From: a virus | Length of the DNA stretch: 64,000 nt | Virus record (IMG/VR): IMGVR_UViG_3300032164_000001 | Strand: one strand, 5' to 3' | Shown: one piece after another, positions 1-64,000 of the stretch | Numbering within the stretch: position 1 is the stretch's first letter | Layout of the letters: every line of letters starts with the position of its first letter | Program-made: the position numbers and the translations under genes | The notes under the pieces: model-generated | The model's input: the letters and a program-made list of their open reading frames with translations, nothing else | Databases searched by the model: none | What the model was told of the DNA's origin: nothing

Positions 1-2
1 AC

Positions 3-788
3 GTGAAGGCCAAGATTCGTCGGCTGTCCGATGGCCTGTACTACGACTGGACAGACAACCGGTTCAAGGCCGGAGTCAGTGTTGCAAAACTGATGGAGGC
101 GCTGTCCGAGGTGTCATCCATCTACTTCAAGGGCGAGTACATCCTGAACACAGTCGATCATCCCATGGGGTGGGACACAGCGAAGATCGCCAACGTCAAC
201 GCTGATGATGTTTATCACGTCACGGTGGACCAAGACGGTGCACGGACGGCCGGCAATCTCCCACAGATCGGGGAAATCAAGGCCGGCCGTTGGGTCGACA
301 TGTTGAATGCGCAAGTCTCTACACGTGCAACACCCGACGATGTGGAGACACGGGCGACGACAGTGATCCGTGACTTCGGCCTCGACCACCTCGTGTCGGT
401 CAACCCCGGCATTGTGCCCCCAGCGGCCAACACGTACATCAGGCAGATCCTGGACAAAGAGAACCAGATACTGGCTGGTAGTAACTCTTGCAACGTGAAA
501 CAGAGCTTTGCCTACGATCCAGCACTTGACCTCATCACTGGCCAGCTCTGGGTCGAGAAGAACAACCGTGTCAACGACGACACGATCTCCATGACCATGA
601 GTTGGTATGACGAGGATGGAAACTTCGTCTTCAGCGCGGCTGGCGTGCCCGACCTGCAGGGTGTCTACAAGGTGAGCAAGACCACTCCTGGTCTGGTGCG
701 CAACCGGTCCTATTACACGGTTGTCACTGCCAACTTGCCGGAGATCGGCACCGTCACCAGTGCCAAGGGCACATTCACGGTGGGTTGA
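3..788 (+). CDS. Putative virion/tail-associated protein, possibly 5'-truncated
   Basis: 261-aa beta-rich ORF at the window edge, upstream of baseplate-like and membrane genes. Called from context only. Confidence 0.35.
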   Translation: MKAKIRRLSDGLYYDWTDNRFKAGVSVAKLMEALSEVSSIYFKGEYILNTVDHPMGWDTAKIANVNADDVYHVTVDQDGARTAGNLPQIGEIKAGRWVDMLNAQVSTRATPDDVETRATTVIRDFGLDHLVSVNPGIVPPAANTYIRQILDKENQILAGSNSCNVKQSFAYDPALDLITGQLWVEKNNRVNDDTISMTMSWYDEDGNFVFSAAGVPDLQGVYKVSKTTPGLVRNRSYYTVVTANLPEIGTVTSAKGTFTVG

Positions 789-801
789 CGAGAACGAACT
801 G

Positions 802-1308
802 ATGTACTTGATGACCTACAGCAGTGACGTCTCCCAGGGCCTACACATGGCCGGAAGTGCCTACGTACCAGATTCGATGATCACCACTTCCGATGTGGAA
901 GTGCAGCAACTGTATGTGCAGGTCTACGTAGCCGTCTACTACGACGCCTGCAGAAAGCTCATCGTCGGCCCTGATGCACGGCTGCTCATCGAGATCTTAC
1001 CCGACATGCTGATGGCGTTGCGGATCGATCCTGACGTCGTTCAGCACCTGTTCGACAGTGGCTACGCTTCGACCGAGCTGGCCATCGGACCAGACGCCTT
1101 CGCCAGAGTGGAGCTCAGCCTGACGGAACGTGGCCTGAGAGTGGGTCCACAAGCAGAGGCTCAAATCCAGATCATGCCGGATGGATCGGCGCAAATAAGT
1201 ATTTCACCCGACTGTCTTGTCAAGCTACAATCTGGCGGAGGCGGCAAAGTGTTGCAGGTCGGACCGGATGCAATAGCCAAACTCATCATCGACGTCTGTG
1301 GAGACTGA
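802..1308 (+). CDS. Hypothetical protein with repeated (V/I)GPDA-like beta motifs
   Basis: ATG 802 is in frame with ORF 721..1308; VGPDA/IGPDA/VGPQA/ISPDC recur. Confidence 0.5.
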   Translation: MYLMTYSSDVSQGLHMAGSAYVPDSMITTSDVEVQQLYVQVYVAVYYDACRKLIVGPDARLLIEILPDMLMALRIDPDVVQHLFDSGYASTELAIGPDAFARVELSLTERGLRVGPQAEAQIQIMPDGSAQISISPDCLVKLQSGGGGKVLQVGPDAIAKLIIDVCGD

Positions 1309-1309
1309 C

Positions 1310-1708
1310 ATGAGCGCACAGTACGACATCACGGCGGATTATCTGATAAAGTCCGGGTTCCGACCGATTCATGCTGGGGATGACTACGATCACTTCTTCA
1401 CCGTGGAGAGACCACCGGGTACGGCGCTGTCACTCGCATTGGCCAAGATCTGGTTCACCATCAAGGAGGACGCCGTCGACTCTGATGCCGAGGCCAAGCT
1501 CCAGTACACAACAGACAGCGCGGACGAGATCGAGATCACGGCTCCTGCCACCGGTGCATTCACTATTCATCTGGCAGCAGCCGATACAGAGAATCTGGCC
1601 GGAACCTGGCAGTACGACGTACAGGTCAAGTTGAGCACAGCGAAGATCATCACCATCGCTCGAGGGTTCATCGAGTTCCTGCCGCACATCACGTACGCCA
1701 GGAGCTGA
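1310..1708 (+). CDS. BppU-N-like (baseplate upper protein N-terminal-like) Ig-fold tail accessory protein
   Basis: Pattern AGDD...FTIK...G.FTIHL...DT..L.G...YDVQV...TIARG.I is typical of this phage family. Confidence 0.55.
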   Translation: MSAQYDITADYLIKSGFRPIHAGDDYDHFFTVERPPGTALSLALAKIWFTIKEDAVDSDAEAKLQYTTDSADEIEITAPATGAFTIHLAAADTENLAGTWQYDVQVKLSTAKIITIARGFIEFLPHITYARS

Positions 1709-1735
1709 ATTCGTTTCTTCGAAAAGGAGAAAACC

Positions 1736-2263
1736 ATGAGAGCAAGAAACGCAGTGGCAGTGCTGACAACAGTGTGGTTCATCACGGCAGTTGCCCTCGC
1801 TCAGGAGAAGAAAGAAGCGGTGAAGGCTGTACCGGTGAAGACGACAGTGAAGGCTCCGGCAAAAACTGACCCGGCGATTCCAACTGCCCCGGTTGCCGTA
1901 AAGGAAGCGGTGACGGTGAAGACTCCAACCACACAGCCTGTGTCCTCCGACGACGCAGGTGGCATCCTGGGAGCGATCCTCGCTGCAGCGAAAGGAGGCA
2001 AGTGGGCCTTGATGGTTGGATTCATCGTGATGCTCCTCACGTGGCTCGTTAACAAGATTCTCCGAGGGAAGATCCCTTCAGCGGTGATGCCATGGTTAGC
2101 TATCGGCCTGTCAATGATCGCAGCGGTCGCGTTCTCACTGAGTACGGGAGCTGGATGGCTGAACGCGTTCATCGTCGGAGTGCAATCCGGTTTGATCGCG
2201 GCCGGCAGCTGGAGTGCCTTCGGCAAGTACCTACCGGTGATTGGCAAACCGGAGGTGAAATAA
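1736..2263 (+). CDS. Membrane protein, holin-like
   Basis: RBS AAGGAG, signal-like N-terminus, Pro/Thr/Lys linker, 3-4 hydrophobic helices. Confidence 0.45.
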   Translation: MRARNAVAVLTTVWFITAVALAQEKKEAVKAVPVKTTVKAPAKTDPAIPTAPVAVKEAVTVKTPTTQPVSSDDAGGILGAILAAAKGGKWALMVGFIVMLLTWLVNKILRGKIPSAVMPWLAIGLSMIAAVAFSLSTGAGWLNAFIVGVQSGLIAAGSWSAFGKYLPVIGKPEVK

Positions 2264-2265
2264 AC

Positions 2266-2601
2266 ATGTCATGGTGGCGACAGAACTGGCGAATCGGCGT
2301 CGGACTCATCGCCGCCGGTCTCGGCTGCATTGTAGTGCTCGTGCTCTGGATCATGAAACGAGGAAAGGAGGCCGAGGAGCTCCGTGCAAAGCTCGCCATG
2401 ATGAACACCACCTTGAAGGTAGCAGGCCTGGAGGCCGACAAGAAGGCTCGAGGCAAGGAGCTTGAACAGAACAGCGTGGAGTCTGTCAAGCTCGACGCCA
2501 GGATCGTACAGGCCAAGAAGGACACCGTGGCCAAGGTACAATCGGTCAAGGAGATGTCAGATGCTGAAGTCATCGAGGCGTTCAAGAAACTCGGCTACTG
2601 A
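2266..2601 (+). CDS. Single-TM coiled-coil protein (i-spanin-like)
   Basis: GGAGG RBS; N-terminal TM (IGVGLIAAGLGCIVVLVLWIM) followed by a charged coiled coil. Confidence 0.45.
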   Translation: MSWWRQNWRIGVGLIAAGLGCIVVLVLWIMKRGKEAEELRAKLAMMNTTLKVAGLEADKKARGKELEQNSVESVKLDARIVQAKKDTVAKVQSVKEMSDAEVIEAFKKLGY

Positions 2602-3028
2602 AGTGCTGATCGTTACTGCATTACTCTGCCTGAGCGCACCGGTTTGGGCGCAGACCGAAGCGCCTGCAGCTCCTCTTGGCTCACAGCCCTACACGTTGCA
2701 TGGTGTGGACGGCTTGTGGTTTCCCATGACGTCGGCTCGCAAGCTGCTCACGGATGTGTTGAAGGGCTCAGAGATGGAGCAGACGCTGAAGCTGATCGAG
2801 CAGCGCCTACAGTTCGAGAAGGACCGCAGCGAGCTCCTGAACCGCAACGTGAAGACCATCGAGCAGATCGCTGTCCAGTGGAAGGGCACCGCCGAGGCGC
2901 AAGCCAAGCAACTAGCCACAGCAATCCCATGGTGGAGGCACCCCTACCTCTGGACAGCCGTCGGATTCGTCGTCGGAACCGGCGTGACCGTCGGCCTCAC
3001 CTTCGCGGCCCAACGGGCCACGAATTAA
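2561..3028 (+). CDS. Signal peptide + coiled coil + C-terminal TM protein (lysis-cassette candidate)
   Basis: Overlaps the previous gene; VWA|Q signal cleavage site; C-terminal WWRHPYLW followed by a TM segment. Confidence 0.4.
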   Translation: MLKSSRRSRNSATEVLIVTALLCLSAPVWAQTEAPAAPLGSQPYTLHGVDGLWFPMTSARKLLTDVLKGSEMEQTLKLIEQRLQFEKDRSELLNRNVKTIEQIAVQWKGTAEAQAKQLATAIPWWRHPYLWTAVGFVVGTGVTVGLTFAAQRATN

Positions 3029-3032
3029 GAGC

Positions 3033-3130
3033 ACTCTTCCTTCAATCCACTTCTCTCTTCTCCCTTCTCTTCCTCCTTCTCCCTTCTCTTCCTCCTTCTC
3101 CCTTCTCTTCCTACTTCTCCTTCCTCTTCT
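3033..3130. repeat. Polypyrimidine/polypurine low-complexity tract
   Basis: About 100 nt almost entirely C/T on +, between convergent gene blocks. Confidence 0.9.
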
Positions 3131-3159
3131 AGGAATAGCCGTTTCCCCGCATAATTGTC

Positions 3160-3230
3160 TTGACAGTTCCACATTGCATAATATAGAATGACGGGTGGTT
3201 GGGGTGGGTTAAGGTTTGTATATAGGGGGT
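3160..3230 (+). promoter_or_regulatory. Repeat A copy 1: sigma70-like promoter + conserved G-rich leader
   Basis: TTGACA-18-TAGAAT then GGGTGGTTGGGGTGGGTTAAGGTTTGTATATAGGGGG. Confidence 0.8.
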
Positions 3231-3270
3231 TGTTAAATGAATCCAAGAGCTTGCGTCAGCACTGAATCAT

Positions 3271-3519
3271 CTAGTAATAGTTTTTGACTTCGGAGACGGC
3301 TTGAACGGTCTGGAGATCTACGTAGACTGGCGTCGAGCGATGAGCGAACTTGTCGCTGTCGAGAATGAGAAGCCCGTCGTCGTCCAATCGGTTGAAGAAA
3401 CCGACGATCACGTGCTGGGCCATCAGAGTCAACTTGATCTCAGTGCCAGGTCGCAGACCGATTTTCCGAAAGAGCTCAGCAGTCATTTGCCCCACTCCGG
3501 GCAGTTCTTCATCACCCAC
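3271..3519 (-). CDS. Small protein, possible Sm/Hfq-like fold
   Basis: IKLTL..HVIVGFF..LDDDGLLIL...YVDL..VQAV resembles the Sm1/Sm2 beta pattern; weak. Confidence 0.3.
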   Translation of the reverse strand: MGDEELPGVGQMTAELFRKIGLRPGTEIKLTLMAQHVIVGFFNRLDDDGLLILDSDKFAHRSTPVYVDLQTVQAVSEVKNYY

Positions 3520-3914
3520 TCGGCCGGGTCGCTCACGATGACCTTCGCAGCCAGATAGCAGGTCCAGACCTCGTAGTCGCGAATCACGACCTCGCAGAGC
3601 GCTTTGGCCGCTTGCCGCATGGCCTCCGTTGGCTCCGTTCGCTCACCCTCCGGGTCGCCGTACTCCTCGTCGAGATACTCCAGGGCCTGCTCGAGAATGA
3701 GCTCCGGTTCGAGATCGGAGATAGAGAGCGCTCTGCTTCGCATGGCCACGAGCTCAAGCGTGGCCGGAAGGGAATCACATGCATCAAGAGCGGCCTCGAT
3801 GGCTTCCTCCAGCTCGGTGTGAGAGTAGCGTTCCTCGTCCGGAGGACCCCAGTAGCAGTCGGAGAACTCCTCCAGGTCAGCCTTGGTCATGTCGTTGTAT
3901 GAAAAAGTCTTCAT
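3483..3914 (-). CDS. Acidic hypothetical phage protein
   Basis: 143-aa ORF with GAGGAG RBS. Confidence 0.6.
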   Translation of the reverse strand: MKTFSYNDMTKADLEEFSDCYWGPPDEERYSHTELEEAIEAALDACDSLPATLELVAMRSRALSISDLEPELILEQALEYLDEEYGDPEGERTEPTEAMRQAAKALCEVVIRDYEVWTCYLAAKVIVSDPAEWVMKNCPEWGK

Positions 3915-4287
3915 CGGTCGACTCCTCTATGGCGTATGTCTATACGAAGAACTTCCTTGGCTTCATAACATGTGGCAAACGGTCCGTGTAGCATTTGGCC
4001 GTCAAAGAAATACCATCCAGGCAGATCGTATCCTAGAGCTTGCCACGAAGCCAAATCCGTCATCGTCAGGCTATCGCTAAGAATGAACACTGTATTGTCA
4101 TGCAGTCCTAGCTCCTGTCTCGTCATGTGCATACTTCACCCATTTCTCCTGCGTTCACCCTCGGACCTGCCGGTGTCTTCTTTGCGCCGATCGTAGCACT
4201 TGCTGCAATACGGCACGAGGACCAGCTTGGTGGGATGCACATCGAGGTAGTGCTTCGTGTTCTCCTTGCAGGTAAGGCAGTATTTGA

Positions 4288-5085
4288 TCACGACAGCAGG
4301 TGACCGGAATGCGAGTGTAGGTCCTCAAGAATGACCGGGATGGTTTTTTGGAAGTACTCAAACACTTGTTTTGCAAGTAGCTTGATCTCCCATTGCGCGT
4401 GCTCGTCCATGCGCATCTTGAAGAAGTGTCTCCACTCTCGAAGATTGAAAGTGGTGTACACTTCCGTCTTGGTTGCATTTGGCAGAATGCTTCGTGCATC
4501 CTCTGCCGGAGTTCCCATTTCTCTCAATTGTTGGTATGTGCGATACGCACTAATGGCATCCAGTAGCATCACGCCAAGCGGAGATCGAATGTTTACACCC
4601 TCAGCCAACTTGCCCGGAGGTGCGATAACCAGCCTTTCACATACGACACCTTCGTCGGCTACATCTATTTCGCTTGGTGCGAGGAAGACAGAACTGCCCG
4701 CAGGAACATGACCAATCGTTGGTGGAACAATCACCTTTAGACTACAGTCTGCGCTATCACCGGAGTAGTCACAAAATCTTTGTGATTCTTGCGTATAGGC
4801 TGCAATCCTATGCCTGACTAGTTGATGGGACATGGAGCGCGAGCCAACGAAACACACGGTGAAAGAAGCATGCTCCAGAATGCTATCGTGGCCCCATTGA
4901 ATGGCCACCTTTCGTATGAAAGGTTCTGCACTGCCAGACTTGATGCGTCCTTCGCTCTTGTGTGAAACACGCCCGCATTCCTCAATCAACAGTAATGCAC
5001 GGCTCGCCCACTCCGGATCAATTCGTGGCGTGATCAATTCCACATGCGGTTCCACTATCTGTAGCTTCTCCATTATGTCCTCCAT
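4288..5085 (-). CDS. thyX: FAD-dependent thymidylate synthase
   Basis: GHDSILEHA, SRSMSHQLVRHR...YTQESQRF (RHRx7S motif), EDARSILPN, NLREWRHF, AQWEI. Confidence 0.95.
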   Translation of the reverse strand: MEDIMEKLQIVEPHVELITPRIDPEWASRALLLIEECGRVSHKSEGRIKSGSAEPFIRKVAIQWGHDSILEHASFTVCFVGSRSMSHQLVRHRIAAYTQESQRFCDYSGDSADCSLKVIVPPTIGHVPAGSSVFLAPSEIDVADEGVVCERLVIAPPGKLAEGVNIRSPLGVMLLDAISAYRTYQQLREMGTPAEDARSILPNATKTEVYTTFNLREWRHFFKMRMDEHAQWEIKLLAKQVFEYFQKTIPVILEDLHSHSGHLLS

Positions 5086-5614
5086 TCACGTTGTTATCTA
5101 CTGCTGGCCTGGCACCAGATGCGCAAGCAAAATGCATGATGTTTTCGGCATTCTTGAAGAAGGCCGGACCGCTGCCGCCCCAGTCGCATGAGACAACACA
5201 GCCACTGGACTCATGCCATGAGAACCGCTTGCCGCAGACAGTGCATCTGGAGAACAGCCAGCGCTTCGCCTGCTGCAGTGGATGAACCTGTATCTTCCAG
5301 TGATGGACGTGCCACTTGGGGTGCCTCCACCACGGGCGGCCGAGCTTATCGCGCCACTGCCACCAAACGAACTTGACAGCCTCCTGCGCTTCGGGGGAAA
5401 GCATTTTCAGCTCGTCGACAATCCCTGGCCACCAGCCGTTCTGCTTGGTCAGCCTTGCGCCAAACCAGTCGCAGGAGTCATCGGAACCATCTGTCTCCGG
5501 ATCGACATGCCAGATGGTAATCCAGCTCGGCCAATACCATTTCTTGTTCGCCCAATTTCTCCGCTCAGGCCATGGGCGGCGAATCTCGAAGGCGACGGTC
5601 ATCGGATCATGCAT
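5018..5614 (-). CDS. Trp-rich hypothetical phage protein with a CxxC motif
   Basis: MHDPMTVAFEI...ITIWHVDPETDGSDDSC...RCTVCGKRF. Confidence 0.6.
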   Translation of the reverse strand: MHDPMTVAFEIRRPWPERRNWANKKWYWPSWITIWHVDPETDGSDDSCDWFGARLTKQNGWWPGIVDELKMLSPEAQEAVKFVWWQWRDKLGRPWWRHPKWHVHHWKIQVHPLQQAKRWLFSRCTVCGKRFSWHESSGCVVSCDWGGSGPAFFKNAENIMHFACASGARPAVDNNVNGGHNGEATDSGTACGIDHATN

Positions 5615-5631
5615 TGGAGGTTCATTCCTCT

Positions 5632-6147
5632 TCAGGTCGTGAGTATCGCGACACCGGTGAGGCGCCAGACGAAGTGTCGTAGGAAATGCAACACGTGGGA
5701 TGCCCCTGAGGAGAGAAAGAGCAGACGGACCCTGGACAGCCCACGTGGCCGTCCCAGCCGCTTCCAGAGCTCCCAGGACAAGTCGGTGATGGCTCGATAG
5801 CGCCAGCCGGTAGGCAGCCTGGGGCCCGTGTAAACACTCCACCGCGCGTCATTGTACGCCCCCTTGAGCTTTCCCCGGTAGATGCCAAATGGTCCAGCGT
5901 CTCGCACTGAGGTCAGTACACAACGCGCCGTGTCGTAAGTGCAGACGACAACCCGTCGGCCACAACCGACTCGCTTCCAGCCACGATAGGCGATGTGAGA
6001 TTGCTCCTTGGTGAACAGGCCACCGCAAGCCAATTCCTCACCGCTACGGCCATCATTCACTCGATAGGCCGATAGGGCGCCGGAATCCTGTGAGGAGGAG
6101 AATAGAGATATAGCACCCATTGCTATCTTGAACAATTCCAACGGCAT
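5632..6147 (-). CDS. RlpA-like double-psi beta-barrel (lytic transglycosylase-like)
   Basis: LACGG.F...IAYR...CGRRVVV...V.VRDAGPFG...ITDLS..L...LG. Confidence 0.65.
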   Translation of the reverse strand: MPLELFKIAMGAISLFSSSQDSGALSAYRVNDGRSGEELACGGLFTKEQSHIAYRGWKRVGCGRRVVVCTYDTARCVLTSVRDAGPFGIYRGKLKGAYNDARWSVYTGPRLPTGWRYRAITDLSWELWKRLGRPRGLSRVRLLFLSSGASHVLHFLRHFVWRLTGVAILTT

Positions 6148-6156
6148 GCAAGCTCT

Positions 6157-6750
6157 TCAGCGTGTCAGTTCCTCCACGATCGCCGCAACGCGCTCTGCAA
6201 GCTCATGGAGCTCACAGTCATTCTGGATTCTGAAATCCCATCCGGTGAAATGGTCAAGTGCCGTCTCCGAGGGATGCTCCAGCGCTCGTGGATCGGCCTT
6301 GAACTCTTCCGGTAGCAACTCGACTGGCCGTTCGACCAGGATGAGGCACCCGCCAAGACGCCGTATGCAGTCCACCTCGTTCGGAAAGCGTACATCGGTG
6401 ATGATAATATCGGTATTTGGCGCCATTGTAGCCCGTCGTTCCAAGGTGCGAGCCCAGATGTCAGGGCCGAACGTATGCCGCATGGCCTCGGTGCCAGCCA
6501 GTTGCAGGATGCGCCGTGGGGTGAGCTTCCAGAATGGATCTTCGATGAGCTTTTGATCACCATACAGCTGCGCGTCGCTGAGTAGGAACACGCCCCCGCC
6601 GATCCCATCTTTCAATGAATGAGCAAAGCTGTCGAGTCGGCTGTAGCGCCACTTCCGTTGAAGAACGGCCATCACGAGGCCAGCGCAGGTGTCTTTTCCA
6701 TGCCCAGCCTTGCCGCCGAAACCAATCACAAGGCGCTGTTGTAATTCCAT
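6157..6750 (-). CDS. Deoxynucleoside monophosphate kinase (T4 gp1-like)
   Basis: P-loop GKAGHGKDT, FAHSLK, TPRRILQLAGTE, IITDVRFPNE, HPSE. Confidence 0.9.
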   Translation of the reverse strand: MELQQRLVIGFGGKAGHGKDTCAGLVMAVLQRKWRYSRLDSFAHSLKDGIGGGVFLLSDAQLYGDQKLIEDPFWKLTPRRILQLAGTEAMRHTFGPDIWARTLERRATMAPNTDIIITDVRFPNEVDCIRRLGGCLILVERPVELLPEEFKADPRALEHPSETALDHFTGWDFRIQNDCELHELAERVAAIVEELTR

Positions 6751-7322
6751 TTATCCTATTGGCTTTCCTTGTGTTGGCATGTGCGTCGGTTTCACAGGTT
6801 CCGCGGGTTCCACAGGCTCCAGAACCCACTGTTCATTCGGATCGGAGACAAAGCAGGCCCCACCGCCGCCCGCAAAGACAACCCAGCCATTGGGGACACG
6901 CAGACGGTACACACCGATCCACGCTCCGCCACCCACGGACTCAACTTCTCGCGGAAAGACGGTCAGACTGCGATAGGGCCCCTGAGCCCCGGTGCCGCCC
7001 GATGGCGGCTTGACCTTCGTCGGATCGATTGCTGATCCCTCTGGTTGATATCTCTCATTCATTCTTTCACTCCGATGAAAACTATTCTGAACTGTGTCGA
7101 GAGCCGTCCTTACCTAAGATTCCTTGTTGACTAGGGCAACGACCGACCCTTCCTGCAAACCCTGTTTTGCCCGCGTGGCATCGAAGTCCTGCTCCAGCCA
7201 CATCCACTTCCGCAGCTCTGCCAGTCTTGCTTCAAGCTTGTTCCACTCATTCACGAGCCTGCACTCCTCGGCTCGCATCTGTTCCAACAGCGTAGCCATT
7301 GCTTCCTCCTGGTGGTCCTCGC

Positions 7323-7592
7323 CTAAGGAGCTGATGGGATGTCGAGAATGACCGTGCCTTTGTCCTTGGTGTCGACGTAGACCCTTCCACCAGCCTTCAC
7401 ATGGGCCATAAGCTCGGCCACCTTTCGCACGGCGTATCGGACTGCCTCAGAGACGGTTGTTGCGCGGATGCCCTTGCGCACGGTGGAGGTCTCCTTCTCT
7501 GTGGCCTTGTCAAACATGAACGTTCTTCGTCGATAACGAGGCTCCGGCTTGGCCACGCCGGGCTTGCGCCTGAGTACTGGTCCCTTGTTCAT
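7323..7592 (-). CDS. Ribbon-helix-helix-like DNA-binding protein
   Basis: RRTFMF strand followed by helices (TVSEAVRYAV); divergent from the promoter at 7672. Confidence 0.45.
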   Translation of the reverse strand: MNKGPVLRRKPGVAKPEPRYRRRTFMFDKATEKETSTVRKGIRATTVSEAVRYAVRKVAELMAHVKAGGRVYVDTKDKGTVILDIPSAP

Positions 7593-7671
7593 GGTTGAGC
7601 AGTCTAGTGTATGATTTTACTCGAGTCAAGTGAGAATTACATTTTTGTCGAGAAAAAGGCACAGAATCTTC

Positions 7672-7700
7672 TTGACAGGCCAGAGCGCATGTTCTATAAC
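7672..7700 (+). promoter_or_regulatory. Sigma70-like promoter
   Basis: TTGACA-17-TATAAC; TAAGGAGGT RBS before ATG 7766. Confidence 0.75.
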
Positions 7701-7710
7701 TAAGAACAAC

Positions 7711-7738
7711 GCCCGTGCAGAGGCAGTGTATCTGCAAC
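7711..7738 (+). repeat. Repeat C copy (GCCCGTGCAGAGGCRNNGTATNTRCAAC)
   Basis: Other copies at 8582, 20049, 25424, 25459 (partial) and 27817. Confidence 0.85.
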
Positions 7739-7765
7739 TATAACTAAGGAGGTGAGAAGAAACCC

Positions 7766-8173
7766 ATGAGCAGTCTGCCGGCACCGCAAAACGTACCAAT
7801 GGAATTTCCAAAACCTCCGTCTCCCGCTGATCCTGCATGCAACAACAGGGAACTGCGCAGGCGTCGAGGACTGCCAAATCGGATCCCGAAACGCATGGAG
7901 GAGCATTGCCCCAGACCCGACTACGTGCAGTACATGGAGCAGCTGGGACCAAGGCCTGGCGAGAGCCTACTGGCTTTCCGCAAGCGCATGCTCATGATCA
8001 TAGGCCTTCGTGCACTGTGGGCAGAGTATTGGCATCGCTGCGACGGGAACCAGAGGGCCGTTGCCAGAGCGTTGGGCATCGGGTACAACCACGTGAAGAA
8101 GGAACTGGAGGCCATCGGACTCACCAGAGAGATACTGAACGACCACCTCGCAGGGAAAGTGAAGCTCGCATGA
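7766..8173 (+). CDS. HTH (Fis-like) DNA-binding protein
   Basis: DGNQRAVARALGIGYNHVKKEL. Confidence 0.6.
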   Translation: MSSLPAPQNVPMEFPKPPSPADPACNNRELRRRRGLPNRIPKRMEEHCPRPDYVQYMEQLGPRPGESLLAFRKRMLMIIGLRALWAEYWHRCDGNQRAVARALGIGYNHVKKELEAIGLTREILNDHLAGKVKLA

Positions 8174-8439
8174 GCAAAGGAAAGTACATCTCGATTCGTG
8201 GAACGTCGTATGACAAGCTACGCGACTATGCCAAGTCCGTAGGTGGGACAATGGCCGAGATCGTGGACGCGCTGTGTCTCAAGTTTCTGAAACGTTCGAA
8301 TACTCCCACGCCGAGGGTTGGTGGAACAGTGGCGAAGCCGGAGCAGCCCAATGCGATGCCCGGTGCAAGGGCGGAAGACACTGGTGAGATACGCATCAGG
8401 CTGAGCAAAGAACAAGAGGCGAAGAAGATACGGTTCTAA
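8170..8439 (+). CDS. RHH-like small DNA-binding protein
   Basis: KYISIRGTSYDKLRDYAK...TMAEIVDAL; ATGA overlap with the previous gene. Confidence 0.5.
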   Translation: MSKGKYISIRGTSYDKLRDYAKSVGGTMAEIVDALCLKFLKRSNTPTPRVGGTVAKPEQPNAMPGARAEDTGEIRIRLSKEQEAKKIRF

Positions 8440-8602
8440 ACAATGCAAAACAAAAACACCATAGGCAGTATCGCAACTCATATCGCCAAACTCGAATCAG
8501 ACAGGCGCTACCTGCTCCTGCTGGTCGTGCTACTTGGCCTTACCGAGTGCGCCACCCTCATCGCCTACTTCATTCGCTAACGCCCGTGCAGAGGCATCGT
8601 AT

Positions 8603-9427
8603 ATGCAACCAAAGGCAGACCTGCTGATCGTCAAGTCCGACTGCATTCGAGCACTGAAGGCACTGGAAGACGACAGGGTGTCATTGACCATTAGTGATCC
8701 ACCCTATCAGTCATTGGAGCGTCATCGCGCTGTCGGCACCACGACAAGACTAAAAGAAAGCAAGGCGTCATCGAATCCGTGGTTCGAGGTCTTCAAGAAC
8801 ACGCGCTACTTCTCTCTGTTCGACGAGCTCTATCGTGTGCATTGCAAGAACACACACTGCTACATCTTCTGCGACTCCGAGACAGAGCACGTGATTCTTA
8901 GTGGTAGAAATCCTTACGACAAGAAACTGGACGACGAGCTGCTGGCCGTCAGGTTCGAAGGTACCGATACGGATCGAGAAGGAGAGCCAAAGGGGCTATG
9001 GCGAGCCTGGCCTCCACTGCTCTGGATCAAGACGAAGCAAGAGGACATAGAGCTCGAGAAAGTGTCCGAGCAACACTTGCAATTGGGTATGGGATATCAT
9101 TGGCGAAGATGCGAAGAACGACTACTCTTCCTGGAGAAGGGGAAGCGCAAGTTGAACAACCTCGGATGGCCCAATGTACTATTCGGAAGCCGGGCAGGGA
9201 AGAACGACCCGCCGACGAAGAAGCCGGATGGCGTCATTACCAGGTTGATTCTGAACTCCTCTTCGGTGGGTGATGTAGTACTCGATCCCTTTGCCGGCTC
9301 GGGTATCGTGGGTCGGGTGGCCCTACGTCATGGTCGACGGGCGATTCTGATTGACATCAACTTAGATAATATGCGATGGAAGGAGTGGCCCGAAGTGCTC
9401 AACAAGTATGTGGAGCAGGTTGGATAG
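8603..9427 (+). CDS. Orphan N4-C/N6-A DNA methyltransferase (beta class)
   Basis: SDPPY catalytic motif precedes VVLDPFAGSG SAM-binding motif; PTKKP. Confidence 0.9.
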   Translation: MQPKADLLIVKSDCIRALKALEDDRVSLTISDPPYQSLERHRAVGTTTRLKESKASSNPWFEVFKNTRYFSLFDELYRVHCKNTHCYIFCDSETEHVILSGRNPYDKKLDDELLAVRFEGTDTDREGEPKGLWRAWPPLLWIKTKQEDIELEKVSEQHLQLGMGYHWRRCEERLLFLEKGKRKLNNLGWPNVLFGSRAGKNDPPTKKPDGVITRLILNSSSVGDVVLDPFAGSGIVGRVALRHGRRAILIDINLDNMRWKEWPEVLNKYVEQVG

Positions 9428-9942
9428 TGACAACTTCGGCTGAGCGAGCGCTGCAGGAAGAAGTCGCCTCTCTGCTGCACACCTACCGGGTCGTGGCCAT
9501 GCGAACCGTTATGCAGCGCATGCAGCCGTTGCTCACCCCAAGAGTAACCGGAAAGAAGACAACGGAGTGGGAAGCATTCGACGAGCTGCTACTGCTCTCA
9601 AGCAAGAAGTGGGAGTGCTTGACTTCAAACGAGGCCTTCCTTGTCAAAGAACAAGCAGGCGAAGTGCTGACTCTACTACATGACTTATGGGGGTAAATGA
9701 TGGACCTACCAACCTGTCAATCCGTCGCTGGCATAGAAGAGCGCAAGCGCCTAATGGACGGAATGCTGATTCTGTGTCAACAGATGCAGGCCTGTCCCAC
9801 CTGCGCCATGATCGCCAGTCTCTACGTGGCGGCCCAGGCGGGCCGAGTCGGCAGCAATGTATCCGAGGAGGCATTCCTGCGCTTCTGCAAAGAGGTCTGG
9901 GACGACCTGAACAAACAACTTGGTGGGAAGCTGGTGCTTTGA

Positions 9943-10557
9943 ATGCAACTGCCAACCATCATCTCCGACCTCGACGGCACGTACGTCAACATCCTGGATG
10001 TACTGCTAGACAGGCTATGGTGCTCGATGCACGTCGCGGTCAGCCCCGAATGCATCAAAGAATACAACGTCGCAGATTGTCTGTGGCGTCACAGCGAGGA
10101 GATACGACTACTATTTTTTGACATCGCTGCTCTGGATCGTTTCCTACGTGTGTCAATCTGGAACAGTCCAAGTGCATATGCTCTAGCCAGACCCTATTGG
10201 GATTGGCATGCAGCATTGCACGAGTTCTCCGGGCGCGATGGCCGGATCATCTTTCTGACCTCCAGGCCACCATTGACCGGCATTGTGAAAGCCACAACGG
10301 ATTGGCTGAATGAGATGGGACATGAGGACTGCGACCTGAGGTTCTCCAAGGCCTACGAGGGCGGCAAGCTCGAAGCCGTGCAAGAAGTCATCGACGAGGC
10401 GAAGTCAGAAGTCTGGCTCGTCGATGATGATACCTCTCTGCACCACGCGTGTGAAGAGAGAAGCATCCATCTGCTGATTCCCAAGCGCCATTGGACCATA
10501 GGATTCGAGACAGCAAATCCAACGGCAACACTGTTGGAGGCGTTGCAAAGGAAATAA
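9943..10557 (+). CDS. HAD-superfamily 5'(3')-deoxyribonucleotidase-like protein
   Basis: SDLDGT motif I, FLTSRP motif II, K, LVDD motif IV. Confidence 0.75.
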   Translation: MQLPTIISDLDGTYVNILDVLLDRLWCSMHVAVSPECIKEYNVADCLWRHSEEIRLLFFDIAALDRFLRVSIWNSPSAYALARPYWDWHAALHEFSGRDGRIIFLTSRPPLTGIVKATTDWLNEMGHEDCDLRFSKAYEGGKLEAVQEVIDEAKSEVWLVDDDTSLHHACEERSIHLLIPKRHWTIGFETANPTATLLEALQRK

Positions 10558-11289
10558 AAGATGCCAATATTCATGCTGACGTTCTCCAAAGAAGTAGATG
10601 TCTCGGTGGAAGCGGAATCGGAGGAGGCCCTGAGGAAAGCAGCGGAAGAAGCCAAGGATGACCTGGACTACTCCTGGGATACAGGCGACTGGGAGATCGC
10701 AATATTTCCTGTCAAACCAATAAAGGGGCAGATGCCTCAAGCGGAATGCGGACTGGTGGGCAACAAGATTCTGGAATATGACGAGTACGAGGAAGAGCTG
10801 GCAAAGAAGAAGGAGGCCGCACCGTGATCTACCTCGAGTGGAAGGACGAACCAGCTCCTACGGGTGCTGACAGTTCCATCTGGCACACGTTGCACGTCGG
10901 CTGTCGAGCTTGCAAGTATGCCGACGTCTATGGCGGTGGCGATGAGGCAGCACGGGAGAAAGTGGAGGAGGTGCTGCTTTCGCTTGCAATGCGCTCGGCT
11001 GCTGGGGCCAAGTGCGAGCACATGGAGGGCTATCTGCAAGGGTTGAAGGAACTGGTTGGCGGGCACAACTCAGAATACTGGCTGCTTCTGTTGAAGAAGT
11101 GCAAAGAGGAGACCCGGATAGTGCGGGTGCCAATACGGAAGAGAAGGCAGCGGAGTGCGCGTGCGTAGTCGGCAGATCTGGGGGCTGTTTCACCGGCTGT
11201 GGACAAAAGCCACGCACACCAATCGCTATGACAAGAAGGAATGGCTACAACTGGAAAAGATATTGTTGCAACTCGGAGTAGAGAACACC

Positions 11290-11694
11290 ATGCGCAAACA
11301 TGAAGAAATTGTTACCATGACACACAAAGAATACTTGGCCGGTGTTCTGCAGACAGAATCAAACGACGCTGCTGCCATCGAGGCACGGCTGCTAAAGAGC
11401 ATCAGGCTGCTTCATGCCATCATGGGCATCGTGACAGAGGCCGGAGAACTGACTGATGCACTGAAGAAGCACTTGTTCTACGGCAAGGAGCTCGATCGGA
11501 TCAACATTCTGGAAGAGCTCGGTGATCTCATGTACTACTTCAGCCTTGCCGTCAATACGATCGGATCTTCACTGGAAGAAGTCATGCGGACAAATCACGA
11601 CAAGTTGGCTGCCAGGTACAAGTCTGGATTCACCGTCGAGGAAACCATTCAACGCAACCTGGAAGCCGAGCGCAAAGCCTTGGAGAAGAAATGA
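11290..11694 (+). CDS. MazG-like nucleoside triphosphate pyrophosphohydrolase
   Basis: GIVTEAGELTDALKKHLFYG...EELGDLMYY...N..KL..RY. Confidence 0.9.
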   Translation: MRKHEEIVTMTHKEYLAGVLQTESNDAAAIEARLLKSIRLLHAIMGIVTEAGELTDALKKHLFYGKELDRINILEELGDLMYYFSLAVNTIGSSLEEVMRTNHDKLAARYKSGFTVEETIQRNLEAERKALEKK

Positions 11695-11938
11695 GAGCGC
11701 TGCTTGCCCTAGTAGCATTCCTGTCAGGGTGCACAGACATGCCTGACGCACGGGAAGAACTGGCCAAGCGTGGCTGGACAGTTCTACAAGAGCAACGAGA
11801 GTTTCTCCCGGGACTGACACGATGCAACGGACCCACGGTTGCCAGACTGGCCGTGCGCGACCGCAATGGTAGTCGCACGACTGCCTACGTGTGTGGGGGC
11901 AAGCCCAGAGTCATTGCTCTGGCAAAGGTGGAGTAGAG

Positions 11939-12337
11939 ATGATCGAGGACTCACGACTACCGTCCATAATGCCGCATATTGAGAAAGACTGCGGGCCGAC
12001 TGAACCAGTCTCTACGCCTGCAATATTGCCCGCAGGATGGAAACGACTAGACACCTTTTCGTACCGGCACCGAGGCGGGCTATGCGTCATCGTCTCTCAA
12101 GCCATGGAGCGCGATGGCCGACACTGGTTGCACGTCAGTGTCAGTCACCACGACCGGCTGCCAACATGGGAAGAACTGACAGCAGTGAAGGAGATTTTCA
12201 TGGGGACTACCTCTCTGGCCCTACAGGTATTTCCACCACGAAACGAATGGGTCAACGATTGTTCCAATGTCCTCCACCTCTGGTGCTGCATCGAATCGCG
12301 GCCAGTGCCGGACTTCCGACGACGCGGAACGCTGTGA
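11939..12337 (+). CDS. Conserved phage protein (WLHVSVS..RLPTWEE family)
   Basis: HVSVSH..RLPTWEEL..VKE.F...VN...NVLHLW. Confidence 0.65.
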   Translation: MIEDSRLPSIMPHIEKDCGPTEPVSTPAILPAGWKRLDTFSYRHRGGLCVIVSQAMERDGRHWLHVSVSHHDRLPTWEELTAVKEIFMGTTSLALQVFPPRNEWVNDCSNVLHLWCCIESRPVPDFRRRGTL

Positions 12338-13153
12338 TGCAGGCCGGACATGCTCATTGATCAAATACGTAAGCAGGTAGAGCTAACATTCGAAGTCTCA
12401 AAATGCAAGAAGGAAATGGAAAGCAGGTTGGTAGTAGCCTGCAATAACGGAGCTGGGTGTGTCCTATACGCTATTGGTTCGTGTTGGGAAGCTTGGTACG
12501 AGGGCTCATGCAGTTACGTGCTTGACGACAACGGACTTGATGATGCTCCGGATGGAATCAGCATTTGGGAAGGGCGTATGCTTAGCTGGGGGCCTGACTA
12601 CAATGGAGAGTATGACGCTGAGCTGCGCGGAGAATTTCGTAATCTAACCGAAAAAGAGTGGAAATTGCTGGCTGAGGGTTGCGCACCTTGGGATGAAAAG
12701 GAATGGTTGAAATGACTCGAAAGAAGAAACCACAGAGAGCTGAGTGCCTTGTCTGTGACCCCGTCAGATGATTGGGGTATGTGATGAGAGGAGAAATATG
12801 AATACTACGTTAATCATTGAAATCAAGATTGTCGAACCAGGACATACGTCTTGTAGTGTTTGGGTTCCAGAACGATCTCATGTACTGGTACATGAAGAGG
12901 TTTATATTACAGAGGAGACAAAACCTTCTGAGAGTTGTTCGTGTGGCCAGGGCAAGATTCCCGAAAAGAAGATCTACTTTTGTCAAGGTCCTCGGGGCCA
13001 AATTAGCGGTTTCTCTGTAGCTAATGCAGTAGCTAACTATTGCCAGAGTATTGTTAAATGGTTTACGTGATACATGAAGTGTGTTTGCTGCAACGCAGAG
13101 ATAACAGAACTCACTGGAGCTTTTTGCCTCAAGTGCGGAGAGGATGATTCACA

Positions 13154-13540
13154 ATGATTACAGGAGACCAAGTTCTGGCTCATTTGGTAGGAGATTACTT
13201 TCTACAATCCGACTGGATGGCTACAACTAAGAAGGAACGAATTTTACCTTGTTTCTTTCATGCTGTACTGTATGTACTACCATTCCTGTTTCTGACCAGA
13301 AGTTGGAAGGCGTTGATTGTAATAGGAGTGTCTCATTTTCTAATAGACCACTGGAAGCTTCCTCAGGTTCTGGGTTGGTTAAAGAACTTCCTGGCGCCCA
13401 GATCAACTTGGGTTTCATGGTCGAAGTCCAACTTGGGCTTTCAACCAGATCGTCCTATTTGGTTGGTGGTGTGGTTAGTTATTATATTGGACAATACGCT
13501 ACATGTAGCTGTTAATGGCTTTTGTCTACGATGGATGTGA
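13154..13540 (+). CDS. DUF3307-like membrane protein
   Basis: AHLVGDYFLQSDWMA, HAVLY, SHFLIDH, DNTLH. Confidence 0.8.
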   Translation: MITGDQVLAHLVGDYFLQSDWMATTKKERILPCFFHAVLYVLPFLFLTRSWKALIVIGVSHFLIDHWKLPQVLGWLKNFLAPRSTWVSWSKSNLGFQPDRPIWLVVWLVIILDNTLHVAVNGFCLRWM

Positions 13541-15562
13541 GGATTAACGATGCTAAAGGGACCGGTAAATGACGTAGAACTATCTGAAGCACTGATAGTC
13601 GAGTTAATAGAAGTTGCAAGGACTCCAGTCTAACAGAAGGAAATGACCAGGATGTGGGTAGGTATCATAGTCGGATTCATGTTGGGTATCTGTATCACGT
13701 TACTAACAGGACTTTGGATTGAATACCTCGCAAACAGAGAATACTGGCTCTTGAAGTTCTTATTCCCACTTTGGATGTCTAGACGTACATTCAAGAGAGC
13801 TGTTATTGAACGTGAGATTTTCGCTATCTTCGGAGATCCAAAGAGATGACTGACCCTATATGGCAAGAAGCCCACGAAGAATCGATACGTCGACGCACCA
13901 GACTACTACGAAGGATGGTTGGTGATGAGATGAAAAAGTGGTGGTTACTTGTTCAAGGGTCTTTGATGTTTGCGCTTTGTGTTGTACACCTGCATTCGAA
14001 TCCAATAGCTAATCGCGCATGGTATATCTCTGGGCTGATTTGCGGTTTCGCATGCCTGGTAATGAGTACAGTGGAATGGCTTAGACCAATAGAAAGAATG
14101 TACAAGAAGGCCATATCCAAAGTTCCCTTCACGGATGGCGACGCAGTTCACACCGGCCCTTATCGAACTAATGAAGTGCCACTGGCACAGGATGAGCTGG
14201 GTGGTGCGTCATCTTGTGATACCATTCTCCGACTATTAGAAAGAGAGCCAGCGGAGTCTTTTGCAATAGTAGCCGACGGAGTGAAATTGATTGTATCTCC
14301 TAAGTTGGAAATACGAGTCTCTCCTTACTATAGCAGATTGTCTGTTTGCGATCCCACAAAACACTCAAGCAAACCAGTATGGCGTAGCCTGACTACTACT
14401 TATCGCCAAGACAGAAGAGCAAAGAAGATATGGTCGTGTGTTTCATCACAGTTAGAGACTAAACAACAAGAGGACCTTGCTAAGGCTGTAGCGCAGGAAC
14501 TGCAATATAAGAGGAAAGGTGAACTATGATTACAGGAAACCAAGTTCTGGCTCAATAGGAGTAGTGATGATCAGCTTTGAAGACTTCCGCCTCGCCGACG
14601 GCAACATCGACTGGAGAGCCCTTCAGCAGGCAGAGGTGAAAGCAGGAGAGCGCTGTTATCGATGCTACGCGATGATACGTCCGCTCACGAAGTCAACTGG
14701 CGAGCGGCTGTGCTATGACTGCAAACAACTCGATGAGGCCAAGACGGAAGAGGTCGAACACCAGAGGCTCATACGTTGTCCGAAGTGCAGTCACCTGTCG
14801 GACGTCACGGAATGGGATTGCGACTACGCTGAAGTGTTCACCGATGGTGAGCACGACGTGCAATGCGATGAATGCCAACACGAGTTCGATATCTCCACGC
14901 GCGTGGAGTTCTATTTCACCAGCCCAAAACTAGACGGAGGAGGTTGACAGTGAGCAATTACACTCTGGAAGAATGCCGGAACATGATATCTGGTGCTCTG
15001 TTTGACTTCTGCACGTATCTCACTGGCCGCCCTTGTCACGAAACGCTGCAGGGCAGTGGATTCAAAATCGGGGCTGAGCATGATGTCTATCCAGTGCTGG
15101 AGGCGCTCAAGGCGTGGGCGCAGCTGCGCGGGAACACCGATGCCTGGCTCGACCATCCAGACGTTCGCGACTGGAATCACATCCTGCTCACCTGTGAGCA
15201 TCCATCGGCACAAATCGATAGGCTGGCCAAAGTGATCCTCAACCTGTGCTCCGAGCGCATCATCGAAGGCAAATCGGCCTGTGATATCGCAACAGACGTC
15301 ATCAAAGAGCGCTACCATTGAAAGGACAGAATGCGTTGTACATGTGATGACTTCAGTGACTCCCCATGTCCCGAACACGGATATGGAGAATTCGAATGCG
15401 ATTGCGGCGTTCGCTTTGGGGCACCACTCGTCGCCAAGAACCTCATGATCATCGAGTGCCCTAAATGCAAACAGCGGTATGTTGGCGAAGAAGATATGGG
15501 TAACGGCTACTGGAGAAACGTCGGTACCGTGCCTGCCGGGCCCAAGGTATGAAGGATATGAG

Positions 15563-16093
15563 ATGAAAACGGTGGTCGGCAACATCTGGAACATCTCCAC
15601 ACGGAATGACGCGATCGTGATCCCCGTGAACGTGGGATGGCGGGCACGGAACAACAAGGCGGTGATGGGCCGAGGCCTTGCTCGAGAGGCAGTGCGTCGT
15701 TGGCCGTGGCTGCAGGACGAATGGGGTATCTACTGCAAGACGGTGGGTGCGGACGCCGTCCCTCTGGCCTGGCGGACTGACAGCAAGTGGTGTCGATACG
15801 TCGTGGCCTTCCCGACGAAGCCGCTGAATGTCGAAGAGCCCTGGCTCTCATGGAGAAGTGAGTCCTCCCTGAAACTGATTCGTGACATGCTCCCCCATCT
15901 CAACACGGTCGCCCTCGCCATTACGAAGTTCGCCACGGAGCACGCGGAACCCCTGCCGATGATACTGGTGCCAAGCCTCGGCTGTGGCAACGGTGGCCTG
16001 GAGGAGAAGGACGTGCTTCCTCTCATGGAGACATTGGCACATCCGAACTTCATCCATGTGCAGTACAACTCGCTTCCCTTCCCTAAAGTGTAA
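15563..16093 (+). CDS. Macro-domain (ADP-ribose-processing, DarG/Poa1-like) protein
   Basis: GNIW...IPVNVG...VMGRGLA...FPTK...PSLGCGNGGL. Confidence 0.85.
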   Translation: MKTVVGNIWNISTRNDAIVIPVNVGWRARNNKAVMGRGLAREAVRRWPWLQDEWGIYCKTVGADAVPLAWRTDSKWCRYVVAFPTKPLNVEEPWLSWRSESSLKLIRDMLPHLNTVALAITKFATEHAEPLPMILVPSLGCGNGGLEEKDVLPLMETLAHPNFIHVQYNSLPFPKV

Positions 16094-16094
16094 T

Positions 16095-16634
16095 ATGCGC
16101 CAACCTAGCGGCGCGGTGGCCTGTGTCGGTCGCAGGAAAGAGATGCCACACTCCATGCGTTGCTACCTGGAGTTCATCGGGGCGCACTACGCCGAGATGG
16201 GCTTCACGGTGAGCACAGGGAACGCTCCCGGGTCGGATCAGCTGTTCGCCCTTGGTGCAGGCTGGCAGGATGCAAGCAAGGTAGAGCTCTACCTGCCCTG
16301 GCAGACATTCGAGAGGAAGGCGATCCTGGAGGGGAATCAGATATGGGTTGCCAAAGAGGCCTTGGACATTCATCTCGAGCTGGCGGAGAGTGCAACCAAC
16401 AACTGGAAGCACAAGTCGGACGCCGTGAAGCTGCTCCTGATTCGTGACGCCATGATCGTCGTGCGCTGGAACCAACCCGTCGACCTCGTGCTGGCGTATC
16501 CAGACTACTCGGTTGCAGGTTGGGGCGGCACTGGTCACACGATGCGCGTGGCAGGCATGCTGGGAATTCCCGTGTGGCTCATCGACCGAGGAACGTTCTG
16601 GTCGATCAACGAGGGCATGCCCACTTCTTCCTGA
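16095..16634 (+). CDS. SLOG-superfamily (DprA/YpsA-like) protein
   Basis: ACVGRR, STGNAPGSDQLF, YLPWQTF, GGTGHTMRVA...IPV. Confidence 0.75.
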   Translation: MRQPSGAVACVGRRKEMPHSMRCYLEFIGAHYAEMGFTVSTGNAPGSDQLFALGAGWQDASKVELYLPWQTFERKAILEGNQIWVAKEALDIHLELAESATNNWKHKSDAVKLLLIRDAMIVVRWNQPVDLVLAYPDYSVAGWGGTGHTMRVAGMLGIPVWLIDRGTFWSINEGMPTSS

Positions 16635-16669
16635 ATCCTCAGTTTCTTCTCGACATCGCCCTAGTTTTC

Positions 16670-16740
16670 TTGACACGCAGGCGCAGTTCGGTCTAAAATA
16701 CGGGCGGCTTGGGTGGGGTAAGGTTATGTATATGGGGGTT
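16670..16740 (+). promoter_or_regulatory. Repeat A copy 2
   Basis: TTGACA-18-TAAAAT-ACGGGCGGCTTGGGTGGGGTAAGGTTATGTATATGGGGG. Confidence 0.85.
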
Positions 16741-16823
16741 TTCTACTTGCACATCGAATACATAAGGTCAAGTCTTGAATAAAACAGTGTCGCCCTTTAC
16801 AGCTTGGTGAAGGGAGCGGTGCA

Positions 16824-17432
16824 ATGACCAAACTTGCTGGACGACAGATTCCAAGTCTTGACGCATTGCGTGAATTGTTCAAGCTACTCGGAGAGAACGG
16901 AACCGCTCTTGAGGAGCGAGACCGCAAGCTGCTCATCATCTGGGAGACACGTGCGCGCGAGCGTGTTCTGAACAAGAGCCCGAGCCCGCTGGCTGCACCG
17001 CATCGATGGAAACTTCCGGACGAACGGCAGAGTCTGACGCATCGATTCCAGATGACAGAGGAGAACGGCGGGCCGTTGAAGGCCTATCTGACTTTCGGGA
17101 TGTACGCCGATGGCAAACTGGGGGAGCTGTTCTGCAGCATCGCAAAGGAGGGTTCCTTCGTTTCAGGGATCATGGATGCTCTGACGTGCGTCATCTCCAT
17201 CGGCTTGCAGTACGGTGTGCCCCTTGACATGTTCACACAGCGTTTTCGCTACTCGAAGTTTCAACCGGCGGGCATTGTGCAAGGAGCGCCGGAGGCACTG
17301 AAGGGTCATGGCTTCTTCAGCTCAATCCTGGACTACATCGCGGCGGTCTTGGAACTGCGCTTCCCATCCGGTTTGCTGCATGCCCCCGACGCGCCACATT
17401 TGTTGCCCAAACCGTTGGCTTCTACGACCTGA
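16824..17432 (+). CDS. Stand-alone class II ribonucleotide reductase C-terminal (TSCPD-like) domain
   Basis: RWKLPDERQSLTHRF...YLTFGMYADG.LGELF..IAKEGS...SIGLQYGVPL...KFQPAG...SILDYI. Confidence 0.8.
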   Translation: MTKLAGRQIPSLDALRELFKLLGENGTALEERDRKLLIIWETRARERVLNKSPSPLAAPHRWKLPDERQSLTHRFQMTEENGGPLKAYLTFGMYADGKLGELFCSIAKEGSFVSGIMDALTCVISIGLQYGVPLDMFTQRFRYSKFQPAGIVQGAPEALKGHGFFSSILDYIAAVLELRFPSGLLHAPDAPHLLPKPLASTT

Positions 17433-17620
17433 CTGGAGGACACAGAATGCTCATCTTGATCATGTGCTTGCTACTTGCTCTTTCCGTCATCCTGATCGGC
17501 TCACCGGCCTGGAAGAACCCGCCCGTGGGCGTGGGAATGCTGATCGCCGCAGCCGCAGCGGCCGTCTGCATCTACCAGATGCTTGGCCATCGTTAACAGG
17601 CTGCAGGCCTCGTCTGAGGG

Positions 17621-17695
17621 TGCCCGCGGAGGGAGTCGAACCCCCACCCATCTAGCCTCCTTACGGCGTAGTGCTCACCAATGAGCTACGCGGGC
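17621..17695 (-). ncRNA. tRNA-like RNA with a bulged anticodon stem (loop GUAAGGA, nominal anticodon AAG)
   Basis: Acceptor GCCCGCG/CGCGGGC-A; D arm GCTC-ATTGGT-GAGC; T arm GGGGG-TTCGACT-CCCTC; anticodon arm CTA(C)GCC/GGCTAG. Confidence 0.75.
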
Positions 17696-17699
17696 ACAG

Positions 17700-17775
17700 T
17701 GGGGCGGGGAGGAGTTGCACACTCCGACCTCTCTGCCAACGACGACAGAGCGCTCTACTGCTGAGCTACCGTCCC
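17700..17775 (-). ncRNA. tRNA-like RNA with non-canonical anticodon loop and T arm
   Basis: Acceptor GGGACGG/CCGCCCC-A (6/7 paired); D arm GCTC-AGCAGTA-GAGC; CTCTG-10 nt-CAGAG; T arm GGAG(T)G-TGCAACT-CCTCC. Confidence 0.7.
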
Positions 17776-17782
17776 CGAGCGC

Positions 17783-17807
17783 TCCCCGCCAGTATGTAAA
17801 CGGGGAG
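17783..17807 (+). repeat. Repeat B copy (TCCCCG-CCAGTATGTAAA-CGGGGAG hairpin)
   Basis: Identical 25-mer at 47343, 47633, 48907, 49931, 50401 and 50491. Confidence 0.95.
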
Positions 17808-17868
17808 TACGTTAGTGGGCCCATTCCCATAAACGGGGAGCACGTTCGTGGGCCCATTTCCATATTCT

Positions 17869-18223
17869 CTATCTGAGCAGCCTGAGACTGCTCAGGTACT
17901 TCTTCAACACGCTCCTTGGAGCTGGCTCGAGGCCAAGAGCCATGAGCTCACCCCTGTAGGGCTCATCTGATTCGCGGATTTGCTTGTGCCTGATGCCGGC
18001 AGCCTGAAGCCTGCTGGAGAGCTGCTCGAGCTCGGCACTGCCGTTGACAGCGAGAACCACGGCGTAGGTGCCCTCGGGCAAGAGCCCGGGAGAAGACTCG
18101 CCGGCGGCGTGCACGGCTTGCACCGCAGCCATACCACGGGGCAAGTCATCACGGACTACGACGTAATGGGTTGTCGGATTGACTGGTTCGGTTCTAAGGG
18201 CGAGGTCGGCGTTAAGGGTGCAT
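17869..18223 (-). CDS. Peptidyl-tRNA hydrolase 2 (Pth2/PTRHD1-like); start uncertain, possible +1 frameshift
   Basis: HYVVVRDDLPRG.AAVQAVHA...VVLAV...EL..L...L...GI.H..IRE...GELMALGLEP.PR...KKYLSSLRLL. Confidence 0.8.
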
Positions 18224-18413
18224 GCCTGACTTCCTGGTTGATGAGATACTCTAGGGTAAGCACGCTGAGTTGCTCTGTCAAGCGGTCGGCGAGCTCTTCT
18301 CTGAACGCAACAATAGCATTGGCGCAACCCCAACACAGGGGCTCGGTCAGGCCGGTTAGATGGCCGGTAGCGGGATGCGATGCTCCCCTACATCTGATGC
18401 ACGGTACGGACAT
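18156..18413 (-). CDS. Small Cys/His zinc-finger-like protein
   Basis: CIRC...H...H...CWGC; a TTGACA at 18471-18466 lies upstream on the - strand. Confidence 0.5.
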   Translation of the reverse strand: MSVPCIRCRGASHPATGHLTGLTEPLCWGCANAIVAFREELADRLTEQLSVLTLEYLINQEVRHAPLTPTSPLEPNQSIRQPITS

Positions 18414-18503
18414 ATCTGCTGCACTGATGGCATGCTTACCTTATCTATAGCAAGAGATGAAGAAGTGTCAAGTGTGAAGTGAATGATTTCAACGGGTGGA
18501 TAG

Positions 18504-18542
18504 CGAAATGGCGGCTAACTCGAGGAAATTAGCCGCCATTTC
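18504..18542. terminator. Strong hairpin, possible terminator
   Basis: GAAATGGCGGCTAA-N10-TTAGCCGCCATTTC, 14-bp perfect stem. Confidence 0.6.
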
Positions 18543-18671
18543 TTCAATCGCAATTTACCCGTAAGGAGGACGGGTGTGCATCTACGCTAGTTCACGGCGA
18601 GATGCAAGACAGCCAAGAAGTCAGATTAGACCGTCTGGAGGACAAAATCAAGAACAATTCAGGGATGTGTC

Positions 18672-19493
18672 TTACCTGCGCCAGCCGGATGGTGGCTTGC
18701 AGAAACTGGCGCCCGGAAATGCTTGTGGAATCTGCGCCTTCGGTGCGATGTCAAGATTGACTCCGCGCTTGCGTAGGCCCTCCCTCGAGTCATAGAAGAT
18801 CTCCAGCACGTCCGCGGGAGCGGTGGTTGCCTTGACGAAGCTCACCTCCGAAACACGATGCTCACTGGCCTGGCCAAACCCGGTACCGACGCTCTGCTGA
18901 ACGAAGTTCACGTTCTCTACATGCTCGCTCTTGAGTTGATCACCACCGAAGCTGTAGGAGTGACAGCTCGCGTTGTACGCAAAGGTGTCAGGCGCGACGT
19001 TCGTCTGGCTCGTACCATATACTGGACTGTGTGAGGGCGTGTAGTAGTACTGACAAGGCTGGCAGGGAGGATGCGATGTGGTGAGCCGCCAGGTGTGGAT
19101 GATTGAATCCACGTGCACGTGCTCGTGAAAGACGGCAAGGCCGATGACGCCCACGTTGCGCGACGTGACTGTCTTCGTGGCATAGGCCTCGGCCAGCTTG
19201 GAGAAGATGAACTTGGCCACTTCTTCATTGGAGACACGCCAGCCAGGAATGTCGAGGTGAGAGTTGGCCTGGAGCACATAGCCGTTCGAGTTGACACCGG
19301 CCAGCTCTCCATCCATCACGGACAGTCCGTCGACGGATGGAACGGCTAGGACGCGGGCGTGGCTCCGGTTCAGAATGCGGAGTATGAACTCGCTTCCCTT
19401 CCGTCCCTCGATGTAGCACTTGCCTTCGTGTCGCCACTCACGCACGGACTTGCCATGCACGCGCACCTCGAGCGTGCAGATCCTGCTTTCCAT
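18672..19493 (-). CDS. Conserved hypothetical protein (SVDGLSV..GY...IPGWR / GVIG / GTGFG family)
   Basis: Recognisable motifs; GAGGAG RBS; - strand promoter TTGACA(19591)-18-TAAGGT. Confidence 0.7.
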   Translation of the reverse strand: MESRICTLEVRVHGKSVREWRHEGKCYIEGRKGSEFILRILNRSHARVLAVPSVDGLSVMDGELAGVNSNGYVLQANSHLDIPGWRVSNEEVAKFIFSKLAEAYATKTVTSRNVGVIGLAVFHEHVHVDSIIHTWRLTTSHPPCQPCQYYYTPSHSPVYGTSQTNVAPDTFAYNASCHSYSFGGDQLKSEHVENVNFVQQSVGTGFGQASEHRVSEVSFVKATTAPADVLEIFYDSREGLRKRGVNLDIAPKAQIPQAFPGASFCKPPSGWRR

Positions 19494-19604
19494 GAATTTT
19501 CTCCTCGGTCGTCTTCTGCCAGGCACCACGCCTGGACTTCATGCGACCACTTTTGCCGTCAACCTTAATCGCCCAGCGAGTCAGCTGTCAAGGCGATTTT
19601 TTCA

Positions 19605-19676
19605 TTGACAGGGTAACGGGAATGTACTAAAATACGGGCGGCTTGGGTGGGGTAAGGTTATTGTATGTAGGGTTTT
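19605..19676 (+). promoter_or_regulatory. Repeat A copy 3
   Basis: TTGACA-17-TAAAAT plus the G-rich leader. Confidence 0.85.
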
Positions 19677-19907
19677 CTGCTTGCCCATCGTCGGAGAAGG
19701 GACGTCCATGAAGACGGTGACGATCAGCCTCACAGCGGGCGCTCTTGATGAGCTCCAGAGCTGGCTCCTCATCAAGCAGGTTGCCGGGCACAACGTTGGC
19801 CGTGACTACGACCTGGCGGTTCAAGTGCTGGGGGCCAAGGACGGCGGGAGGGTGGAACTGGCCGGGCGGGATGAGAATCACATGCACAAAAAAGTAGCAT
19901 CTAGTTC

Positions 19908-19936
19908 TTGACAGCAGACTCACTCTTTGCTAAAGT
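19908..19936 (+). promoter_or_regulatory. Promoter for the tRNA-mimic/vWA locus
   Basis: TTGACA-17-TAAAGT, about 40 nt upstream of RNA1. A second extended -10 (TGaTATAAT, 20186-20194) precedes RNA2. Confidence 0.65.
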
Positions 19937-19974
19937 GGTCACTGTTTGCTGGCTGTACCCGAAAAACTGAATAC

Positions 19975-20175
19975 GCCCCGATAGCCTAACGGTAAAGGCA
20001 ATTGTAACTTTCCGCTTGTGCACTCGGGTCAGCACATGAGCCGCATGAGCCCGTGCAGAGGCGTCGTATTTGCAACATGGCTGGGCACATGCTGTCGCCA
20101 GTTGCAGGCTGATCCAATGGCTACAAGCCTACAAGTCGAGACAATCGATTGGGGGTTCGAATCCCTCTCGGGGCG
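19975..20175 (+). ncRNA. RNA1: tRNA scaffold with a 135-nt structured insert replacing the anticodon loop
   Basis: GCCCCGA/TCGGGGC acceptor; GCCT-AACGGTAA-AGGC D arm; ATTGT(20001)/ACAAT(20141) stem; GGGGG-TTCGAAT-CCCTC T arm. Confidence 0.8.
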
Positions 20176-20214
20176 CCTAAAGGTATGATATAATCGCAGT
20201 ATTTCGTAAAATCT

Positions 20215-20350
20215 GGAGCGGTAGCCAAAATGGAAAAGGCACTGGTCAAAGGAACCAGCAAACAGAGCAGCTTCACTACTCGCATCGGATCTCCACCGAC
20301 GCAATGGGTGCAAGCCTACAAGTATGAAGGTTCGAATCCTTCCCGCTCCA
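20215..20350 (+). ncRNA. RNA2: tRNA scaffold with a ~67-nt structured variable region; loop CAAAGGA lacks U33
   Basis: GGAGCGG/CCGCTCC-A; GCC...GGC D arm; CTGGT/ACCAG; GAAGG-TTCGAAT-CCTTC. Confidence 0.8.
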
Positions 20351-20400
20351 CTTGGGTCTTCTCGGTTTCCTCGGTCAGGCCTTACTGGGAGGACCCATCA

Positions 20401-20548
20401 AAGTCTTGAGCAACGTGTAATAGGGAGAAGCAGACAAGTCAATAGCTCAACGGTAGAGCGCAAGACTAATAATCTTGATGTTATCGGTTCAAATCCGATG
20501 TGACGTAGCAAAAAACAGCTTTTCTCACTCGCGCGTTGCTCAAGACTT
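20401..20548 (+). ncRNA. RNA3: Y-RNA (YrlA)-like topology, a long terminal duplex enclosing a tRNA-like domain
   Basis: 20401-20431 pairs with 20518-20548 (18 bp + 4x4 loop + 9 bp). Inside: D arm TAGCTCAACGGTAGAGC, CAAGA-CTAATAA-TCTTG, ATCGG-TTCAAAT-CCGAT, and only a ~4-bp acceptor remnant. Confidence 0.8.
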
Positions 20549-20564
20549 CTTTCATAGGCTCTTG

Positions 20565-20607
20565 AAATGTCACTCGGTCCTTTGTTGGGCCAATAGCCAT
20601 TTGGAGG
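20565..20607 (+). promoter_or_regulatory. 5'-leader hairpin carrying the ACUC/AAUA internal loop, directly abutting the RBS of the vWA gene
   Basis: AAATG-TC-ACTC-GGTCC-TTTGTT-GGGCC-AATA-GC-CATTT-GGAGG; ATG at 20615. Confidence 0.7.
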
Positions 20608-20614
20608 CCGTTAG

Positions 20615-22495
20615 ATGCAATCCATCGAGGCGCTCGGTCCAGCCGAGCGCATCATCGAAGCAATCACCAAGTACACTGATCACTGTCAGCATAATCGTCC
20701 AGGAACCATCGTTCCTGACGCAAGACAGCTTGTTGGCGTGCGCTGGGAGCAGGCCATCTGGTGCAAGGAGGGAGAGGAGAAGGTCGTCTACCGTGTGACG
20801 AAGACCGGGAAGAAGCAGACAAAGGCACGCATCGGTGTACTGGAAGCTGACGGGATGGTGAAGGATGCTGGAGTGGAGGTTGCCCGATGGCGAGAGCCAG
20901 GGCTGTTCCCTGAGGTTGTGGTGCACCTGTACCGGCAAGTGGCAGAGGTCTGGAAGCTCGACAACGAGTTCGCTGCCAGGTGGGCCTCGTGGGCCTTCGA
21001 GCACGAAGAGAACAGGGACCTGAAGATCCTGCTGGCCGCGTTCCTGCTGGTGCAGAATCGCTTCGGGGAGAAAGTTCCAGACTCGACACTGGCTGACGAG
21101 GACTACCGAACTGTTGGTGAGGCCATGTGCCTGCTCCGTCGGAAGACGGGCACCTTCAATCCGAAGATGCTCCTGCGTATCGGCGAGGTGCTGGAGCTGC
21201 CAGGTGTGATTGCAGTCAACCGTGAGCTCGGATTTGGACAGACAGGACGAAGGGCGGTGACCGGCCGGTACCGTGGCACGGTGGAGAAGTGGCTCCGATA
21301 CTACGAGAGCAACCCGGCCGTGCTCGAGATGTTGGTCAAGGCGGGCTTCCGTCGGTCCATCATGCAACTGTGTCGTGTCGTTGGCTACAAGCCAGAGACC
21401 GATGCATTCTTTGCCAAGCTGCGCTGGAAGCAGATTCAGGCGAAGGATGGCCGGCGAGGCATGGCGATCGGAAGTACGCTGACGGCGGCGGAGTCGTGGA
21501 AGGAACTTGATGAAGCGGAGATCTGCAAGCGCATCGTTTCTTCCGGTCTTGGCTGGAAGCGCATCGTGGGCATGCTGCCCTTCGGCGTTACTCCAGCCAT
21601 CATGGCCGCCGCAATCGAGGGGGAGACCCTGAGCGACGCGGACCTCGTCATTCTCACACCAACACTGGAGGAGCTCGGCCTGCTCTCCGTACCGGAGATA
21701 ACGGCACGCTGGAAGAGCGCAACGGAGCGAGCGGAGAACCAACGGGCGGCCCACATTGCACGTAACGTAAAGTCGGAGGCGGTGAAGGAACAGCTGCAGG
21801 TTGCAGTCGAGAAGGCTGTACAGAAGGCCGTCGAAGAGGTGACTCGTGACCTGCGAGTGTATGTTATTGTTGATAAATCCGGTTCGATGCGAGGAGCGAT
21901 CGAGCTGGCGAAGGAGTACCTGGCGAAGATGGTGGTGGCTTTCCCCCTGGACCGGCTGCACGTCTGTGTCTTCAACACCGTCGGGGTGGAAGTACAGATT
22001 CGTGTTCCAACAGCGGCTGGAGTATCTCAGGCATTCCGTGGGCACACGGCCGGCGGAGGTACGAGTTACGCTGCAGGGGCGTGGTGCCTCTTGCGGGACC
22101 ACAAGCCAAGGGAAGGCGAGGATGCACTGTTGATCTTCGTCGGAGACCAGGAGGACAACGGGGTCGAGCAGCTCGTGCAAGTGGTGAAGGGGTCAGGTGT
22201 AGCACCAGTGGCCTTCGGCATGCTACACGTGGCAAGTGCACCGGGAATGCAGCATGGAGGCTGGTACGGCTCGCCGGATGTTGTGGAACGTGCGGCGCAG
22301 GCCCTTGCCATCCCCTGTTTCAAGATAGCGGAGGAGATCTTCTCCGACGCGTACGCAGTGCCACGGACACTACGCAACCTGATTGCATCCACTCCGGTCA
22401 CGCATCCGACAATGCGCAAGACGGCGCCAAAGCGCAAGTCGCTCATCGAACAAATCTTGTCGACGCCACTTCTACAGCGTCCAGTATGGGCGTAG
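20615..22495 (+). CDS. vWA-domain protein with a large helical, basic N-terminal region (TROVE/Ro60-like architecture)
   Basis: MIDAS VIVDKSGSM, GGGTS, IFVGD in the C-terminal ~220 aa. The N-terminal ~400 aa look helical and Arg/Lys/Trp-rich. The Ro-like call is inferred from architecture and RNA neighbours. Confidence 0.7.
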   Translation: MQSIEALGPAERIIEAITKYTDHCQHNRPGTIVPDARQLVGVRWEQAIWCKEGEEKVVYRVTKTGKKQTKARIGVLEADGMVKDAGVEVARWREPGLFPEVVVHLYRQVAEVWKLDNEFAARWASWAFEHEENRDLKILLAAFLLVQNRFGEKVPDSTLADEDYRTVGEAMCLLRRKTGTFNPKMLLRIGEVLELPGVIAVNRELGFGQTGRRAVTGRYRGTVEKWLRYYESNPAVLEMLVKAGFRRSIMQLCRVVGYKPETDAFFAKLRWKQIQAKDGRRGMAIGSTLTAAESWKELDEAEICKRIVSSGLGWKRIVGMLPFGVTPAIMAAAIEGETLSDADLVILTPTLEELGLLSVPEITARWKSATERAENQRAAHIARNVKSEAVKEQLQVAVEKAVQKAVEEVTRDLRVYVIVDKSGSMRGAIELAKEYLAKMVVAFPLDRLHVCVFNTVGVEVQIRVPTAAGVSQAFRGHTAGGGTSYAAGAWCLLRDHKPREGEDALLIFVGDQEDNGVEQLVQVVKGSGVAPVAFGMLHVASAPGMQHGGWYGSPDVVERAAQALAIPCFKIAEEIFSDAYAVPRTLRNLIASTPVTHPTMRKTAPKRKSLIEQILSTPLLQRPVWA

Positions 22496-22498
22496 CAA

Positions 22499-23068
22499 AT
22501 GATTTACAGTCTTATCTTCACACATTGGAGCTATCTCAAATATGTGCTATGGCACAAATACTACGTAGGAGTTGAGTGCTTCAAAGAAGGACTGTGGTGG
22601 CGGGGGTTGAAGCATGACTGGCACAAGTTTCTCCCTTCAGAGTTTCTGCCCTACTCGAACTTCTTCTACGGTCCCAATGGAAAGAACAACACAATCCGGG
22701 ACAAGACTGGTTATTACAAACCTACCGATACAGGCAACAAAGCGTTTGATCGTGCTTGGTTCTGCCATCAGAAAAGAGCGGACCACCATTGGCAGTGGTG
22801 GGTCATGCCCGAAGATACCCAAGGTGTTAAGATTCTTCCCATGAGCGCACCAGCCATTGTGGAAATGATGAGTGATTGGTGCGGGGCTAGCAGAGCCCAG
22901 GGTCACGGTGGTTGGACTAGCCCCTCAGGAGTTTTTGCTTGGTATGCTACCAATGGACACAAGATGCAACTGCATCCGCAGACACGAGCTGTGATAGAAA
23001 TGGCGCTGCGCACAAAAGGAGCTGATAGTTCCAACACCAGATGGGGGTCGGAGAAGAAGCAGGATTGA
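22499..23068 (+). CDS. HD-like (DUF5662-type) protein
   Basis: HKYYV...HDWHKF...AWFCHQKR.DHHWQWW...EMMSDW.GA. Confidence 0.7.
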   Translation: MIYSLIFTHWSYLKYVLWHKYYVGVECFKEGLWWRGLKHDWHKFLPSEFLPYSNFFYGPNGKNNTIRDKTGYYKPTDTGNKAFDRAWFCHQKRADHHWQWWVMPEDTQGVKILPMSAPAIVEMMSDWCGASRAQGHGGWTSPSGVFAWYATNGHKMQLHPQTRAVIEMALRTKGADSSNTRWGSEKKQD

Positions 23069-23301
23069 ATTGACCAATATGCCTACTACAGAAGCCTATC
23101 GACAGGGTTGGGAGAGGATTTTTGGTCCTGATCCCTGCCCATGGTGTGGCAACTGTGATGACGCTGATGATGAACCCTTGAGCCAGCACAAGTTGATGAC
23201 ACCAGCAGAGGAACTAACTTGTTCTCACTGTGGTCGTTGCATGAAAGAGAGTTGCGAACAACTTGTACAACGTCCTGTTTGGACTTAAGAAAGGCTAAAT
23301 C

Positions 23302-23712
23302 ATGACACGCCCATTCGTACAGAGCATGGACATGAAGATCGAGGCCAGCAAGAAAGAATTGTTGGTCATCTTGAAGAACAATCGGGAGACTCACAAGAAG
23401 ATTCTCTCTGAGGCCAGAGAAGGCTACATCAAGGCCGCAAGGGCTGCAATCGAGCACAAGCTGGACGAGCTCAGAACTGGCGAGTGTGTGCGTCTCACCT
23501 TTCACTTGAGCCCGCCACAGGACTACACTGCAACCTACGACACGGTCATCAAGATGGCTGAGCTGCACCAGGCCGACACCATCACGCTGAGCGCCAATGA
23601 GGTTAGATGCCTCATGATGGACGAGTGGGATTGGATGGATCAATTCCTGGTGATGAACAAAGCGTACTCGGGTCTCGCCAATGCGTATGCAGACGCCAAG
23701 GGCATCGTATGA
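23302..23712 (+). CDS. Conserved helical phage protein
   Basis: L..L..NRETH...EA.EGY...P.DY...YD.VI.M...MDEWDW. Confidence 0.6.
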   Translation: MTRPFVQSMDMKIEASKKELLVILKNNRETHKKILSEAREGYIKAARAAIEHKLDELRTGECVRLTFHLSPPQDYTATYDTVIKMAELHQADTITLSANEVRCLMMDEWDWMDQFLVMNKAYSGLANAYADAKGIV

Positions 23713-24424
23713 GCACTATGCATCAGAGCGTGCAACATGCCTATCGGGTGATAAGACTGTTGACAAATACAGCGGTGCGCGAAGGGCGCATCCATCCGAA
23801 AGATGCCGATAGTTTCTTCGCCAGCGAATTGAAGGATTGGCTTGTTGGCTCACATCTCCCTATTCCAGGATGGCTGGGCGGCATTGGCGGACCAGTGGCA
23901 GAGAAGATCAAGACAGAAGGTATACGGGTTGCGGCGGGAGTGATCGGAAAGAGAGGACTGTCTGGTGGACAGATTGCCTTCATCGTGATCGGCGCGGTGG
24001 TACTCGTGTCAGCCATAGCCATAGCCTGGCATTGGTGGAAAAATGACCATGCAGGCATCGTATCCGCAACAGAGAGAGCAAGAGTGTGAACAGGAAGAAG
24101 AAAGTAATCAAGCGGCTCAAGGTGATACGACCGAAAGCAGCAAGACGGACAAAGGTCGATGAGACATCTGTCGACGAGACGCCCATGGAAAAGGGGCATT
24201 TCTTGCGCTGGTTGGAACAAGAGCAAGACGCCGGGCGCATTGGCAGGTGCGGCTGTCCCGAGAAGTTCAAGGGCATCGATTGCCCCGCATGTCATGGAAC
24301 TGGCATTGCCAGAATCCATGAGGCCTGGCCGTTGATCGTCGAGTACGTGACGACAATGACCCGGCCCGTGACAATCTCGGACGTCATGTTGCAAATCATG
24401 TGAGTAAAGGCAACGGGAGCTGCA

Positions 24425-26095
24425 ATGACGATTCACGAAAAGGTGCTACGCTTCGAACTATTGGCCTCGAGTTCTACTGAACTGAATTGGCTCGACGCCG
24501 CCTTCGTTCGCGCCGCCCTGGAAGTCAGAGCAGGTGCCTGCGACGATGATGAAGATCTGACTCTGCGACTGATTGAGACTCCGGTGGCTCAGCCCGTCTT
24601 CAAAGCCGTCGCTCATCCAGGTGTGACGCTGCGGGGCCTGATGCGAGATACAACACCCCACGACTTTGCGGCAATGATCTCCAACACGGGTTACCGCCTG
24701 TCCAAGGGATACATCGAGAGCATTCTTGCTGGAAGTAGTGACATCACCCCCTTGGCCGCCGAATGCATCGCGGAGGTCTTTGGCCCCTCCAAGGAATACT
24801 GGCTGCAACAGCAGGCGGACTACAATGCCTGGCGGCTGCACCACGACGCAGAATCCGTAGAAGCCCGAAGGTTCGATGCAGACATGGATCAGAACAAAGA
24901 AATCTGTGCGAATGCCGAACCAGCCAGTCCGAACCAGCAGTGTGACGCCAACCAGCCGATCTGGAGAGTAGTAGCAGAGGCCTTGTGGGGCATCCTTGAC
25001 GACATCAGCACGGCCGGCGACATCGCAAAGGGGGACGATGCGATGTACCGCGCGATGGTCGAGGACCTGCAGGCCAAGAAGAGTAACTACCTGGTCTCCT
25101 ACGACGGGCAGACGCTCGTTCGCACTGGCGGTGAACCGCCCCCGAATCCGCCCGTGGAAATGAGTACGCCAAGCAAGCCGAATGTCCTTCATCCGGGTGA
25201 GACACTGAAGATGATACTGAGGGAACGCAACCTCTCCATCGACGACTTGATCTCTTTCATCCGCAAGCTCTATCCGACCTGCGTCGACTTCGGTCCTGAT
25301 CGCATCGCTCTCCTTCTCCAGGGCGAGGCAGACATCTCCATCGACATTGCCTCGATGTTGCAAGGGGCTCTCGGTCCTACGCCATCGGCCTCATTGTGGC
25401 TGCAATGGCAAGCAGACTATAGCGCCCGTGCAGAGGCAGTGTATCTACAACAAGGAACGCCCGTGCAGAGGCGTCCAGTCGCGTCTTTGACGGAACAGCT
25501 GCAGGGTCGAGTCGCATGGCTCGAGCGTCAGATGGACACATGGGCAGAGCGCATCCGCAACCTCGAGAAGACGCTGGACGCCTGGCAAGAGACATCCTAC
25601 ACAGATCCCTGCAAGGAGTGCCAGGATTGCGGTTGCCTCTTTCTCCCCAGTGGAAACGAGAGAGATGCCACATTCAAGTGCCGACGCTGTACATCTCGGG
25701 TTGATCCTGCCGCACCGCCCAAGTGGGCGATCATGTCGGAGCGAGACGAGGCGCCTGACAAGGCACCTGAGCCGAATGCCCCTTCGCCGTGGGCACAAAT
25801 CCCCGATGCTCTGCTGGAGACACTGGCCGAGTACGCGCACACGGCCTGGTCGGGCTGGATGCAATACATACTCCAGCAGTGCCTCGGCGGTGAGGTGGCC
25901 GTGATAGATATGCGCCAGCCCAGTCCTGGCATCCCATTGTCGGGTGTGGCGGTCATTCCCTCCGAATTGGTTGAACGATGGAGCAGGCAGATGCACACGA
26001 CCTACGCCGATCTGCCGGAGGAGGAGAAGAAGAGCGACAGACTGGAGGCGCGGCGGATACTCGTCGGTCTTCGCACAGCGAAGGCGGTACCGTGA
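24425..26095 (+). CDS. Mosaic protein with two HigA-like HTH domains, a Zn ribbon and a C-terminal YADLPEEEK helical domain
   Basis: HPGVTL...ITP..A...FGPSKEYWLQQQADY; HPGETL...IS.DIA...SLWLQWQADY; CQDC...CRRC. Confidence 0.7.
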   Translation: MTIHEKVLRFELLASSSTELNWLDAAFVRAALEVRAGACDDDEDLTLRLIETPVAQPVFKAVAHPGVTLRGLMRDTTPHDFAAMISNTGYRLSKGYIESILAGSSDITPLAAECIAEVFGPSKEYWLQQQADYNAWRLHHDAESVEARRFDADMDQNKEICANAEPASPNQQCDANQPIWRVVAEALWGILDDISTAGDIAKGDDAMYRAMVEDLQAKKSNYLVSYDGQTLVRTGGEPPPNPPVEMSTPSKPNVLHPGETLKMILRERNLSIDDLISFIRKLYPTCVDFGPDRIALLLQGEADISIDIASMLQGALGPTPSASLWLQWQADYSARAEAVYLQQGTPVQRRPVASLTEQLQGRVAWLERQMDTWAERIRNLEKTLDAWQETSYTDPCKECQDCGCLFLPSGNERDATFKCRRCTSRVDPAAPPKWAIMSERDEAPDKAPEPNAPSPWAQIPDALLETLAEYAHTAWSGWMQYILQQCLGGEVAVIDMRQPSPGIPLSGVAVIPSELVERWSRQMHTTYADLPEEEKKSDRLEARRILVGLRTAKAVP

Positions 26096-26781
26096 GCAAC
26101 AAGTGCGACGAAGACATCTACGAGAACGGCCGAACGGTGCTGGTTATCGGCGATGAGTTCTCCGTGAACACGATCGAGGCCTTCGTGCAGAAAATCGCAC
26201 GTCGGTCGGGTCAGAAGGTCGACTGGCACTTCATCGCCGGCCGGGCCGCCCTCAGAGCCAAGGCCAACACGCAGGGCCTGCACAAGGTGGATGAGGCCAT
26301 CTACGGCTGTCCCGACGAGGTGGCCGCCTGGTGGAAAGCAGAGCTCGAGAAGAGTGGACGCGTCGCATACAAGGACTGCATCATGCGTTGCACGGGTGGG
26401 CTCTTGCTAGAACTCATGACCACCAAGAAGCCCAGTGAGGCGACCGGCACGGTCGACTACTGCAGTCCGCTCTATGGTTACCATCCGGGTGGTGACAACC
26501 ACTGGGCACGCGACGAACTGGGACTGGAAGCGTTCAACATGGCGAATAAGGTTGTCGTGGGCGCTTTGCGCCAGCACGTCCCAGTCGCCATCAGCTGGGT
26601 CTGCCCTGGATGCCAGACGCGAAACAAGTGCGACTACTCCGATGAGCACTACTTCGCAGACCCAAAGATCAATGCAGTCTTCGCGATCAACTTATGCTGT
26701 CCAGAGTGCAGCAAGGAAGTGGAGATCTTCGTGAAGCTACACTTGACACTCAGCCTCCATGCGAGATTGGAGAATGGCTAG
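26092..26781 (+). CDS. Hypothetical protein with a C-terminal Zn ribbon
   Basis: GQKVDWHFIAGRA motif; CPGC...CPEC. Confidence 0.55.
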   Translation: MSNKCDEDIYENGRTVLVIGDEFSVNTIEAFVQKIARRSGQKVDWHFIAGRAALRAKANTQGLHKVDEAIYGCPDEVAAWWKAELEKSGRVAYKDCIMRCTGGLLLELMTTKKPSEATGTVDYCSPLYGYHPGGDNHWARDELGLEAFNMANKVVVGALRQHVPVAISWVCPGCQTRNKCDYSDEHYFADPKINAVFAINLCCPECSKEVEIFVKLHLTLSLHARLENG

Positions 26782-27729
26782 ATGGTCTGGGAGAACCTGC
26801 TTCAGCACGCGGCGTCAGGCTACTTCGCATTCCCCTGGCTCGGCGGGCGAAAGATACACGGCAATGGGCGCACCTGGCGTGTCGTCAACAAGTTGCCTCC
26901 GGAGTTCGGATGGTGTCTGTTCGAGCTCAAGGGGGGTCGAACGGCGAAGTACTGCGAACAGGCAGAGCCATTGGCGAACTGGGAAAACGAGCATCACACA
27001 ACCCGTGGGTACATTGTCGGGGATAGGTTCATCCCGGAGAGGGCTCGAGTAGATCCCGATCCAGAGAGACTGGCAGAACAGACAATCGCAGTGTATCTGG
27101 TGGAGCGAGGACTGGATCGCTTCGCACCGTGCTTGGTGGCTTTCGAAGAGGAGAATAGAGCAATCTTCGTTCGTCAGCTATTCGACTCCGTAGTCGAGGA
27201 AAAGGCGCGTGAGGCCTTCATCGATCGAAGGGTTGACATTGCCTCCATCCGCGATGTTCCACCTGCTCTGGACTTGGCTTTTCGCTTCGCGAGTCGACAG
27301 AGGGAACTCGTGGAGCGACGTAGATTAGAGCTCGAGAAGCAACGACTGGAAGAAGAACGTCGAGAGGCTGCACTGAAGAGCATCGGCACGGGGCTCGGAC
27401 GACGGCAGCTGGCGACGACAGATTTTGCTGCAGCGGCTCGAGCTGCTCTGGCCGTGTCCGGGGCAGAGTTTCTGGATGCGCGCGAGGCTCACGGGCGAAA
27501 TGAGATGATCGTGCAGTACCGTTTCATGAATCGTCGCTTCGAGTGCGTTGTAGATCGACTGACACTGAGATTGACGGACAGCGGTGTATGCCTACAGGAC
27601 CATCGTGGAGTGAAAGGGGACACCAGGTTCACACTGGAGTCAATCCCAGGAGTGATCTCCGAGGCGATTCGAGAGAACAAACTGCACATCTACCGCCATG
27701 TCGACGACGAGGAAGAAGATTACTGGTAG
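26782..27729 (+). CDS. Hypothetical protein; C-terminal domain is a candidate divergent E2-like conjugase
   Basis: TDSGVCL (Cys codon 27589-27591) resembles the E2 D-x-G-x-(I/V)-C-L catalytic motif; first gene of the JAB-Ubl-E1 cluster. Confidence 0.45.
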   Translation: MVWENLLQHAASGYFAFPWLGGRKIHGNGRTWRVVNKLPPEFGWCLFELKGGRTAKYCEQAEPLANWENEHHTTRGYIVGDRFIPERARVDPDPERLAEQTIAVYLVERGLDRFAPCLVAFEEENRAIFVRQLFDSVVEEKAREAFIDRRVDIASIRDVPPALDLAFRFASRQRELVERRRLELEKQRLEEERREAALKSIGTGLGRRQLATTDFAAAARAALAVSGAEFLDAREAHGRNEMIVQYRFMNRRFECVVDRLTLRLTDSGVCLQDHRGVKGDTRFTLESIPGVISEAIRENKLHIYRHVDDEEEDYW

Positions 27730-27858
27730 AAATCAAGAGTGCGCACAACAACGAGATTGATTGCTGATGTCACGAGAACACAAAGTGTCGGGCTGTGACG
27801 ATTGTCCAGCTCTTTGGCCCGTGCAGAGGCATCGTATTTGCAACTGGAAGGCAAGAAG

Positions 27859-28260
27859 ATGGTAGAAGTGGCTCTGGTGTTCAACAGGCATGGGGTCGGT
27901 CTACAATGGCACAGGCCGAATGGGAAATGCTCGCATGGTGGCATTGGAGATGATCGCGGTCTGTGGGAATTCTTGTGGGCAAACCGGAAAGAAGTTGGTG
28001 GTGTGGCGCACACACATCCATGGGATGGACCGGCTGGACCATCAGGAACGGATGTAACGACATTCTCGGCGATAGAGAGAGGCTTAGGGGTCAAACTGGT
28101 GTGGCCAATCGTGACATTGACGGAGATCGGCTACTTCGAATGGGTTGGTCCGGACAAGCACGATTATGGCGATATGCGACTGCGCAGGTTCCGTTTGGAT
28201 CCAGCGGACATCGCAGAACTGCGAGAGCTTTCATTGAAAGGAGATAACGGAAATGGCTGA
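27859..28260 (+). CDS. JAB/MPN+ metallo-isopeptidase
   Basis: N-terminal Glu (VEVALV) and JAMM motif AHTHP...GPSGTD. Confidence 0.85.
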   Translation: MVEVALVFNRHGVGLQWHRPNGKCSHGGIGDDRGLWEFLWANRKEVGGVAHTHPWDGPAGPSGTDVTTFSAIERGLGVKLVWPIVTLTEIGYFEWVGPDKHDYGDMRLRRFRLDPADIAELRELSLKGDNGNG

Positions 28261-28561
28261 TATGGTTGTTTACGATGTGCCAATGGCCAGACTCAATATC
28301 ACATGGTCCGGGCAGAACGGAGACAATCCGGACTTGGTCCCGTGGGATTCATCGGATGCAGACATCCGGCGCATCGCAACGGAGGCCGTGTGCACTGGGT
28401 ACGTCGCTGGCATCCCGGCTGATCCGAATGTGGACTTCACAGACTTCGTCGTCGACCGCTTCCCGGCGACGGACGAACTGCCGTATAGATGCTTCGTCAG
28501 ATCGAAAACCCCCTTTGGAGGTTTTACGCGCTTGACTAGAATCGTTGCGCTAGTGCGCTAG
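28253..28561 (+). CDS. Ubiquitin-like (beta-grasp) protein precursor
   Basis: 102 aa; KTPFGG (GG at 28517-28522) followed by a 12-aa tail; lies between JAB and E1. Confidence 0.65.
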   Translation: MADMVVYDVPMARLNITWSGQNGDNPDLVPWDSSDADIRRIATEAVCTGYVAGIPADPNVDFTDFVVDRFPATDELPYRCFVRSKTPFGGFTRLTRIVALVR

Positions 28562-28577
28562 AAAAGGAGTTTTTGCC

Positions 28578-29366
28578 ATGCAAGACGTACAAGACGTACT
28601 CACACAACTATTGAGAAACAACACACAGCTTTCGAATGCCAAGAAGGCACACCTGATTGAGACGATGGCCGTGTATCGGATCGTGCGAGAAGTAATCGGG
28701 GAATCCACAGCCAGTGCCGTGCTGACACTGACGGCAGCGATAGCAAATCTTCATGCCACATTACAGCTCGGACTGACTTCCCCGTCTCACCTGTCCCAGA
28801 ACGGCGCCCCACCTTGGGCGCCTACACCAATGCCCACAGCGCAGTCGCCTGTACAGGCTCCTGCACCAATGCCCGTGGCACTTGCCGCCACGGTGCCAGA
28901 GAGCAAGAAGCCGAAGAAAAAAGTAGCCCCCCTCGGCAAAGGCTATACGCTGATGGTAACCAAGACTGAACTTCGCACATCCGGTCAAGAGAATAAGTAC
29001 ATGAATACAACCTTTGTGATAACGCGCGCTCCTGATCAGATAGACGAACCGGGACAGACGCCGGAGAAGTTCGAAGAATTCAGACAATCCGTCGGGATGG
29101 CAATCGCTGAACAGCGACTCATGCTGGAGGGGAACGGGACGCCCTTGACAGTGGAATTCTTGATCGCATGCGGCATTGACATACCCCCTGACCTCATCAC
29201 ATTGGACATAAGCAAGCCCATCTACAGGTTGGTGACGGCAGAAGTCAAGTTCTATGACAAATTCAACAATGAAGAACACGAAAAACTTCGGAACTACCGA
29301 CCTGTTGACTGCTCACAGGAGCGCTTGATCGAACAAGTTCTCAGTTCTGGCCCGGGGTCAATCTGA
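28578..29366 (+). CDS. Hypothetical protein: helical N-domain, Pro/Lys linker, possible DUF669-like OB domain
   Basis: KGYTLMVTKTELRTS...KYMNTTFVI; its stop overlaps the E1 start (TGATG). Confidence 0.45.
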   Translation: MQDVQDVLTQLLRNNTQLSNAKKAHLIETMAVYRIVREVIGESTASAVLTLTAAIANLHATLQLGLTSPSHLSQNGAPPWAPTPMPTAQSPVQAPAPMPVALAATVPESKKPKKKVAPLGKGYTLMVTKTELRTSGQENKYMNTTFVITRAPDQIDEPGQTPEKFEEFRQSVGMAIAEQRLMLEGNGTPLTVEFLIACGIDIPPDLITLDISKPIYRLVTAEVKFYDKFNNEEHEKLRNYRPVDCSQERLIEQVLSSGPGSI

Positions 29367-29962
29367 TGCAAAAGGAGCGGCCCTGGCCAAAGGTTGCCGT
29401 TGTCGGAATAGGCGCCCTGGGTTCGCATGTCGTCTTGCTTGCTCGGAATTGGAAGGCGAAGCTGCGTGTCATCGACGGCGACAAGGTCGAGCAGAAGAAT
29501 GTGCTGGCACAGATGCATTCAGAGCTAGGGAAGGGGAGGAACAAGGCTGCGGCACTTAAGGTGTTGATGCAGGGCATGTTCCGCCTGGAGATAGAAGCCT
29601 TCCCCGTGAAGGTCAACGAATGGAACTTGAAGGGGCTGCTCGGTGAGATGGCGCTGATCATCGACTGCACCGACAACGTGGCGGCTCGAAACTGCATCAA
29701 GTCGTTTGCACTGAAGGATGAGATTCCTTGCCTGCATGTGTGCTTATCGGCTGATGGAATGCTGGCCCGAGTGGTGTGGGCTCAACAGAACTTCAAGGCT
29801 GACAAAGAGAGTGGAGACGGAGCGACGTGTGAGGACGGGGCGAATGTGTGGTTCCACGCGATGGCGGCTGCACTCGTCGTGCGACTGGCCCAGCAGTTCC
29901 TGCTCGATGGTCGAATGGAAAGCTGGATGCTTGCGCCAGCAGCTCTCCTCAGGATAGCATAG
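29366..29962 (+). CDS. ThiF/MoeB/E1-like adenylyltransferase
   Basis: VAVVGIGALGS, IDGDKVEQKN..AQ, GRNKA, IIDCTDNVAAR; candidate catalytic Cys in ATCED. Confidence 0.9.
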   Translation: MQKERPWPKVAVVGIGALGSHVVLLARNWKAKLRVIDGDKVEQKNVLAQMHSELGKGRNKAAALKVLMQGMFRLEIEAFPVKVNEWNLKGLLGEMALIIDCTDNVAARNCIKSFALKDEIPCLHVCLSADGMLARVVWAQQNFKADKESGDGATCEDGANVWFHAMAAALVVRLAQQFLLDGRMESWMLAPAALLRIA

Positions 29963-30237
29963 AGGAAGACCGATGTTCTTCTACCTGCACTCCGATCATG
30001 CCTGTTTAACTCCAATCAAGGAGAGACAGGCATGCAATACGGGAGCACGACGAAGTTCAAAGTCTGGACGGACATCGATTTCTCGCTCAGTGAACTGAAG
30101 GGTCTTCGACGAAGGGGCGTGCTGCAACGACGCTTCGCCCGCGCGAGAAGATTCTACAAGAACCAGCTCGCCCGCCAGCGCCGTAGCTGGAACAGGAACA
30201 TCCTTCTGCAAGAGGTAGCAGAAAATAATAATTTATC

Positions 30238-30310
30238 TTGACAGATCAGCCTAATTCGATCTAAAATACGGGCGGCTTGGGTGGGGTAAGGTTATTGTAT
30301 GTAGGGTTTT
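30238..30310 (+). promoter_or_regulatory. Repeat A copy 4
   Basis: TTGACA-18-TAAAAT plus a leader identical to copy 3; faces - strand genes. Confidence 0.85.
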
Positions 30311-30445
30311 CTACGTACTTCCGAGGAGTTATGCCAACAGTATGCCACGGGTCGGTGTCTGGCCGATCAGAGCGAAGAATCGGTAATCGGGCCAGAGGTC
30401 TCCAACGAATGGCTCAGTGAGCCAAGTGAATGGTTCGGCGAACCA

Positions 30446-30760
30446 TCACCCGTTTGAGCATGCTGGCTGGGGTAGGCCGGCTATCTTGCAAGCGAGGGAC
30501 AATCCCGCGGGGAACAGCTTGTAGAGCGTCGTCAGCGTGAGCTTGCACCCGGTGCAGACCTCGCGAACGTGTGGCGAGCGGTGCTTGCTGACATAGAAGC
30601 ACCTGAGAAACTCGATGACCTCGATGTGTGGCACGTCGAGCTCGAGGCCGAGCTTCCGGGCATAGGAGACGGCAATGGGCGGCTCCCAGTCACTTGCATG
30701 GACGAAGTAGCCGTTGCCATCCAGTTGGATGATACGGCCAAGGGTGTTCAACGTCTTCAC
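30446..30760 (-). CDS. TusE/DsrC-family sulfur relay protein
   Basis: LDGNGYF...DW...A...GLEL...H.EVIEFLR.FY...P...LYKLFPAG...ACKIAGLPQPAC. Confidence 0.9.
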   Translation of the reverse strand: MKTLNTLGRIIQLDGNGYFVHASDWEPPIAVSYARKLGLELDVPHIEVIEFLRCFYVSKHRSPHVREVCTGCKLTLTTLYKLFPAGLSLACKIAGLPQPACSNG

Positions 30761-31002
30761 TTCGGCGTCAGGCTGGCAAGAAGTCCGTCCATGACGCCAT
30801 CGATGATCTTGTCGAGAGCCTCGTCGACGGCTGTGTCAACAGCGTCATCGGGGAGAGGGATCTCAACGGAAAAGGTGTCGGAGTCGTCTGAACCGGAATG
30901 CTCTGCATCTTCTGAGCCGGAATGCTCTGCATCTTCTGAGCCGGAATGCTCTGCATCTTCACCTGGGTCATATTTACACACATATGCTGAAAATTCTTTC
31001 AT
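30757..31002 (-). CDS. Small acidic protein with a 27-bp tandem repeat (EDAEHSGS-type unit) x3
   Basis: Repeat at about 30890-30960. Confidence 0.5.
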   Translation of the reverse strand: MKEFSAYVCKYDPGEDAEHSGSEDAEHSGSEDAEHSGSDDSDTFSVEIPLPDDAVDTAVDEALDKIIDGVMDGLLASLTPK

Positions 31003-31555
31003 ATTGCTGCTGCCGCCTGTAACGTTTCGAACATGGACGCACTGAATGGTCAGCTCGACCGTATCCTAGAGTTGATGTTGACGCACAGTGAGTTTTTGAG
31101 CAAGCAACAGCTGGAACTGCAGAGTATCACTAAGCATATGAAGGAGCTAGAACAACGCGTTGCAGGATTGGACAGACAGCAACGGGCTCTGGGTCTCGAC
31201 TTTCACGCCGTGCATCAGGCCTGCTTGCAGATCTCCCGGGAGGTCATTTTCTTCACCAATCGGTGCGAAGACCGGGGGAACCGGATTCGAGACATTCTGG
31301 GGCAGGTACGGGATGGCGAGCACAGTGAAGCCACGGAAGCAGCCGCGGAGTTCATGCGTGCTCTCGAGTGCTCGGGCACACTGGTGGAGGGGATGAAGAA
31401 GACCGTATCCAGTGAGTTCCTAGCGATCAAGACGCCGAAGAAGTAGGTCAACAGTATACGTGCCGATCAGGCGACTGCCCACGGGTCGGTGTATGCCGAT
31501 CGTGTAGCTCCTAGAGAGTCGAGAAGACGTTCTCTCGAACTACTCCCCGAACAGT

Positions 31556-32185
31556 TTATCCCTTGATCGTGAGCAGTGCCGTGCTGAGTCCGCCGAGGCC
31601 GGCTGACTTGGAGCGCTTTGTCAGGTCACGTGACTCTGTCACGGTGACGTCGCCAGTCCGGTTCAGAAGGCACTCCATGACCTTGCACCACTTGTTACCC
31701 GAGCCAACCGCTGTCTGGATCTCGGCAGTGGTTGGGGCAACCTGGGTGCCAGTGGTGGCTGGCGCGCCCTTGACGGCAACCATGGTCACGGTGCCCGTCA
31801 CGTTCTTGCAGACGATGGCAGCCACGCAGGACTTGCCACTGGTGAGCCCGGTGAGGAACGATCCGGTGTGAATGTTGAAGTCATCCTGCAGCGCGAAGTT
31901 CTTCAGCACGCCGCCAACCTCGACCCAGCCTGCCGCGATGTTACCGGCATTCCACAGGGTGTTGCCGACTCCAGTGGCCTGCGTGGAGGGGGTGGTGGGG
32001 GCAACGGCCATGAGGCCCTCGACCACTCCCGAGCTGTCCGTCTTGGTGAGGCCGAGTTGGGTCTGGAGGGTGACGAAGTCGTCGGCGATGTCACGGAGAA
32101 GGGAGGCCAGAGGCGGTGTGGCATCGGTGCCGAACGGGACGAGCCCGGCGCCGCCAGAGAGATAGTTCTCAAGAATGGTTCCCAT
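31556..32185 (-). CDS. Thr/Gly-rich putative virion protein
   Basis: AGGAG RBS; composition typical of phage structural or decoration proteins. Confidence 0.4.
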   Translation of the reverse strand: MGTILENYLSGGAGLVPFGTDATPPLASLLRDIADDFVTLQTQLGLTKTDSSGVVEGLMAVAPTTPSTQATGVGNTLWNAGNIAAGWVEVGGVLKNFALQDDFNIHTGSFLTGLTSGKSCVAAIVCKNVTGTVTMVAVKGAPATTGTQVAPTTAEIQTAVGSGNKWCKVMECLLNRTGDVTVTESRDLTKRSKSAGLGGLSTALLTIKG

Positions 32186-32378
32186 GATTGCTCTCCTGTC
32201 AACAGGAATTGAAGGTGGATATCCGGTCAGCATTCTAGGCGCTAATGAATCGAATGGTCAAGACAATTTTTGCGTGTATGCCGACAGTGTGTCGGGGGTC
32301 GGTGTATGCCGATCAGTGTAAAGTGTCCGTTGGCGGGCAGAAGAGAAGGAGCGCAACGAAGGATGACAGAGAATCCTT

Positions 32379-32645
32379 CTACTGCTGGGCGGACTTCACC
32401 TTGGCGGCCTTGGCGGCCTGGCGTTGAGCCTCGGCGGCGAGAAGGGTTTGGGCTCCACCGAGATTCGTCTCCACCTTCTCGACGGCGTCGAGGATGGAAT
32501 CCCTGATGAACTCCGAACGGGAGGAGTAGCCAGCGGGCCGCCAGGCGGAGTTGAGACGGTCGAGCTCAGCGCTCTCGAGAGTACCGTTGACCATCGTGAG
32601 CTTGCGCTCGCTACCATGGGCCAGTGCCTGATCGATTCTGGACAT
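32379..32645 (-). CDS. CopG/RHH-family regulator
   Basis: MVNGTL..AELDRLN...GYSSRSEFIRDSI. Confidence 0.7.
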   Translation of the reverse strand: MSRIDQALAHGSERKLTMVNGTLESAELDRLNSAWRPAGYSSRSEFIRDSILDAVEKVETNLGGAQTLLAAEAQRQAAKAAKVKSAQQ

Positions 32646-34452
32646 GATTTCTTTTTACCTCTTTCTGCTTGTGAGTTTCCTTACCATTTCAACCATGGTA
32701 AGGACAGCTGTGGCTGAGGCAGCCACTACGGATTTGACGAGCCGCCTCGCCTGTGAAGATAGAATGGCCTGCTCCTGTGCTACGGCTTCTTCCCTGGTGT
32801 CGTGCGTACCCAGGACCCGCTTACCATCCCGAGTGTACAAGACCCACTTTCTGCCAACATGCCTTATCATTTTGAGAGCCCGGGGCTAATCGAGAGACCG
32901 CCATAACATGGATTGGATGAAGAAAGCAAGCCTTAATTATGGGGAGTTGGCGATTCGTGCGTTGAATTTGCTGCATTCACGCTTGAGCCTGCTTTCCTGC
33001 CGCAGGAGATGCTGCACGTAGTAGATTAAGCATTCCTTGGTTGCATGCTCCCAGCAACACGTGAGACCTGGAGCCGCATCTTTCTCGCACTGTCCAAGAC
33101 TCGCACCGCCAATGCGGACGGAAGGATGCACCGAGACACGATGAACATGATCACACTTAGTTTTCAAATTGATCCCCATGCGTATGTCAGGCGTCGGTCC
33201 TCCCACATACATGGCATGTCAACGGGTTAACCTCATGTTGGTCAACAAGCTTTTGCTTAGGCTTGTTCTCAGGTGGAGGGTGTAAGTAGAAAGCGCAGGA
33301 GGATGCCAACAGGTCAGTAAAAACCTGCACTTCTTCTTCATTGAGTGGCTTGCTTGTGACGGTCAATCTTCTCTTGTCTTTGGTAAGAGCGGGAATCAAA
33401 CGAAACGATTTGGAGATGAGATGTACTGGTGGCCAGAATGCAGCATCTGCAAACGTTCGTAGGTTCTTACACGATTTACAAGTTACATCAGCAGTCTTCT
33501 CTGTCAGCAAGTGTTGTGGGACTGGCAGTAACCGGTGGCCTGCATGCCCGATTGGGTGGGAGTACGGTCGACATAGAGCTACGGCAGTACCGCGCCAGTC
33601 GTATACCTTGAAGTGGACAACCCTTTTCACTTGGATCTCCCCTACAGAACTAACTCATCGAGTTGCGGCAGAATAGACTTACACTTCCACTTGAGGAATC
33701 CCCATGCGTATGTCAGGCGTCGGTGTCGATTCAGTTGATTGCGGCAGTGTAAACAGTGCAAACAGTGTAAACAGTGCAAACAGTGTACGATAGAAACAGT
33801 CTCACGGTCTGCCTTTCCGATCTGGAAACTGACTCGCGATGACAGCGATCTCAAGAAGTCTGCGTTCATGTCTCAGAGCTTGGTCGAGTTTCACATAGGT
33901 AGCGACATGCTTCGTACCAGTGGCGACGTCAAAAATCTTGAAGTACACGACGCCGGTGTTGGTGGAGAGCTTGATCATCCTACAACTCGATCGGCTTAAA
34001 CTTGATGCGAGGAGTGTCGGCTATGTTCTCCTTCGGGGAGCAATCGGTATCAGACAGTGACATGTTCAACTCCTCATTGTGCTGGTGCCCCCAAGAAAGA
34101 TAGACTTCAACTGCATCGGCATCGTGAAGGGGAACATAGTCAAGCTCGAAGAGCCATGCTCCGAAGGATCGCTCCACCGAGCGCTTGCGATCGAGCCATT
34201 CTGCATGCTCAACGCGTCGGCGCTCGTAGAGCTCCTTGGCCTCCTTGACGGTCAGGTCGTTGGGGTAGTCGGCCAGACGCTCCCCTGGCCAGTTGGGCCT
34301 TTGCTGCTGCTTGTTGAACTCCTGCTTGGCTTGCATGTAGTGATCGAATGCCTTGCGCACGTCGGTTTCGATCCTGCTGTCTGATGCGTCATCCGGGGAG
34401 AGCGCGTACGTGTCACCGTGCCATTCTCCGCATCTGTAGTGCTGCACTCTGA

Positions 34453-34710
34453 CTAGTCTGCGCATGGCTGCTCTTCGGTGATGAAGTAGCTGTTGACGTT
34501 CACATGGTGCTTCTTGCTGTTGAACCCAACGACTCTGCGCTGGACATGCTCCTTGCGGAGAAACCCCTTGAGCACAAGTCGGTCGAGCATGTTCCTTGTG
34601 TAGGGCTTGCAGTCCTTGAGCACAGAAGCTAGATTTTCGATGGTTGCACCAGGATGCTGCCTGATGAAGTCGAGCAGTTGCATTTGCTGTGGACTCGGAG
34701 TGTAGGTCAT
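34453..34710 (-). CDS. Winged-HTH DNA-binding protein
   Basis: QLLDFIRQHPGATIENLA...LDRLVLKGFL. Confidence 0.65.
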   Translation of the reverse strand: MTYTPSPQQMQLLDFIRQHPGATIENLASVLKDCKPYTRNMLDRLVLKGFLRKEHVQRRVVGFNSKKHHVNVNSYFITEEQPCAD

Positions 34711-34926
34711 TCGGAAACAGTGCTCCCCATGTGTCAGCTCGGGCGTTGGTGTAAGATCAGCTCGGGAGAACGTGTCAGTTGCACGAGTTGTTCGACAGTG
34801 TAATCTTTTGGCCCTGTGAGCACTCCTTCAGGTTGGACCTGTCTGGCATCACCCGCTGAGCATTTGCCCACAGGGCCACTCAAGGTTCTAGCCGATGGCG
34901 CTGTAATTGACAATACTCTATTTTAC

Positions 34927-35199
34927 TCAATCAGGTCCAAGGCCCAAATGCTGCGAGCAGATGAAGTCCTTCTCCAGAGAAACATCTTGCCATGAACCTC
35001 GCAGGTTGAAACGCTTTATCAGGTAGTGCACACGCTGGTTGGCCAGGTCGAGCTCCCGTGCGATCTCCCTCACGGTCATGTCGGGGAGTGCCCTGCGGAT
35101 GGCTTCGTTTGTCAGCTCGCGGCAACGCATCGCCGAGCTCCACATCTCGATGCGGGCCGTTCTCGCCAAACCAAGGAGATGTTTAACTTCCTGTTGCAT
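34927..35199 (-). CDS. HTH protein
   Basis: MTVREIARELDLANQRVHYLIK. Confidence 0.6.
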   Translation of the reverse strand: MQQEVKHLLGLARTARIEMWSSAMRCRELTNEAIRRALPDMTVREIARELDLANQRVHYLIKRFNLRGSWQDVSLEKDFICSQHLGLGPD

Positions 35200-35485
35200 G
35201 TTCTGAATCTGGACTGCCGGTGCCGGTTAAGGAGTCGCCGTTGGCTGTGTGTGGTTTGCAGCACCGGCAGTCCATCATTCCGGTATGTTGTAGCTGAGAT
35301 GCGCGCCTGTTGTCAAGCAGATTCGTTACGCCTTCTTGTTGCGTGTTTTTAGCTTGCATTTTGGTGCAAGGTATTGCAGAGTGGGCCGGTCAGCGTTCAG
35401 CAAACAGTTCAAGTATTGAATCGGAAAAACAACTGGTAAATCGCCGGCTTTGCTGTAGAATTTAGCACGTTTGCCGACTTTTATG

Positions 35486-35553
35486 TTGACATTACACAGC
35501 GGTCTAATATAGAATGAGGGCGGTTTGGGTGGGTTGAGGTTTGTATATGGGGG
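35486..35553 (+). promoter_or_regulatory. Repeat A copy 5
   Basis: TTGACA-18-TAGAAT plus the G-rich leader. Confidence 0.85.
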
Positions 35554-35595
35554 CTTTCCTGAGCAATACTGTAGACTTGAAGAGGAAATCCCGAA

Positions 35596-35841
35596 ATGGA
35601 CGAGCAGAAGAAAGCAGTGATCATCCTGCTGAGCGGTGGTCCGAAGAGCACCCGAGAGGTTGGAGCATTGCTCTACGACGTGTGTGCGAGGAAGTTCCTC
35701 GTCAAGGCTCCTGTCAGCTCGGCTGCGGACAGAAAGAAGGCCTGGGCCAGGAAGCTGCTGTCACGGATGGCAGGGGAGGGTCTGCTGCAACGACGGGAGG
35801 ATGGACGCTTCGAGGTGACCGAGAAGGGTAAAGAGGGTTGA
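35596..35841 (+). CDS. Winged-HTH-like protein
   Basis: L..GPKST.EV...LSRM..EGLL...F.VTEKG. Confidence 0.55.
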   Translation: MDEQKKAVIILLSGGPKSTREVGALLYDVCARKFLVKAPVSSAADRKKAWARKLLSRMAGEGLLQRREDGRFEVTEKGKEG

Positions 35842-36904
35842 GAGTGATGGACATCGTAGCACTCATTGGACTGATCGCGGTGATGCTTTTGTTTGACAAG
35901 ATACTCGACTGGTTCCGCCTGCAGAGAAGGGAGTAGTTTGCTATGAAAAGAGATGACGATGAAGACACTGCGATCCCCATGGAAGGGGCCGAAGATGAAG
36001 AAATCGAGGAGGACAAGGACGAGGGAATCGACGGAGGTATCGATGATGATAGCACCGTGGCACATGCGCATCTGCGCCGGTGCATCGCAGAGCTCACAGC
36101 GAATGAGGGTGGAGTGGAGGGAACACGCATCCACACCACGGATGATGAAGGACACGCTGAAGTGTTCTTCGACACGGTGGAGGAACTGATCTCTTTTCTC
36201 GCCGAGGAAGTGGAGTGCAGCTGGTGCGCCAGCGCACCCAGGGAGGATGGAGACTGGGTCTTCGACCAACCAGACTTCGAGACGATGGCCCGTGAGCAAC
36301 TAATCCAGAGCGAACACGCGAAGACGGTGCTACCGCCGGACTGGCTACTAGAGCTCTAGGTCATGAGTATGTAAAATTCTGTGTAAGTTTATTTGATTGC
36401 GCGAAGTGTCAGCAATGCGGGCCAGAGTGTTCCATCAGTAAACACTTCCCTTTTGGAGATTCATTCGAAAATGGCTCCTAGAGACAATTCCCATGAGGAC
36501 ATACGCTACAAGCTGATTGGTAAACAAGACAAGAATGGAAACGACTACTTCGTTGGCTACTCGACGCACCCCGTGATGCTCGATATGTCGAACGCGGTGT
36601 TCTTCTTCTTTCCGTATGGTGACGAAGGAGATGCCAGATTCGGCGGCGAGCTCGTTATCAAATATAGGGAGAGGAGAGCTGTATCGGCTCGAGGGGAGGG
36701 AGAAGAGACAGCTACACCATGCCGAGGGCAAAGCAGGGAGGGACTACTGGTGGCGGTGAAGGAGCTTCTTCGGTTGCGCTTCGATGTGCTGGAGACGGAG
36801 CTCGATATGGTAGACGACATCGATACAGTGGAACGGTTGACCGAGCTGCTGGTGAAGGCCGCTACCGTGGGAACGATGGTTGCCTTCATGAAGGAGCTGC
36901 GGAC

Positions 36905-37264
36905 GTGAAGTCGCTAGCACTGTGCTGTCGGTCCTTTCCGTTGCGCTTTGCGCCAGAGGAGCTCTGGGAAAACTATGAGCATTATGTTGTGGGGAGCAGC
37001 GATAGCGATGATGCGTTTGGACGGGGGCCGATACGGGATATAGCAATACTGGCTCCAATGCTACGCTATATCGGTTTTCGCGCCGGAAACCCAAACGGTG
37101 TCTTATGGACTTGCAACATAGAAGAACCACGGCATCTGTACACGTGCATTCATCTGACGAGGGAATCCGGACTCTGTCGAATACAGCACTGGAAGCCAGA
37201 CATGTGTCGCATCTACATGAACTGCGAGTATCCCGATTGCGAGAGCGGTTGCAAACCTCTCTAA
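36905..37264 (+). CDS. YkgJ/FliB-like Cys-cluster protein
   Basis: ALCC...CIHL...GLCRI...KPDMCRIY. Confidence 0.6.
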   Translation: MKSLALCCRSFPLRFAPEELWENYEHYVVGSSDSDDAFGRGPIRDIAILAPMLRYIGFRAGNPNGVLWTCNIEEPRHLYTCIHLTRESGLCRIQHWKPDMCRIYMNCEYPDCESGCKPL

Positions 37265-37755
37265 AGAGATCCGAAGCGGATTCGAGTCGTGGCAGCGTAG
37301 TCCGGACTTGCAAGCTTCAGAACACCATTGACTTCGGAGATGGAGGAGGATTCATCTGGCCACTCGCAGGCTTTGGAGACATCGGTGACTTGCAGGTCGT
37401 GTGTGTGGAGCGTGTCGTGGACAAGATGCAGGATGGGAGTGGGGTCGAAAGATCTGCAGGAGTAGATGTCGAGATGGAACTCATTGCGGAGCGGCCAGGT
37501 GTGCAGGGCAACGTGCGACGTGGAGAGACAGGCCAAGCAGGAGATGCCCCCTTCATCCTCGAAGGGCTCGCGGCCAAGCTTGGCGACTTCGAGCTCGACA
37601 CGATGAAGTTGCGGTTGGCCAAGAATAGCCATGCCGGCGGATTGGATGATGGAGTAGATGAGCTGCTTGATACTGGTTTCGTCATCGAGGATGCGGCGTT
37701 GGGCCGCCCCGCCCAGGATATACAAATTCGTGGCCAATTGGGGGTTTTTAAACAA
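37261..37755 (-). CDS. speD: S-adenosylmethionine decarboxylase proenzyme (SpeD/SpeH-like); start approximate
   Basis: GGIS.LACLSTSHVALHTWP...HLDIYSC; autocleavage S-H motif. Confidence 0.8.
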   Translation of the reverse strand: MFKNPQLATNLYILGGAAQRRILDDETSIKQLIYSIIQSAGMAILGQPQLHRVELEVAKLGREPFEDEGGISCLACLSTSHVALHTWPLRNEFHLDIYSCRSFDPTPILHLVHDTLHTHDLQVTDVSKACEWPDESSSISEVNGVLKLASPDYAATTRIRFGSL

Positions 37756-38584
37756 AAATAAACATCGATTAGAAGACACCACCGTTTCTGGTTTCTGGAA
37801 TCTGTGAATCTGCTTTTGTTTGACATCTACAGGAAATGAATCGAGAAAGCAAGGAGATAATCGATGACGGATAAAGAAATCACGGTCAAGGTGCGCATGA
37901 GTTTTTCGGTCTCGCCGGACTGCGGTGTGGAGATTCCATCGCTGGATGGCACGGTGCACCTCATGCCCGTTGCGGTGCAGAGCAACGACGCCTACTCGGT
38001 GGTCTCTGTCATCCTGGAGCACTGGAAGAGATCTCTGGCGATTGGTGGAGACGTGCAGGAGATAGCAGGGCCAGCCTTGGCCCAGGCGATCGACGCTGCC
38101 CGGAAGTCACTGGGCATCGAGGGGCAAGCATTAGTCAGTAAGTAAAAGTGGTAAGACACGTTACACAAAGAATGGCTGGTGAGTCTTGAAACAACAAGAG
38201 CTGGATGTGCCATGGAAGAAGCTGTTGGAGGATTGGCATCGTGCAGAGCACGCATCGGAGCTCGAGGCGTCGGTTGCTTTTATCCCAGGGCTGGGGATGG
38301 TACGAGAATGTGAGGGCTGCGGTTGCCTGGTTCATGGCGCAAGACTCAATTGCAAACGCTGTACAGGGGAGCATGACACTGCGCCATCTCACGCAAGGCT
38401 CAACGGTAGCATAAGTGTCGGGGACGAGCTGATCTGGTGGTACTGGGGTGTACGTGAACGCGTGAAGGTCATCAAGATGGACGAGGCATCCATCCTGCTG
38501 GAGACTGAAAGAGGTATACTGCGCTGGCATCCGATCGACCATGTACGCGATGCCTGCATGCGCGATACTGAGCGACCCCCAACA

Positions 38585-38690
38585 CCGATAAAAATGGAGA
38601 GCGGTGGAACGCCATCGACACCGATAAAAATGGAGAATAGCGAAACGCCACCGATAAAAATGGAGAATAGTGGAACGCCACCGATAAAGC
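38585..38690 (+). repeat. Intragenic tandem repeat (TPPIKME-type units)
   Basis: ACCGATAAA(AATGGAG) x4 within ORF 38186..38887. Confidence 0.8.
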
Positions 38691-39376
38691 CTGAGGGCAG
38701 TGTAATGGAGAGTAGCGAAACGGCTTCAAAGGACTCTACACGGTTTCATTATCGGAAGACATTGCGTATTGTGCTGGAGGCCAATAGTGATTCTGCATTA
38801 GACTGGTTCAACAAGGAGCATGTCAAGGCAGTTATGGAGTATACGACACCGGGGGACACCACATTTACACTCATCATGGAGAAATAGGGCACAGAAAGGC
38901 AGCAGGCTTCCAGTGCAATATTCTTCCATTCATGGATTTGCGTGGTTAGCTTTTTTTCGACATTCCGCGGATAGTGATGAAACATGGCTGCACAGATTAC
39001 AGAATTTGAAGCTAGGATGGAAGCAACGATGGTGGAGGCGGTGTTGTTGTCGCCATCAGCCGTAGCACTTGCTGCGTTGCAAGGATCCGCTTCAGCGAAT
39101 CCACAGAAGATCGCAAACGCGGCAATCTCGGCAGTCGACCAGGCGTTAAAAGAACCCGGTGCGCTGGTGCGCATCGCTTGTGATAATCCGATGGATGCCA
39201 TCGTGATGTCTGATATCTTGGACAGATTGTGTAGCACACTTGTGGGTGTGAGCCTGATTGCGGAGAAGAGCACGAAGGCGTTCCTCGAACTGGACAACGG
39301 CTCGGCCATCTACATCGCGTTGAAGAGGAAAGCGTAGGGTGAACGGTGGAATGGCAGAATCGACGCACTATTTTTC

Positions 39377-39443
39377 TTGACACACACGCCACATTGGGCG
39401 TAAAATACGGGCGGTTGGGTGGGAATGAGGTTTGTATGGGGGG
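39377..39443 (+). promoter_or_regulatory. Repeat A copy 6
   Basis: TTGACA-18-TAAAAT plus the G-rich leader. Confidence 0.85.
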
Positions 39444-40148
39444 TATTGTTCCTGTAGTTAGCCTGCGATTCTGCACTGTTGACTCATTTGATCCCCATGT
39501 GTCAGCTCGGGCGTCGGTGTCGATTCGTTAGAAGTGATGCGCCAGATCGGGCGTAGCGAGCGGGGGGGAGTTTGAACACTGTCTCTGCCAGCTCTATGCC
39601 GAAGCGGTTGAGCGAGGAGACTGCTGGTGACGCACGAGGCGATGAAGGTCACGATGAAGGTCACGGTGGAATTCGGGATGTCTTCCGTCAGATCAAGTGG
39701 CGAAGTCGAAGGCGGTGAAAGCAGAGGACATGGAGAAAATCGAAAGGGTGTGCTGGTTGCGACTGTTGCGTTGCTGGTGACCTTCATGCTGACGCTTTGT
39801 GTCCATACTGGCCTGACGCTACACGTGATGCTCACGCTGCTTCAAGGAAGGAAGACAACATGATCGAGCAGAAGACAATGCCTGGCCGTTGGAGACTGGA
39901 CAGAGCGGCGGACATCAATGAGATGCTGCTGGCTGTGGCCGACCTGGCGGAGGAGCGAGGAGACACGCTACTGCCAGTGGTGTTGCGCAAACTGGCTAGC
40001 GGGCACATTGAGGCAATAGAGTACACCGCGACAGGGGAGCATTCCTACGAACTTGTGCAGCGTTGGACAATACGGATTGTGCAGTTTGCAGCCAGGATTA
40101 TGTAGCAGGCCAACAGTATTTAATATTCTGTGCGTTCCTTGCTGCTCA

Positions 40149-40205
40149 CTCGGTAGACGGTTCTCGGTAGACGGTTCTCGGTAGACGGTTTCTCGGTAGA
40201 CGGTT
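40149..40205 (+). repeat. 14-bp tandem repeat CTCGGTAGACGGTT x4
   Basis: Direct reading; intergenic. Confidence 0.9.
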
Positions 40206-40700
40206 TCAAAAGGCTTTTACAAACTGTTTCAACAAGGAGAAGCGAAAATGAAACTGACAGATGAAACGCGCAAGGAACTGTCGGAAGAGCTGGACAAGCT
40301 ACATGCAGCGATGGGCACACTGGAGGAGGAACTACCCTATGAAGTAGTTGGGGACGATGGCGCCATGGCGTATCTTGCCAACAAAGAAATGATGAAAGAG
40401 TTTGCTGACTCGTTGGAAGAAGGGGGAGTGGATAGCGAGTCGTTCATGCTTGCGGTGAAGGAACTGGTGGCGGAGTGGAAGAAGCTGAATAAGGCAATCG
40501 ACAAACGGGTTGGCGTGTTGCAGAGAGAGACCGCAAAGCTGGAAAAGAAGTTGGAGCTGTAGATTGACGCAGTGCGGCATGAATTCTGGAAGTTGCGGAA
40601 AAATTTGTGGAATTTTGGAGAATGGACAAGTGAAGGGAGAGCTCTCTATCCGCATGGGCTCCGCTACAACTCCACACTCCGCCCCCCACCTCCCACTAGG

Positions 40701-40870
40701 ATAGATCCTATGGGGATCCATCCCATGACGATAGATCCTATGAGATAGATCCTACAAGGATAGATCCTATGAGATCTATCCTAGTAGAATAGATCCTACA
40801 AGGATCCATCCCATGACGATAGATCCTATGAGATAGATCCTATCGAGCTATCCTACCTATCGAGCTACCA
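40701..40870. repeat. Iteron-like ATAGATCCTA x7 cluster
   Basis: Copies at 40701, 40731, 40745, 40760, 40789, 40819 and 40833; 41-bp duplication 40714-40754 / 40802-40842. Confidence 0.85.
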
Positions 40871-41097
40871 TACCGATCGTCGGCTGACATCACCCGACAT
40901 GTGAGAGAAAAAATTCCTCAATGAATTCAACGATGTGCGTTTTTCGAGATCGTATATAATGTCAAAAAATTCATCAATGAAATCGCTGAGTTGCACGCGT
41001 ATCCACATCTCCCGAAATGTACGGCGCTGTAGTTCCTGAATGCAAGTTTCATTCCAGCTTACCAGGGGAAATGGCATGGCGCGTCGAAAAATAGGCC

Positions 41098-41126
41098 TTG
41101 ACAAACGTCCCTACCTAGAGTAGAAT
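41098..41126 (+). promoter_or_regulatory. Sigma70-like promoter
   Basis: TTGACA-17-TAGAAT. Confidence 0.7.
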
Positions 41127-43185
41127 TTTCTCATGACGTCGACCGCACAAAATTCCTTGGTAGCGCGTGGCACGTCATACGTGGTGTCCTACCACGTGGT
41201 GCTAGTGGGCATGGGTAATATATCTCGGTCCGTTGGACGGAGCGGTCAAACCGGGCAATCCCCGGGTACGGCGACAACGTAACCGCGTTAGCGTGTGGGC
41301 TGTAGGGGTCTAACGGAGCACGAGGGGTAGCACGGTCATGGTTTGCAATCACAACCCTGGCGTGCAGAAACTACACACCTTTTAACCGACCAATATCACG
41401 GTACATGGTACCGTGCAACAACGTGGTGCTTGGCACCATGACGGAGAACAACATGGCACACACAGTCAACATGGGTACTGCACCTACGTTGCTCGACGTA
41501 CCACGCAGTCGTGCGTGGTGCACGGTTGACCTGACCGGAGTCACGGCACGTGTCAGTGCCGTGCTCCGGCTACGCGGCATGGTGCACACCGGCCAGCTGG
41601 CCGACGACTGGGCAGATGCAGCTCTGGCACGGGCGACCGTGTTGGCTGCCGAGTGTGATTGCCTGCTTGGGCCAGCGGACTGACCGCTGGCCCAACCGAC
41701 GGGATCCACAGGGGATCCATGCATGGTTCAACCCCATGCCGTCGGTCCAAACGCTGGCATGGCCAGCACAGCAGTAGGGCATGGCCCTACACAGGAGTAC
41801 ACCATGGCAACCAAGCGCACCTATGATAGCAGCACCGACGACTGCGGGTATTGCCTTGTGTTGGCTGACAAAGTCGTTGCCACGTGCCGCGCGAAGGCAC
41901 GGCATGCAGCGGAGGGTCGGCGGGGCAACAAGTGGGTGTTCATAGCTGTGGCCAACGCAGTGGCCAGGCTCAAGGACGAAGCACTGTACCGGGGCGCATA
42001 CGCGCCCCTCGAGGAGGCACTGGAGCTACTGAGCGGGACTGGTACCATCCAATCCTGCTAGGGATCTTGCGACGGTTGGAGCTGGGCTCCACACCAGGCG
42101 TCATGGCCTGGCCGTCGCGCCGATCGGCAATTGTGCCGCAATTACGCTGGCTTGGCCAGCACAGGAGAACACATGAGATGCGAGCAATGCAACCGTTTTC
42201 TGCCAGGCCGTGGTCCGACATGGGCCATGAAATGCCAGTGTGCCAAGTCGCAAGAGATGGCATTGGCGGAGGTGGACTCTGCCACGTTGGCCTTGCTGGC
42301 CAAGCGTGGCTTGCGTGAGACGGCGGTGCTTGCAGCGGCCGAGTTCACCCGTCGTGAGGTGCTCACCAGCCCGTCGTGCACCGAGCACGACAAGGGTTGG
42401 ACGCTGGACCCAATGGTGCACACAACGTCGGATGCCAGTACAGGCAAAGCAGAACGTTGTTTCTCCTGTCGCAGGCGTGTGGACTACGAGCACGTGCTCG
42501 GTGACAAGGGTTGGGCCATCTGGCAGGCGCTCTGTCGGATACCACACCACACTATCCGCGCCAGATGTGGCAGTATCACGTTGCGTAACTACGCTGGCAA
42601 GGCGTCGGCGTGCCACGACGGGCAGTGTGTGCATCGCGTGGCCATCAATATGGCCACAGGCGAAGTGGTCGACGGTGGGTACATATCCACGGGTGAGTGT
42701 GCCATCAATGAGCGGTCAGAGCGCAGTGGCAAGATGGACCTCACCACGTGCCCGACCAACGTGGTGGTCGGGTGGTTCAAGTACGCGTACGGCTCGCCGT
42801 CGCTGACACTTGAGGTGCCAGACGGCATGCTGGCCAAGCTGTAGAAGGCCATGTGTATGTTTTGCGTAGCACGGTCTAGCGCCACCAACAACAAGCTGGC
42901 CATGGGCTGGCAAGGAGTCGAACATGGTTCAACTGCTGGCAACGGTTACGGCACGTGACCCACGCACGTGCCGTACTACCGACACGTGGGAGTTGAGCAG
43001 TGCCGAGTCGCACGAGCTACTGCTTGCGGCTCGACTGGCACGAGTAGGCGTGCGTCGCGGTAGCACGGACACGCCTACTGTTGCCGAGCTGGCGGACGCT
43101 GCCGCTGCCGTGGCGTACTGGGCAGTGGACGGAGAGCAGTACTGGGCTCTCGGCCACTGGCTTGCCGATGTCGTGGCGGAAGGCG

Positions 43186-43277
43186 GTAGGGTATTGCTGA
43201 AGTAGGGTATTGCTGAAGTAGGGTATTGCTGAAGTAGGGTATTGCTGAAGTAGGGTATTGCTGAAGTAGGGCATTGC
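43186..43277 (+). repeat. 16-bp tandem repeat GTAGGGTATTGCTGAA x5 plus a partial copy
   Basis: Perfect head-to-tail copies with no spacers. Confidence 0.95.
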
Positions 43278-43342
43278 AGTCTTATACCAACAGTATGTAA
43301 ACGGGGAATGGTTCCGAACGGCGCAGTTGCATACTGTTGTTC

Positions 43343-43390
43343 GACACTGGCGAGTCGGTCGCCTAGCAGGTTCAAGCCCTGCCAGTGTCA
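43343..43390 (+). ncRNA. 48-nt mini-tRNA-like element (acceptor + T arm + one short hairpin)
   Basis: GACACTG-[GCGA-GTCGG-TCGC]-CTA-GCAGG-TTCAAGC-CCTGC-CAGTGTC-A. Confidence 0.6.
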
Positions 43391-43429
43391 CTAACGAAGG
43401 GGAACCCAACACCGAAAGGAGCTATCGTT

Positions 43430-44800
43430 ATGAACGAACACAATGCAGAGTCGTTGGTGGATCTTGTTGCCCGTAGGGGCAACGAGATGGGGCACGGCGT
43501 CTTGTCGGCTGTGCTCGCCGTAGCAGCTGACCTGGCGCTTGCCGCAAACAGGAACCACCTGGCGGAAGCACTTGACGAGGCGAGCGATACCGCTCACCGT
43601 GGCCATGCCATGCTCGCCGTGCACATGGCAAGGACTGCCATGGCGCAGTGGTCGTTCACTCCGTGTGCCGCAACTCCGAGCGCTACGGCTTTACCAGCAC
43701 GAGTTCCCGAACAGTGGATGCTGACAGAGGTGGACACCAACCAACAGCTCAGGGTAACACTGAGCTATGTGGATGGACCGCTCAACGCGCGTGTCAAGCA
43801 CGATGAGCGCATCACCATGATGTTGGGCGAGGCGTTGGACGTGCTGGCAGCGCCAGCTGTCGGCGTGCGTGCTATGCGCCTGAAGTCCGCTCTGGAGTCG
43901 AACCATGCAGTGGCGCAACTGCTTGCCACGCGCAATGCCATGGTGCCAGCGGGCACGGCGTTGGTGGCACGGTTGCGGTACTTAGCGGCGCTGTCGCCGT
44001 CACGCAATGACGGTGGGTATGGTCGGCAGGTGAAGCAGTTGGCCAACAAGCTGGATAGTGCGCTGTCCGCACCACGTACAGGCGTTGCAGAGCTGTCGAC
44101 GCTGATAGCGTCGGCCAAGCAACTGGCGCAGTCCATCCGCTCTGGCTTGGCCCGACGTGTGGCGTATGCTGCCAAGTGTATGGTTGATAGCGGCGTCGAC
44201 GAGACCAAAGCGCTAACCGAGGCGAGGTCCATGGTCAATACGTGGATGAACACTCGCATCCGCGCCAACCGCCTGCCACTGCCAGCGCAGAACAGCATAC
44301 TGATGACGAAACCATCGCCCGTGCGGTATGCCGTAATAGGCGCATTCGACGCGCACTATTGCGCTTGCAAGGTGGAACCGACAACGGTCGAACCGACCTA
44401 CTTGCCGGACCGCACAACGTGGCGCGCAATATGTCGGATATCGGCACGGATAACACACCCGGATCTCGTAAGGGACTGGATCCCTCGCTGGCGTGCATAC
44501 GCTGGCATGTTCCACGCTATGCCAACAGTATGTATCCCACAAGACGGGCGAACGGCGACTATCCCACAAGACGGGCGAACGGCGACCAGCACCAGCGCCA
44601 GCACCAAGACTCGCATCACGCCAACCGCATCCACGCCAACCGCTACACTGTCGGTCGTTGTGGTCAACGACCGACACCGCGCAATCTGCTCATGCTGTGG
44701 CCTGGCCATGCCGCTCCACATGGAGCTGGCCGTGGCCAAGGCGTTGCAGCACAACATGGTCGACTGCCCCAACTGTGGAGGCAGCAACAGGATACTCTAG
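43430..44800 (+). CDS. Large Ala-rich hypothetical protein with a C-terminal Zn ribbon
   Basis: AAGGAG RBS; CSCC...CPNC. Confidence 0.6.
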   Translation: MNEHNAESLVDLVARRGNEMGHGVLSAVLAVAADLALAANRNHLAEALDEASDTAHRGHAMLAVHMARTAMAQWSFTPCAATPSATALPARVPEQWMLTEVDTNQQLRVTLSYVDGPLNARVKHDERITMMLGEALDVLAAPAVGVRAMRLKSALESNHAVAQLLATRNAMVPAGTALVARLRYLAALSPSRNDGGYGRQVKQLANKLDSALSAPRTGVAELSTLIASAKQLAQSIRSGLARRVAYAAKCMVDSGVDETKALTEARSMVNTWMNTRIRANRLPLPAQNSILMTKPSPVRYAVIGAFDAHYCACKVEPTTVEPTYLPDRTTWRAICRISARITHPDLVRDWIPRWRAYAGMFHAMPTVCIPQDGRTATIPQDGRTATSTSASTKTRITPTASTPTATLSVVVVNDRHRAICSCCGLAMPLHMELAVAKALQHNMVDCPNCGGSNRIL

Positions 44801-44869
44801 ACTATTCGTGGCGTTTACAGACTGCACCGTTGGCATATGTTGGGGAACGGTGGTTACCTGCATCGCATA

Positions 44870-44907
44870 TGGGGACGGCGCCTTTCGGCGCCGTCCCCAT
44901 TTTTTTG
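44870..44907 (+). terminator. Rho-independent terminator
   Basis: GGGGACGGCGCC-TTTC-GGCGCCGTCCCC followed by ATTTTTTT. Confidence 0.9.
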
Positions 44908-45420
44908 TGCCTTTTCCGTAGTACTACTCGGCATGCTCTACCAGACCAGAAAACCACCAGACCAGGAATCCAACGTCTTGAATTGATTCACTAATTCGCT
45001 AGAAGGCCCTTCAGAGGCGATTGCGGGCGCCATAGGTTTGGACCAAGGGGATTGGACGGGTTGACGATTTTATGGTCATAGGTAAGGCTCTAAAGCGTTT
45101 TGGCACATGGTTTTGCCCCATTCCCTCGGTCGTTTTTGCCCTGGTTTTGCCCTGGTTTTGCCCCTCGGCACCTAGGGGTCAGCGGCGCGAAACACATGCG
45201 AAACAGGCATGGAACACATACGAAACACATGCGAAACGCATGCCCCTTGTCTGGGGTAAGTAGGACTGGTGGTGTGAAAATCCTGAGTAAAATCATAGGG
45301 TTAAATTGTTTTGACAAATGGAAATGATCGGCTAAGCTTTTGATTCAATTGGTTTTTTCCCTCTGATGCAGAGGGGCAACCCGCACCACATGGTGGTGCA
45401 CAGACAGGAGTCATGGACAC

Positions 45421-45849
45421 ATGGCAGACAAGACCTTCGACGAGCTGGTTGCGGACGGCATCATCAAGATGCAAGTCAAGGCGACGGTGGGTCGGGACGC
45501 GACCTACCAGAGTGCTGCATTCGAGGTGGCCTTGCAGTCGGCCGACCTCAAGCGCAAGGTGGCCAAGCACAATCGGCAGACCTCCATCGCCGACAAGCTC
45601 GACGAGCGCATTGCCCTGCACGAGGCGGTGCAGTCGCGGCTCGCAACTAACCCCTCGCTCCTGATGGCTCTCGACCCCTCGGAAGCCAAGCGCCAAGCTC
45701 GCCTGGCCGAGAAGCAGGCCGAGCTGTCGGCCAAGGCCGTGGTCGCCGCTGCCCCATGCGCCGACACCACTGTCGCGACTGCCCCTGTGGCTTCGACCAC
45801 TTCGACCACCAAGGCCAAGGCCAACAAGGGCAAAAGCGCCACCGCATAG
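45421..45849 (+). CDS. Ala/Lys-rich helical protein
   Basis: Strongly biased codons; TTGACA at 45311 upstream. Confidence 0.65.
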   Translation: MADKTFDELVADGIIKMQVKATVGRDATYQSAAFEVALQSADLKRKVAKHNRQTSIADKLDERIALHEAVQSRLATNPSLLMALDPSEAKRQARLAEKQAELSAKAVVAAAPCADTTVATAPVASTTSTTKAKANKGKSATA

Positions 45850-48800
45850 TCAACGCACATACAAACCCGAAACGGGTGACACCGTCACCCGTATGCCAGG
45901 GATGGTACCTTGGCACTGATGAGGGAGCCACGCACTCTGATGCTAACGAAGTCTACCATGTTCGTCGAGTACCAGCGCCTCATGACAGAGGCGAGCTACG
46001 CTGGCTCGTCGGCTGGTAACGCAACGCCCTCGGTTGCACTGCTGGCTGACATAGATGCTCGGCGGCTCACGGTTGCCAATGCGCTGACAAGCGAGGCGAA
46101 TGCCATTCGCCGTCGGATGCAGACACTTGCAACACAGGCCAATGCACTTGGCGTGACCTACAAACCATCGGCCGATGACATGGCCGACCTTGCCAGCTTG
46201 ACATCGGCCATTGCCGACTTGCGCCGACTGGTGCGCTCTTTCGCTACAGACCGATCCGACATCGCCCTGTCACGTGGTAGGGCCAGGACTACCATGGGCA
46301 AGACAGCCAAGCGTGGCACGCCCAAGGTGCTCGGCGGGCCGGTCACTTCCACCGTCCCCCGTGCCTTCACGGGCACCAATGAGCCCACGCCGTCCGACTA
46401 CCTGGTGTGCCCCCGATGCGGCGTGCGCTATGACTGCCACACAAGTTGCACACAGTGCACCTGCGGTGGCACACTGCGGCACGATTGGACCAGCCCAGCC
46501 ATGTCAGAGCGGCAGGCCGTGGCAACTTGCCGTGCTACCGAAGCCACATACGAGCACACTGTTGACGATACTGGCATCTGGCAGGGCACGGTTGCCATTG
46601 CCGGTAACCCACTGCTGGCAACTATTACAGCAGCATGCTGCGCCCAACACCCGGCACAGCCAGACGTGCTAGCCGCTGCTCACGAGGAGCACTGCCAGTC
46701 ACATGCGGACTGGCTTGCCAGTCACGCTCGTGCGGCACGCATTGCAGCCAAGCGCCCTCGTGGCAAGCGAGGTGGCAGACGGGGATAGATGCCCCGAACT
46801 TGCGTGCTCTGACAACTTAATACCGCGCTCCTGGCCCTCATGGGTTACAGTGCAGCCGCGCTTCATGGCTCCCCGCCAGTATGTCAACATGCTGCGGGCT
46901 AGCGCCACGAACGTATACCAGAGGATCGGGCTAGCGCCACGAACGTATACCAGAGGATACAGCCCTGGTAACTCCAGGAACAAACAGTGTATCCTCCAGT
47001 ATACTTCTACCCGTGCTTGTCGAAGCACAGCAGAACACGGCAAAGCACGGGCTGAAGCACGGCAAAACACGGGTGGAGCACGGAGTGACACAGTGCTGGC
47101 ACAGTGAATGGCACAGTGCCGACACAGTGCCGAGCCATCCCCGTGCAAACACATGGCTAAACCCCATGAGTCATCCCTTGAGTTCTGCGGCTTGAACGCC
47201 ACAGACAGCCGGAGTGGGAGGCGTGCAGCCTCGGACTGCGCCGACTGGCAGACCTGCCTGTAGAACTGGACCGCTCCAGTGATGGCGATGAACCGACAGG
47301 CGCAGCCCAAACGTATCACGACAGCCTGTAGCATACAAGGGCTCCCCGCCAGTATGTAAACGGGGAGTCTACAAACGCCACGAAGACGTGCGCGGACTGA
47401 GACGGCAAAGCGCCATACAAGCCGAAGCCGAAGCCCGGGCTGAGACCTCATCCGATATGGGCTACCTGGGCTCTGTTTCGATACGACGATCACCCAGCTG
47501 TGGACTTTTTTGTGTTGGGTGGACAGCCGGGGGTTGTCTTCGCCCACCCTGTCGGCTTCATGTGCAAGACAGCTGAGATGCCGTTGGCAGCTGCGCTTGC
47601 GCTGTGTGCGCGAGCCGTGAAGTCGACTATCTTCCCCGCCAGTATGTAAACGGGGAGCCGACAAACGGGGAGCCAACAACGCCGGTACTCCGCTACTCCG
47701 ACACAGCCGGTACTCCGGCGCACAGTGGCATGTCTTGGCACACTGTGGGGAGCTGAGACTGTGAAGCCGGTGCTGAATGCAATGTCGAATGAGCAGACTG
47801 GCCGGGCGTTGGAAGCCGTAGCCAAACTGCATGCTGCGTTGACCTGATTCCTGCAACTCCCACAGGTGAAGAGGAGAACAGTAATGCGGCGTACTATCAG
47901 AGTCAGATATGGGTTGACAACAGAGGCAAGCGTGGCACCCGTGTGGTCTACGACTACATGAACGGTTACTACTCGAGGAGTGGAGAGAAGTGAAGAGCAT
48001 AGCAGAAACACTAGACCACGCAGACTGGTGGCTTCATCAGTACATGGGTCTTCACTGGATCATTCGTAAAGATGGACTCTCCTTGGTTAAGTGGTTTCAG
48101 ACTAAACTCGGCAGGCAGAGCCGATGCTTAATCACCCATCGTAGATATTGGGTTTGGGAGAGACCAAACTGGACGCTGTTTGTTCACAACATTGGCGGGA
48201 TCTCGTTCGAAGTCCCTCCCACGTCTACTAAAGCAGAAACTAAAGCAGCCTGGGAAGATTTCCTGACCTCAATAGGAACAAGTGGAAAAGAAACTGCACG
48301 AGAATGGAAAGGGAGAGGTCACCGAATGACTTTGGGAGAGGTCACCGAATGACTTTGAGAGAGGCTATAAAATACCACAAGGAGCTAGAATCTCTAGAAC
48401 ACTCACTGGCAACATCCGGGCAGATTCTACCTCCGGCAGTCTTCAGCCACGCCCAACTCTGCAAGTGGCTGGAGGAACTCCAACAACTACGAAAGCTAAA
48501 ACGGGAGGTCAAGAAGCTGGGCCTTGACATTGATGGAAGTTGAGCAATGGATCCTGGACAGGAAGTTTCCTGTCGATGACCCTTACAGGAGCACCCACAG
48601 TGACACTGAAACAAGCAATCGAACATTACAAGGAGCAGATTCTCTTAGCACCTAGTCCTGCTGCTGAACGATACTACTTGAGATTGGTGAAGTGGCTGAA
48701 TGGTAATGGTCTGGCGGTAGCACGTGTTGATTCGTTCGGGGATGCCTACCTGCTCAACAGGATGGGAGCCCCAGTAGCATACGAGGACGTATGCTACGTT

Positions 48801-49045
48801 GAGAACATGGTTCTCGACGGCTACGCCATTCGGTACGGCGTGACCGTCGTTCGCGATCGGCGTGGGAAACCAGTCGCAGTGCTGCATGCACTGTCGAAAG
48901 GATGCTTCCCCGCCAGTATGTAAACGGGGAGTGCGCGAACGGGGAGCACAGGTCTTGAACCTGTTCAGGGACTCGTACTCCGTCACAGCCAGTACTTCGC
49001 TACTCCACTACTCCGTAGTCATCAAGTGCAAAAGGAGAAGTAGAA

Positions 49046-49930
49046 ATGGCACGAATTGTCACGAGTGTGGCTCAGATTGAGTCACGAGCCGAGCGAGCCG
49101 AACGGCTGCTCGAGTGCAGAGCCGAGTGTGAATGCAATCGGCTCGAACGGGAAGACTTCACCCGTTCGGAAGCCAGAGCCATCATGTCAGCCATGGAGCA
49201 CGATGAGCGTGCACTGCAGGCTGAGCAGAGGGCCGAGAGCAGACGACTCGAGTCGTGGGAGCGAGAGGAAGACAGGCGTGCCGAGTACGAGCTGAGGCGC
49301 TTCACACGCATGCTCAGGACTGCCGTTGCCTTCAACTGGAGTAGCCGGCGGAGCCGGTTACTGCGTATGGCTCGGGCGAAGCGGGCTGAGTACGCTCGTG
49401 CCTACAGGCGCACGTCCGTGTACGTGGTGCGGCCTGGAACTGGAGCCGGAAGCCCAGCATGTCAGCCGAGTGCATCGATCCCGAGTGCATCGATCCCGAG
49501 TGCATCGATCCCGAGTGCATCGATCCCCAAGCCGAGAATGCCGATCACGGGATACAGCTCGGAATACAGCTCGGACTTCTCGATTGCGGATTACACTGCG
49601 TCGAGTAGAGGATCATCCATGGAGGAGAGAGTGATGGACAAACACGACCTCGAGCTGTTGGATGAAGAGCAGCGAGCCGAGCTGAAACTCACCATGTTCG
49701 GGGTGAACGCTCGGAACCGGCCGACGCATGCAACCATGACAGCAGCCGCGCTGTGCTCCTGTCTGGAGACGGCTCCGGGATTCATGCCGCGAGCCGAGTA
49801 CTCGATCGAGAAGTGTGAAGTGCGAATACAGACTGGAACCGCTTCGACTCGCACCGTTCGCGAGATGATGCATTTGGGGAAACCGGGGAAACCGGAGCAC
49901 AAATCGGCTTCGCCGGAACTCAAGTTCTGA
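49046..49930 (+). CDS. Arg/Glu-rich protein with a (PSASI)x4 repeat
   Basis: AAGGAG RBS; flanked by Repeat B copies. Confidence 0.55.
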   Translation: MARIVTSVAQIESRAERAERLLECRAECECNRLEREDFTRSEARAIMSAMEHDERALQAEQRAESRRLESWEREEDRRAEYELRRFTRMLRTAVAFNWSSRRSRLLRMARAKRAEYARAYRRTSVYVVRPGTGAGSPACQPSASIPSASIPSASIPSASIPKPRMPITGYSSEYSSDFSIADYTASSRGSSMEERVMDKHDLELLDEEQRAELKLTMFGVNARNRPTHATMTAAALCSCLETAPGFMPRAEYSIEKCEVRIQTGTASTRTVREMMHLGKPGKPEHKSASPELKF

Positions 49931-50323
49931 TCCCCGCCAGTATGTAAACGGGGAGCACGGAGAAGTGCTGAGTATCCGTGTTCCTGCTACACCGCGCGCA
50001 CCCGCAACGGAGGCCCTCCGAGATGAGGAGAACAGATGATCAGTGCAATAGTAATAGTGCTCAGCGTAGCAGTACTTGCATGGGGAGTGGTGGAGACTCG
50101 ACGCACGGCAAAGCGGACAGCCGAGCTGGAGAAGACCATGGAGCAAGCCATGGCGAAACTCGGTCTGAGTGAGGAGCGCTTCGCTCGAGCCCTGAAGTCC
50201 GCCGTGGATCATGCGTTTCATGGAATTCAAGCCGAGCTCGATTCAGCCGAGTGGGGCGTAGTTCGCAATAGCAAATAGATTCATGGTGGAACAACGGCAT
50301 ACCCGTAACACGTTCTATTTTTC

Positions 50324-50389
50324 TTGACACAGCAACTTGGCATAATGTAAAATATGGGCGGTTGGGTGGGAATGAGGTTTGTATGGGGG
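50324..50389 (+). promoter_or_regulatory. Repeat A copy 7
   Basis: TTGACA-18-TAAAAT plus the G-rich leader, followed immediately by Repeat B. Confidence 0.85.
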
Positions 50390-50636
50390 ATGCCTTCGTT
50401 TCCCCGCCAGTATGTAAACGGGGAGTGCGCGAACGGCGTACTCCTCAAACTGTGAGGAAATCGCAACCCAGCGACATCGTTAAGCCTTGTTCCCCGCCAG
50501 TATGTAAACGGGGAGTGCGCGAGCGGCGCCCAACCAGAACAGGAATCCGTATGCGAGCGGCGCCCAACCAGAACAGGAGCTGTCCACAAGAGGCCTACGT
50601 CGTCGAGAAGAAGTAGCCGACAGCGAATAGCTGAGC

Positions 50637-50750
50637 ACTCCTTACCTGTGATAGAACTCCTTACCTGTGATAGAACTCCTTACCTATGCTGGCACTAGAA
50701 CTCCTTACCTATGATAGAACTAGAACTAGAGCTCCTTACCTATGATAGAA
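50637..50750. repeat. ~19-bp repeat with core CTCCTTACCT x5
   Basis: Cores at 50638, 50657, 50676, 50701 and 50732. Confidence 0.85.
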
Positions 50751-52192
50751 AGAAGTAGCCGACCAGAATAGCTGAGCCCTTACGTTCCAAAAACGACGAT
50801 TCTGAAAACGCAAATTTGGAACGTACCAACTCAGCGAGTTTAGTCGACTTCCTGCTGATTTGGAAGAAGTGTGCCAATCTCAATTTGGAACGTACTAGGT
50901 GTCTGATTCTATTCATTTTAGGTATCTGTTTTGGTCTTACGTTCCAAGTAATGTGCTTTTGACCCTGTATAAGAAGGAGCGGAGCGCATGCGCACCGAGC
51001 AAGAAATAAATGCAGCGTTGCTTGCTGCTCTGCCGAAGGCCGTGCGCTGTCGTCATTGCCAGTGGAACATGGGGATTGTTCCGTGGGCTGCGCTGACACT
51101 GCCGCAGGCGTGGAGAATCGTTCGGGGCATGGGTTGCCGATTGCCCGGGGAGCGGCATGAGCTGAGCCTTGGCAAGTTGGAGTCGAGAGAGCTGTGGCTG
51201 AATGGCTGCACGCTCTGGTTGACGAACCAGCTTGGCGACCTGTCATGGCACATCGGGAAGTCGGGCTATGGCCCAAGCCAGTTCGTGTTGAAGGTGGTCT
51301 GAAGTTCGGAATGGGCTTGACCGAGAACCCGCTCGCTGGTAGACCGGAATAAGGTGCACAAGATGCAGCAAGAAACAATCCTGTCGAAGACTCAAGTCGA
51401 AGCCAGAGATGCCTGGCGAGCAGAGTACGAGGCCTGGAGGCCATACCTTGGGGGCTTGAGCCGTGGAGCACGGCGGGTCTGGGATGCCCAGGCAAGTGGC
51501 TGTGCAGGAGTACGAAAAGCTGCAGGCTCTCGAAGCTGTGCCAAAGTTCGGCCCACTGTTCCGGCAATAGATTCGCCCTCAGTCAGTTCGGAAAGGGGAA
51601 CAAATGAATAGTGGAACGCAGATGCCATGTAGTTTGCCGGAGGCCGTGGCCTCTGTGCAGATGATGGTCGAGCATTCGCAGCGACTCATCGAAAAGTATG
51701 CCGAGAACGGTGGAGACTTTCCTCCGGTGTACTTCGTGTTCACGGTGGACAGAGGGGTCGATATCATCGGTTTCTCATGGTCGAACGAGAAGGAGAAGGA
51801 CGGTGCTGCAACAGCCATGCGATTGACGGCTGTGCAGTTGCAACCGGCCGGCCTGTGGGGTGTCATGCTCATCACCGATACGCGGTGGTGGGAGGTCGAT
51901 GCCGACCTGGCCAGCAGGCTCGGCCTGTCGCAAGAGGAGCTGTCCAGTATGCTCCGTGATGCACCATGGAGGATCAAGGAATTCGGCAAGCAGACCGAAG
52001 CGCTCGTGGTGCGTCTCGAGACGTACATGGGCGACTGGGGTGTCGGTCTGATGTACGACAGACTAGACGGGAACCGGATCTCATGGCATCCGCCGCGTGA
52101 CATGATCACGGGTGTGCAGAGCGAGGGAAGACTCGTCAACCTGCTTCCGCCACTGCCGTACTGCGCCGGACAGGCATGAGGGAGGACTAGCA

Positions 52193-53146
52193 ATGAAACG
52201 ACTATGGATTGCTTGTTGCCTCGTTGCATGTGGGGAAGGACAGTTGGAGGGCCTGTGGGATGCAACCCTGGCCGATGCGACAGTAGCCGATGCAACCCTG
52301 GACATGAAACTGGTGTCTCCGAAGAGAGTGGACGCGACCACGACCAAGGACAGTCGACGCAAGGATAAGGGCTCGCACGACGCGCCGAAGCCGGACATGG
52401 CGAAGCCTGACATGTTCAAGCCGGACATGGCGAAGCCGGACAAACTTGTATTCAAGCCGGACATGTTCGTGCTCAAGCTGGACACACACAAGCCAGACGT
52501 TAGGTTGCCAGACATGAGACCTCCAGACATGAGACCTCCAGACATGAGACCTCCAGACATGAGAGCTTCAGACACGAGACGGCCTGATACACGTTCGCCG
52601 GATACTCGTCGGCCCGACACTCGTTCTCCTGATACTCGATCTCCGGACACGAGGCGACCTGATACGAGAACTCCGGACACTCGAACTCCAGACACTCGAC
52701 TGCCGGACGACGCAATGCTGCCGGATACGCGCAGACCGGACACGAGAACACCGGATACACGAAAGCCGGACAGCCAGAAGCCACCGATCTGCGGTAACAA
52801 CAAAGCAGAGCCGGGAGAGCAATGCGATGGAACAGACCTGCGGGGAGAGATGTGCCTAACTATGGGCAATCATCTTGCCCATTACCATGGTCCTTTCTTG
52901 CTATGCGACTTGTCGTGTCACTTCTACGTGAAAAACTGCTGGGAGTGCGGCAATGCAAACAAGCCAAATGCAGATCCTGCGACAATGGTGCTCGAGGGCT
53001 ACGAGGAGTGCGAGTTTTCACACGACGCCGTCACGAACAAGGCGGTGACGTTGTGGAAGGACGGCAAGAACACGTGTGCAGCGTGGGGGCTCAAGGGAAC
53101 CAAGTTGTATTGCAAATACTCCGCCTGCCTCGTGTATTGCCTGTGA
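52193..53146 (+). CDS. Lipoprotein with Pro-Asp pentapeptide repeats and a myxobacterial-type Cys-rich domain
   Basis: Lipobox LVAC; roughly 25 PDxxx units (PDMRP, PDTRT); CGNNKAEPGEQCDGTDL. Confidence 0.8.
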   Translation: MKRLWIACCLVACGEGQLEGLWDATLADATVADATLDMKLVSPKRVDATTTKDSRRKDKGSHDAPKPDMAKPDMFKPDMAKPDKLVFKPDMFVLKLDTHKPDVRLPDMRPPDMRPPDMRPPDMRASDTRRPDTRSPDTRRPDTRSPDTRSPDTRRPDTRTPDTRTPDTRLPDDAMLPDTRRPDTRTPDTRKPDSQKPPICGNNKAEPGEQCDGTDLRGEMCLTMGNHLAHYHGPFLLCDLSCHFYVKNCWECGNANKPNADPATMVLEGYEECEFSHDAVTNKAVTLWKDGKNTCAAWGLKGTKLYCKYSACLVYCL

Positions 53147-53910
53147 TGGAGAACTGAGATGTTGAAGAGAACATACATCCCGAAGGTTGGATCGTCGGTG
53201 AAGCTTCGACTGTGGGAGCACTACAACCAACTCGTAGAGCCGAGTCTCTACACCATTGACCGTGAGCTGTTCGCCGCCGTGCGGGCCGGAGAGCTCACCG
53301 AGAAGCAGAGTAAGGAGCTGCGCGAGAAGGCGCTGGCTACGCACAACGAGTTCGCGAAGACACATGACATCCCGGGACAGTGGGCGTGGTTCATCGTGCT
53401 GACAGCCGGAGAAACGGAATGCAGGCTGGAGCATACCAGTCGGAATCCGAATGCACCAGATCCAGCATGGACTGGCGTGGTGAAGACCAACTGGATATCG
53501 CCGCCGATCGGCTGGCAGGAGTCGTATGCGATCACTTGCTCGACTCGAGAGCAGGCGGAGAAGGTCGTGAACGAGTGGTTTGGCAGAGGCATCCACGTGT
53601 GGGCTTCACACGACCTGTCTTGGGCTGGCCACATGGCGTTCACACCATTCGGTGCAGCCGAGGCATCGGCTGATCAACCGGCTTCTCCGCACTGGCAATA
53701 CACGGGTGAGCCGGCCGACTCGATACCGGCCGAGCTGTGCTCGTCGGTGTTCAAGGTCGTCTGGCTCTCGGAGTGGACACCAGACTTGCCAGCCGATGCA
53801 AGGGAGCGCAGCCGGGCGGTGAAAGCACTGCGTGATGAGGGCGTAACGGTGGAATATCAGAAAAGCGAGCACTGCTGGTACGCCAGCAAGGAAGCCATCA
53901 TCCACCAACC

Positions 53911-54306
53911 ATGAGGAAGTCAGGCATGCGGAAGTCAGACAAGTTGGAAGCACTCGACATCTTCACTACCGCGTACATCGAGTGCGCGCTGTGGTCTTCG
54001 ATGGACGAGTCGACTCCCTCCGGTGGGCATCCACTGGATGACAACTACAACGCCGAGGATCTCACGAATGACGCACTCGATGCCATCATCGCCGACTGTG
54101 TCGCATTCCAGCTCGACAACGATGCAGATCTGCAAGGGTTGGCGGAGTCCACCTGTGGCCATGACTTCTGGCTCTCACGCAATGGCCACGGTGCTGGCTT
54201 CTGGGATAGAGGGCATGGTGAAGTGGGAGATCGATTGCACAAGGCAGCCAAAGTGTATGGCGACTGTAGCATCTACATTCACCGTGGCAAACTCCATATC
54301 ACATAG
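53911..54306 (+). CDS. Conserved phage protein (GHDFWL.RNGHG.GFWDR family)
   Basis: AYIECALWSS...GHDFWLSRNGHGAGFWDRG. Confidence 0.7.
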   Translation: MRKSGMRKSDKLEALDIFTTAYIECALWSSMDESTPSGGHPLDDNYNAEDLTNDALDAIIADCVAFQLDNDADLQGLAESTCGHDFWLSRNGHGAGFWDRGHGEVGDRLHKAAKVYGDCSIYIHRGKLHIT

Positions 54307-55813
54307 GAGAAGAACAAATGGCAAATGGGAAGAACCATCCAACGGCAACGGACATACTGAAACTGCGCATTGAGACGCTGAAGTCAGAGTTGGCTGGTGT
54401 CGCCGAGAAGATCTCCGCTCTCGAGGAGCGACGTCAGCTCGACGTGTCGAGCATCGAAGAGGAGTTATTCCTCGCTCGTGACGAGTCGAACGCAGCCAAG
54501 CAGGTGAAGGACAGCGTCGAAGCTGCAGCCGACGACACGGAGCGCAAGGGGAAGGCACTCATTTCCTCCGGAGAGAAGTTGATCCACTCGGCGAATGCGC
54601 AGCGGCAAGCAGCCGAGGAGATGGATCTCGGGCTGAAGAAGATTGCGGAGGTGGGAGTCAGGCTGGAGGAGCGAAGGGAATACTGGCGAGCCGAGCTGGC
54701 AACCATTCAGGATGGAGCCACGCGTCGGAAGAGGTCCATCCTCGAGCGGTCGCTGGCCAAGCTAGAGGAGCGACTGACCAGGAAGGCCACAGAGGAGCTC
54801 GTGAGCGTTGCGCCCGTACTGCCCAAGCACAGAGGGACACCCGAGCCAGAGACGAAGAGCGAGTGATGCTTCATCGCTGGCTTCATCGAGAAAGGCAAGA
54901 TGATCTGAATGCCGACGCTGAGCATCAAACGGATGCGTGCTATTGCATGGGATCTTTGGTGGAAGAAACCTGCCCATGTGCGCTGTTGCACGTGCACATA
55001 CCCGTCTTTCAGTTGCGACTACAGCCACGATGCAGACCGCTACATCGTGAGCTGCATCAGATGTGAAGAGGAGATCTGGAGTATCACATCGCATGACATA
55101 TTGCAGTTGCCGGAGGTGGAGCGCAGCCAGGCAAAGAAACGCGATGCGGCAGGCCCCACACGACGGCGTGCAAAGCAGTCACGGACAATGCAGCCACGGA
55201 CATCGCAGCCACTGCCGGCGAAGCCCGAGCAGAATGCAATCACGACGATTGACATGGATCGCTTTGCCAATCTGGAAGATGAATGAATGCCACTCATGCG
55301 AGATAGCACGAGGATGCCCATGCAGGACGATGAGAAGATGGCATTGCATGACATGCTGCTGGTGACCGCCGACCGTGCGGAGGAGTGCGGCTTCTCCGGA
55401 CTGGCCGACCAGATGTGCGTCTGGGCCGCACAGATCGGGTCTCGTATTGCCGGCTGGTCGATGGCACTGAGTCATCCGGTGACACCCAACGATGTCGCGA
55501 ATGCGGTGAACATGCCGGTGTTCTTACCGGGCTGCGGACCACGGTCAGGGCGCACATCACGTATGTTGTGCGAAGCCGTGGCGGCTGCGATGAACGGACT
55601 GACCGTGATTGTGAGTGGCAGGGATTCGCATGAGAGCGAGCGCCTTGCCCAACAGGCACGGCTGCTGTTCGAAGACCCACTGGTGCAAGCCCTGCGCCCA
55701 GGGTCATGGCGTCCTCCAATGCCGGCAGCCACAGGGAGAATAAAACATCTTGTCCCCCATCCGGATAGAGTCGATGCCCACTATACGGATCACTACACCG
55801 GCCGGTTGAAAAT

Positions 55814-56167
55814 ATGGAGCCGCTGAACATGGTGAAGCTCTACCGGTTGCAAATCGGCAAGGGAGAAGGTCTGGATGTGAGCCGCAAGTCCGGCACTGGG
55901 CTTGGCCTGTGCTTCGCTCCACCCTGGTCGTGGATCGTCGAGTCGAAGGCCGGAGCCATGCCGTGGGACAGATACCGTTATCTGTACCAGGGGCTACTCT
56001 CCGAGATGCCGATCGAGAAGGTGCAAGAGCTCTATGCATATGGTGTGGAGTGCGGTTTTGAATTGGGGCTGTTGTGCTATTGCAAGAGCGGATATCACTG
56101 TCATGCAAACCTGCTCATCGAATGGCTGGTGAAGAGCTGGCCGGATTGGTTCGAGGTGAAGCTGTGA
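55814..56167 (+). CDS. DUF4326/DUF488-like protein
   Basis: LGLLCYCK...CHANLL. Confidence 0.5.
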   Translation: MEPLNMVKLYRLQIGKGEGLDVSRKSGTGLGLCFAPPWSWIVESKAGAMPWDRYRYLYQGLLSEMPIEKVQELYAYGVECGFELGLLCYCKSGYHCHANLLIEWLVKSWPDWFEVKL

Positions 56168-56865
56168 CGAGTTACAAATGCCTATCGTGGATCTGCGTGT
56201 CGTGCCGTGGCGAGGGAACAACTCGCCGGGAGCTCGTCGATGGCACGCTTTGCCCAGACTGCAAGACACCGGTCGAATCTACCGGGGAAGTGCAGCAGGA
56301 CATCGACACGGGTGAGATCATGTGTCTTCGCAGTGAGCCATGCGACACATGCGGCGACGGCCTTGCACCTGGCGTGCTGTTTCCGTGGAATGCCGACATG
56401 CCAGGGCTAGCCTGTGTCGAGCGATGCGACACCTGCAAGATCTATGAGACGGACGACGAAGCCGGTGCCGCTCTGGAGTGGAAGCTGCAATCCATCAACG
56501 GTTTGATCTATGGAGTGCAGCTGTGCAACGCATCAGGCTTCGGCCCGATGGAGAGTGATCCAAGGCTGGCCGTGGTGCACTTTCCGTCGAAGGTGCCACT
56601 AGTGTGGGAGGAAGGGAATCAGCTGGTACGCGATGGTGGAAAAGCGCCACGGCTCTCCTCGCCAGTTGCGACATTGTCGACATTCCAGCCGACTCGCATG
56701 CCAAATCCGAGTGTGGCCATCGTCGTGGATGGCGAGACACTGGACCTGGGAGAGCTGTTGCGTCGGTATACGAACTACGAGCGGCTCGCCGAGAAGATGA
56801 CAGAAGTGCTGGACGAGCTGCGACCGATCGTTGAACAGACCACTTCGGCGAAGAGGAAATGACCC

Positions 56866-57162
56866 ATGCCGTGTGACACACAGTATCTCGAGGAACTCCA
56901 GCGCAAAGAGCGAGAGAAGGCACTGGCTGAGCTCGAGAAACAGATTGGCCTCGGTCGGATCTTGCTGGTCAGAGATCTGCAAGGTGGCGTGCACGTGGTC
57001 GGATGGGAGATGACGAGTGCAGCCAGGACAGGAATGCACGAGTCGTGCGCCATGGCCCATGTGGCGACAAAGGGCTCGTGGCTGGCCAAGGCCAAGCTGA
57101 CGGAGAAGTTGAAAGCCGTGGGCTCATCCTTGACAGCAGTGATCGCCGCACACAAACACTAG
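56866..57162 (+). CDS. Small MPC-start protein, possible partner of the AAA ATPase
   Basis: 98-aa ORF near a Ycf46-like ATPase; the association is inferred. Confidence 0.45.
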   Translation: MPCDTQYLEELQRKEREKALAELEKQIGLGRILLVRDLQGGVHVVGWEMTSAARTGMHESCAMAHVATKGSWLAKAKLTEKLKAVGSSLTAVIAAHKH

Positions 57163-57171
57163 GTCCACTTC

Positions 57172-58212
57172 ATGGCAAACAACCTGAATGACCTGACGCG
57201 CCAGGCGTTGAGGCTGCACGCTGGCCTTGGACTCGTGACAGATCCAAGCCAGTACTCGGACAACTTCAGTCTGTTCTGGGCCGAGCTGATTGACAAGCGA
57301 CCGGACGTGCTGGCCGCAAAGCCGACGCTGACGCTGCGCTGCTGCATACACATGCAAGCGTGCTGGCTGGCCTGCGGCATGCCAGTCTTTCAGATCGACG
57401 AGAACCTGTTGGCCGGCCTGCTGCTGACAGACGCAGGCAGCGTGACAGCGGAAGAGTGGCACATGCCCTATGGCACATTCGCCGTGTTGTTGCCATCAGG
57501 TTTCTGGCAGATGGAAAATCTGTGCACTCCAGGAGCCATGAGCAATGCTTGGTGCGTCATCTTTCATCGGTATCACACACTGACCAAGGCTATCTACCAG
57601 GGAGATGCAAGACTGCAGACGTACTTGCAGGCGTACATCACGAATGAAGACGGCTCCGAGATATGGCAACGCTCGTTGCCACCGACGAGTGGCGCATTGG
57701 AACCCTGGCTGCTCGAGACACGATATGGAGTAGCCGAGGGCGATGTCGTCGAGCCGACTTCGGAGTACGAGGCCACGTTGTTGCAGGCATGCAAACAATT
57801 GGTCGTGAACCTGAGCCTGTTGATAGCCGAACAAGGTCCGGGCAAGCGCGTGGTCACTCCTGTTCGCAACAAGGCCAAGCTGCGCCGACTGAAGAAGAAC
57901 GCATCATCTAATGCATCACGTGGTCCATCTGCTCTGGGGCCGCAGGCCCCAGAGGTATGGCAGCTTGGGAAGGTAGCATTGTTGTCAGCAGAGTTGATCG
58001 CCGCCGCGAAGGCATGTGGAAGAGCGAAGGAGCGGACGGAGTGGAAGATCTCGAAGAGGTTCACCGTGCGAGGCCATTGGCGTGAGCAGGCATACGGAGA
58101 GGGCGGGCTGTTGAGGCGAAGGAAATGGATCGCACCATACTGGAAGGGCGCCGGAGTGAAGCTAGCGCATCTCTACACCATGGATGTAGACAAAGGAGAG
58201 GGGAAACCATGA
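57172..58212 (+). CDS. Conserved phage protein with a C-terminal VRGHWR.Q.YG...WI.PYWKG motif
   Basis: Motif recognised; ATGA overlap with the ATPase gene. Confidence 0.65.
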   Translation: MANNLNDLTRQALRLHAGLGLVTDPSQYSDNFSLFWAELIDKRPDVLAAKPTLTLRCCIHMQACWLACGMPVFQIDENLLAGLLLTDAGSVTAEEWHMPYGTFAVLLPSGFWQMENLCTPGAMSNAWCVIFHRYHTLTKAIYQGDARLQTYLQAYITNEDGSEIWQRSLPPTSGALEPWLLETRYGVAEGDVVEPTSEYEATLLQACKQLVVNLSLLIAEQGPGKRVVTPVRNKAKLRRLKKNASSNASRGPSALGPQAPEVWQLGKVALLSAELIAAAKACGRAKERTEWKISKRFTVRGHWREQAYGEGGLLRRRKWIAPYWKGAGVKLAHLYTMDVDKGEGKP

Positions 58213-61112
58213 AGTCCCTGGAGAAGCAGCAAGAGGTAGCCAACCTGATCAGAGCCAAGATGCCCGTGATCTACATCGTTGGCAGCGAAGAGCGACGGAT
58301 GCAGTCTGCCCTTCTGAACATCGCCGGCTCGCTGAAGATGGACATGTACCTGTGGTCCATCGTGTCCGGCATGCTGAAGGTCGGTGAGAGCGAGGCAGTC
58401 CCCTGCAACGATCCAGCGCAGGCGCTGGGCTTCATCGCCGAGTCGAAGTCTCGAGCCATCTTCGTGCTGCGAGACTTCCATCCGTACATCGAGCCGGGCA
58501 CTGCCAACGTGGCGAACATCAGGATGCTGCGCGAGCTGGCCGGAGAGTTGAAGAATAGCAAGCAGGCATCGGCTCGAGTGGTTGTCATCCTCGCACCGAA
58601 GCTCGTGCTGCCGGACGAGCTGCGCTCCGATGTGATCACGATGGAGTGGCCACTGCCGGACAAGGAAGAGCTGCATGCGGCAGCCGTGTCCGTGGTGGCA
58701 TCGTTGCCGAGCGAGCTCAAGAAGGAGATGCCAGCGGCTGGTCCGGAGATGGACAAGTTGCTCACGGACGTGAGCTCGGCGGCGCAGGGACTGACCTTGG
58801 AGGAAGCGCAGAATGGCTTCGCCCTGTCAGCCATTGCCTATCGAACAATTCGTCCATCGGAAGTGGCCAAGTACAAGAAGCAGATCGTGTCACGTGACGG
58901 TCTTCTCGAATGGATTGAGCCAGAGGGCGACCTGGATTCCATCGGAGGCCTGGACCTGCTGAAGACCTGGCTCATGGAGCGCAAGCTGGGCCTGTCGCAA
59001 GCTGCACGGGACTATGGATTGCCGGAGCCAAAAGGAATAGCTTGCGTCGGGGCACCCGGGACGGGAAAGTCGATGGCGGCCAAGGCGGTGGCGGTGGCCT
59101 GGGACTTGACACTGGTGCGCCTGGACTTCGGAGCGCTTTATGGCTCTCTGCTTGGCGAGTCTGAGACCAACTTGCGCAAGGCATTGAGAACCATAGAGGC
59201 TGTGTCTCCAACAGTTGTACTGGCGGACGAGTTGGAAAAGGGCCTCGGTGGTTCTGGTCCGGAAGGGGCTGCCTCGGATGGTGGCACGTCGTCACGCATT
59301 CTTGGAACATTTCTGACATGGATGCAGGAACGACGTGGGGCCACAAGTTTTGTATTCGCTTGCCTCACAGCTGATTCAAGGGTGCTGCTGAAAGATGGAA
59401 CCATCACCAAGATCAGTGCTATCGACACCAACGCAAAAGTGGTGACCTGTGACCCATTCACCGGGAAAACAACAATAGCCACGCCAGACCTGAAAGTAGC
59501 GCCAATCGCCCCGGTGGTCAGAAGTGTTACCACAACGACTGGGAGGTTTACTGCCACTCCGGATCATCCAGTATATGTCGTGGGCCGATGTGGAATAGAG
59601 GAGTGCCCTGTTGGTGCGCTACAAGTGGGCGACCGATTAGCCCGCCTGCGGAAACTGCCGGAACCGACTTCAACTTGTCTGCCGTTGATAACTGATGTCG
59701 GATGTGACAATCCGCATGAAGGCGAGATCCATTTGCCATCTGTTTTGGACGAGACGGTGGCTGAAGTGCTGGGCTTCTTTTGCGCGGATGGCACGACGCA
59801 CAAACCAGGTAGAATGATGATTTGTGATAAGCATCCACAACTGATCGAGCATGAAATGGAACTCATGCATGGTTTGCGGTGGAGGCCAGGCAAACACGTT
59901 GTGAGGGGCCGCTGCTCCATCTTGGTTTATCTTGACTCCGCACGTCTATTAAGATGGTTTATCGCTAACTTTCCAGAATTGGTGCGCACCAAGATTGATG
60001 CCCGTCGTGTACCACAGGCCATTTTCCGTAGTCCGGATCGCGTTGTCGCTGCATTCCTACGTGGCTTCATGGATGGTGATGGCACTGTAACGCCGAACGG
60101 TCTCATTCAGGTCGCCGGAGTAAATTTCGATCTGATACGCGATGTGGCGCATCTGCTGCATCGACTGGGTATTGGCTACACGAAGAGTAGATATTTTCCG
60201 AGTGCGCCCCGACGCACTGTACTTAGGTTGACGATTGCTGCCAGTAGAGACCTTAATGCATTTTCCACTCTCGTGGGCTTCGCTTGCGACTACAAGCAGG
60301 CCCGTCTGTTGAAACGCCTGAGGAAGCAGCAAAGAAAGCACAAGGCCGCAGATTTAGATACCGTGGCAGTACCAGAAGTTCTGATGAACGAGGTTCTATC
60401 TGCTACCGGCCTGCCAGCTGCCGCCTTCAACTATTACTCCGACAGAAGAAGCAATGGGCAGGACACAGCCTTGTGGATCTTCCAGCAATGGATCGACAAG
60501 GCAGCCGATCGACTTGGTCCTGCGCATGCTCTGATTCAGAGAATGCATGCAATCTCACAATTTACATGGGATAAGGTGATAGCAGTCGAAGAGCACATGG
60601 GTGCCATACCAGTGTTTGATATTGGCGTGCCAAAGACCCACACGTTCATCTCGGATGGTTTGGTGATGCACAACACGCTCAACAGAGTTGATGGTCTTCC
60701 TCCGGAGCTGCTCCGAGCTGGTAGATGGGATGCTCTTTGGTACGTCTCGTTGCCCACAGACAGTGAGAGACGAGCCATATTCAATGTCCATCTGCGCAAG
60801 CGTGGACGCAAGCCAGAACTGTTCGACCTCGCCCTGCTTGCCAACGGCACAGAAGGGTACTCTGGTGCGGAGATCGAGCAGATCGTCGTGGACGGTATGT
60901 TCTACGCTTTTGCCGATGGTCAACGAGAAGTAGTCACTGCCGACTTGCTCAAGGCCGCAAAGACGCTGGTGCCGTTGTCGAAGACAGCGGCGGAGAAAAT
61001 TGAGGCGATGCGCACCTGGGCAAAGGGTCGAGCCAGGATGGCATCTTCTCCAGAAACAGCGGAGACTTCGACGTCGGCCATCCAGAATGCCAGATTCTCG
61101 GCTATGGACTGA
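58209..61112 (+). CDS. Ycf46-like AAA+ ATPase containing an intein
   Basis: LRDFHPY N-domain; IGGLD.LK.WL; Walker A GAPGTGKS; Walker B VLADELEK; second region of homology LPPELLRAGRWD. Confidence 0.9.
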   Translation: MKSLEKQQEVANLIRAKMPVIYIVGSEERRMQSALLNIAGSLKMDMYLWSIVSGMLKVGESEAVPCNDPAQALGFIAESKSRAIFVLRDFHPYIEPGTANVANIRMLRELAGELKNSKQASARVVVILAPKLVLPDELRSDVITMEWPLPDKEELHAAAVSVVASLPSELKKEMPAAGPEMDKLLTDVSSAAQGLTLEEAQNGFALSAIAYRTIRPSEVAKYKKQIVSRDGLLEWIEPEGDLDSIGGLDLLKTWLMERKLGLSQAARDYGLPEPKGIACVGAPGTGKSMAAKAVAVAWDLTLVRLDFGALYGSLLGESETNLRKALRTIEAVSPTVVLADELEKGLGGSGPEGAASDGGTSSRILGTFLTWMQERRGATSFVFACLTADSRVLLKDGTITKISAIDTNAKVVTCDPFTGKTTIATPDLKVAPIAPVVRSVTTTTGRFTATPDHPVYVVGRCGIEECPVGALQVGDRLARLRKLPEPTSTCLPLITDVGCDNPHEGEIHLPSVLDETVAEVLGFFCADGTTHKPGRMMICDKHPQLIEHEMELMHGLRWRPGKHVVRGRCSILVYLDSARLLRWFIANFPELVRTKIDARRVPQAIFRSPDRVVAAFLRGFMDGDGTVTPNGLIQVAGVNFDLIRDVAHLLHRLGIGYTKSRYFPSAPRRTVLRLTIAASRDLNAFSTLVGFACDYKQARLLKRLRKQQRKHKAADLDTVAVPEVLMNEVLSATGLPAAAFNYYSDRRSNGQDTALWIFQQWIDKAADRLGPAHALIQRMHAISQFTWDKVIAVEEHMGAIPVFDIGVPKTHTFISDGLVMHNTLNRVDGLPPELLRAGRWDALWYVSLPTDSERRAIFNVHLRKRGRKPELFDLALLANGTEGYSGAEIEQIVVDGMFYAFADGQREVVTADLLKAAKTLVPLSKTAAEKIEAMRTWAKGRARMASSPETAETSTSAIQNARFSAMD
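59361..60674 (+). mobile_element. Intein (438 aa) with a LAGLIDADG homing endonuclease
   Basis: N-terminal CLTADSRV; block B TATPDHP; VLGFFCADG and FLRGFMDGDG; block F/G VFDIGV...MHN|T. Splicing restores FVFA-TLNR (sensor 1). Confidence 0.95.
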
Positions 61113-61159
61113 TGGATCGAAACCAATACCGAAGCAAAAAAGTGTGAAGGGATACCAGT

Positions 61160-62410
61160 ATGTCAAGCAACGATAGACAGAGAAACAAGCAACTGGGTTA
61201 TGTCATCGCCGGCAAGCGTCTGCGAGGCGACGAGCACAAGGACACGCGCAAGCAGCTGTTCGCAGCCGGAGGGGTGTTCGATTCAGACTCGACGTGCTGG
61301 ATCTGCCCGAGCCGTGAGGTGTACGTGCAATTCCTCGCCAAGCTCGGGCTGAAGGAAGCAACTTCGGATCTGCCGAGGCCGCCCGTGGTAGCTCCTCCTG
61401 CCGGTCTACCGAAGGTGGAGCTCGTGGTGCAAGCTCAGCCCAAGCAGCCGGTCGAGAAGCCGGTCGAGAAACCCATCACCATCGAGCCAACGACGACGAC
61501 GGCGCCTTTGGCGTCGATGACTCCGCCTTCGACATCGACGACTACGCCTTCGACGACGACGGTGCCCTTGGCACCACTGGCTAAGAGGAGGATCTTAGAG
61601 CTGCCGCCGTCCTTCATCGTGATCCAGGAGGTGAAGGTCAAGGGTGACATCAGCTATCGCCGACTCGAAGAGGAGAGCAGTTCTTCAGAGGATGCCGATG
61701 GGACAACCATCACCAAGACTACCAAGAAGATAGAGACCGTTGTCTGCGATCCCGAGGAGTACGAGAAGGCCATGGTCCTCTCTGGCCAGTTCCGCGCCGC
61801 GCTACGCAAACTGGGTCAGGTGCTGCAGAGCGGGGTGGTGATTGTCCCGACGGCCAAGGAGGAAGAGCTGGACAAGCTCATCTCCGACACGCAAGGGGAG
61901 GCCTTGTTGTTCAACCGTCAGGCAAAGCATCATTACATCCGGACAGCGATGTTGAAGTCGCTCATCACAGGGGATGCCGAGGCTGCCTCACGTGGTATTG
62001 CTTACAAGCTACAGGAGACGATGGCCGAGCTCCGTCTTGCCCTGGAGCAGTGCGACGTGAAGCGGATCCGTTCAATCGCCGATTCGGCCAAGACGCTGAC
62101 CCGTATCATTCCGGCCAGAGAGGCGAACACGCTATCGGCTGCTCTAGCATCAGCCAAGCAGACAGCCAAGTGGATTCGCGACGAGCTCGAGGAGAAGGGC
62201 AAGCAGATCGAGGCCGTGCGGATGGAGGTAGCCAAGGCGAGCTTCGGTCCAATCGACGCTGCTCGTGCATCCTTCCTCGAGTTGTCGGGGCCCCTTGAGC
62301 TCAACGGTACTATCGAAGTTGGCGCGGAGCGCTTTGCGGCAATGGATTCCACAGAGCCAGTTGCGGTGGACGTGGATGTCGTGGTAAGTGCCAATCGCTT
62401 CGACATGTGA
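61160..62410 (+). CDS. Hypothetical protein with a Pro/Thr linker and helical C-domain, probably a partner of the ATPase
   Basis: 416 aa; its ERFAAMD/NRFDM ends echo the ATPase C-terminus ARFSAMD. Confidence 0.55.
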   Translation: MSSNDRQRNKQLGYVIAGKRLRGDEHKDTRKQLFAAGGVFDSDSTCWICPSREVYVQFLAKLGLKEATSDLPRPPVVAPPAGLPKVELVVQAQPKQPVEKPVEKPITIEPTTTTAPLASMTPPSTSTTTPSTTTVPLAPLAKRRILELPPSFIVIQEVKVKGDISYRRLEEESSSSEDADGTTITKTTKKIETVVCDPEEYEKAMVLSGQFRAALRKLGQVLQSGVVIVPTAKEEELDKLISDTQGEALLFNRQAKHHYIRTAMLKSLITGDAEAASRGIAYKLQETMAELRLALEQCDVKRIRSIADSAKTLTRIIPAREANTLSAALASAKQTAKWIRDELEEKGKQIEAVRMEVAKASFGPIDAARASFLELSGPLELNGTIEVGAERFAAMDSTEPVAVDVDVVVSANRFDM

Positions 62411-64000
62411 TGAAAGGACATGTTGCATGAGTGCACCATTGGAAGTTTTGCAAGCCCGTGTCGAAAGGCAGGCGGTCGTCACCGTGACGTTAAACTACTA
62501 TCCTGGAGCGCACTGGGACTGCGAGATGCGAACCATCAAGGGATATGTCGTGTGCACCAAACCGGCACGCCATTGGCGACAGTTGATCACGGAAGCCATC
62601 AGGCAACTGGAAGCACAGCCCTGAGCTCAGCACATGGAGAGTGGCAATGAAAGATAGGTTGATGGTCGTCGAGACCAGACAAGGATACACACTCCAGTGG
62701 AACTTGGGAGATGAGGATGACATGGGGGCAACCCTGGGGGAGTGCGAAGACCGCAAGTCGCTGCACAAGTTGGAACAGGACTTCAAGTCCGGCAAGGTTG
62801 CAGAGGTCGACAAGGAGCATGTTGCTGCCACGTTGGCCGCTTGGAAGCACGAGGACGTGCAGTACTCTACATATGATCGTGATGGCTTCTACTGGGAGAC
62901 AAAGGCTGGCGCCACCCAGGCGCTCCGATTGGCCAATATTGCAATCAAGGAGTTGAAGGACAATAAGCCTTGGCCGGACTGGGCGAAGCAGGCAGCAGCT
63001 CATGGCTGGAAGCCACCCAAAGGCTGGCAACCGTGAAGAAGGAGAGACCAACGTGAAGAAATACGAAGCACTGAGAAGAACGTATCGTCTGGTGGTATGC
63101 ATCGACGTGGCAGCCGAGTCGTTGGATGAAGCCTATGGGAAGATGTACGAGTCCCTGAACAGGCTCGGTCAAGACCTGTGCTGGGAATCGTCGGATGAGG
63201 CGTTCACACCCGACGGCGAACCGATCGAAGAGGTCGAGCTAGCACGAGCACGCATGAACTACATGGCCAGCAGGGGCGAGAGATGAACGAGTATTCCTGG
63301 AGAGTGCAAAAGGCTTGGATCGGAATCGAGAACGACACGGGTGTAGAACCGGTAGGAGATCTGCCGGAGATCACCCGGAAGATGACGATCATCGGCAAGC
63401 CGGCTGGGTGCATCGGTGTCATCATCCGGTCTGGCCGGGTGCAGGCTTGTGGCCAGTTCTGCTTCGTGAATGTGTCGGTGAATGGCAAGAAGGTCATTGC
63501 CAGTGGAGCCGAAGACCGCATCTATCCATTTCACTCGGTGAAGCTATCGGAGATCGGAGCCGTGCCGAAGGACATGATCCCAGCGCTTGGATTCAGCAAG
63601 GACGGCAACACGTACTGCTTTCTCTACAAGGGTCGAGTGGTTGCCATCGACGGGCCAGGCAAGGATGGCCCAGACAAGTCGCTTGTCGACGTGCCTCAGG
63701 AGCACTGGCAACCAGGCTGGGGTAAGGCACTCGGCGGCTGGTCGCCAGCCGTATGAGAAGCAATGACCGTGAAAGAACTCATTGACTACCTCGAACAGCT
63801 GGAGAACAAAGACCAGCTTGTCGTACTGCATGGCAAGCGTGGATTCATCGGCGTGGCCGAAGCCCTGACTGCTGTTCTCACCCCCGGATACAACTGGGAT
63901 GAGGACAGGCAGCAACAGCCAGCCATATGGCTCAAGCCGAAGAAGGACTGGAGAGACAAATGATAGATCCCAGAACCAGGGACTGCACGCTGTTCCTCGG

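Follow-up and report, generated by a model that had tools for sequence, protein, structure and literature searches.

Sigma70-type promoter cassettes with a conserved G-rich leader dispersed through a novel phage genome

The locus analyzed here raises the question of what role could be played by a conserved G-rich leader that is repeated behind at least eight promoters of one phage, two of which are aimed at genes on the opposite strand. The sequence is a 64-kb stretch (64,000 nt, referred to here as the window) from a novel, uncultured phage of ~180 kb. A first-pass annotation made from the sequence had claimed seven sigma70-like promoters fused to a conserved leader, all on the + strand. We found all seven sites (7/7), on the + strand and at the positions claimed, detected no leader-like copy on the − strand of the window, and confirmed that the spacer measures 18 nt in 6/7 copies and 17 nt in copy 3 (19605). 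Including L046, a copy on a metagenome contig, at least eight cassettes are known. The seven window copies and a comparator promoter are as follows:

3150..3234, + strand, cassette copy 1: −35 at 3160-3165, 18-nt spacer, −10 TAGAAT at 3184-3189, leader at 3190-3234
16660..16744, + strand, cassette copy 2: −35 at 16670, −10 TAAAAT at 16694-16699, leader at 16700-16744
19595..19678, + strand, cassette copy 3: 17-nt spacer, unique among the copies; leader at 19634-19678
30228..30312, + strand, cassette copy 4: leader at 30268-30312
35476..35560, + strand, cassette copy 5: leader at 35516-35560
39367..39451, + strand, cassette copy 6: leader at 39407-39451
50314..50398, + strand, cassette copy 7: leader at 50354-50398
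41098..41126, + strand, comparator promoter with an equally good consensus (TTGACA-17-TAGAAT), without a G-rich leader

Each cassette opens with a T-rich tract followed by TTGACA; after a spacer of free sequence come TARAAT and a leader of the form GGGYGG-(Y)TT-GGGTGGG-NNN-RAGGTT-(0-2)-TGTAT-G run. The leader was as the first-pass annotation described, and the AGGTT..TGTAT boxes and the G run were present in all seven window copies. That annotation mentioned neither the T-rich tract, which measures 6-10 nt and lies directly 5′ of every cassette −35, nor the near-absence of cytosine from the leaders, which contain 3 C in 241 nt (eight copies) compared with 26% C in the spacers.

The pattern TTGACA-N16-19-TARAAT has 8 matches in the window versus 0.03 expected in shuffles; seven of these are the cassettes, and the eighth is the comparator at 41098. 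In the cassettes, the −35 is exactly TTGACA (7/7), the −10 is TAAAAT or TAGAAT (5/6 match), and the spacing is 17-18 nt. Based on this consensus, the cassette promoters are sigma70-type and a chance origin is excluded, which upholds the proposed fusion of a sigma70-like promoter to a conserved leader. From general consensus rules, we expect these promoters to be active and early, with transcription probably starting at the Y|GG step, 7-8 nt past the −10. The ribosome sites of the phage are the canonical AGGAG, and other plain sigma70-type promoters are also present in the window; these two features are compatible with a host whose transcription machinery is of the standard type.

The leader is the part in which the copies agree. 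Across the 45-nt leader, the copies share a mean pairwise identity of 0.80, versus 0.50 in the spacers and both flanks, the latter value being background for the aligner used. The motif AGGTT-N0-2-TGTAT occurs 7 times in the window, in cassettes only, versus 0.10 expected, and TTGGGTGGG occurs 7 times versus 0.51 expected, with six occurrences inside cassettes; copy 1 carries TTGGGGTGGG in its place. Register to the −10 is tight, with GGG 2-3 nt and TGTAT 26-28 nt away, and the distance from GGGYGG to TGTAT is 18 nt in 5/8 copies, with compensating 1-nt shifts elsewhere. The invariant non-G positions are TT, T, AGGTT, and TGTAT. Three leader subfamilies differ at some positions and share the same core boxes, and no leader was found away from a promoter on either strand of the 64-kb window. 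The leaders of copies 3 and 4 are identical, their spacers are unrelated, and the identity spans ~50 nt with sharp boundaries. Among the near-identical contigs, we saw no strain-level breakpoint at any cassette. Conservation among the copies may be inflated by gene conversion.

This pattern could be accounted for by an element of promoter strength under concerted evolution, in which a G-rich discriminator and initial transcribed region would tune open-complex stability and escape while recombination would keep the rest alike. Strong T5 promoters have been proposed to draw on their downstream regions in a similar way. The GGG-Y|GG sequence suits discriminator and start-site preferences, and the sharp-edged identity of copies 3 and 4 suggests conversion tracts; recombination is also known for PeSL (promoter-early stem-loop) elements, the multicopy sigma70 early-promoter cassettes of T4-type phages (Arbiol et al. 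2010, PMC2839356). We nevertheless consider this explanation unlikely: conservation reaches ~+40, farther downstream than a polymerase at initiation extends, the three subfamilies vary yet keep their core boxes, and the consensus promoter at 41098 does without such a region. If the leader were merely a recombination-homogenized element of this kind, then the cassettes would be an ordinary, lineage-specific family of early promoters.

We found no conserved Watson-Crick fold in the leader. Using RNAfold with and without quadruplex terms, z-scores ranged from −1.5 to +0.7 compared with shuffles, and the structure differed from copy to copy. Rfam searches likewise gave no match, whether the whole window was scanned at gathering thresholds or 50280-50700 (copy 7) at E ≤ 5. 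The near-absence of C together with the lack of a fold favors single-stranded reading of the leader more than a role as duplex operator. We tentatively prefer the reading that these are early-promoter cassettes for the host RNA polymerase whose shared 5′ header most likely acts single-stranded and in cis. The host housekeeping (sigma70-type) RNA polymerase would use each copy as a self-contained transcription-start cassette, in which the T-rich tract would be UP-like and precede TTGACA, an 18-bp spacer of free sequence would lead to TARAAT, and a GGG discriminator would come before the start at Y|GG. Every transcript would open with an unstructured, G/U-rich, C-free header of ~40 nt (GG-YUU-GGGUGGG-NNN-RAGGUU-UGUAU-G run-pyrimidine tract), read either in the nascent RNA, at its 5′ end, or in the displaced non-template DNA. 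Located at the extreme 5′ end, the header would most likely be bound by a factor or fold as a weak quadruplex. A protective or committing function would follow if it shielded early transcripts from 5′-end-dependent decay and from Rho loading, and output would thereby become independent of translation. The usual 5′ stabilizer is a hairpin, and we know of no unstructured G-rich stabilizer or antiterminator. Against the header model, a quadruplex alone leaves the invariant non-G positions unexplained, so that a specific binding partner is required, and the fixed inter-block length would suit a duplex operator equally well.

Such an operator would be the conserved +1 to +40 block, bound by a phage repressor or shut-off protein that silences all cassette promoters together, as modeled on the dispersed asymmetric C1 operators of P1 and the gp71 sites of mycobacteriophage L5. 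The block spans the start site at a constant distance from the −10 and keeps its overall length, its invariant positions include both G and non-G bases, and it contains a GGGYGG/GGGTGG direct repeat spaced ~8.5-9 bp apart. In addition, copy 5 is divergent from a − strand cluster encoding small HTH, MarR-like, and RHH proteins, a layout reminiscent of a switch. The proteins of these types that are candidate binding partners are encoded at 34927-35199, 34453-34710, 32379-32645, and 35596-35841. We regard the operator as possible and less probable than a single-stranded header, because the extreme strand asymmetry and near-absent C have no rationale in a duplex site. Moreover, dyad symmetry is absent, 1-2-nt indels separate the blocks, the window contains zero stand-alone sites, and no nearby regulator is tied to the motif.

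The G-tracts themselves had been taken as a sign of quadruplex potential, and this claim held in part. Four tracts of G3 or longer are indeed present in each of the seven window copies, with G4Hunter scores of 1.5-1.7. The canonical quadruplex motif (loops ≤7 nt) occurs in none of the cassettes, as one of the loops would have to span 13-17 nt in each, and L046 lacks the fourth tract. ViennaRNA with quadruplex energies returned only a two-tier quadruplex, in a 50-nt fold of copy 1, and none in the other copies. If transcription starts at Y|GG, then the RNA would retain just three G3 tracts. The quadruplex potential of the leader is thus marginal. By analogy with mitochondrial CSBII, ColE1 RNA II, and the R-loop origins of T4, the leader could be a co-transcriptional device in which non-template G clusters give rise to a short R-loop and to a quadruplex of DNA, RNA, or both, attenuating transcription or priming replication. 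Besides the tracts and their scores, the almost C-free leader, the retention of the G run despite its varying position and length, and the T-rich tract that follows the G run in most copies are compatible with this idea. We deem it improbable given the noncanonical geometry, the single predicted quadruplex, the loss of the fourth tract in L046, and the invariant "loop" bases, which it leaves unexplained; eight or more copies are also many for origins. It is doubtful, although somewhat less so, that the leader represents a new promoter-coupled single-strand signal, either a quadruplex or R-loop at the start of early transcripts or a loading site for a phage factor on the non-template strand or RNA. 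Such a signal would change how the host polymerase or the transcript behaves in each of the early units, through resistance to termination, through attenuation, or by priming replication. If the header model is correct, the cassettes would offer a natural test case in a bacterial virus for the biology of promoter-proximal G-tracts.

What the cassettes transcribe bears on whether the leader belongs to the promoter or to its cargo. The following features lie downstream of copies 1, 4, and 7:

3271..3914, − strand, two genes (71 and 143 aa) antisense to the copy 1 transcript, called by public pipelines as 3271-3486 and 3483-3914
30446..30760, − strand, DsrC-like gene (PF04358, E = 4.9e-20), convergent with copy 4 and antisense to its transcript
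50402..50513, + strand, hairpin repeat CCCCGCCAGTATGTAAACGGGG in two copies (50402 and 50492), the first cargo of copy 7

Copy 1 faces the 3′ ends of the convergent − strand genes. The pipeline calls at copy 1 and the Pfam match at copy 4 confirm that both copies are aimed at opposite-strand genes, as first noted, and since these are real genes, they support the view that copies 1 and 4 are not simple mRNA promoters. Copy 2 lies upstream of a TSCPD-domain gene (16824-17432). In relatives, TSCPD is preceded by a dNK gene, but the gene 5′ of copy 2 is a different one, and a clean claim of insertion is therefore unsupported. Copy 3 is divergent from a − strand gene (18672-19493) and 5′ of a small gene (19708-19911), copy 5 is 5′ of an 81-aa gene (35596-35841), copy 6 is followed by small + strand genes, the first of which starts at 39627, and copy 7 heads a noncoding region of ~600 nt. 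The cargo is therefore mixed: coding for copies 2, 3, 5, 6, and L046, noncoding hairpin repeats for copy 7, and antisense for copies 1 and 4. The genes flanking the cassettes mostly have no Pfam or PHROG match. Under the preferred reading, the header would be tied to the promoter class and independent of cargo, with mRNAs, the noncoding hairpin-repeat region, and two antisense transcripts sharing the cassette. A large phage would then tag its host-polymerase transcripts, whether coding, noncoding, or antisense, with a common unstructured G-rich 5′ signal.

The first-pass annotation had also suggested a multicopy small RNA. A free-standing one is contradicted by the absence of a terminator-like site within ~200 nt 3′ of any copy and by the same-strand ORFs downstream in at least 5/8 copies. 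The arrangement expected of a stand-alone small RNA, a promoter and a terminator within ~50-300 nt, was not found for the cassettes, and the window contains one strong intrinsic terminator. A related explanation invokes either a multicopy trans-acting small RNA, with which the lack of same-strand cargo at copies 1 and 4 agrees, or a site of the RfaH/ops type at which a NusG paralogue would load. Like the leader, ops is a G-rich element of the non-template strand. The sequence GGCGGTTGGGTG in copies 6 and 7, the single concrete lead toward antitermination, fits the ops consensus GGCGGTAGnnTG at 11/12 positions, including the GG...TG pause frame. However, its sole mismatch is A7T, and G4, G5, A7, and G8 are required intact, A7T being lethal for RfaH recruitment in E. 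coli (Zuber et al. 2018, PMC5995543), and we therefore rejected identity with ops. Moreover, the other copies carry an extra base that places the motif out of register, and the motif would sit at +1 to +13, too near the start and within an escaping polymerase. No terminator follows the leader, and no NusG-like protein is among the Pfam families listed (25 of 28) for the 106 ORFs of the window. We consider this pair of possibilities the least likely of all.

Processive antitermination in lambda and HK022 relies on nut and put sites, respectively, which closely follow early promoters. Like these sites, the leader would be an orientation-specific transcribed cis signal behind early promoters, and a function of this type would account for read-through into untranslated or antisense DNA. 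Unlike the leader, nut and put use defined hairpins, number two per genome, and lie at variable distances from the promoter. We detected neither a conserved hairpin nor a covariance-model match in the leader, which lies at the extreme 5′ end and is present in at least eight copies.

The best reading, by analogy, is that the cassettes play a role resembling that of PeSL in T4-type phages. Both comprise many dispersed, short, noncoding copies with a sigma70-consensus early promoter and an A/T-rich upstream tract, both are placed among small genes without assigned function in plastic regions of a large phage genome, and the cassettes, like PeSL, may swap sequence between copies. PeSL are, however, defined by a stem-loop, polyG and then polyC, at which transcription arriving from upstream terminates, whereas the cassettes share the promoter, the A/T tract, and the intergenic position among ORFans and have no C tract, fold, stem-loop, or terminator, almost lacking C altogether. 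The conserved part of the cassettes also lies 3′ of the −10, inside the transcript and at the level of sequence, and some copies are aimed at opposite-strand genes. If the header model holds, the cassettes would depart from the hairpin-based paradigms of nut, put, and PeSL and would constitute a compact, portable expression module.

The end of the leader invites a further comparison, as promoters of the T7 and SP6 type have an A/T-rich stretch just before the initiating G run. The conserved block could accordingly be a second promoter, recognized by a phage-encoded RNA polymerase through TGTAT(AT) before an initiating G run, and tandem promoters of this kind would express the units both early and later. 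The block of ~30 bp shows position-specific conservation, has TATA or TATG and then GGG(GG) at its end, and gives way to divergence immediately after the G run. Tandem promoters nevertheless appear highly unlikely to us, as stand-alone copies number 0 in 64 kb, no RNA polymerase family is among the Pfam families listed (25 of 28) for the 106 ORFs, the gap between TGTAT and the G run varies from 0 to 3 nt, and L046 has no G run.

Several other identities were rejected. ORFs starting from the (A/T)TG-TAT codon, which might have indicated a leader peptide or a portable translation start, are 6-41 aa and are tiny or noncoding by score; an ORF of 96 aa at copy 5 has a negative coding score, with the overlapping 81-aa gene scoring 0.29 per codon, and the ribosome sites elsewhere in the phage, checked against this idea, are AGGAG. 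By eye, a sigma-dependent pause element was discarded because TGAGGT replaces TAAGGT in 4/9 variants and TATnnn has no −7 T, and boxA, the SOS box, and the DnaA box gave no consistent match.

The repeat is real, and the cassette has no match in the libraries searched. Searches of IMG/VR with two patterns gave chance matches only, the 24 matches in GTDB genomes include 0 in promoter context, and INPHARED phages contain no nucleotide match to the cassette. Contigs of distant relatives, reached via TSCPD homologues (52-59% identity; GC, 62-65%), are without the cassette. All copies belong to a single phage lineage whose sequences scarcely diverge, and they therefore do not permit a deep comparative test. 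If the header model is correct, the cassette would offer a simple way to delimit the early regulon of this uncultured phage, whose host is probably sulfur-cycling. Across IMG/VR, GTDB, JGI, and INPHARED, the cassette is known from near-identical sediment contigs only; 6/69 matches in the JGI metagenomes represent the same phage population and include one new copy, L046.

Searching the window for TTGACA-N16-19-TARAAT returned 8 sites compared with 0.03 expected from dinucleotide-preserving shuffles. Seven are the cassettes described in the first-pass annotation, which we located on the + strand exactly where it had placed them (copies 1 to 7, −35 elements starting at 3160, 16670, 19605, 30238, 35486, 39377, and 50324) and with the spacing it had claimed, 18 nt in six copies and 17 nt in one, which is copy 3. 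At the eighth site, 41098, ordinary sequence follows a plain promoter. Several ordinary sigma70-like promoters are also present in the window. Alignment of the cassettes gave the following elements:

5' part, + strand: T-rich tract; TTGACA; spacer of free sequence; TA(A/G)AAT; 2-3 nt
First leader blocks, + strand: GGGYGG; (Y)TT; GGGTGGG(G); 3-4 free nt
Later leader blocks, + strand: RAGGTT; 0-2 nt; TGTAT; 0-3 nt
3' end, + strand: G run (GGG to GGGGGG); T/C-rich tract

The leader had been reported as conserved next to a freely varying spacer, and mean pairwise identity was indeed 0.80 over the 45-nt leader compared with 0.50 in the spacers; the latter value, the aligner's background, also holds in the next 30 nt upstream and in the 60 nt downstream. 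The AGGTT-N0-2-TGTAT box occurs 7 times in 128 kb (both strands), in cassettes only (0.10 expected), and TTGGGTGGG occurs 7 times compared with 0.51 expected. In a fuzzy search of the window, every leader-like copy lay on the + strand and was joined to a promoter. The leaders of copies 3 and 4 are identical, and their adjoining spacers are unrelated. That the leader is a promoter-strength element, its copies kept alike by recombination, we consider unlikely.

The register of leader to promoter is fixed, with 26-28 nt between the −10 element and TGTAT. GGGYGG and TGTAT stand 18 nt apart in five of the eight copies (the seven of the window and one on the metagenome contig L046), the middle block shifting by 1 nt in compensation. 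GGG-Y|GG, 7-8 nt after the −10 element, occupies the expected place of a discriminator and of a start with a pyrimidine at −1 and a purine at +1, so that the leader would form a header beginning with the very first transcribed bases. We regard it as very unlikely that the cassettes contain a second promoter, for a phage polymerase.

Among JGI metagenome contigs, one scan gave 69 matches, of which 6 contain the complete promoter plus leader. Five of these represent window regions in near-identical strains (90-99% identity), while L046 represents an additional locus with flanks lacking a homologue in the window; its leader is conserved as far as TGTAT and lacks the terminal G run. A search of IMG/VR gave chance matches only, and none of 24 matches in GTDB (one genome per species) was in promoter context. 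Distant relatives identified via their TSCPD proteins (52-59% identity, GC 62-65%) partly keep the gene order and have no such promoters; the distant relatives L072 and L073 carry large arrays of a dozen or more tRNA genes downstream of the TSCPD region. The cassette element is lineage-specific, and it had no match in the sequence libraries and literature searched.

The sequences following the copies differ in kind:

Copy 1, + strand: 3' end of a 4.3-kb − strand cluster
Copy 2, + strand: TSCPD gene, coding by gene model
Copy 3, + strand: 67-aa gene, coding by gene model
Copy 4, + strand: DsrC-like gene on the − strand
Copy 5, + strand: 81-aa gene, coding by gene model
Copy 6, + strand: small + strand genes, coding by gene model
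Copy 7, + strand: ~600 nt scoring as non-coding
L046 copy: same-strand ORFs

Copies 1 and 4 had been said to point into genes of the opposite strand, and these genes proved real: public pipelines likewise call those that copy 1 faces (3271-3486 and 3483-3914, then ThyX and others), and copy 4 faces 30446-30760 (−), which matches PF04358 (E = 4.9e-20). The DsrC-like gene hints at a sulfur-cycling host; DsrC is also present in L072. Near copy 5, genes for HTH (34927-35199), MarR-like (34453-34710), and RHH (32379-32645) proteins, all on the − strand, lie divergent from the copy and its 81-aa gene (35596-35841, +) in a switch-like layout of small genes. Because the same predicted start module heads units that are coding, non-coding, or antisense, the leader belongs to the promoter class rather than to the cargo. 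No terminator-like site lies within ~200 nt downstream of any copy, and the window has only one strong intrinsic terminator (44869-44900).

The leaders contain 3 C in 241 nt (eight copies) compared with 26% C in the adjoining spacers, and three subfamily representatives have 1 C among 44 non-G letters. Such strand asymmetry suits a single-stranded G-rich element, in which C would pair with the G-tracts. Principally for this reason, we favor nascent RNA or the displaced non-template strand over a classical operator. Coordinate shut-off through a duplex operator is a doubtful alternative: the HTH, MarR-like, and RHH cluster divergent from copy 5 is suggestive of one, but a duplex protein site gives no reason for the asymmetry. 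Our leading, though tentative, reading is that the cassettes are promoters for the host polymerase, probably early, with a hard-wired 5' header that would act in cis as a single strand. Based on the untranslated and antisense cargo, the few intrinsic terminators, and the extreme 5' position, we propose that this header would protect or commit the transcript. The header could shield the 5' end from 5'-end-dependent decay and keep Rho off the C-poor start, and might do so by binding a factor or forming a weak quadruplex. The original observation is confirmed, and the earlier interpretation is partly supported.

The leader is not a canonical G-quadruplex motif: we found no instance with loops of ≤7 nt, each leader needing a 13- to 17-nt loop (G4Hunter scores 1.5-1.7). 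Moreover, the fourth G-tract is missing in L046, a Y|GG start would leave an RNA with only three G3 tracts, and a quadruplex gives no reason for the invariance of the non-G bases TT, T, AGGTT, and TGTAT. That the leader acts as a quadruplex or R-loop device, in attenuation or priming, is in our estimate improbable. A conserved hairpin was rejected, as 50-nt leaders folded no better than shuffles (z −1.5 to +0.7) with a different structure in each copy. Translation starts were likewise rejected: ORFs from the (A/T)TG-TAT codon span just 6-41 aa apart from a 96-aa ORF in copy 5, whose coding score is negative (compared with 0.29 per codon for the 81-aa gene that overlaps it), and GGGUGGG and AAGGUU are poor or misplaced ribosome sites compared with the AGGAG of this phage. 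The leader matched no described RNA family in Rfam. GGCGGTTGGGTG in copies 6 and 7 matches the E. coli ops element, which recruits RfaH, at 11/12 positions; A7T, the one mismatch, abolishes recruitment of RfaH (PMC5995543), and the remaining copies are out of register. We consider a small RNA or an ops-like site the least probable reading.

The closest described class is the PeSL (promoter-early stem-loop) cassettes of T4-type phages, dozens of early promoters of sigma70 consensus that combine A/T-rich upstream tracts with a stem-loop, adjoin ORFans in plastic regions, and recombine among themselves (PMC2839356). The present cassettes share their distribution and, putatively, their role; however, they fail the defining stem-loop test and add a transcribed, sequence-conserved, unstructured header, and we therefore do not class them as PeSL members.

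A second repeat family, a hairpin (C/T)TCCCCGCCAGTATGTAAACGGGGAG with a partial AAACGGGGAG often following it, is always on the + strand:

17784, 47344, 47634, 48908, 49932, 50402, 50492, + strand: hairpin repeat
43285, 46871: degenerate copies
3146-3155: half-copy

Two copies, CCCCGCCAGTATGTAAACGGGG, the first starting 3 nt past the copy 7 leader, open the non-coding stretch, where more tandem repeats lie at 50520-50750 (two copies of GCGAGCGGCGCCCAACCAGAACAGGA and about four of GAACTCCTTACCTGTGATA). The hairpin repeat looks like a CRISPR repeat or RNA-processing site; Rfam had no match to it, and IMG/VR none that was exact. Of three identity breakpoints in strain contig L059, two fall at this repeat.

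We read the carrier as a large uncultured phage (GC ~56%, canonical AGGAG ribosome sites). None of 50,697 phage records matched the window at the nucleotide level, and few of its proteins matched Pfam or PHROGs. One protein has an exact match on a 180,372-bp ENA metagenome contig, and a second on numerous short contigs, among them one from a JGI metagenome. Recognizable genes are as follows:

ThyX; dNMP kinase; MazG
DNA methylase; TSCPD protein; ThiF/E1-like protein
20615-22495: vWA (Ro60-like) gene

An intein carrying a LAGLIDADG domain interrupts an AAA+ ATPase gene (58209-61112, +), and the gene directly before that ATPase (57172-58212, +) has a precomputed AcrVA2-like Pfam match on the source contig. 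In tRNA-Leu(AAG) (17618-17696, −) and tRNA-Ile(AAU) (20436-20507, +) alike, the wobble base is A, an unusual feature in bacteria. Two + strand genes flank a type II hammerhead ribozyme (45865-45933, +; Rfam RF02276, 50.5 bits, E = 2e-7). At strain level, ~1.2 kb of the window (12715-13953) is replaced by ~170 bp in the 99%-identical contig L041.

What the first reader, a model, noticed from the sequence alone, without database searches (positions are those of the whole stretch)
19975..22495. Candidate new ribonucleoprotein system: three tRNA-mimic RNAs sharing one putative protein-binding module, upstream of a Ro60/TROVE-like vWA gene
Seen: the same 4x4 internal loop, 5'-ACUC-3' opposite 5'-AAU(G/A)-3', occurs four times within 600 nt, closed by stems whose sequences differ but still pair (covariation). 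RNA1: GCTTGTGC-ACTC(20022)-GGGTCAGC...GCTGATCC-AATG(20116)-GCTACAAGC, replacing the anticodon loop. RNA2: GCTTCACT-ACTC(20278)-GC...GC-AATG(20303)-GGTGCAAGC, in the variable arm. RNA3: circularly permuted, with AATA(20419) and ACTC(20527) in the terminal duplex that encloses the tRNA domain. The fourth copy is in the mRNA leader. RNA1-3 also share GCTT...AAGC-NNACAAGT flanks. Established: bacterial Ro60 (TROVE+vWA) genes sit next to YrlA Y RNAs, which join a Ro-binding stem to a tRNA-like module. Inference: this is a divergent Ro-like RNP with a recognition element unlike the Ro60 bulged helix, grafted onto three different positions of the tRNA fold. It may tether the protein to tRNA-recognising enzymes or act as a decoy for anticodon nucleases. 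I know of no described Y RNA with the module in the anticodon or variable arm.
Basis: partly seen in the sequence, partly recalled or inferred. Interest (0 to 1): 0.93.

Follow-up and report, generated by a model that had tools for sequence, protein, structure and literature searches.

The report
Divergent Ro60 with tRNA-shaped partner RNAs
A large phage encodes three tRNA-shaped small RNAs that share one protein-docking arm, next to a very distant relative of the RNA-binding ring protein Ro60 and a ubiquitin-like tagging kit; this undescribed branch of the Ro60/Y-RNA system recurs in dozens of giant phages and myxobacterial genomes.

Summary
Three tRNA-like RNAs and a leader hairpin share one module, upstream of a 626-aa gene whose model matches Ro60/TROVE best (Foldseek ranks 1-12) although Pfam TROVE misses it.

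AAUR is genome-specific (5/144 modules). The family-wide module is a covarying helix, invariant CUC before a G-started hairpin, and an ACA(A/C)G tail. It is not unlike Y RNA: linear tRNA-like RNAs beside canonical Ro60 show the same layout, with CUUG and CGA where this family has CUCG and AAC. Anticodon-position and acceptor-side grafts have precedents (YrlA, Yrn1); the variable-arm graft, commonest here, does not.

The module lies near this gene in whole phage genomes and was not found near 74 canonical Ro60 genes. A CUCG hairpin abuts the ribosome-binding site in 35/120 homologues versus 19/207 controls, suggesting autorepression. An OB-fold/JAB/Ubl/E1 cassette follows the gene (104/105 loci for the first gene).

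Verdict: a new variant of the Ro60-Y RNA particle. Binding and expression are untested. The scan has found this system before in other genomes.

The parts
19908..19936 (+). sigma70-type promoter with extended -10, predicted to drive RNA1-3 and the gene
   Evidence: consensus scan, 10/12 plus TG; function inferred
19975..20178 (+). RNA1: tRNA-like (7-bp acceptor, D arm, T arm); module at the anticodon position (helix P1 20014-17/20125-28, CUC 20023-25, P2 carrying a branched insert of about 75 nt, tail 20129-35), then a 6-bp hairpin
20215..20350 (+). RNA2: tRNA-like with non-canonical anticodon loop; module in the variable region (P1 20270-73/20312-15, CUC 20279-81, tail 20316-22)
   Evidence: Rfam tRNA 43.5 bits; model R1 E 1.5e-4
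20353..20397 (+). spacer hairpin between RNA2 and RNA3, possibly a processing signal
   Evidence: z -3.96; role not tested
20401..20548 (+). RNA3: 18-bp terminal duplex plus module closing a truncated acceptor stem; intact D, anticodon (AAU) and T arms; Yrn1-like layout; called tRNA-Ile by ARAGORN
20557..20610 (+). leader half-module: CUCG (20573-76) plus hairpin 20576-91, inside a stem that pairs the Shine-Dalgarno (20603-07); no ACAAG tail; predicted autorepression operator
20615..22495 (+). 626-aa divergent Ro60-like protein: N-terminal beta domain (about 25-95, no known match), TROVE-like helical region (about 98-410), vWA with invariant MIDAS (about 411-597)
26782..27729 (+). 315-aa partner: two OB-like beta domains, long helix, small domain with invariant Cys270; follows the Ro-like gene in 104/105 loci
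27841..28260 (+). JAB/MPN peptidase with intact metal motif
   Evidence: Pfam Prok-JAB weak, E 0.0024; motif in 77/83 homologues
28253..28561 (+). small putative ubiquitin-like protein; conserved C-terminal motif ending in Gly, here followed by a 13-residue extension
   Evidence: 20/80 homologues end exactly at that Gly, most others a few residues later; fold not tested
29366..29962 (+). ThiF/E1-like adenylating enzyme with conserved cysteines
   Evidence: Pfam ThiF E 1e-19

Best explanation
This is a divergent Ro60-Y RNA particle with its own RNA handle.

Shown by computation: the protein has the Ro60 helical+vWA architecture. The RNAs carry a covarying two-helix module laid out like the modules beside canonical Ro60, but with CUUG changed to CUCG, the CGA strand changed to an A/C-rich strand, and a new ACA(A/C)G tail. 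The module goes with this protein subfamily and travels with a four-gene OB/JAB/Ubl/E1 cassette.

Inferred: one transcript is cut into three RNAs (RNase P-type cleavage for RNA1 and RNA2, duplex trimming for RNA3). The protein binds the module on its helical ring and holds out the tRNA-like part. Variable-arm RNAs present an intact acceptor end and elbow; RNA3-type RNAs present an intact anticodon arm and elbow. Free protein binds the CUCG hairpin in its own leader and blocks translation, matching protein to RNA (about 0.6).

Most speculative (about 0.3): the tRNA-like part is bait for host tRNA-handling or tRNA-attacking enzymes, which the linked ubiquitin-like cassette then tags or blocks.
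For: Foldseek ranks 1-12 are all Ro60/TROVE chains, E 4e-8 to 1.5e-5, 468-561 columns. VIA: 1yvp Z 13.0, 417 aligned, rmsd 8.1, residues 98-593. ESM features of residues 95-412 alone return TROVE and DUF2828 clusters, score 0.87, lead level. MIDAS invariant in 119/119. 144 module hits, all on the gene's strand; 9/10 pairs with compensatory changes, 96% of cells paired; CUC in 144/144. In 10 whole virus records, 17 of 20 hits lie within about 7 kb of the gene. No hits in 472 kb around 74 canonical Ro60 genes. Canonical loci carry parallel linear RNAs with CUUG/CGA. Leader hairpin 35/120 vs 19/207, p 5e-6. Cassette linkage 104, 79, 76 and 49 of 105 loci, and 0 of 80 canonical loci within 2.5 kb.
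Against: No expression or binding data. Sequence-level similarity to Ro60 is very weak: no Pfam TROVE hit, HHalign probability 5.8%, E 0.0066, TM-scores 0.28-0.40. In that weak alignment the histidine of the Ro60 Y-RNA-binding helix is not kept. Only 54 of 128 loci show module RNAs within 3 kb; several have them further off, but 3 of 10 virus records gave no hit. The 315-aa OB-fold protein is as tightly linked and could be the binder. No E2 fold was detected for it.
Confidence: 0.75

Rival explanations
1. The module is the handle for the 315-aa OB-fold protein (or both proteins jointly), and the Ro-like ring binds substrates instead.
For: The 315-aa gene is as tightly linked (104/105) and its best, weak matches are the nucleic-acid-binding OB domains of RNase II/R and Dis3. 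The Ro60 histidine appears lost. One distant homologue lacking the N-terminal beta domain has RNAs with the ACAAG tail but no CUCG, hinting at two separately read elements.
Against: The module's layout matches the Ro-linked modules at canonical loci, which lack this gene within 2.5 kb. The half-module sits in the leader of the Ro-like gene.
Confidence: 0.12
2. These are functional tRNA genes and the module is an intron or processing signal removed to give decoding tRNAs.
For: Inserts occur at anticodon, variable and acceptor positions, as archaeal introns and permuted tRNAs do (own knowledge). ARAGORN calls the RNA3 core tRNA-Ile. A few anticodon-position cases would leave a 7-nt loop (L089).
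Against: Variable-arm RNAs have canonical anticodon loops in only 38/106 cases versus 278/346 for neighbouring tRNAs, and some lack the arm altogether. RNA3-type acceptor stems have 5 bp or fewer in 33/38. No bulge-helix-bulge geometry. A half-module in an mRNA leader makes no sense for an intron.
Confidence: 0.05
3. The RNP is real, but the Ubl/E1/JAB cassette is a sulfur-relay (ThiS/ThiF-like) system that thiolates tRNAs or the tRNA mimics, with the ring as scaffold, rather than a protein-tagging system.
For: E1 is ThiF-family. No E2 fold was found. The operon often sits in tRNA arrays.
Against: No thiouridylase or cysteine desulfurase was recognised among the window's neighbouring genes that I scanned. 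The invariant Cys in the 315-aa protein and the JAB peptidase fit a conjugation relay (PMC11601596 on JAB maturation of Ubl precursors).
Confidence: 0.15
4. Chance similarity or assembly artefact.
For: Four-base motifs are common, and the exact motif is not enriched near homologues.
Against: Covariation in 143 distinct sequences, strand and locus specificity, identical sequence in another contig record.
Confidence: 0.01

Closest known systems
YrlA Y RNAs with Rsr/Ro60 (Chen et al. 2014, PMC4201824; Wang et al. 2018, 10.1101/312249; Rfam YrlA)
   Same: tRNA-like domain joined to a two-helix handle; encoded beside a Ro ring gene on the same strand; several RNAs per locus; handle at the anticodon position (as in RNA1).
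   Different: YrlA has T-acceptor-D order with a closed acceptor loop and a GNCGAA motif. These RNAs have normal tRNA order, mostly an open 7-bp acceptor stem, the handle mostly in the variable region, no CGAA motif, and no Rfam YrlA hit.
Deinococcus Yrn1 (PMC4201824)
   Same: The terminal duplex carries the handle, and the arm between D and T is in the anticodon position, like RNA3.
   Different: RNA3-type RNAs keep a full D arm and mostly canonical 7-nt anticodon loops (26/33), and a different handle sequence.
Thermus phage phiLo Ro60 with Yrl1/Yrl2 (PMC12135203; PDB 9kop, 9l5y)
   Same: Best structural match; phage-encoded, RNAs directly upstream; recruits a host enzyme (PNPase).
   Different: phiLo RNAs use CGAA and no tRNA-like domain is reported in the passages read. 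The protein here has an extra N-terminal beta domain and a linked Ubl cassette.
Linear tRNA-like RNAs beside canonical Ro60 in phages and Myxococcota MAGs (seen here; no paper found)
   Same: Open acceptor stem, D and T arms, helix / pyrimidine triplet / G-started hairpin / helix / tail layout.
   Different: CUUG and CGA instead of CUCG and AAC; different tail; handle at the anticodon position in the cases inspected; no Ubl cassette within 2.5 kb.
Bil and Bub bacterial ubiquitin-like operons (PMC11601596)
   Same: Ubl, JAB peptidase and E1 in one operon.
   Different: Those are host operons (Bil is anti-phage) with recognisable E2s. This cassette is mostly phage-borne, has no detected E2 fold, and is tied to an RNP.

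Membership tests
Ro60/Rsr (TROVE+vWA) | HEAT-like helical domain followed by vWA in one chain | tested here: met
   Foldseek ranks 1-12 all Ro60; VIA 1yvp Z 13.0, 417 residues, rmsd 8.1
Ro60/Rsr (TROVE+vWA) | Closed ring with central cavity | tested here: inconclusive
   pTM 0.69, large rmsd to Ro60, coordinates not inspectable
Ro60/Rsr (TROVE+vWA) | vWA MIDAS motif | tested here: met
   D420, S422, S424, T483, D511 invariant in 119/119
Ro60/Rsr (TROVE+vWA) | Pfam TROVE (PF05731) sequence match | tested here: not met
   no hit at E<=1; HHalign to canonical Ro60 probability 5.8%, E 0.0066
Ro60/Rsr (TROVE+vWA) | Y-RNA-binding helix with conserved His (His187 in Xenopus; own knowledge) | tested here: inconclusive
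   the helix aligns in register with Arg and Lys-Pro kept and His replaced, but the alignment is weak
Y RNA (general) | Encoded close to the Ro gene, same strand | tested here: met
Y RNA (general) | Bound by the Ro60 orthologue | not testable with these tools
   no binding assay possible with these tools
Y RNA (general) | Expressed as discrete small RNAs | not testable with these tools
YrlA | GNCGAAN0-1G motif | tested here: not met
   absent from 19900-20620; A/C-rich strand instead
YrlA | T-acceptor-D arm order; Rfam model hit | tested here: not met
   normal D-anticodon-T order; only tRNA-clan hits
YrlA | tRNA-like elbow (D-loop GG, T loop) | tested here: met
   T loop invariant and D-loop GG in at least 90% of 90 aligned RNAs; both features partly selected by my search
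decoding tRNA | Canonical anticodon loop and 7-bp acceptor in the same molecule | tested here: not met
   RNA1 has no anticodon loop, RNA2 has C32-A33, RNA3 acceptor has two mismatches; family counts
Bil/Bub ubiquitin-like conjugation | E1, Ubl, JAB present | tested here: met
   (Ubl by C-terminal motif and context only)
Bil/Bub ubiquitin-like conjugation | E2 (UBC fold) | tested here: inconclusive
   315-aa protein has an invariant Cys but no match above Z 4.7

The most novel reading that the evidence does not exclude
An RNA-baited protein-tagging machine. A Ro-like ring displays a panel of tRNA mimics, some with an intact acceptor end and some with an intact anticodon arm of varied sequence. 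These capture host tRNA-targeting defence enzymes (anticodon nucleases, acceptor-modifying toxins), and a phage-encoded E1/Cys-relay/Ubl/JAB cascade modifies the captured enzyme. This would be RNA-guided ubiquitin-like conjugation in prokaryotes.
Probability: 0.2. Interest if true: 0.93.

Novelty: new variant of a known kind. Interest (0 to 1): 0.68.

Why it matters
What the tRNA-like domain of bacterial Y RNAs does is an open question (PMC4201824, 10.1101/312249). This system offers natural variation on it: one handle grafted at three or four positions of the tRNA fold, a Ro protein whose neighbouring RNA motif has diverged with it, and a fixed enzymatic partner set that names candidate effectors. 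It adds a large RNA family missing from Rfam, often mis-called as tRNA, and a protein family of more than 2,000 clusters missed by Pfam TROVE. The CUCG versus CGA contrast makes Ro60 specificity directly testable by swap experiments. The leader hairpin predicts translational autoregulation by a Ro protein, which I found described in no paper I searched.

Tried and rejected
Exact ACUC/AAUR motif as the family signature: rejected. An extra helix pairing the 5' linker with the ACAAG tail: no covariation (best z 2.2 of 120 column pairs). Rfam YrlA: no hit. Sequence search of PDB with the protein or its profile: only weak vWA hits. PHROGs: no family for the Ro-like, 315-aa, JAB or Ubl proteins. N-terminal beta domain: no usable match. 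E2 fold for the 315-aa protein: not found, which does not exclude it. Model search in whole bacterial genomes was too insensitive (it missed a known hit), and a loose pattern was swamped by chance. Virus Rctr197k has the gene but no module hit. Burroughs and Aravind 2016 and Sim et al. 2020 were not held, so a mention of this family there is not excluded. Caveat: the ACAAG tail was part of my seed pattern and CUC part of the later descriptor, so their invariance in the final alignment is partly selected. CUC was unselected and invariant in the first 90-sequence alignment.
Full report
CONTEXT. The window has many short unannotated ORFs and repeated sigma70 promoters, and no host genome is held. 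The protein occurs on contigs up to 180 kb and its Atlas clusters are 82-93% viral. It is very probably a large phage. The same 626-aa protein is on 18 contigs, and the 715 nt upstream are identical in one that could be read.

OBSERVATION. The four ACUC/AAUR pairs and the shared flanks are at the stated coordinates. RNA1 (19975-20178), RNA2 (20215-20350) and RNA3 (20401-20548) fold as described, with helix probabilities 0.83-1.0 in the context of the whole transcript. A hairpin after the module forms instead, so the module most likely replaces the anticodon arm. True closure by an anticodon stem is predicted in at least one other genome (L089). In RNA3 the arms run D-anticodon-T; the module halves enclose a truncated acceptor stem. 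An extended -10 promoter lies at 19908-19936.

PROTEIN. Pfam sees only a weak vWA. More than 2,000 homologous clusters exist. The AlphaFold model (pLDDT 86) has an N-terminal beta domain, a long helical region and a vWA. Foldseek's first twelve hits are all Ro60/TROVE structures over 468-561 columns. VIA aligns 417 residues to Xenopus Ro60 (Z 13.0, rmsd 8.1) and 421 to Deinococcus Rsr (Z 11.3, rmsd 6.4). The helical part alone retrieves TROVE and DUF2828 clusters by language-model features, at lead level. The MIDAS is invariant and many Arg/Lys are conserved. Profile comparison with canonical Ro60 is collinear over residues 206-530 but weak (probability 5.8%, E 0.0066), and puts no histidine at the Ro60 RNA-binding position. 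So the protein has Ro60 architecture but falls outside the Pfam family. Ring closure is not shown.

RNA FAMILY. I fetched 180 loci from metagenomes, huge-phage contigs and mostly Myxococcota genomes. The exact ACUC/AAUR motif is not enriched, but arrays of long tRNA-like RNAs are common upstream. In 90 variable-arm RNAs the module is: helix P1 (4 bp well paired, 4 more partly), CUC 9-10 nt after its first G, a hairpin P2 starting with G-C, a variable A/C-rich strand, and a tail NYACA(A/C)G. A covariance model found 144 copies, all on the gene's strand. Nine of ten pairs show compensatory changes, 96% of cells pair, and slid controls give 34-50% (this alignment was fitted to the structure). AAUR follows P2 in 5/144. 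Topologies: 133 copies directly before a T arm (variable region, some with no anticodon arm), 56 in the RNA3 form, and a handful at the anticodon position. The two main classes are complementary. Variable-arm RNAs have full acceptor stems (a selection criterion) but canonical anticodon loops in only 38/106, against 278/346 for neighbouring tRNAs. RNA3-type RNAs have canonical loops in 26/33 with many different anticodons, but acceptor stems of 5 bp or fewer in 33/38. Neither class looks like a decoding tRNA.

SPECIFICITY. 54 of 128 loci show module RNAs within 3 kb. Four loci extended further all had hits on the gene's strand. In ten whole virus records, 17 of 20 hits lie within about 7 kb of the gene, two about 19 kb away, one elsewhere; three records gave none. 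Around 74 canonical phage Ro60 genes the model found nothing.

RELATION TO Y RNA. The module is not foreign to Y RNAs. A Myxococcota MAG with canonical Ro60 has three linear 125-nt tRNA-like RNAs upstream with the same layout: GCY-started helix, (C/U)UC just before a G-started hairpin, then CGA on the returning strand. My scan of 80 canonical phage loci returned 21 long tRNA-like candidates in 14 loci; most show by eye CUUG before the hairpin and CGA or a close variant after it. This family has replaced that strand and fixed the opposite one. From my own knowledge, the 3' strand of vertebrate Y RNAs also has CUUG there. YrlA carries its handle on the anticodon stem (10.1101/312249). Yrn1 has the anticodon-like arm between D and T, as RNA3 does (PMC4201824). 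I found no variable-arm graft in those papers or among the canonical loci I inspected.

LEADER. The fourth copy lacks the tail and its stem pairs the Shine-Dalgarno (four of five bases at P about 1). A CUCG hairpin ends 10-32 nt before the start codon in 35/120 homologues versus 19/207 downstream genes (p 5e-6). Many leaders keep only ACUCG plus the hairpin, which marks this as the minimal site. It also points to the adjacent gene's product as the binder (inference).

CASSETTE. A 315-aa gene follows in 104/105 loci, often within 25 nt; JAB, Ubl and ThiF homologues follow in 79, 76 and 49 within the 3 kb fetched. None was found within 2.5 kb of 80 canonical Ro60 genes. In this window 4.3 kb of other genes intervene. 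The 315-aa model has two OB-like domains, a long helix and a small domain with an invariant Cys, with no clear E2 match. The Ubl's conserved motif ends in Gly, often with an extension that a JAB peptidase could remove (compare PMC11601596). I took this lead from earlier scan notes and tested it here.

MECHANISM. Shown: architecture, covariation, linkage, specificity. Inferred: processing of one transcript into three RNAs; binding of the module by the Ro-like protein (0.75); autorepression (0.6); functional coupling of the RNP to the Ubl cassette (0.6). The bait-and-tag model against host tRNA-targeting enzymes is my preferred purpose but only about 0.2-0.3; sulfur relay is the main alternative.

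LITERATURE. Nine searches found YrlA/Yrn1, phiLo Ro60 and passing mentions of TROVE in jumbo and Asgard viruses, but no description of this family, its RNAs or a Ro-Ubl operon. GenBank virus Rctr197k has the gene annotated only as similar to a conserved hypothetical protein. Two key reviews were not held. This scan has reported the same system from several other genomes.

VERDICT. Real and undescribed in what I could search, but a variant of the Ro60-Y RNA theme rather than a new kind of particle. Interest 0.68.

Noticed in passing
window 16696-16725, 19630-19659, 30264-30293 (+): Three identical copies of a 30-nt or longer element; at least the second and third follow a near-consensus sigma70 promoter. 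Likely a shared early-gene promoter/leader or operator.
   Followed up: partly
window 17621-17775 (-) and 17869-18336 (-): Two tRNA-like elements with abnormal anticodon arms directly downstream of a peptidyl-tRNA hydrolase PTH2 gene, on the strand opposite the Ro-like operon.
   Followed up: no
L186:3267-3902 (-), L187:3267-3395, L203, L209, L229, L232, L240, L245, L252, L253, L271, L272: Linear, open-acceptor tRNA-like RNAs of about 118-170 nt with a CUUG/CGA module at the anticodon position beside canonical Ro60 genes; those scanned hit Rfam tRNA, not YrlA. Apparently a further undescribed Y RNA form.
   Followed up: partly
L188:3040-4000: A distant homologue lacking the N-terminal beta domain has upstream tRNA-like RNAs with the ACAAG tail but no CUCG hairpin; hints that tail and CUCG are read by different domains. 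One locus only.
   Followed up: partly
window 20034-20107: RNA1's second helix carries a branched insert of about 75 nt, much longer than in most family members.
   Followed up: no
window 22499-26781: The cassette is interrupted by 4.3 kb of genes not conserved at other loci, including DUF5662; DUF5662 also follows a distant homologue.
   Followed up: no
window 58125-61112 (+): AAA ATPase with an intein and LAGLIDADG domain; one Ro-like homologue also carries an intein (P0077).
   Followed up: no
window 16824-17432 (+), 8534-9427 (+): Stand-alone TSCPD-domain protein and a DNA methyltransferase.
   Followed up: no

What the first reader, a model, noticed from the sequence alone, without database searches (positions are those of the whole stretch)
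20565..20617. Fourth copy of the module abuts the vWA gene's Shine-Dalgarno: predicted translational autoregulation
Seen: hairpin AAATG-TC-ACTC-GGTCC-loop-GGGCC-AATA-GC-CATTT ends exactly at GGAGG (20603-20607), 7 nt before the ATG. Inference: free protein binds its own leader and blocks initiation, while the three ncRNAs titrate it, as in ribosomal-protein feedback loops. This placement independently suggests that the vWA protein is the ligand of the motif.
Basis: partly seen in the sequence, partly recalled or inferred. Interest (0 to 1): 0.8.

Follow-up and report, generated by a model that had tools for sequence, protein, structure and literature searches.

The report
RNA-handle mimic before phage Ro60-like gene
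The hairpin just before a huge-phage gene for a Ro60-like RNA-binding protein carries the same small motif as the three tRNA-shaped RNAs next door and folds over the gene's ribosome-binding site; related phages keep this layout, so the protein may control its own synthesis, though no binding has been shown.

Summary
The stem-loop spans 20565-20602, with ACUC opposite AAUA as an internal loop. GGAGG follows at 20603-20607 and the ATG at 20615.

The same loop-plus-helices pattern occurs three times under strict criteria, all within 19.97-20.6 kb on the + strand. Shuffles give 0.27 per 64-kb strand.

The 626-aa product has no Pfam TROVE hit. Its predicted fold is nevertheless Ro60-like: a helical ring followed by a vWA domain with MIDAS residues.

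In 63 distinct related loci from large phages, ACUCG lies 20-60 nt before the start in 21, about nine times background. Half of these are followed directly by a perfect hairpin whose stem sequence differs between loci. The flanks pair more than shuffled flanks do, usually covering the Shine-Dalgarno.

A model built only from the tRNA-like RNAs' arms recovers eight such leaders. Those RNAs were found only on contigs that encode this protein (13 of 13).

Binding, repression and titration remain untested, and activation is not excluded.

This scan has noted other phage Ro60-like genes with partner RNAs on other DNA, but not this protein family.

The parts
19908..19936 (+). Sigma-70-like promoter (TTGACA, 17 nt, TAAAGT, with TG) ahead of the RNA cluster. 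It is the likely start of a transcript running into the gene.
   Evidence: No + strand terminator-like site was found between here and the gene, and there is no strong promoter between RNA3 and the ATG.
19975..20175 (+). RNA1: tRNA-like ends with an insert of about 135 nt. Module: ACUC 20022-25 opposite AAUG 20116-19.
   Evidence: I5, D1; inner helix 8 bp, outer 7 bp.
20215..20350 (+). RNA2: tRNA-like, with a 65-nt variable-arm insert. Module: ACUC 20278-81 opposite AAUG 20303-06, then GCCUACAAG, then the T arm.
   Evidence: (Rfam tRNA, 43.5 bits, with insertion).
20401..20548 (+). RNA3: tRNA-Ile(AAU)-like core (20436-20507) clamped by a long stem (20401-31 with 20518-48). The stem carries AAUA 20419-22 opposite ACUC 20527-30, so the module is circularly permuted.
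   Evidence: (I1; inner 12 bp, outer 9 bp). The same arrangement occurs in L001 and L002.
20557..20609 (+). Leader element: extended hairpin. Outer helix 20565-69 with 20598-602, extended by 20557-63 with 20604-09. Internal loop ACUC 20572-75 opposite AAUA 20592-95. Inner hairpin 20576-80 with 20587-91.
   Evidence: It is the best hit of the ncRNA-derived model R1 in 19900-20700 (9.5 bits).
20603..20607 (+). Shine-Dalgarno GGAGG, 7 nt before the ATG. It is predicted to be paired within the extended outer helix.
   Evidence: flank duplex -13.9 kcal/mol, z = -2.85.
20615..22495 (+). Gene for a 626-aa Ro60-like protein. Residues 24-93 form an extra beta domain, about 95-410 a TROVE-like helical ring, and 411-591 a vWA domain with MIDAS residues D420, S422, S424, T483 and D511.
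22499..23068 (+). DUF5662 gene, starting 4 nt after the stop and probably co-transcribed. It is not a conserved neighbour in related loci.

Best explanation
The leader of this phage's Ro60-like gene is a translational operator built as a mimic of the protein's presumed RNA ligands.

The gene appears to be co-transcribed with three tRNA-like RNAs. Each of these carries a 'handle': a helix interrupted by CUC on one strand and an A-rich stretch on the other. The leader carries a fourth handle. Its inner hairpin ends about 21 nt before the start codon, and its outer helix pairs with the Shine-Dalgarno.

Proposed mechanism: free protein binds the leader handle, locks or occludes the ribosome-binding site and lowers its own synthesis, possibly also exposing the mRNA to decay. 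When the partner RNAs are abundant they occupy the protein and the mRNA is translated.

Shown here: the anatomy, its conservation and fixed spacing, the predicted SD pairing, the Ro60-like fold, and the exclusive co-occurrence of this RNA family with this protein family.

Inferred: that this protein is the ligand, that the effect is repression, and that the RNAs compete.
For: (1) Exact anatomy, and a motif match above chance.

(2) ACUCG lies at -60 to -20 in 21 of 63 distinct homologous leaders, 9.1 per kb against about 1 per kb elsewhere. The binomial P is 3e-14 if loci are treated as independent.

(3) A perfect hairpin of at least 5 bp starts at the G in 12 of 24 leader-zone ACUCG occurrences, against 5% elsewhere (P = 4e-10). 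All stems differ in sequence.

(4) In 17 leaders (16 loci plus the window) the hairpin ends 14-30 nt before the start (mean 21, sd 4). In the RNAs the same module lies anywhere from about -2400 to +4800.

(5) In the same 17 leaders the flanks are more complementary than shuffled flanks (mean z = -1.27, t = -5.1). In most, the 3' partner includes the SD purines, and the SD has low unpaired probability in about 12 of 20.

(6) Model R1, built only from ncRNA variable arms, recovers 8 leader elements among 36 non-seed hits. Leaders make up 0.5% of the search space. Its best hit in 19900-20700 is this leader.

(7) The element is spread across the protein tree, including L068 at 33% identity. It is present in L115, a locus fetched afterwards.

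(8) Fold evidence. In an exhaustive search of 48,161 PDB representatives with the N-terminal model, the top three are the three Ro60 structures (Z 9.3, 9.2 and 7.6; the next hit is 6.5). Full-length Foldseek top hits are Ro60/TROVE. The vWA domain scores Z 14.8 and has MIDAS residues. Language-model neighbours are TROVE/DUF2828 clusters.

(9) Every genuine CUCG-hairpin/CCUACAAG/T-arm RNA hit in IMG/VR lies on a contig that encodes this protein (13 of 13). No other protein neighbour is conserved.
Against: No experiment or model shows protein-RNA contact.

The canonical Ro60 determinant (GGUCCGA, or GNCGAA in YrlA, per PMC4201824) is absent, and no Rfam Y RNA or YrlA model matches.

The motif shared family-wide is short: CUC, a G-C closing pair and, less strictly, a following A. 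The leaders lack the other conserved ncRNA element, YACAAG, which could be the real protein determinant.

Leaders prefer A before CUC (14 of 17), whereas the RNAs have A in only 12 of 41 at that position.

R1 scores for leaders are low, 9.5-17.5 bits.

The hairpin's stability is ordinary (z = -1.3).

About half the loci lack the element, including a 15-locus clade, two members of which (L044, L060) still carry the RNAs.

Loci are phylogenetically related, so the P values are optimistic.

I found no report of Ro60 autoregulation in the searched literature. Ro60 is reported to pry open the Y RNA helix (PMC12135203, citing Stein 2005), which would predict SD unmasking rather than masking.
Confidence: 0.4

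Rival explanations
1. A protein-independent cis element. The leader hairpin simply masks the SD to keep expression low or condition-dependent. It could also serve as a 5'-terminal stabiliser once the mRNA is cut away from the upstream tRNA-like RNAs. Its likeness to the RNA handles would then reflect common descent by local duplication.
For: The SD is predicted to be paired. The gene lies at the 3' end of co-directional tRNA arrays (161 T-arm motifs on the + strand, 1 on the - strand), so its mRNA must be processed out of a precursor. No promoter was found between RNA3 and the ATG.
Against: A plain masking or stabilising hairpin needs no invariant CUC-G. Yet that sequence is kept while stems change completely, down to 33% protein identity. 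The same CUC-G hairpin is the hallmark of the RNAs that co-occur exclusively with this protein.
Confidence: 0.2
2. The protein does bind the leader handle, but the outcome is not repression. Binding could open the outer helix and free the SD, giving positive feedback or ligand-gated activation. Alternatively it could recruit the mRNA into the particle for processing or decay.
For: The SD is masked in the free RNA in most leaders. Ro60 is described as separating the Y RNA helix on binding (PMC12135203). Ro60/Y RNA particles tether PNPase (PMC4201824, PMC12135203).
Against: There is no direct evidence either way. A bulky ring protein bound 2-12 nt from the SD would more simply occlude the 30S subunit.
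Confidence: 0.15
3. The CUC-G handle is recognised by a different factor, which acts on both the tRNA-like RNAs and the leader. Candidates are a host or phage RNase, a tRNA-modifying enzyme or an aminoacyl-tRNA synthetase. The Ro60-like protein would then recognise another feature, for example YACAAG or the tRNA-like body.
For: YACAAG and the 13-nt spacing are at least as conserved as CUCG in the RNAs, and the leaders lack YACAAG. These are huge phage genomes with many uncharacterised genes.
Against: Within the flanks examined, no other conserved protein neighbour exists. The RNA family was found only with this protein family.
Confidence: 0.15
4. The element is a separate minimal partner RNA (a YrlB-like 'handle only' RNA) released from the precursor, or a decaying remnant of a fourth RNA gene. 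Either way it would have no role in translation.
For: In M. smegmatis, YrlB lies between YrlA and rsr and is processed from one precursor (PMC4201824). Earlier notes of this scan describe a handle hairpin just before other phage Ro60-like genes (e1-5405093, unchecked).
Against: The spacing to the start codon is tight (mean 21 nt, sd 4) and the outer helix pairs with the SD. Releasing it as a separate RNA would remove or cut next to the SD. Conservation across the protein tree argues against a remnant.
Confidence: 0.1

Closest known systems
Ro60/Rsr with Y RNAs (Deinococcus Yrn1/2, Salmonella and Mycobacterium YrlA/YrlB, mycobacteriophages, Thermus phage phiLo Ro60 with Yrl1/Yrl2)
   Same: A ring-plus-vWA protein is encoded directly downstream of several co-transcribed small RNAs that contain tRNA-like D and T arms and share one stem-internal-loop handle. 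The system is phage-borne (PMC4201824, PMC12135203).
   Different: There is no sequence-level TROVE match. The protein has an extra N-terminal beta domain. The handle is CUC opposite an A-rich strand, not GGUCCGA or CGAA. No Rfam match was found. In two of the three RNAs (RNA1, RNA2) the handle is grafted into a tRNA scaffold that keeps its acceptor stem. I found no leader copy or autoregulation reported for any Ro60.
E. coli thrS operator: ThrRS represses its own translation through tRNA-anticodon-arm mimics placed just upstream of the SD (my own knowledge, not checked here)
   Same: This is the logic proposed here. An RNA-binding protein's own leader carries a mimic of its RNA ligand next to the ribosome-binding site, and the free ligand RNAs compete with the leader.
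   Different: The protein family and motif are different. Here the mimic's outer helix itself pairs with the SD. Nothing has been shown experimentally.
Autogenous translational repressors of phages and ribosomal-protein operons (T4 gp32, RegA, gp43; MS2 coat protein-replicase hairpin; r-proteins L1, S8, L20, S15) (my own knowledge)
   Same: A small hairpin or internal-loop operator lies at or beside the SD and resembles the protein's primary RNA site. The result is homeostatic feedback.
   Different: The ligands here would be dedicated tRNA-shaped decoy or partner RNAs encoded immediately upstream on the same transcript.

Membership tests
Ro60 / TROVE protein family | Sequence match to the TROVE domain (Pfam PF05731) or to solved Ro60 sequences | tested here: not met
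   Pfam gives only sub-threshold vWA hits. phmmer and a 38-sequence profile against PDB sequences find no Ro60. There is no PHROG or NCBIfam match.
Ro60 / TROVE protein family | Helical-repeat ring fold followed by a vWA domain, in that order | tested here: met
   The N-terminal model (pLDDT 85) was compared with 48,161 PDB representatives. The top three are 2nvo (Z 9.3, 257 aa), 9l5y (Z 9.2) and 1yvp (Z 7.6, 293 aa); the next hit is Z 6.5. Full-length Foldseek top hits are Ro60/TROVE over 516-592 columns, though TM is only about 0.3. The vWA domain scores Z 14.8. A Z near 9 for a helical repeat is modest, so this shows fold-level likeness only.
Ro60 / TROVE protein family | MIDAS motif in the vWA domain | tested here: met
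   D420, S422, S424, T483 and D511 are invariant in 38 homologues.
Y RNA / YrlA | Match to Rfam Y RNA or YrlA covariance models | tested here: not met
   Only tRNA hits appear, even at E up to 10 on the 691-nt region.
Y RNA / YrlA | Ro60-binding motif GGUCCGA or GNCGAA(N)G in the stem (PMC4201824) | tested here: not met
   The shared motif is (A)CUC-G...C-AAUR. No CGAA-type motif is shared by the four copies.
Y RNA / YrlA | tRNA-like D and T arms, encoded next to the Ro60 gene | tested here: met
   Rfam tRNA hits of 56 and 43 bits, T-arm repeats, and the same strand directly upstream. The RNA family was found only on contigs with the protein.
Autogenous translational operator by ligand mimicry | A cis element in the protein's own mRNA that resembles its RNA ligand | tested here: met
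   The same loop and helices occur in RNA1-3. The ncRNA-only model R1 finds leaders in 8 other loci and ranks this leader first in its region. That the RNAs are the protein's ligands is itself inferred.
Autogenous translational operator by ligand mimicry | The element overlaps or abuts the ribosome-binding site | tested here: met
   The stem ends at 20602 and the SD is at 20603-07. The SD is predicted to be paired. Spacing is conserved and flank-SD complementarity holds across 17 leaders.
Autogenous translational operator by ligand mimicry | The protein binds the element and lowers its own translation | not testable with these tools
   Needs EMSA, toeprinting or reporter assays. The RNA-seq route was unavailable.

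The most novel reading that the evidence does not exclude
A deeply diverged, huge-phage branch of the Ro60 world uses a portable RNA handle (CUC opposite an A-rich strand, between two helices). The handle is grafted into tRNA scaffolds and also into the protein's own leader, where it masks the Shine-Dalgarno. The level of free ring protein would then be set by how much partner RNA is available. This would be the first autoregulatory circuit described for any Ro60-type protein.
Probability: 0.35. Interest if true: 0.72.

Novelty: new variant of a known kind. Interest (0 to 1): 0.6.

Why it matters
What bacterial and phage Ro60 particles do remains poorly understood.

Here a compact, conserved operator sits next to dedicated partner RNAs. 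Together they give a defined, easily mutated RNA site and a simple read-out (leader-reporter expression). That would allow direct tests of whether this protein family binds the handle, which nucleotides matter, and whether the tRNA-shaped RNAs act as competitors.

If it holds, it extends ligand-mimicry feedback, known from ThrRS, ribosomal proteins and T4 and MS2 proteins, to the Ro60 family. It would also suggest that large phages tune an RNA-surveillance or tRNA-related particle to their own tRNA-array output.

It also flags a protein family with more than 2,000 database relatives that current domain libraries label only 'vWA'.

Tried and rejected
- Rfam, at the gathering threshold and at E up to 10: only tRNA hits, no Y RNA or YrlA.
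- Sequence searches of the protein (Pfam, PHROGs, NCBIfam, PDB by phmmer and by profile, and one distant relative against PDB): nothing beyond weak vWA hits.
- Foldseek with the N-terminal domain alone: no hit at E <= 0.001. Ro60 entries were present but mixed with armadillo repeats. The exhaustive VIA search was clearer.
- The VIA re-ranking of the full-length model was swamped by vWA domains.
- MAFFT plus RNAalifold on 17 leaders gave no structure, because stem lengths differ. I used anchored scans, flank-duplex tests and a covariance model instead. The 100% pairing in alignment A4 is by selection and is not evidence.
- Terminator reading rejected: no U tract follows the hairpin and no + strand terminator-like site was found.
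- Conserved protein partner: none. DUF5662 and the other neighbours are absent from related loci.
- Micro-evolution test: three near-identical strains showed no change in the leader, so it was uninformative.
No whole genome is held for this window.
- The palindrome at the start of the CDS (20629-50) was considered as a further regulatory hairpin. Many homologues whose Leu, Ala or Glu codons differ (e.g. CUA, GCA, GAA) lose it, so codon choice for the invariant LGPAE motif explains it.

Full report
**Observation.** The sequence reads exactly as described. The parts are AAAUG 20565-69, UC, ACUC 20572-75, GGUCC 20576-80, a 6-nt loop, GGGCC 20587-91, AAUA 20592-95, GC and CAUUU 20598-602. GGAGG follows at 20603-07, then seven bases, then ATG at 20615. 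An in-frame TAG lies just before the ATG.

ViennaRNA returns this hairpin as the minimum-energy and centroid fold. It extends the outer helix so that 20557-63 pairs with GAGGCC at 20604-09, which includes most of the Shine-Dalgarno. The unpaired probability of the central SD bases is 0.06-0.28. The energy itself is not unusual (z = -1.3).

What is unusual is the motif. I scanned for ACUC opposite AAUR between an inner and an outer helix of at least 5 bp each. The scan finds three places in 64 kb: RNA1, RNA3 (circularly permuted) and the leader. All are on the + strand within 600 nt, and the - strand has none. Shuffles give 0.265 per strand. RNA2 has the same loop with one inner-helix mismatch.

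**Surroundings.** A sigma-70-like promoter at 19908-36 precedes three tRNA-like RNAs.
- RNA1 (19975-20175) has tRNA-like ends and a large insert.
- RNA2 (20215-20350) scores 43.5 bits on the Rfam tRNA model, with a 65-nt variable-arm insert.
- RNA3 is a tRNA-Ile(AAU)-like core (20436-20507, 56 bits) clamped by a 31-nt stem.

No + strand terminator and no strong promoter separates RNA3 from the gene. The leader is therefore most likely part of a processed polycistronic transcript.

**The protein.** The 626-aa product has only sub-threshold vWA hits in Pfam. It has no sequence match to Ro60 in PDB, PHROGs or NCBIfam.

Fold evidence points the other way.
- The full-length AlphaFold model (pLDDT 78) has TROVE/Ro60 structures as its top Foldseek hits over 516-592 columns.
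- The N-terminal 410 residues, modelled alone (pLDDT 85), were compared exhaustively with 48,161 PDB representatives. The three Ro60 structures rank first: 2nvo Z 9.3, 9l5y Z 9.2 and 1yvp Z 7.6. The next hit is Z 6.5.
- The C-terminal vWA domain scores Z 14.8, and its MIDAS residues are invariant.
- Language-model neighbours are TROVE and DUF2828 clusters, at lead level only.

I therefore treat it as a deeply diverged Ro60-like protein with an added beta domain at residues 24-93. It is not a demonstrated family member by sequence.

The family is large. More than 2,000 relatives of about 625 aa were found, mostly on phage contigs of 100-600 kb.

**Is the leader element conserved?** I fetched 71 IMG/VR loci, 63 of them distinct, and set start codons by ORF and SD.
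- ACUCG lies on the coding strand 20-60 nt before the start in 21 of 63 loci. That is 9.1 per kb against about 1 per kb everywhere else (P = 3e-14 if loci were independent).
- In 12 of 24 leader-zone occurrences, a perfect hairpin of at least 5 bp begins at the G. Elsewhere the figure is 5%.
- The stems have unrelated sequences, which is covariation by inspection.
- In 17 such leaders (16 loci plus the window) the hairpin ends 14-30 nt before the start (mean 21, sd 4).
- In the same 17 leaders, the segment 5' of CUC and the segment 3' of the hairpin are more complementary than shuffled flanks (mean z = -1.27, t = -5.1). The 3' partner usually contains the SD purines.
- On a protein tree the element is scattered through most clades, including the outlier L068 at 33% identity. 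It is missing from one 15-locus clade and from loci where an HNH gene has been inserted just upstream.
- L115, fetched later for another reason, also has ACUCG, a hairpin, UCA, AGGAG, seven bases and AUG.

**Is it the same module as in the RNAs?** Related loci carry a clear RNA family with this order of parts: N-CUC-G, a 6-bp stem, usually a GNRA or UNCG tetraloop, the return strand, about 13 nt, YACAAG, a short spacer and a T arm. I found 42 distinct examples.

An exact-pattern scan of IMG/VR for this architecture returned 43 stretches. The genuine RNA-like ones lie on 13 contigs, and all 13 encode the protein. No other protein neighbour is conserved.

A covariance model built only from 25 such RNA arms (A4, R1) recovered eight leader elements among its 36 non-seed hits. 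Leaders make up 0.5% of the sequence searched. Its best hit in 19900-20700 is the leader hairpin itself, though at only 9.5 bits.

Across the family the shared part is short: CUC, a G-C-closed hairpin and, in most copies, a following A. Leaders lack YACAAG and favour A before CUC more than the RNAs do. The full ACUC/AAUR identity of all four copies is a feature of this phage.

**Mechanism.** The best-supported reading is an operator by ligand mimicry. The Ro60-like protein binds the handle in its partner RNAs and in its own leader. In the leader, the handle's outer helix is the SD-masking helix, and binding stabilises or occludes the site. Known Ro60 systems also have several partner RNAs encoded just upstream and processed from one precursor (PMC4201824, PMC12135203). 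I found no report of Ro60 autoregulation.

I put this reading at 0.4. No contact is shown, the canonical Ro60 motif is absent, and the direction of the effect is open. Ro60 is described as separating the Y RNA helix (PMC12135203), which would unmask the SD.

The rivals are:
- a protein-independent masking or stabilising hairpin (0.2);
- binding with activation or decay as the outcome (0.15);
- recognition of the handle by another factor (0.15);
- a separate minimal RNA or a remnant (0.1).

**Relation to earlier notes.** First-stage notes on this genome had already proposed the Ro60-like reading and the shared loop. I tested both here. Follow-ups on other genomes describe phage Ro60-like genes with different 'handle' RNAs, one with a hairpin just before the gene. 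A look-up by sequence found no earlier report on this protein family in another genome.

**Verdict.** It is a new variant of a known regulatory logic, attached to a protein-RNA system that appears undescribed. All P values assume independent loci and are therefore optimistic.

Noticed in passing
L008, L015, L022, L028, L032, L036, L041, L046 (about -100 to -1 of the gene): A second conserved leader type. It has CGGUGUA, a further hairpin, and AGAUCGGAU 8-17 nt before the ATG in place of a normal SD. In four of these loci (L022, L036, L041, L046) a CUCG motif lies further upstream, followed by a clear hairpin in L036, L041 and L046. The eight loci listed are eight of the nine assigned to this type in the tree.
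   Followed up: partly
L018, L036, L041, L046, L048, L035 (about +4.3 to +4.8 kb from the gene start): The CUCG-hairpin/YACAAG/T-arm RNAs also occur downstream of the gene. They often come as tandem pairs in which the second member lacks the hairpin.
   Followed up: partly
window 20629-20650: An 8-bp palindrome (GCGCUCGG, 5-nt loop, CCGAGCGC) lies at codons 6-12, encoding the invariant ALGPAER. It shares CUCGGUCC with the leader. Many homologues with other synonymous codons lose it, so codon choice probably explains it.
   Followed up: partly
L004, L009, L021, L027, L057, L063; P0077: HNH-type ORFs are inserted immediately upstream of the gene in several loci, replacing the leader. One homologue of 1043 aa carries an intein/homing endonuclease.
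   Followed up: no
L029, L044, L050 (-120 to -1): Leaders of one clade carry two or three copies of UUUUCACGAA and a GUACAAGG-like box instead of the CUCG hairpin. This may be separate transcriptional control.
   Followed up: no
window 40700-40879: An iteron-like array of GATAGATCCTAT(G/C)A units (period 15 and 44, about 10 copies). It could be an origin or a binding-site cluster.
   Followed up: no
window 43186-43277, 49466-49527, 52259-52708: Several exact or near-exact tandem repeats with periods of 15-16 nt. The 15-nt ones may be pentapeptide repeats in coding sequence.
   Followed up: no
window 20615-20900 (residues 24-93): The protein has an N-terminal all-beta domain that aligned to nothing in the Ro60 structures. 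Its fold and role were not examined separately.
   Followed up: no
window 17618-17780 (- strand): Two further tRNA-like genes lie downstream of a Pth2-like ORF; ARAGORN calls only one of them (Leu-AAG). A Pth2-like ORF also lies upstream of the homologue in L060.
   Followed up: no

What the first reader, a model, noticed from the sequence alone, without database searches (positions are those of the whole stretch)
26782..29962. Phage-borne ubiquitin-like conjugation cassette: E2-like, JAB, Ubl (GG + tail), X, E1
Seen: co-oriented genes, with JAB/Ubl and X/E1 overlapping. They encode a JAMM peptidase (HTHP...S..D), a 102-aa protein with PFGG masked by a 12-aa extension, a ThiF/E1 lacking the CxxC zinc motifs but with a lone Cys (ATCED), and an upstream protein with an E2-like DSGVCL motif. 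Established: bacterial E1/E2/JAB/Ubl operons (Bil, Bub, CBASS Cap2/Cap3) conjugate proteins, JAB enzymes unmask the C-terminal Gly, and the characterised antiviral cases are host defences. Inference: here a virus appears to carry its own pathway, either to modify host or virion proteins or to antagonise host Ubl defence. No ThiG, MoaE or Cys synthase is adjacent, which argues against cofactor biosynthesis.
Basis: partly seen in the sequence, partly recalled or inferred. Interest (0 to 1): 0.85.

Follow-up and report, generated by a model that had tools for sequence, protein, structure and literature searches.

The report
Ubiquitin-like tagging kit in huge phage
This huge phage carries a small ubiquitin-like protein with its activating enzyme and trimming protease, as part of a conserved five-gene set also found in myxobacterial chromosomes and undescribed in the papers I could search; what it tags is unknown.

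Summary
The genes are real. The E1 (ThiF, E 1e-19), the JAMM peptidase and the small ubiquitin-like protein (Ubl) are supported.

- **Ubl end.** Only the first Gly of "PFGG" (G89) is conserved. After it come tails of 0 to over 50 residues. All 9 related loci without the peptidase have a Ubl that ends exactly at that Gly.
- **"X" (28578-29366).** It is not conserved. It is one of many local inserts, which in relatives are often homing endonucleases.
- **"E2-like" protein.** It belongs to a large unnamed family: two OB-like barrels, a long helix and an alpha/beta domain. One cysteine (C270, D-x-G-I-C-L) is kept in every copy examined. Fold searches gave no convincing UBC match (best Z 4.5; UBC/RWD rows 3.4-3.8), so E2 membership is unproven.
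- **True unit.** There are five genes: vWA protein (20615-22495), this protein, JAB, Ubl and E1. The order is fixed in 65 huge-phage contigs, usually inside tRNA arrays, and in Myxococcota chromosomes. It is therefore not phage-specific.

My best reading is covalent Ubl transfer through E1 C155 and C270. E2-less conjugation and sulfur transfer remain open.

This scan has reported the same module at least eight times on other DNA. I found no paper describing it.

The parts
20615..22495 (+). vWA protein (626 aa): about 400 aa N-terminal region plus a C-terminal vWA domain with a complete MIDAS (D420-x-S-x-S, T483, D511). Fifth conserved member of the module. Earlier scan notes call it Ro60/TROVE-like.
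   Evidence: Pfam vWA families hit in 36/36 relatives, TROVE in none. PDB profile hits cover the vWA domain only. It lies directly upstream of the A315 homologue in 64/65 phage loci and in 23/29 MAG loci, where the rest are mostly cut short at the contig end.
22499..26781 (+). Window-specific insert between the vWA gene and the rest: DUF5662 (22499-23068), small ORFs, a 556-aa HTH protein (24425-26095) and a 267-aa Cys-rich protein (25978-26781). Not part of the conserved module.
   Evidence: No tblastn match in 94 related loci. Pfam and PHROGs results.
26782..27729 (+). A315: the candidate Ubl carrier ('E2-like' in function). Two N-terminal OB/cold-shock-like beta barrels (about 13-135), a long helix (161-201), and a C-terminal alpha/beta domain (204-300) holding the universally conserved C270 (codon 27589-27591) in D-S-G-V-C-L.
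   Evidence: 250 or more homologues with no Pfam domain; 438 clusters at 50% identity. AF2 pLDDT 86 for the whole protein and 84 for the domain. Barrels: Dis3L2 CSD Z 5.1, Mpa inter-domain Z 5.0. C270 is kept and C255 lost in divergent chromosomal copies.
27859..28260 (+). JAMM/MPN+ metallopeptidase (133 aa from the ATG at 27859; the ORF opens at a TTG at 27802). Catalytic E22, H70, H72, S81, D84 in 152-aa numbering.
   Evidence: Pfam Prok-JAB E 0.0027. Invariant H-x-H, S and D, near-invariant E. The family profile hits only Rpn11/PSMD14 in the PDB, weakly (E 0.13), across the H-S-H-P-G...S..D motif. Shine-Dalgarno-like GGAAGG before 27859.
28253..28519 (+). Mature ubiquitin-like protein, residues 1-89, ending ...R-S-K-T-P-F-G89.
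   Evidence: 118 homologue clusters. R83, K85, F88 and G89 are invariant. The ESM Atlas model's named structural neighbours are all beta-grasp families: YukD, ubiquitin, PB1, RnfH, PRKD1-N ubiquitin-like and UBX, at TM 0.42-0.51.
28520..28561 (+). 13-aa C-terminal tail (G-F-T-R-L-T-R-I-V-A-L-V-R) plus the stop codon. Predicted to be removed by the JAB peptidase.
   Evidence: Tails after the invariant Gly run from 0 to over 50 aa and are unrelated in sequence. All 9 JAB-less loci have no tail.
28578..29366 (+). X (262 aa): a non-conserved insert with no detectable family. Not part of the module.
   Evidence: No hits in Pfam, PADLOC, PHROGs or NCBIfam. No relative in 94 loci. In relatives the same gaps hold HNH or LAGLIDADG homing endonucleases.
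29366..29962 (+). Minimal E1-like adenylating enzyme (198 aa). It has the G-x-G-A-L-G-S-H nucleotide loop, D-C-T-D-N, and conserved C155 (codon 29828-29830) in G-A-T-C-E-D-G. It has no CxxC zinc motifs and no rhodanese or E2 domain.
   Evidence: Pfam ThiF 1e-19. PADLOC Cap2 models match through the E1 part only. Best PDB hit is MoeB 1JW9 at 1e-7. All NCBIfam hits fall far below their cut-offs. Motif conservation with n=80.

Best explanation
This is a five-gene ubiquitin-like transfer system.

1. The JAMM peptidase trims the Ubl precursor just after the invariant Gly89, removing the 13-residue tail.
2. The minimal E1 adenylates that Gly and takes the Ubl onto its conserved Cys155.
3. The Ubl then passes to Cys270 of the 315-aa protein. 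That protein would act as the carrier (an E2 in function, whatever its ancestry) and would bring the reaction to an RNA or an RNA-bound partner through its two OB-like barrels.
4. The acceptor is probably a protein of the same particle, most plausibly the co-inherited vWA protein or its clients. The peptidase could also reverse the mark.

Shown: the gene set, the catalytic motifs, the processing logic and the co-inheritance. Inferred: both thioester steps, the carrier role of C270 and the target. The setting inside phage tRNA arrays suggests that the system serves tRNA or small-RNA upkeep during infection.
For: - E1: ThiF domain above the Pfam cut-off, with conserved nucleotide-binding motifs and a conserved Cys.
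- Peptidase: full JAMM motif, invariant.
- Ubl: beta-grasp neighbours only. Invariant terminal Gly followed by tails of variable length and sequence.
- Processing logic: 9 of 9 JAB-less loci have a tail-less Ubl, against 13 of 70 with JAB. JAB was lost at least 5 separate times on the tree and is never absent where a tail is present.
- A315: always present between the vWA gene and JAB (94/94 loci). C270 in D-x-G-I-C-L is the one Cys kept even in copies that score only about 120-150 bits. Its domain has a helix, four-strand meander, Cys loop and helix layout. UBC-superfamily entries recur among the weak fold matches with the longest alignments: Ubc9 Z 3.7 over 80 aa, FANCL Z 3.8 over 81 aa, FANCL DRWD Z 3.5 over 77 aa, a BRISC chain Z 3.4 over 88 aa, and kinetochore RWDs Z 3.4-3.6.
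- No other gene is conserved in the module, and no sulfur-transfer enzyme recurs nearby.
Against: - No search places A315 in the UBC/E2 family. Fold matches are at background level, and equally good ones go to PepSY-like and DsbC/DsbG N-terminal domains.
- There is no HPN motif.
- Prokaryotic Ubl systems without any E2 exist (SAMP/UbaA, TtuB/TtuC; from my own knowledge), so a carrier is not required.
- The phylogeny-aware test of the JAB/tail link has too few independent pairs to be significant (5 pairs, p about 0.25).
- The 'Ro60-like' nature of the vWA partner was not reproduced by sequence searches.
Confidence: 0.45

Rival explanations
1. E2-independent conjugation, as in archaeal sampylation. 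The E1 alone activates the Ubl and hands it to lysines. A315 and the vWA protein are substrates, adaptors or the thing being regulated, not a carrier enzyme.
For: No UBC fold or family signal was found for A315. The E1 is a minimal MoeB/ThiF-type enzyme with a conserved Cys. E1 + Ubl + JAMM without an E2 is a known working arrangement (SAMP/UbaA/HvJAMM1 and Thermus TtuB/TtuC; my own knowledge). Earlier scan notes reached the same comparison.
Against: It does not explain why a single Cys in a fixed D-x-G-I-C-L motif is kept across the whole A315 family, including very divergent chromosomal copies. NCBIfam's UbaA model scores 42 bits against a cut-off of 450.
Confidence: 0.25
2. Sulfur carrier. 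The E1 adenylates the trimmed Ubl, which becomes a C-terminal thiocarboxylate and donates sulfur, for instance to thiolate the phage's own tRNAs. A315 (OB barrels plus Cys) and the vWA protein would hold the RNA.
For: In phages the module lies inside tRNA arrays, for example 41 tRNAs around it in L001 and L002 and over 30 before it in phage Rctr197k. The best family hits of the E1 are ThiF, MoeB and Uba4. JAMM peptidases also unmask sulfur carriers (QbsD/QbsE, Mec/CysO; my own knowledge). A DsrC/TusE-like sulfur-relay gene lies 500 bp downstream here (30446-30760, E 5e-20).
Against: No PP-loop thiolase, rhodanese or cysteine desulfurase recurs near the module. The DsrC-like gene is found in only 1 of 94 other loci. 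The E1 has no rhodanese domain and no CxxC motifs. The Ubl ends in F-G rather than the G-G usual for sulfur carriers; Atg8- and Atg12-type conjugated Ubls end in F-G (my own knowledge). Several chromosomal copies have no tRNA genes nearby.
Confidence: 0.15
3. Counter-defence, one of the first reader's two alternatives. The phage uses its own E1, JAB and Ubl to interfere with host Ubl-based immunity (Bil, CBASS Cap2/Cap3, Bub), for example by stripping or mimicking host conjugates.
For: The E1 matches the E1 domain of Cap2 models at 1.7e-14. A JAMM peptidase could deconjugate host marks.
Against: The same complete operon is chromosomal in Myxococcota, among ordinary cellular genes. It always travels with its own Ubl, the vWA protein and A315, not alone. 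It belongs to no known defence family.
Confidence: 0.05

Closest known systems
Archaeal sampylation (SAMP1-3 / UbaA / HvJAMM1) and Thermus TtuB / TtuC with a JAMM peptidase
   Same: A small beta-grasp protein with a C-terminal Gly, one minimal MoeB/ThiF-type E1 with a conserved Cys, a JAMM peptidase, no recognisable UBC E2, and links to tRNA biology.
   Different: The Ubl family has no sequence relation that I could detect and ends in F-G plus a variable tail. The E1 lacks the zinc CxxC motifs and scores far below the UbaA model. Two obligatory extra partners, the vWA protein and the OB-plus-Cys protein, have no counterpart.
Bacterial antiviral Ubl systems: CBASS Cap2/Cap3, Bil (BilABCD) and Bub (Ye et al. 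2024, PMC11601596)
   Same: E1 + Ubl (or Ubl-like tail) + peptidase operons in bacteria. The peptidase exposes or removes the C-terminal Gly. The E1 domain is similar to Cap2 (PADLOC 1.7e-14).
   Different: There is no fused or separate UBC-type E2, no CD-NTase, and no serine protease or oxyester chemistry implied (Cys is conserved here). Partner genes differ. It is also carried by phages, inside tRNA arrays.
Ro60 (Rsr) / Y RNA particles, including phage-encoded TROVE proteins (Iyer et al. 2021, PMC7824862; Rambo et al. 2021, 10.1101/2021.07.29.454249)
   Same: A roughly 600-aa protein with a C-terminal vWA/MIDAS domain next to tRNA-like genes. Nidhogg viruses are reported to encode both a Ro60 (TROVE + vWA) protein and ThiF/E1 homologues.
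   Different: Those papers do not link the two as one operon. The TROVE domain was not detectable here by Pfam or PDB profile searches, so the Ro60 identity rests on earlier scan notes that I did not reproduce.
UBC/E2 enzymes
   Same: A Cys in a G-x-(I/V)-C-L motif in the loop after a four-strand meander that follows N-terminal helices, with a helix after the loop. Weak structural rows to Ubc9, FANCL RWD and a BRISC-complex chain.
   Different: No HPN motif, and the Cys lies only 4 residues after strand 4. There is no sequence or profile match. Z is at most 3.8, level with unrelated folds. The domain is fused to two OB-like barrels and a coiled coil.

Membership tests
ThiF/MoeB/E1 adenylating enzymes | Rossmann-type ThiF domain scoring above the family threshold | tested here: met
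   PF00899, 71.1 bits against 28.1, E 1e-19, residues 9-156. MoeB 1JW9 E 1e-7.
ThiF/MoeB/E1 adenylating enzymes | Gly-rich nucleotide loop and acidic metal-binding motif conserved | tested here: met
   G-x-G-A-L-G-S-H and D-C-x-D-N are kept in at least 90% of 80 members.
ThiF/MoeB/E1 adenylating enzymes | Structural zinc site (two CxxC pairs) of MoeB/ThiF-type enzymes | tested here: not met
   There is no CxxC in the 198-aa sequence. This defines a sub-type, not the superfamily.
Thioester-forming E1 (UbaA, Cap2, eukaryotic E1) | Conserved Cys after the adenylation core | tested here: met
   C155 in G-a-T-C-E-d-G is conserved in at least 90% of 80 members. Its equivalence to the MoeB/ThiF cross-over-loop Cys is from memory, not aligned here.
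JAMM/MPN+ metallopeptidases | E ... H-x-H-x(7-8)-S-x-x-D metal and catalytic motif | tested here: met
   H, H, S and D are invariant and E is at least 90% conserved in 49 sequences. The spacing has one extra residue.
JAMM/MPN+ metallopeptidases | Family model above threshold | tested here: inconclusive
   Prok-JAB 18 bits against a cut-off of 25. The family profile hits only Rpn11/PSMD14 in the PDB, at E 0.13.
Ubiquitin-like (beta-grasp) modifiers | Beta-grasp fold | tested here: met
   For the ESM Atlas model (pTM 0.69), the seven named neighbour clusters all carry beta-grasp families (YukD twice, ubiquitin, PB1, RnfH, PRKD1-N ubiquitin-like, UBX) at TM 0.42-0.51. This is moderate strength; I made no AF2 model of it.
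Ubiquitin-like (beta-grasp) modifiers | Conserved C-terminal Gly exposed directly or after peptidase trimming | tested here: met
   G89 is invariant. Tails run from 0 to over 50 aa. The Ubl is tail-less wherever JAB is absent, 9 of 9 loci.
Ubiquitin-like (beta-grasp) modifiers | Covalent attachment to targets | not testable with these tools
   Needs biochemistry.
UBC/E2 conjugating enzymes | UBC fold | tested here: inconclusive
   Domain model pLDDT 84. Foldseek found nothing. VIA best Z 4.4-4.5, to PepSY-like and DsbC N-terminal domains. Ubc9 Z 3.7, FANCL 3.8 and 3.5, a BRISC-complex chain 3.4.
UBC/E2 conjugating enzymes | Family model match (UQ_con or Prok-E2_A to E) | tested here: not met
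   No such hit at E up to 10 in 40 members. None in the PDB profile searches.
UBC/E2 conjugating enzymes | HPN motif before the catalytic Cys | tested here: not met
   The sequence between strand 4 and C270 is only D-S-G-V. Many prokaryotic E2s also lack HPN (my own knowledge).
UBC/E2 conjugating enzymes | Invariant Cys in the loop after the beta-meander | tested here: met
   C270 is invariant in 40 and 61 sequences and in 5 divergent copies.
CBASS Cap2/Cap3 | E1-E2 fusion together with a CD-NTase and a Cap3 JAB | tested here: not met
   PADLOC E1-E2 models align only over their E1 part, for example positions 278-409 of 489. There is no CD-NTase in the module.
Ro60/TROVE proteins (the vWA partner) | TROVE domain followed by a vWA domain | tested here: inconclusive
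   The vWA domain with MIDAS is present in 36/36 relatives. TROVE is not detected in any by Pfam at E up to 1, nor by the PDB profile search. I made no structure model of it.

The most novel reading that the evidence does not exclude
This would be the first prokaryotic link between ubiquitin-like chemistry and a small-RNA or tRNA surveillance particle. The vWA (Ro60-like) protein and the OB-plus-Cys protein would recognise tRNA-like or damaged RNAs, and the E1/Ubl pair would mark the particle or its clients covalently. On this reading the system is shared and exchanged between huge phages and myxobacteria, and A315 is a new, non-UBC (or unrecognisably diverged) class of Ubl carrier.
Probability: 0.3. 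Interest if true: 0.85.

Novelty: new variant of a known kind. Interest (0 to 1): 0.68.

Why it matters
Bacterial ubiquitin-like systems have so far been tied to cofactor or tRNA sulfur chemistry, or to antiviral defence. This one is built from a new Ubl family, a stripped-down E1, and two partner proteins with no counterpart in those systems. Huge phages keep it next to their tRNA genes, and it also lives in myxobacterial chromosomes.

If the conserved cysteine protein carries the Ubl, it is either a very divergent E2 or an independent invention of that role. That bears on how E2 enzymes arose. If the target is the RNA-binding partner, it would connect protein tagging to RNA quality control outside eukaryotes.

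The family is large, with hundreds of clusters, and it is unannotated in public records. In phage Rctr197k the E1 is labelled thiamine-biosynthesis ThiF-like and the A315 gene is not called at all.

Tried and rejected
- **Family scans.** Pfam, PADLOC, PHROGs and NCBIfam on all five proteins: only the E1 and, weakly, the JAB are recognised.
- **DNA search** of the region against GenBank phages: no match.
- **E1 as a single-protein query in IMG/VR:** nothing. The A315 alignment then worked.
- **PDB searches.** Single-sequence searches for JAB and the vWA protein found nothing. Profiles of the Ubl and A315 gave only chance-level rows such as cholera toxin B and nanobodies.
- **Fold searches of A315.** On the whole protein, only the OB-like barrels are matched. 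On the C-terminal domain alone there is no match above Z 4.5.
- **ESM Atlas** for the A315 domain: no usable hit and no model held.
- **Profile of the C-terminal domain against 1.84 billion representatives:** the 150 rows listed all have the same architecture, so no informative distant context emerged.
- **Prok-E2_B** in five Myxococcota genomes: nothing, but the controls did not ring either, so this is uninformative.
- **X as a diverged copy of the recurrent intervening genes:** rejected. HMMs of seven neighbour clusters find nothing in the window.
- **DsrC-like gene as a module member:** rejected. It occurs in only one other locus.


Full report
**What is in the window.**
JAB and Ubl overlap by 8 nt; X and E1 overlap by 1 nt. 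No + strand promoter-like site lies between 20212 and 30238, and no + strand terminator-like site lies after 21858. A strong promoter-like site (11 of 12 matches) follows the E1 gene at 30238-30267. The stretch from the vWA gene at 20615 to the E1 stop can therefore be one transcription unit.

**The three clear enzymes and substrates.**
- **E1 (29366-29962).** It carries a ThiF domain well above the Pfam threshold (E 1e-19). It matches the E1 part of PADLOC Cap2 models (1.7e-14) and MoeB in the PDB (1e-7). It reaches no curated NCBIfam cut-off, so it is a family of its own. Across 80 relatives the nucleotide loop, the D-C-x-D-N motif and a G-a-T-C-E-d-G motif are kept in at least 90% of sequences. 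There is no CxxC.
- **Peptidase.** It scores only E 0.0027 on Prok-JAB. Its E, H-x-H, S and D residues are invariant or nearly so in 49-78 relatives. The family profile hits nothing in the PDB except Rpn11/PSMD14, across that motif (E 0.13). Conservation and a GGAAGG box place its start at the ATG at 27859, not the TTG at 27802.
- **Ubl (102 aa).** It has 118 homologue clusters. The ESM Atlas model of this exact protein has, beyond its own family, seven named neighbour clusters, all of beta-grasp families: YukD (twice), ubiquitin, PB1, RnfH, PRKD1-N ubiquitin-like and UBX, at TM 0.42-0.51.

**The C-terminus.**
The alignment shows ...R-P-K-T-P-F-G with R83, K85, F88 and G89 invariant. The second Gly of this window's 'PFGG' is not conserved: the next residue is A, S, V, C, R, K, D, T or F, or is absent. 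In 91 loci the tail after the invariant Gly ranges from 0 to over 50 residues, most often one. Some tails carry CxxC pairs that look like zinc ribbons. The mature end is therefore a single Gly, and here the tail is 13 residues.

Nine related loci have no JAB gene between A315 and the Ubl, and all nine have a Ubl that stops exactly at that Gly. Among tree rows with JAB, 13 of 70 are tail-less (raw Fisher p 1.2e-4). On a tree of the vWA protein, JAB was lost at least five separate times. The phylogeny-aware pair test never goes the wrong way, but it has only five pairs and is not significant (p about 0.25). I read this as good, not conclusive, support for the view that the peptidase's job is to unmask Gly89.

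**What the cassette really comprises.**
I used an alignment of the 315-aa protein to fetch 65 IMG/VR loci, from contigs of 5.5 to 619 kb. I then placed every window protein from 20.6 to 32.2 kb on them by tblastn.

| Protein | Loci with a match (of 65) |
|---|---|
| A315 | 65 |
| JAB | 65 |
| Ubl | 65 |
| E1 | 60 |
| vWA protein (20615-22495) | 64 |

The order is always vWA, A315, JAB, Ubl, E1. The vWA gene often ends within 10-40 nt of the A315 start.

X (28578-29366) and everything between 22499 and 26781 match nowhere. Clustering of all other ORFs around the module shows that the recurrent intervening genes sit at varying positions. The three I scanned are HNH or LAGLIDADG homing endonucleases. 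X and the 4.3-kb block are therefore local inserts in a five-gene module.

**Setting.**
In the phage loci the module lies inside the tRNA gene array, often with a tmRNA. L001 and L002 each have 41 ARAGORN genes in the locus, on both sides of the module; L022 has 34 and L027 has 29. The only GenBank phage with the module is Rctr197k (197 kb). It has more than 30 tRNAs just upstream. Its E1 is labelled 'thiamine biosynthesis protein ThiF-like', its vWA gene is a misc_feature, and A315 is not annotated.

**Not phage-specific.**
- A scan of one genome per species found 29 loci, all in MAGs and mostly Myxococcota, with the same gene order and host-like G+C of 65-74% with no dip over the module.
- In a 544-kb Polyangiaceae contig the module lies between an EF-Tu gene and a TPR Ser/Thr kinase.
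- In a 253-kb Myxococcales contig its neighbours are an M49 peptidase, a PPIase, HupE/UreJ and a GDSL lipase.
- Of 401 sampled Myxococcota genomes, 10 have an A315 match.
- Five of the weaker matches were fetched. They lie in contigs of 138 kb to 3.2 Mb (three of them 3.2 Mb, 1.19 Mb and 746 kb). Four keep the whole vWA-A315-JAB-Ubl-E1 order; the fifth looks degraded.
- On the vWA tree, phage and MAG rows are interleaved, with at least 8 changes forced by well-supported branches. The direction of transfer cannot be read from an unrooted tree.
- Some MAG contigs with many tRNAs (L071, L085) may be mis-binned phages.

**The 'E2-like' protein.**
It belongs to a large family with no Pfam domain: 250 hits, and 438 clusters at 50% identity. 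AlphaFold gives a confident model (pLDDT 86):
- two N-terminal beta barrels;
- a 40-residue helix;
- a C-terminal domain with two helices, a four-strand meander, a 20-residue loop and a helix.

The barrels resemble the cold-shock domains of Dis3L2 and RNase R and the double-OB inter-domain of Mpa (Z about 5). The best viral match is a phage S1 protein.

I modelled the C-terminal domain alone (pLDDT 84). It has no Foldseek match. Its best VIA scores are 4.4-4.5, to PepSY-like and DsbC/DsbG N-terminal domains over about 50 residues. Several UBC-superfamily entries appear at Z 3.4-3.8 with longer alignments of 65-88 residues: Ubc9, FANCL and its RWD domain, a BRISC-complex chain and kinetochore RWDs. 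That is suggestive and no more. Pfam at E up to 10 on 40 members, and profile searches of the PDB, give no E2 family.

The strongest fact is conservation. C270 in D-x-G-I-C-L is invariant in all alignments and in the five divergent chromosomal copies. The second 'invariant' Cys, C255, is lost in those copies. The motif recalls the G-x-I-C-L-D of canonical E2 active sites (my own knowledge), but there is no HPN. I therefore say that the protein probably works like a Ubl carrier, and that its membership of the UBC family is not established.

**The vWA partner.**
It has a complete MIDAS motif and vWA hits in all 36 relatives scanned. Neither Pfam nor a PDB profile search detects a TROVE domain. 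Earlier notes of this scan call it Ro60-like, and I could not confirm that with the tools left. Rambo et al. report that Nidhogg viruses encode both a Ro60 (TROVE + vWA) protein and three ThiF/E1 homologues, but treat them separately. The jumbo-phage survey of Iyer et al. mentions TROVE proteins without any Ubl link.

**Mechanism.**
My best reading (0.45) is: JAB trimming at G89, adenylation and a thioester on E1 C155, transfer to A315 C270, then attachment to a partner, probably within an RNA-bound particle that includes the vWA protein.

| Rival | Weight | Main points |
|---|---|---|
| E2-less conjugation, as in SAMP/UbaA | 0.25 | A315 would be a substrate or adaptor, not a carrier |
| Sulfur-carrier role, e.g. 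tRNA thiolation | 0.15 | Favoured by the tRNA setting, the ThiF/MoeB-like E1 and a DsrC/TusE-like gene 500 bp downstream (30446-30760). Weakened because no thiolase, rhodanese or desulfurase is conserved nearby, the DsrC-like gene occurs in only one other locus, and the Ubl ends in F-G |
| Counter-defence | 0.05 | Unlikely, given the chromosomal copies |

**Novelty.**
Six full-text searches found no paper that describes this operon. This scan has met the same module at least eight times in other genomes, with the same conclusion, so it is not new to the project. One of those reports was later marked 'part of it fell', and I do not know which part.

New here, as far as I can tell from the short notes:
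- the link between JAB loss and a tail-less Ubl;
- C270 as the only cysteine of A315 kept in every copy examined;
- the homing-endonuclease nature of the recurrent inserts;
- the domain-level fold test of the E2 idea.

**Limits.**
The fold evidence for the Ubl rests on the Atlas's ESMFold model, not on one I made.

Noticed in passing
window 30446-30760 (-): DsrC/TusE-like sulfur-relay protein (PF04358, E 4.9e-20) with two C-terminal cysteines (…L-A-C-…-P-A-C-S-N-G), 500 bp downstream of the E1 on the opposite strand. Among 94 related loci it is found only in the closest relative, L002.
   Followed up: partly
L001, L002, L010, L022, L027 and most other IMG/VR loci; L095 (phage Rctr197k): The module is embedded in large phage tRNA arrays (up to 41 ARAGORN genes per 16-kb locus), often with a phage tmRNA gene (L001 11865-12243, L010 13744-14101, L027 15517-15877).
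   Followed up: partly
L094 2187-2768, L010 2891-3526, L020 10156-11115 and others: HNH and LAGLIDADG homing-endonuclease genes are inserted at varying positions between the five core genes. This explains the variable spacing of the module.
   Followed up: yes
L054, L056, L047, L059 (Ubl C-termini); protein P0122: Some Ubl precursors carry long tails with CxxC...CxxC, zinc-ribbon-like, after the invariant Gly. The peptidase would then release a second small domain.
   Followed up: no
L082 6555-7940: A full-length EF-Tu gene lies directly upstream of the vWA gene in a 544-kb Polyangiaceae contig, and three tRNA-Ser genes lie directly downstream of the E1.
   Followed up: no
window 58125-61112 (+): A 995-aa AAA+ ATPase (phrog_8638) is interrupted by an intein with a LAGLIDADG endonuclease domain.
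   Followed up: no
window 22499-23068 (+): A DUF5662 protein (E 2e-33) lies immediately after the vWA gene. It is window-specific and absent from related loci.
   Followed up: no
window 30757-31002 (-): A small acidic ORF with three tandem copies of an 8-residue peptide (E-D-A-E-H-S-G-S).
   Followed up: no
L095 7001-7939 (KX853510.1): In the GenBank record of phage Rctr197k the A315 homologue is not annotated: a short ORF on the opposite strand is called instead. The vWA gene is only a misc_feature.
   Followed up: yes
L051 13898-14749 and four other loci: A metallo-beta-lactamase-fold protein recurs downstream of the module in five phage loci.
   Followed up: no
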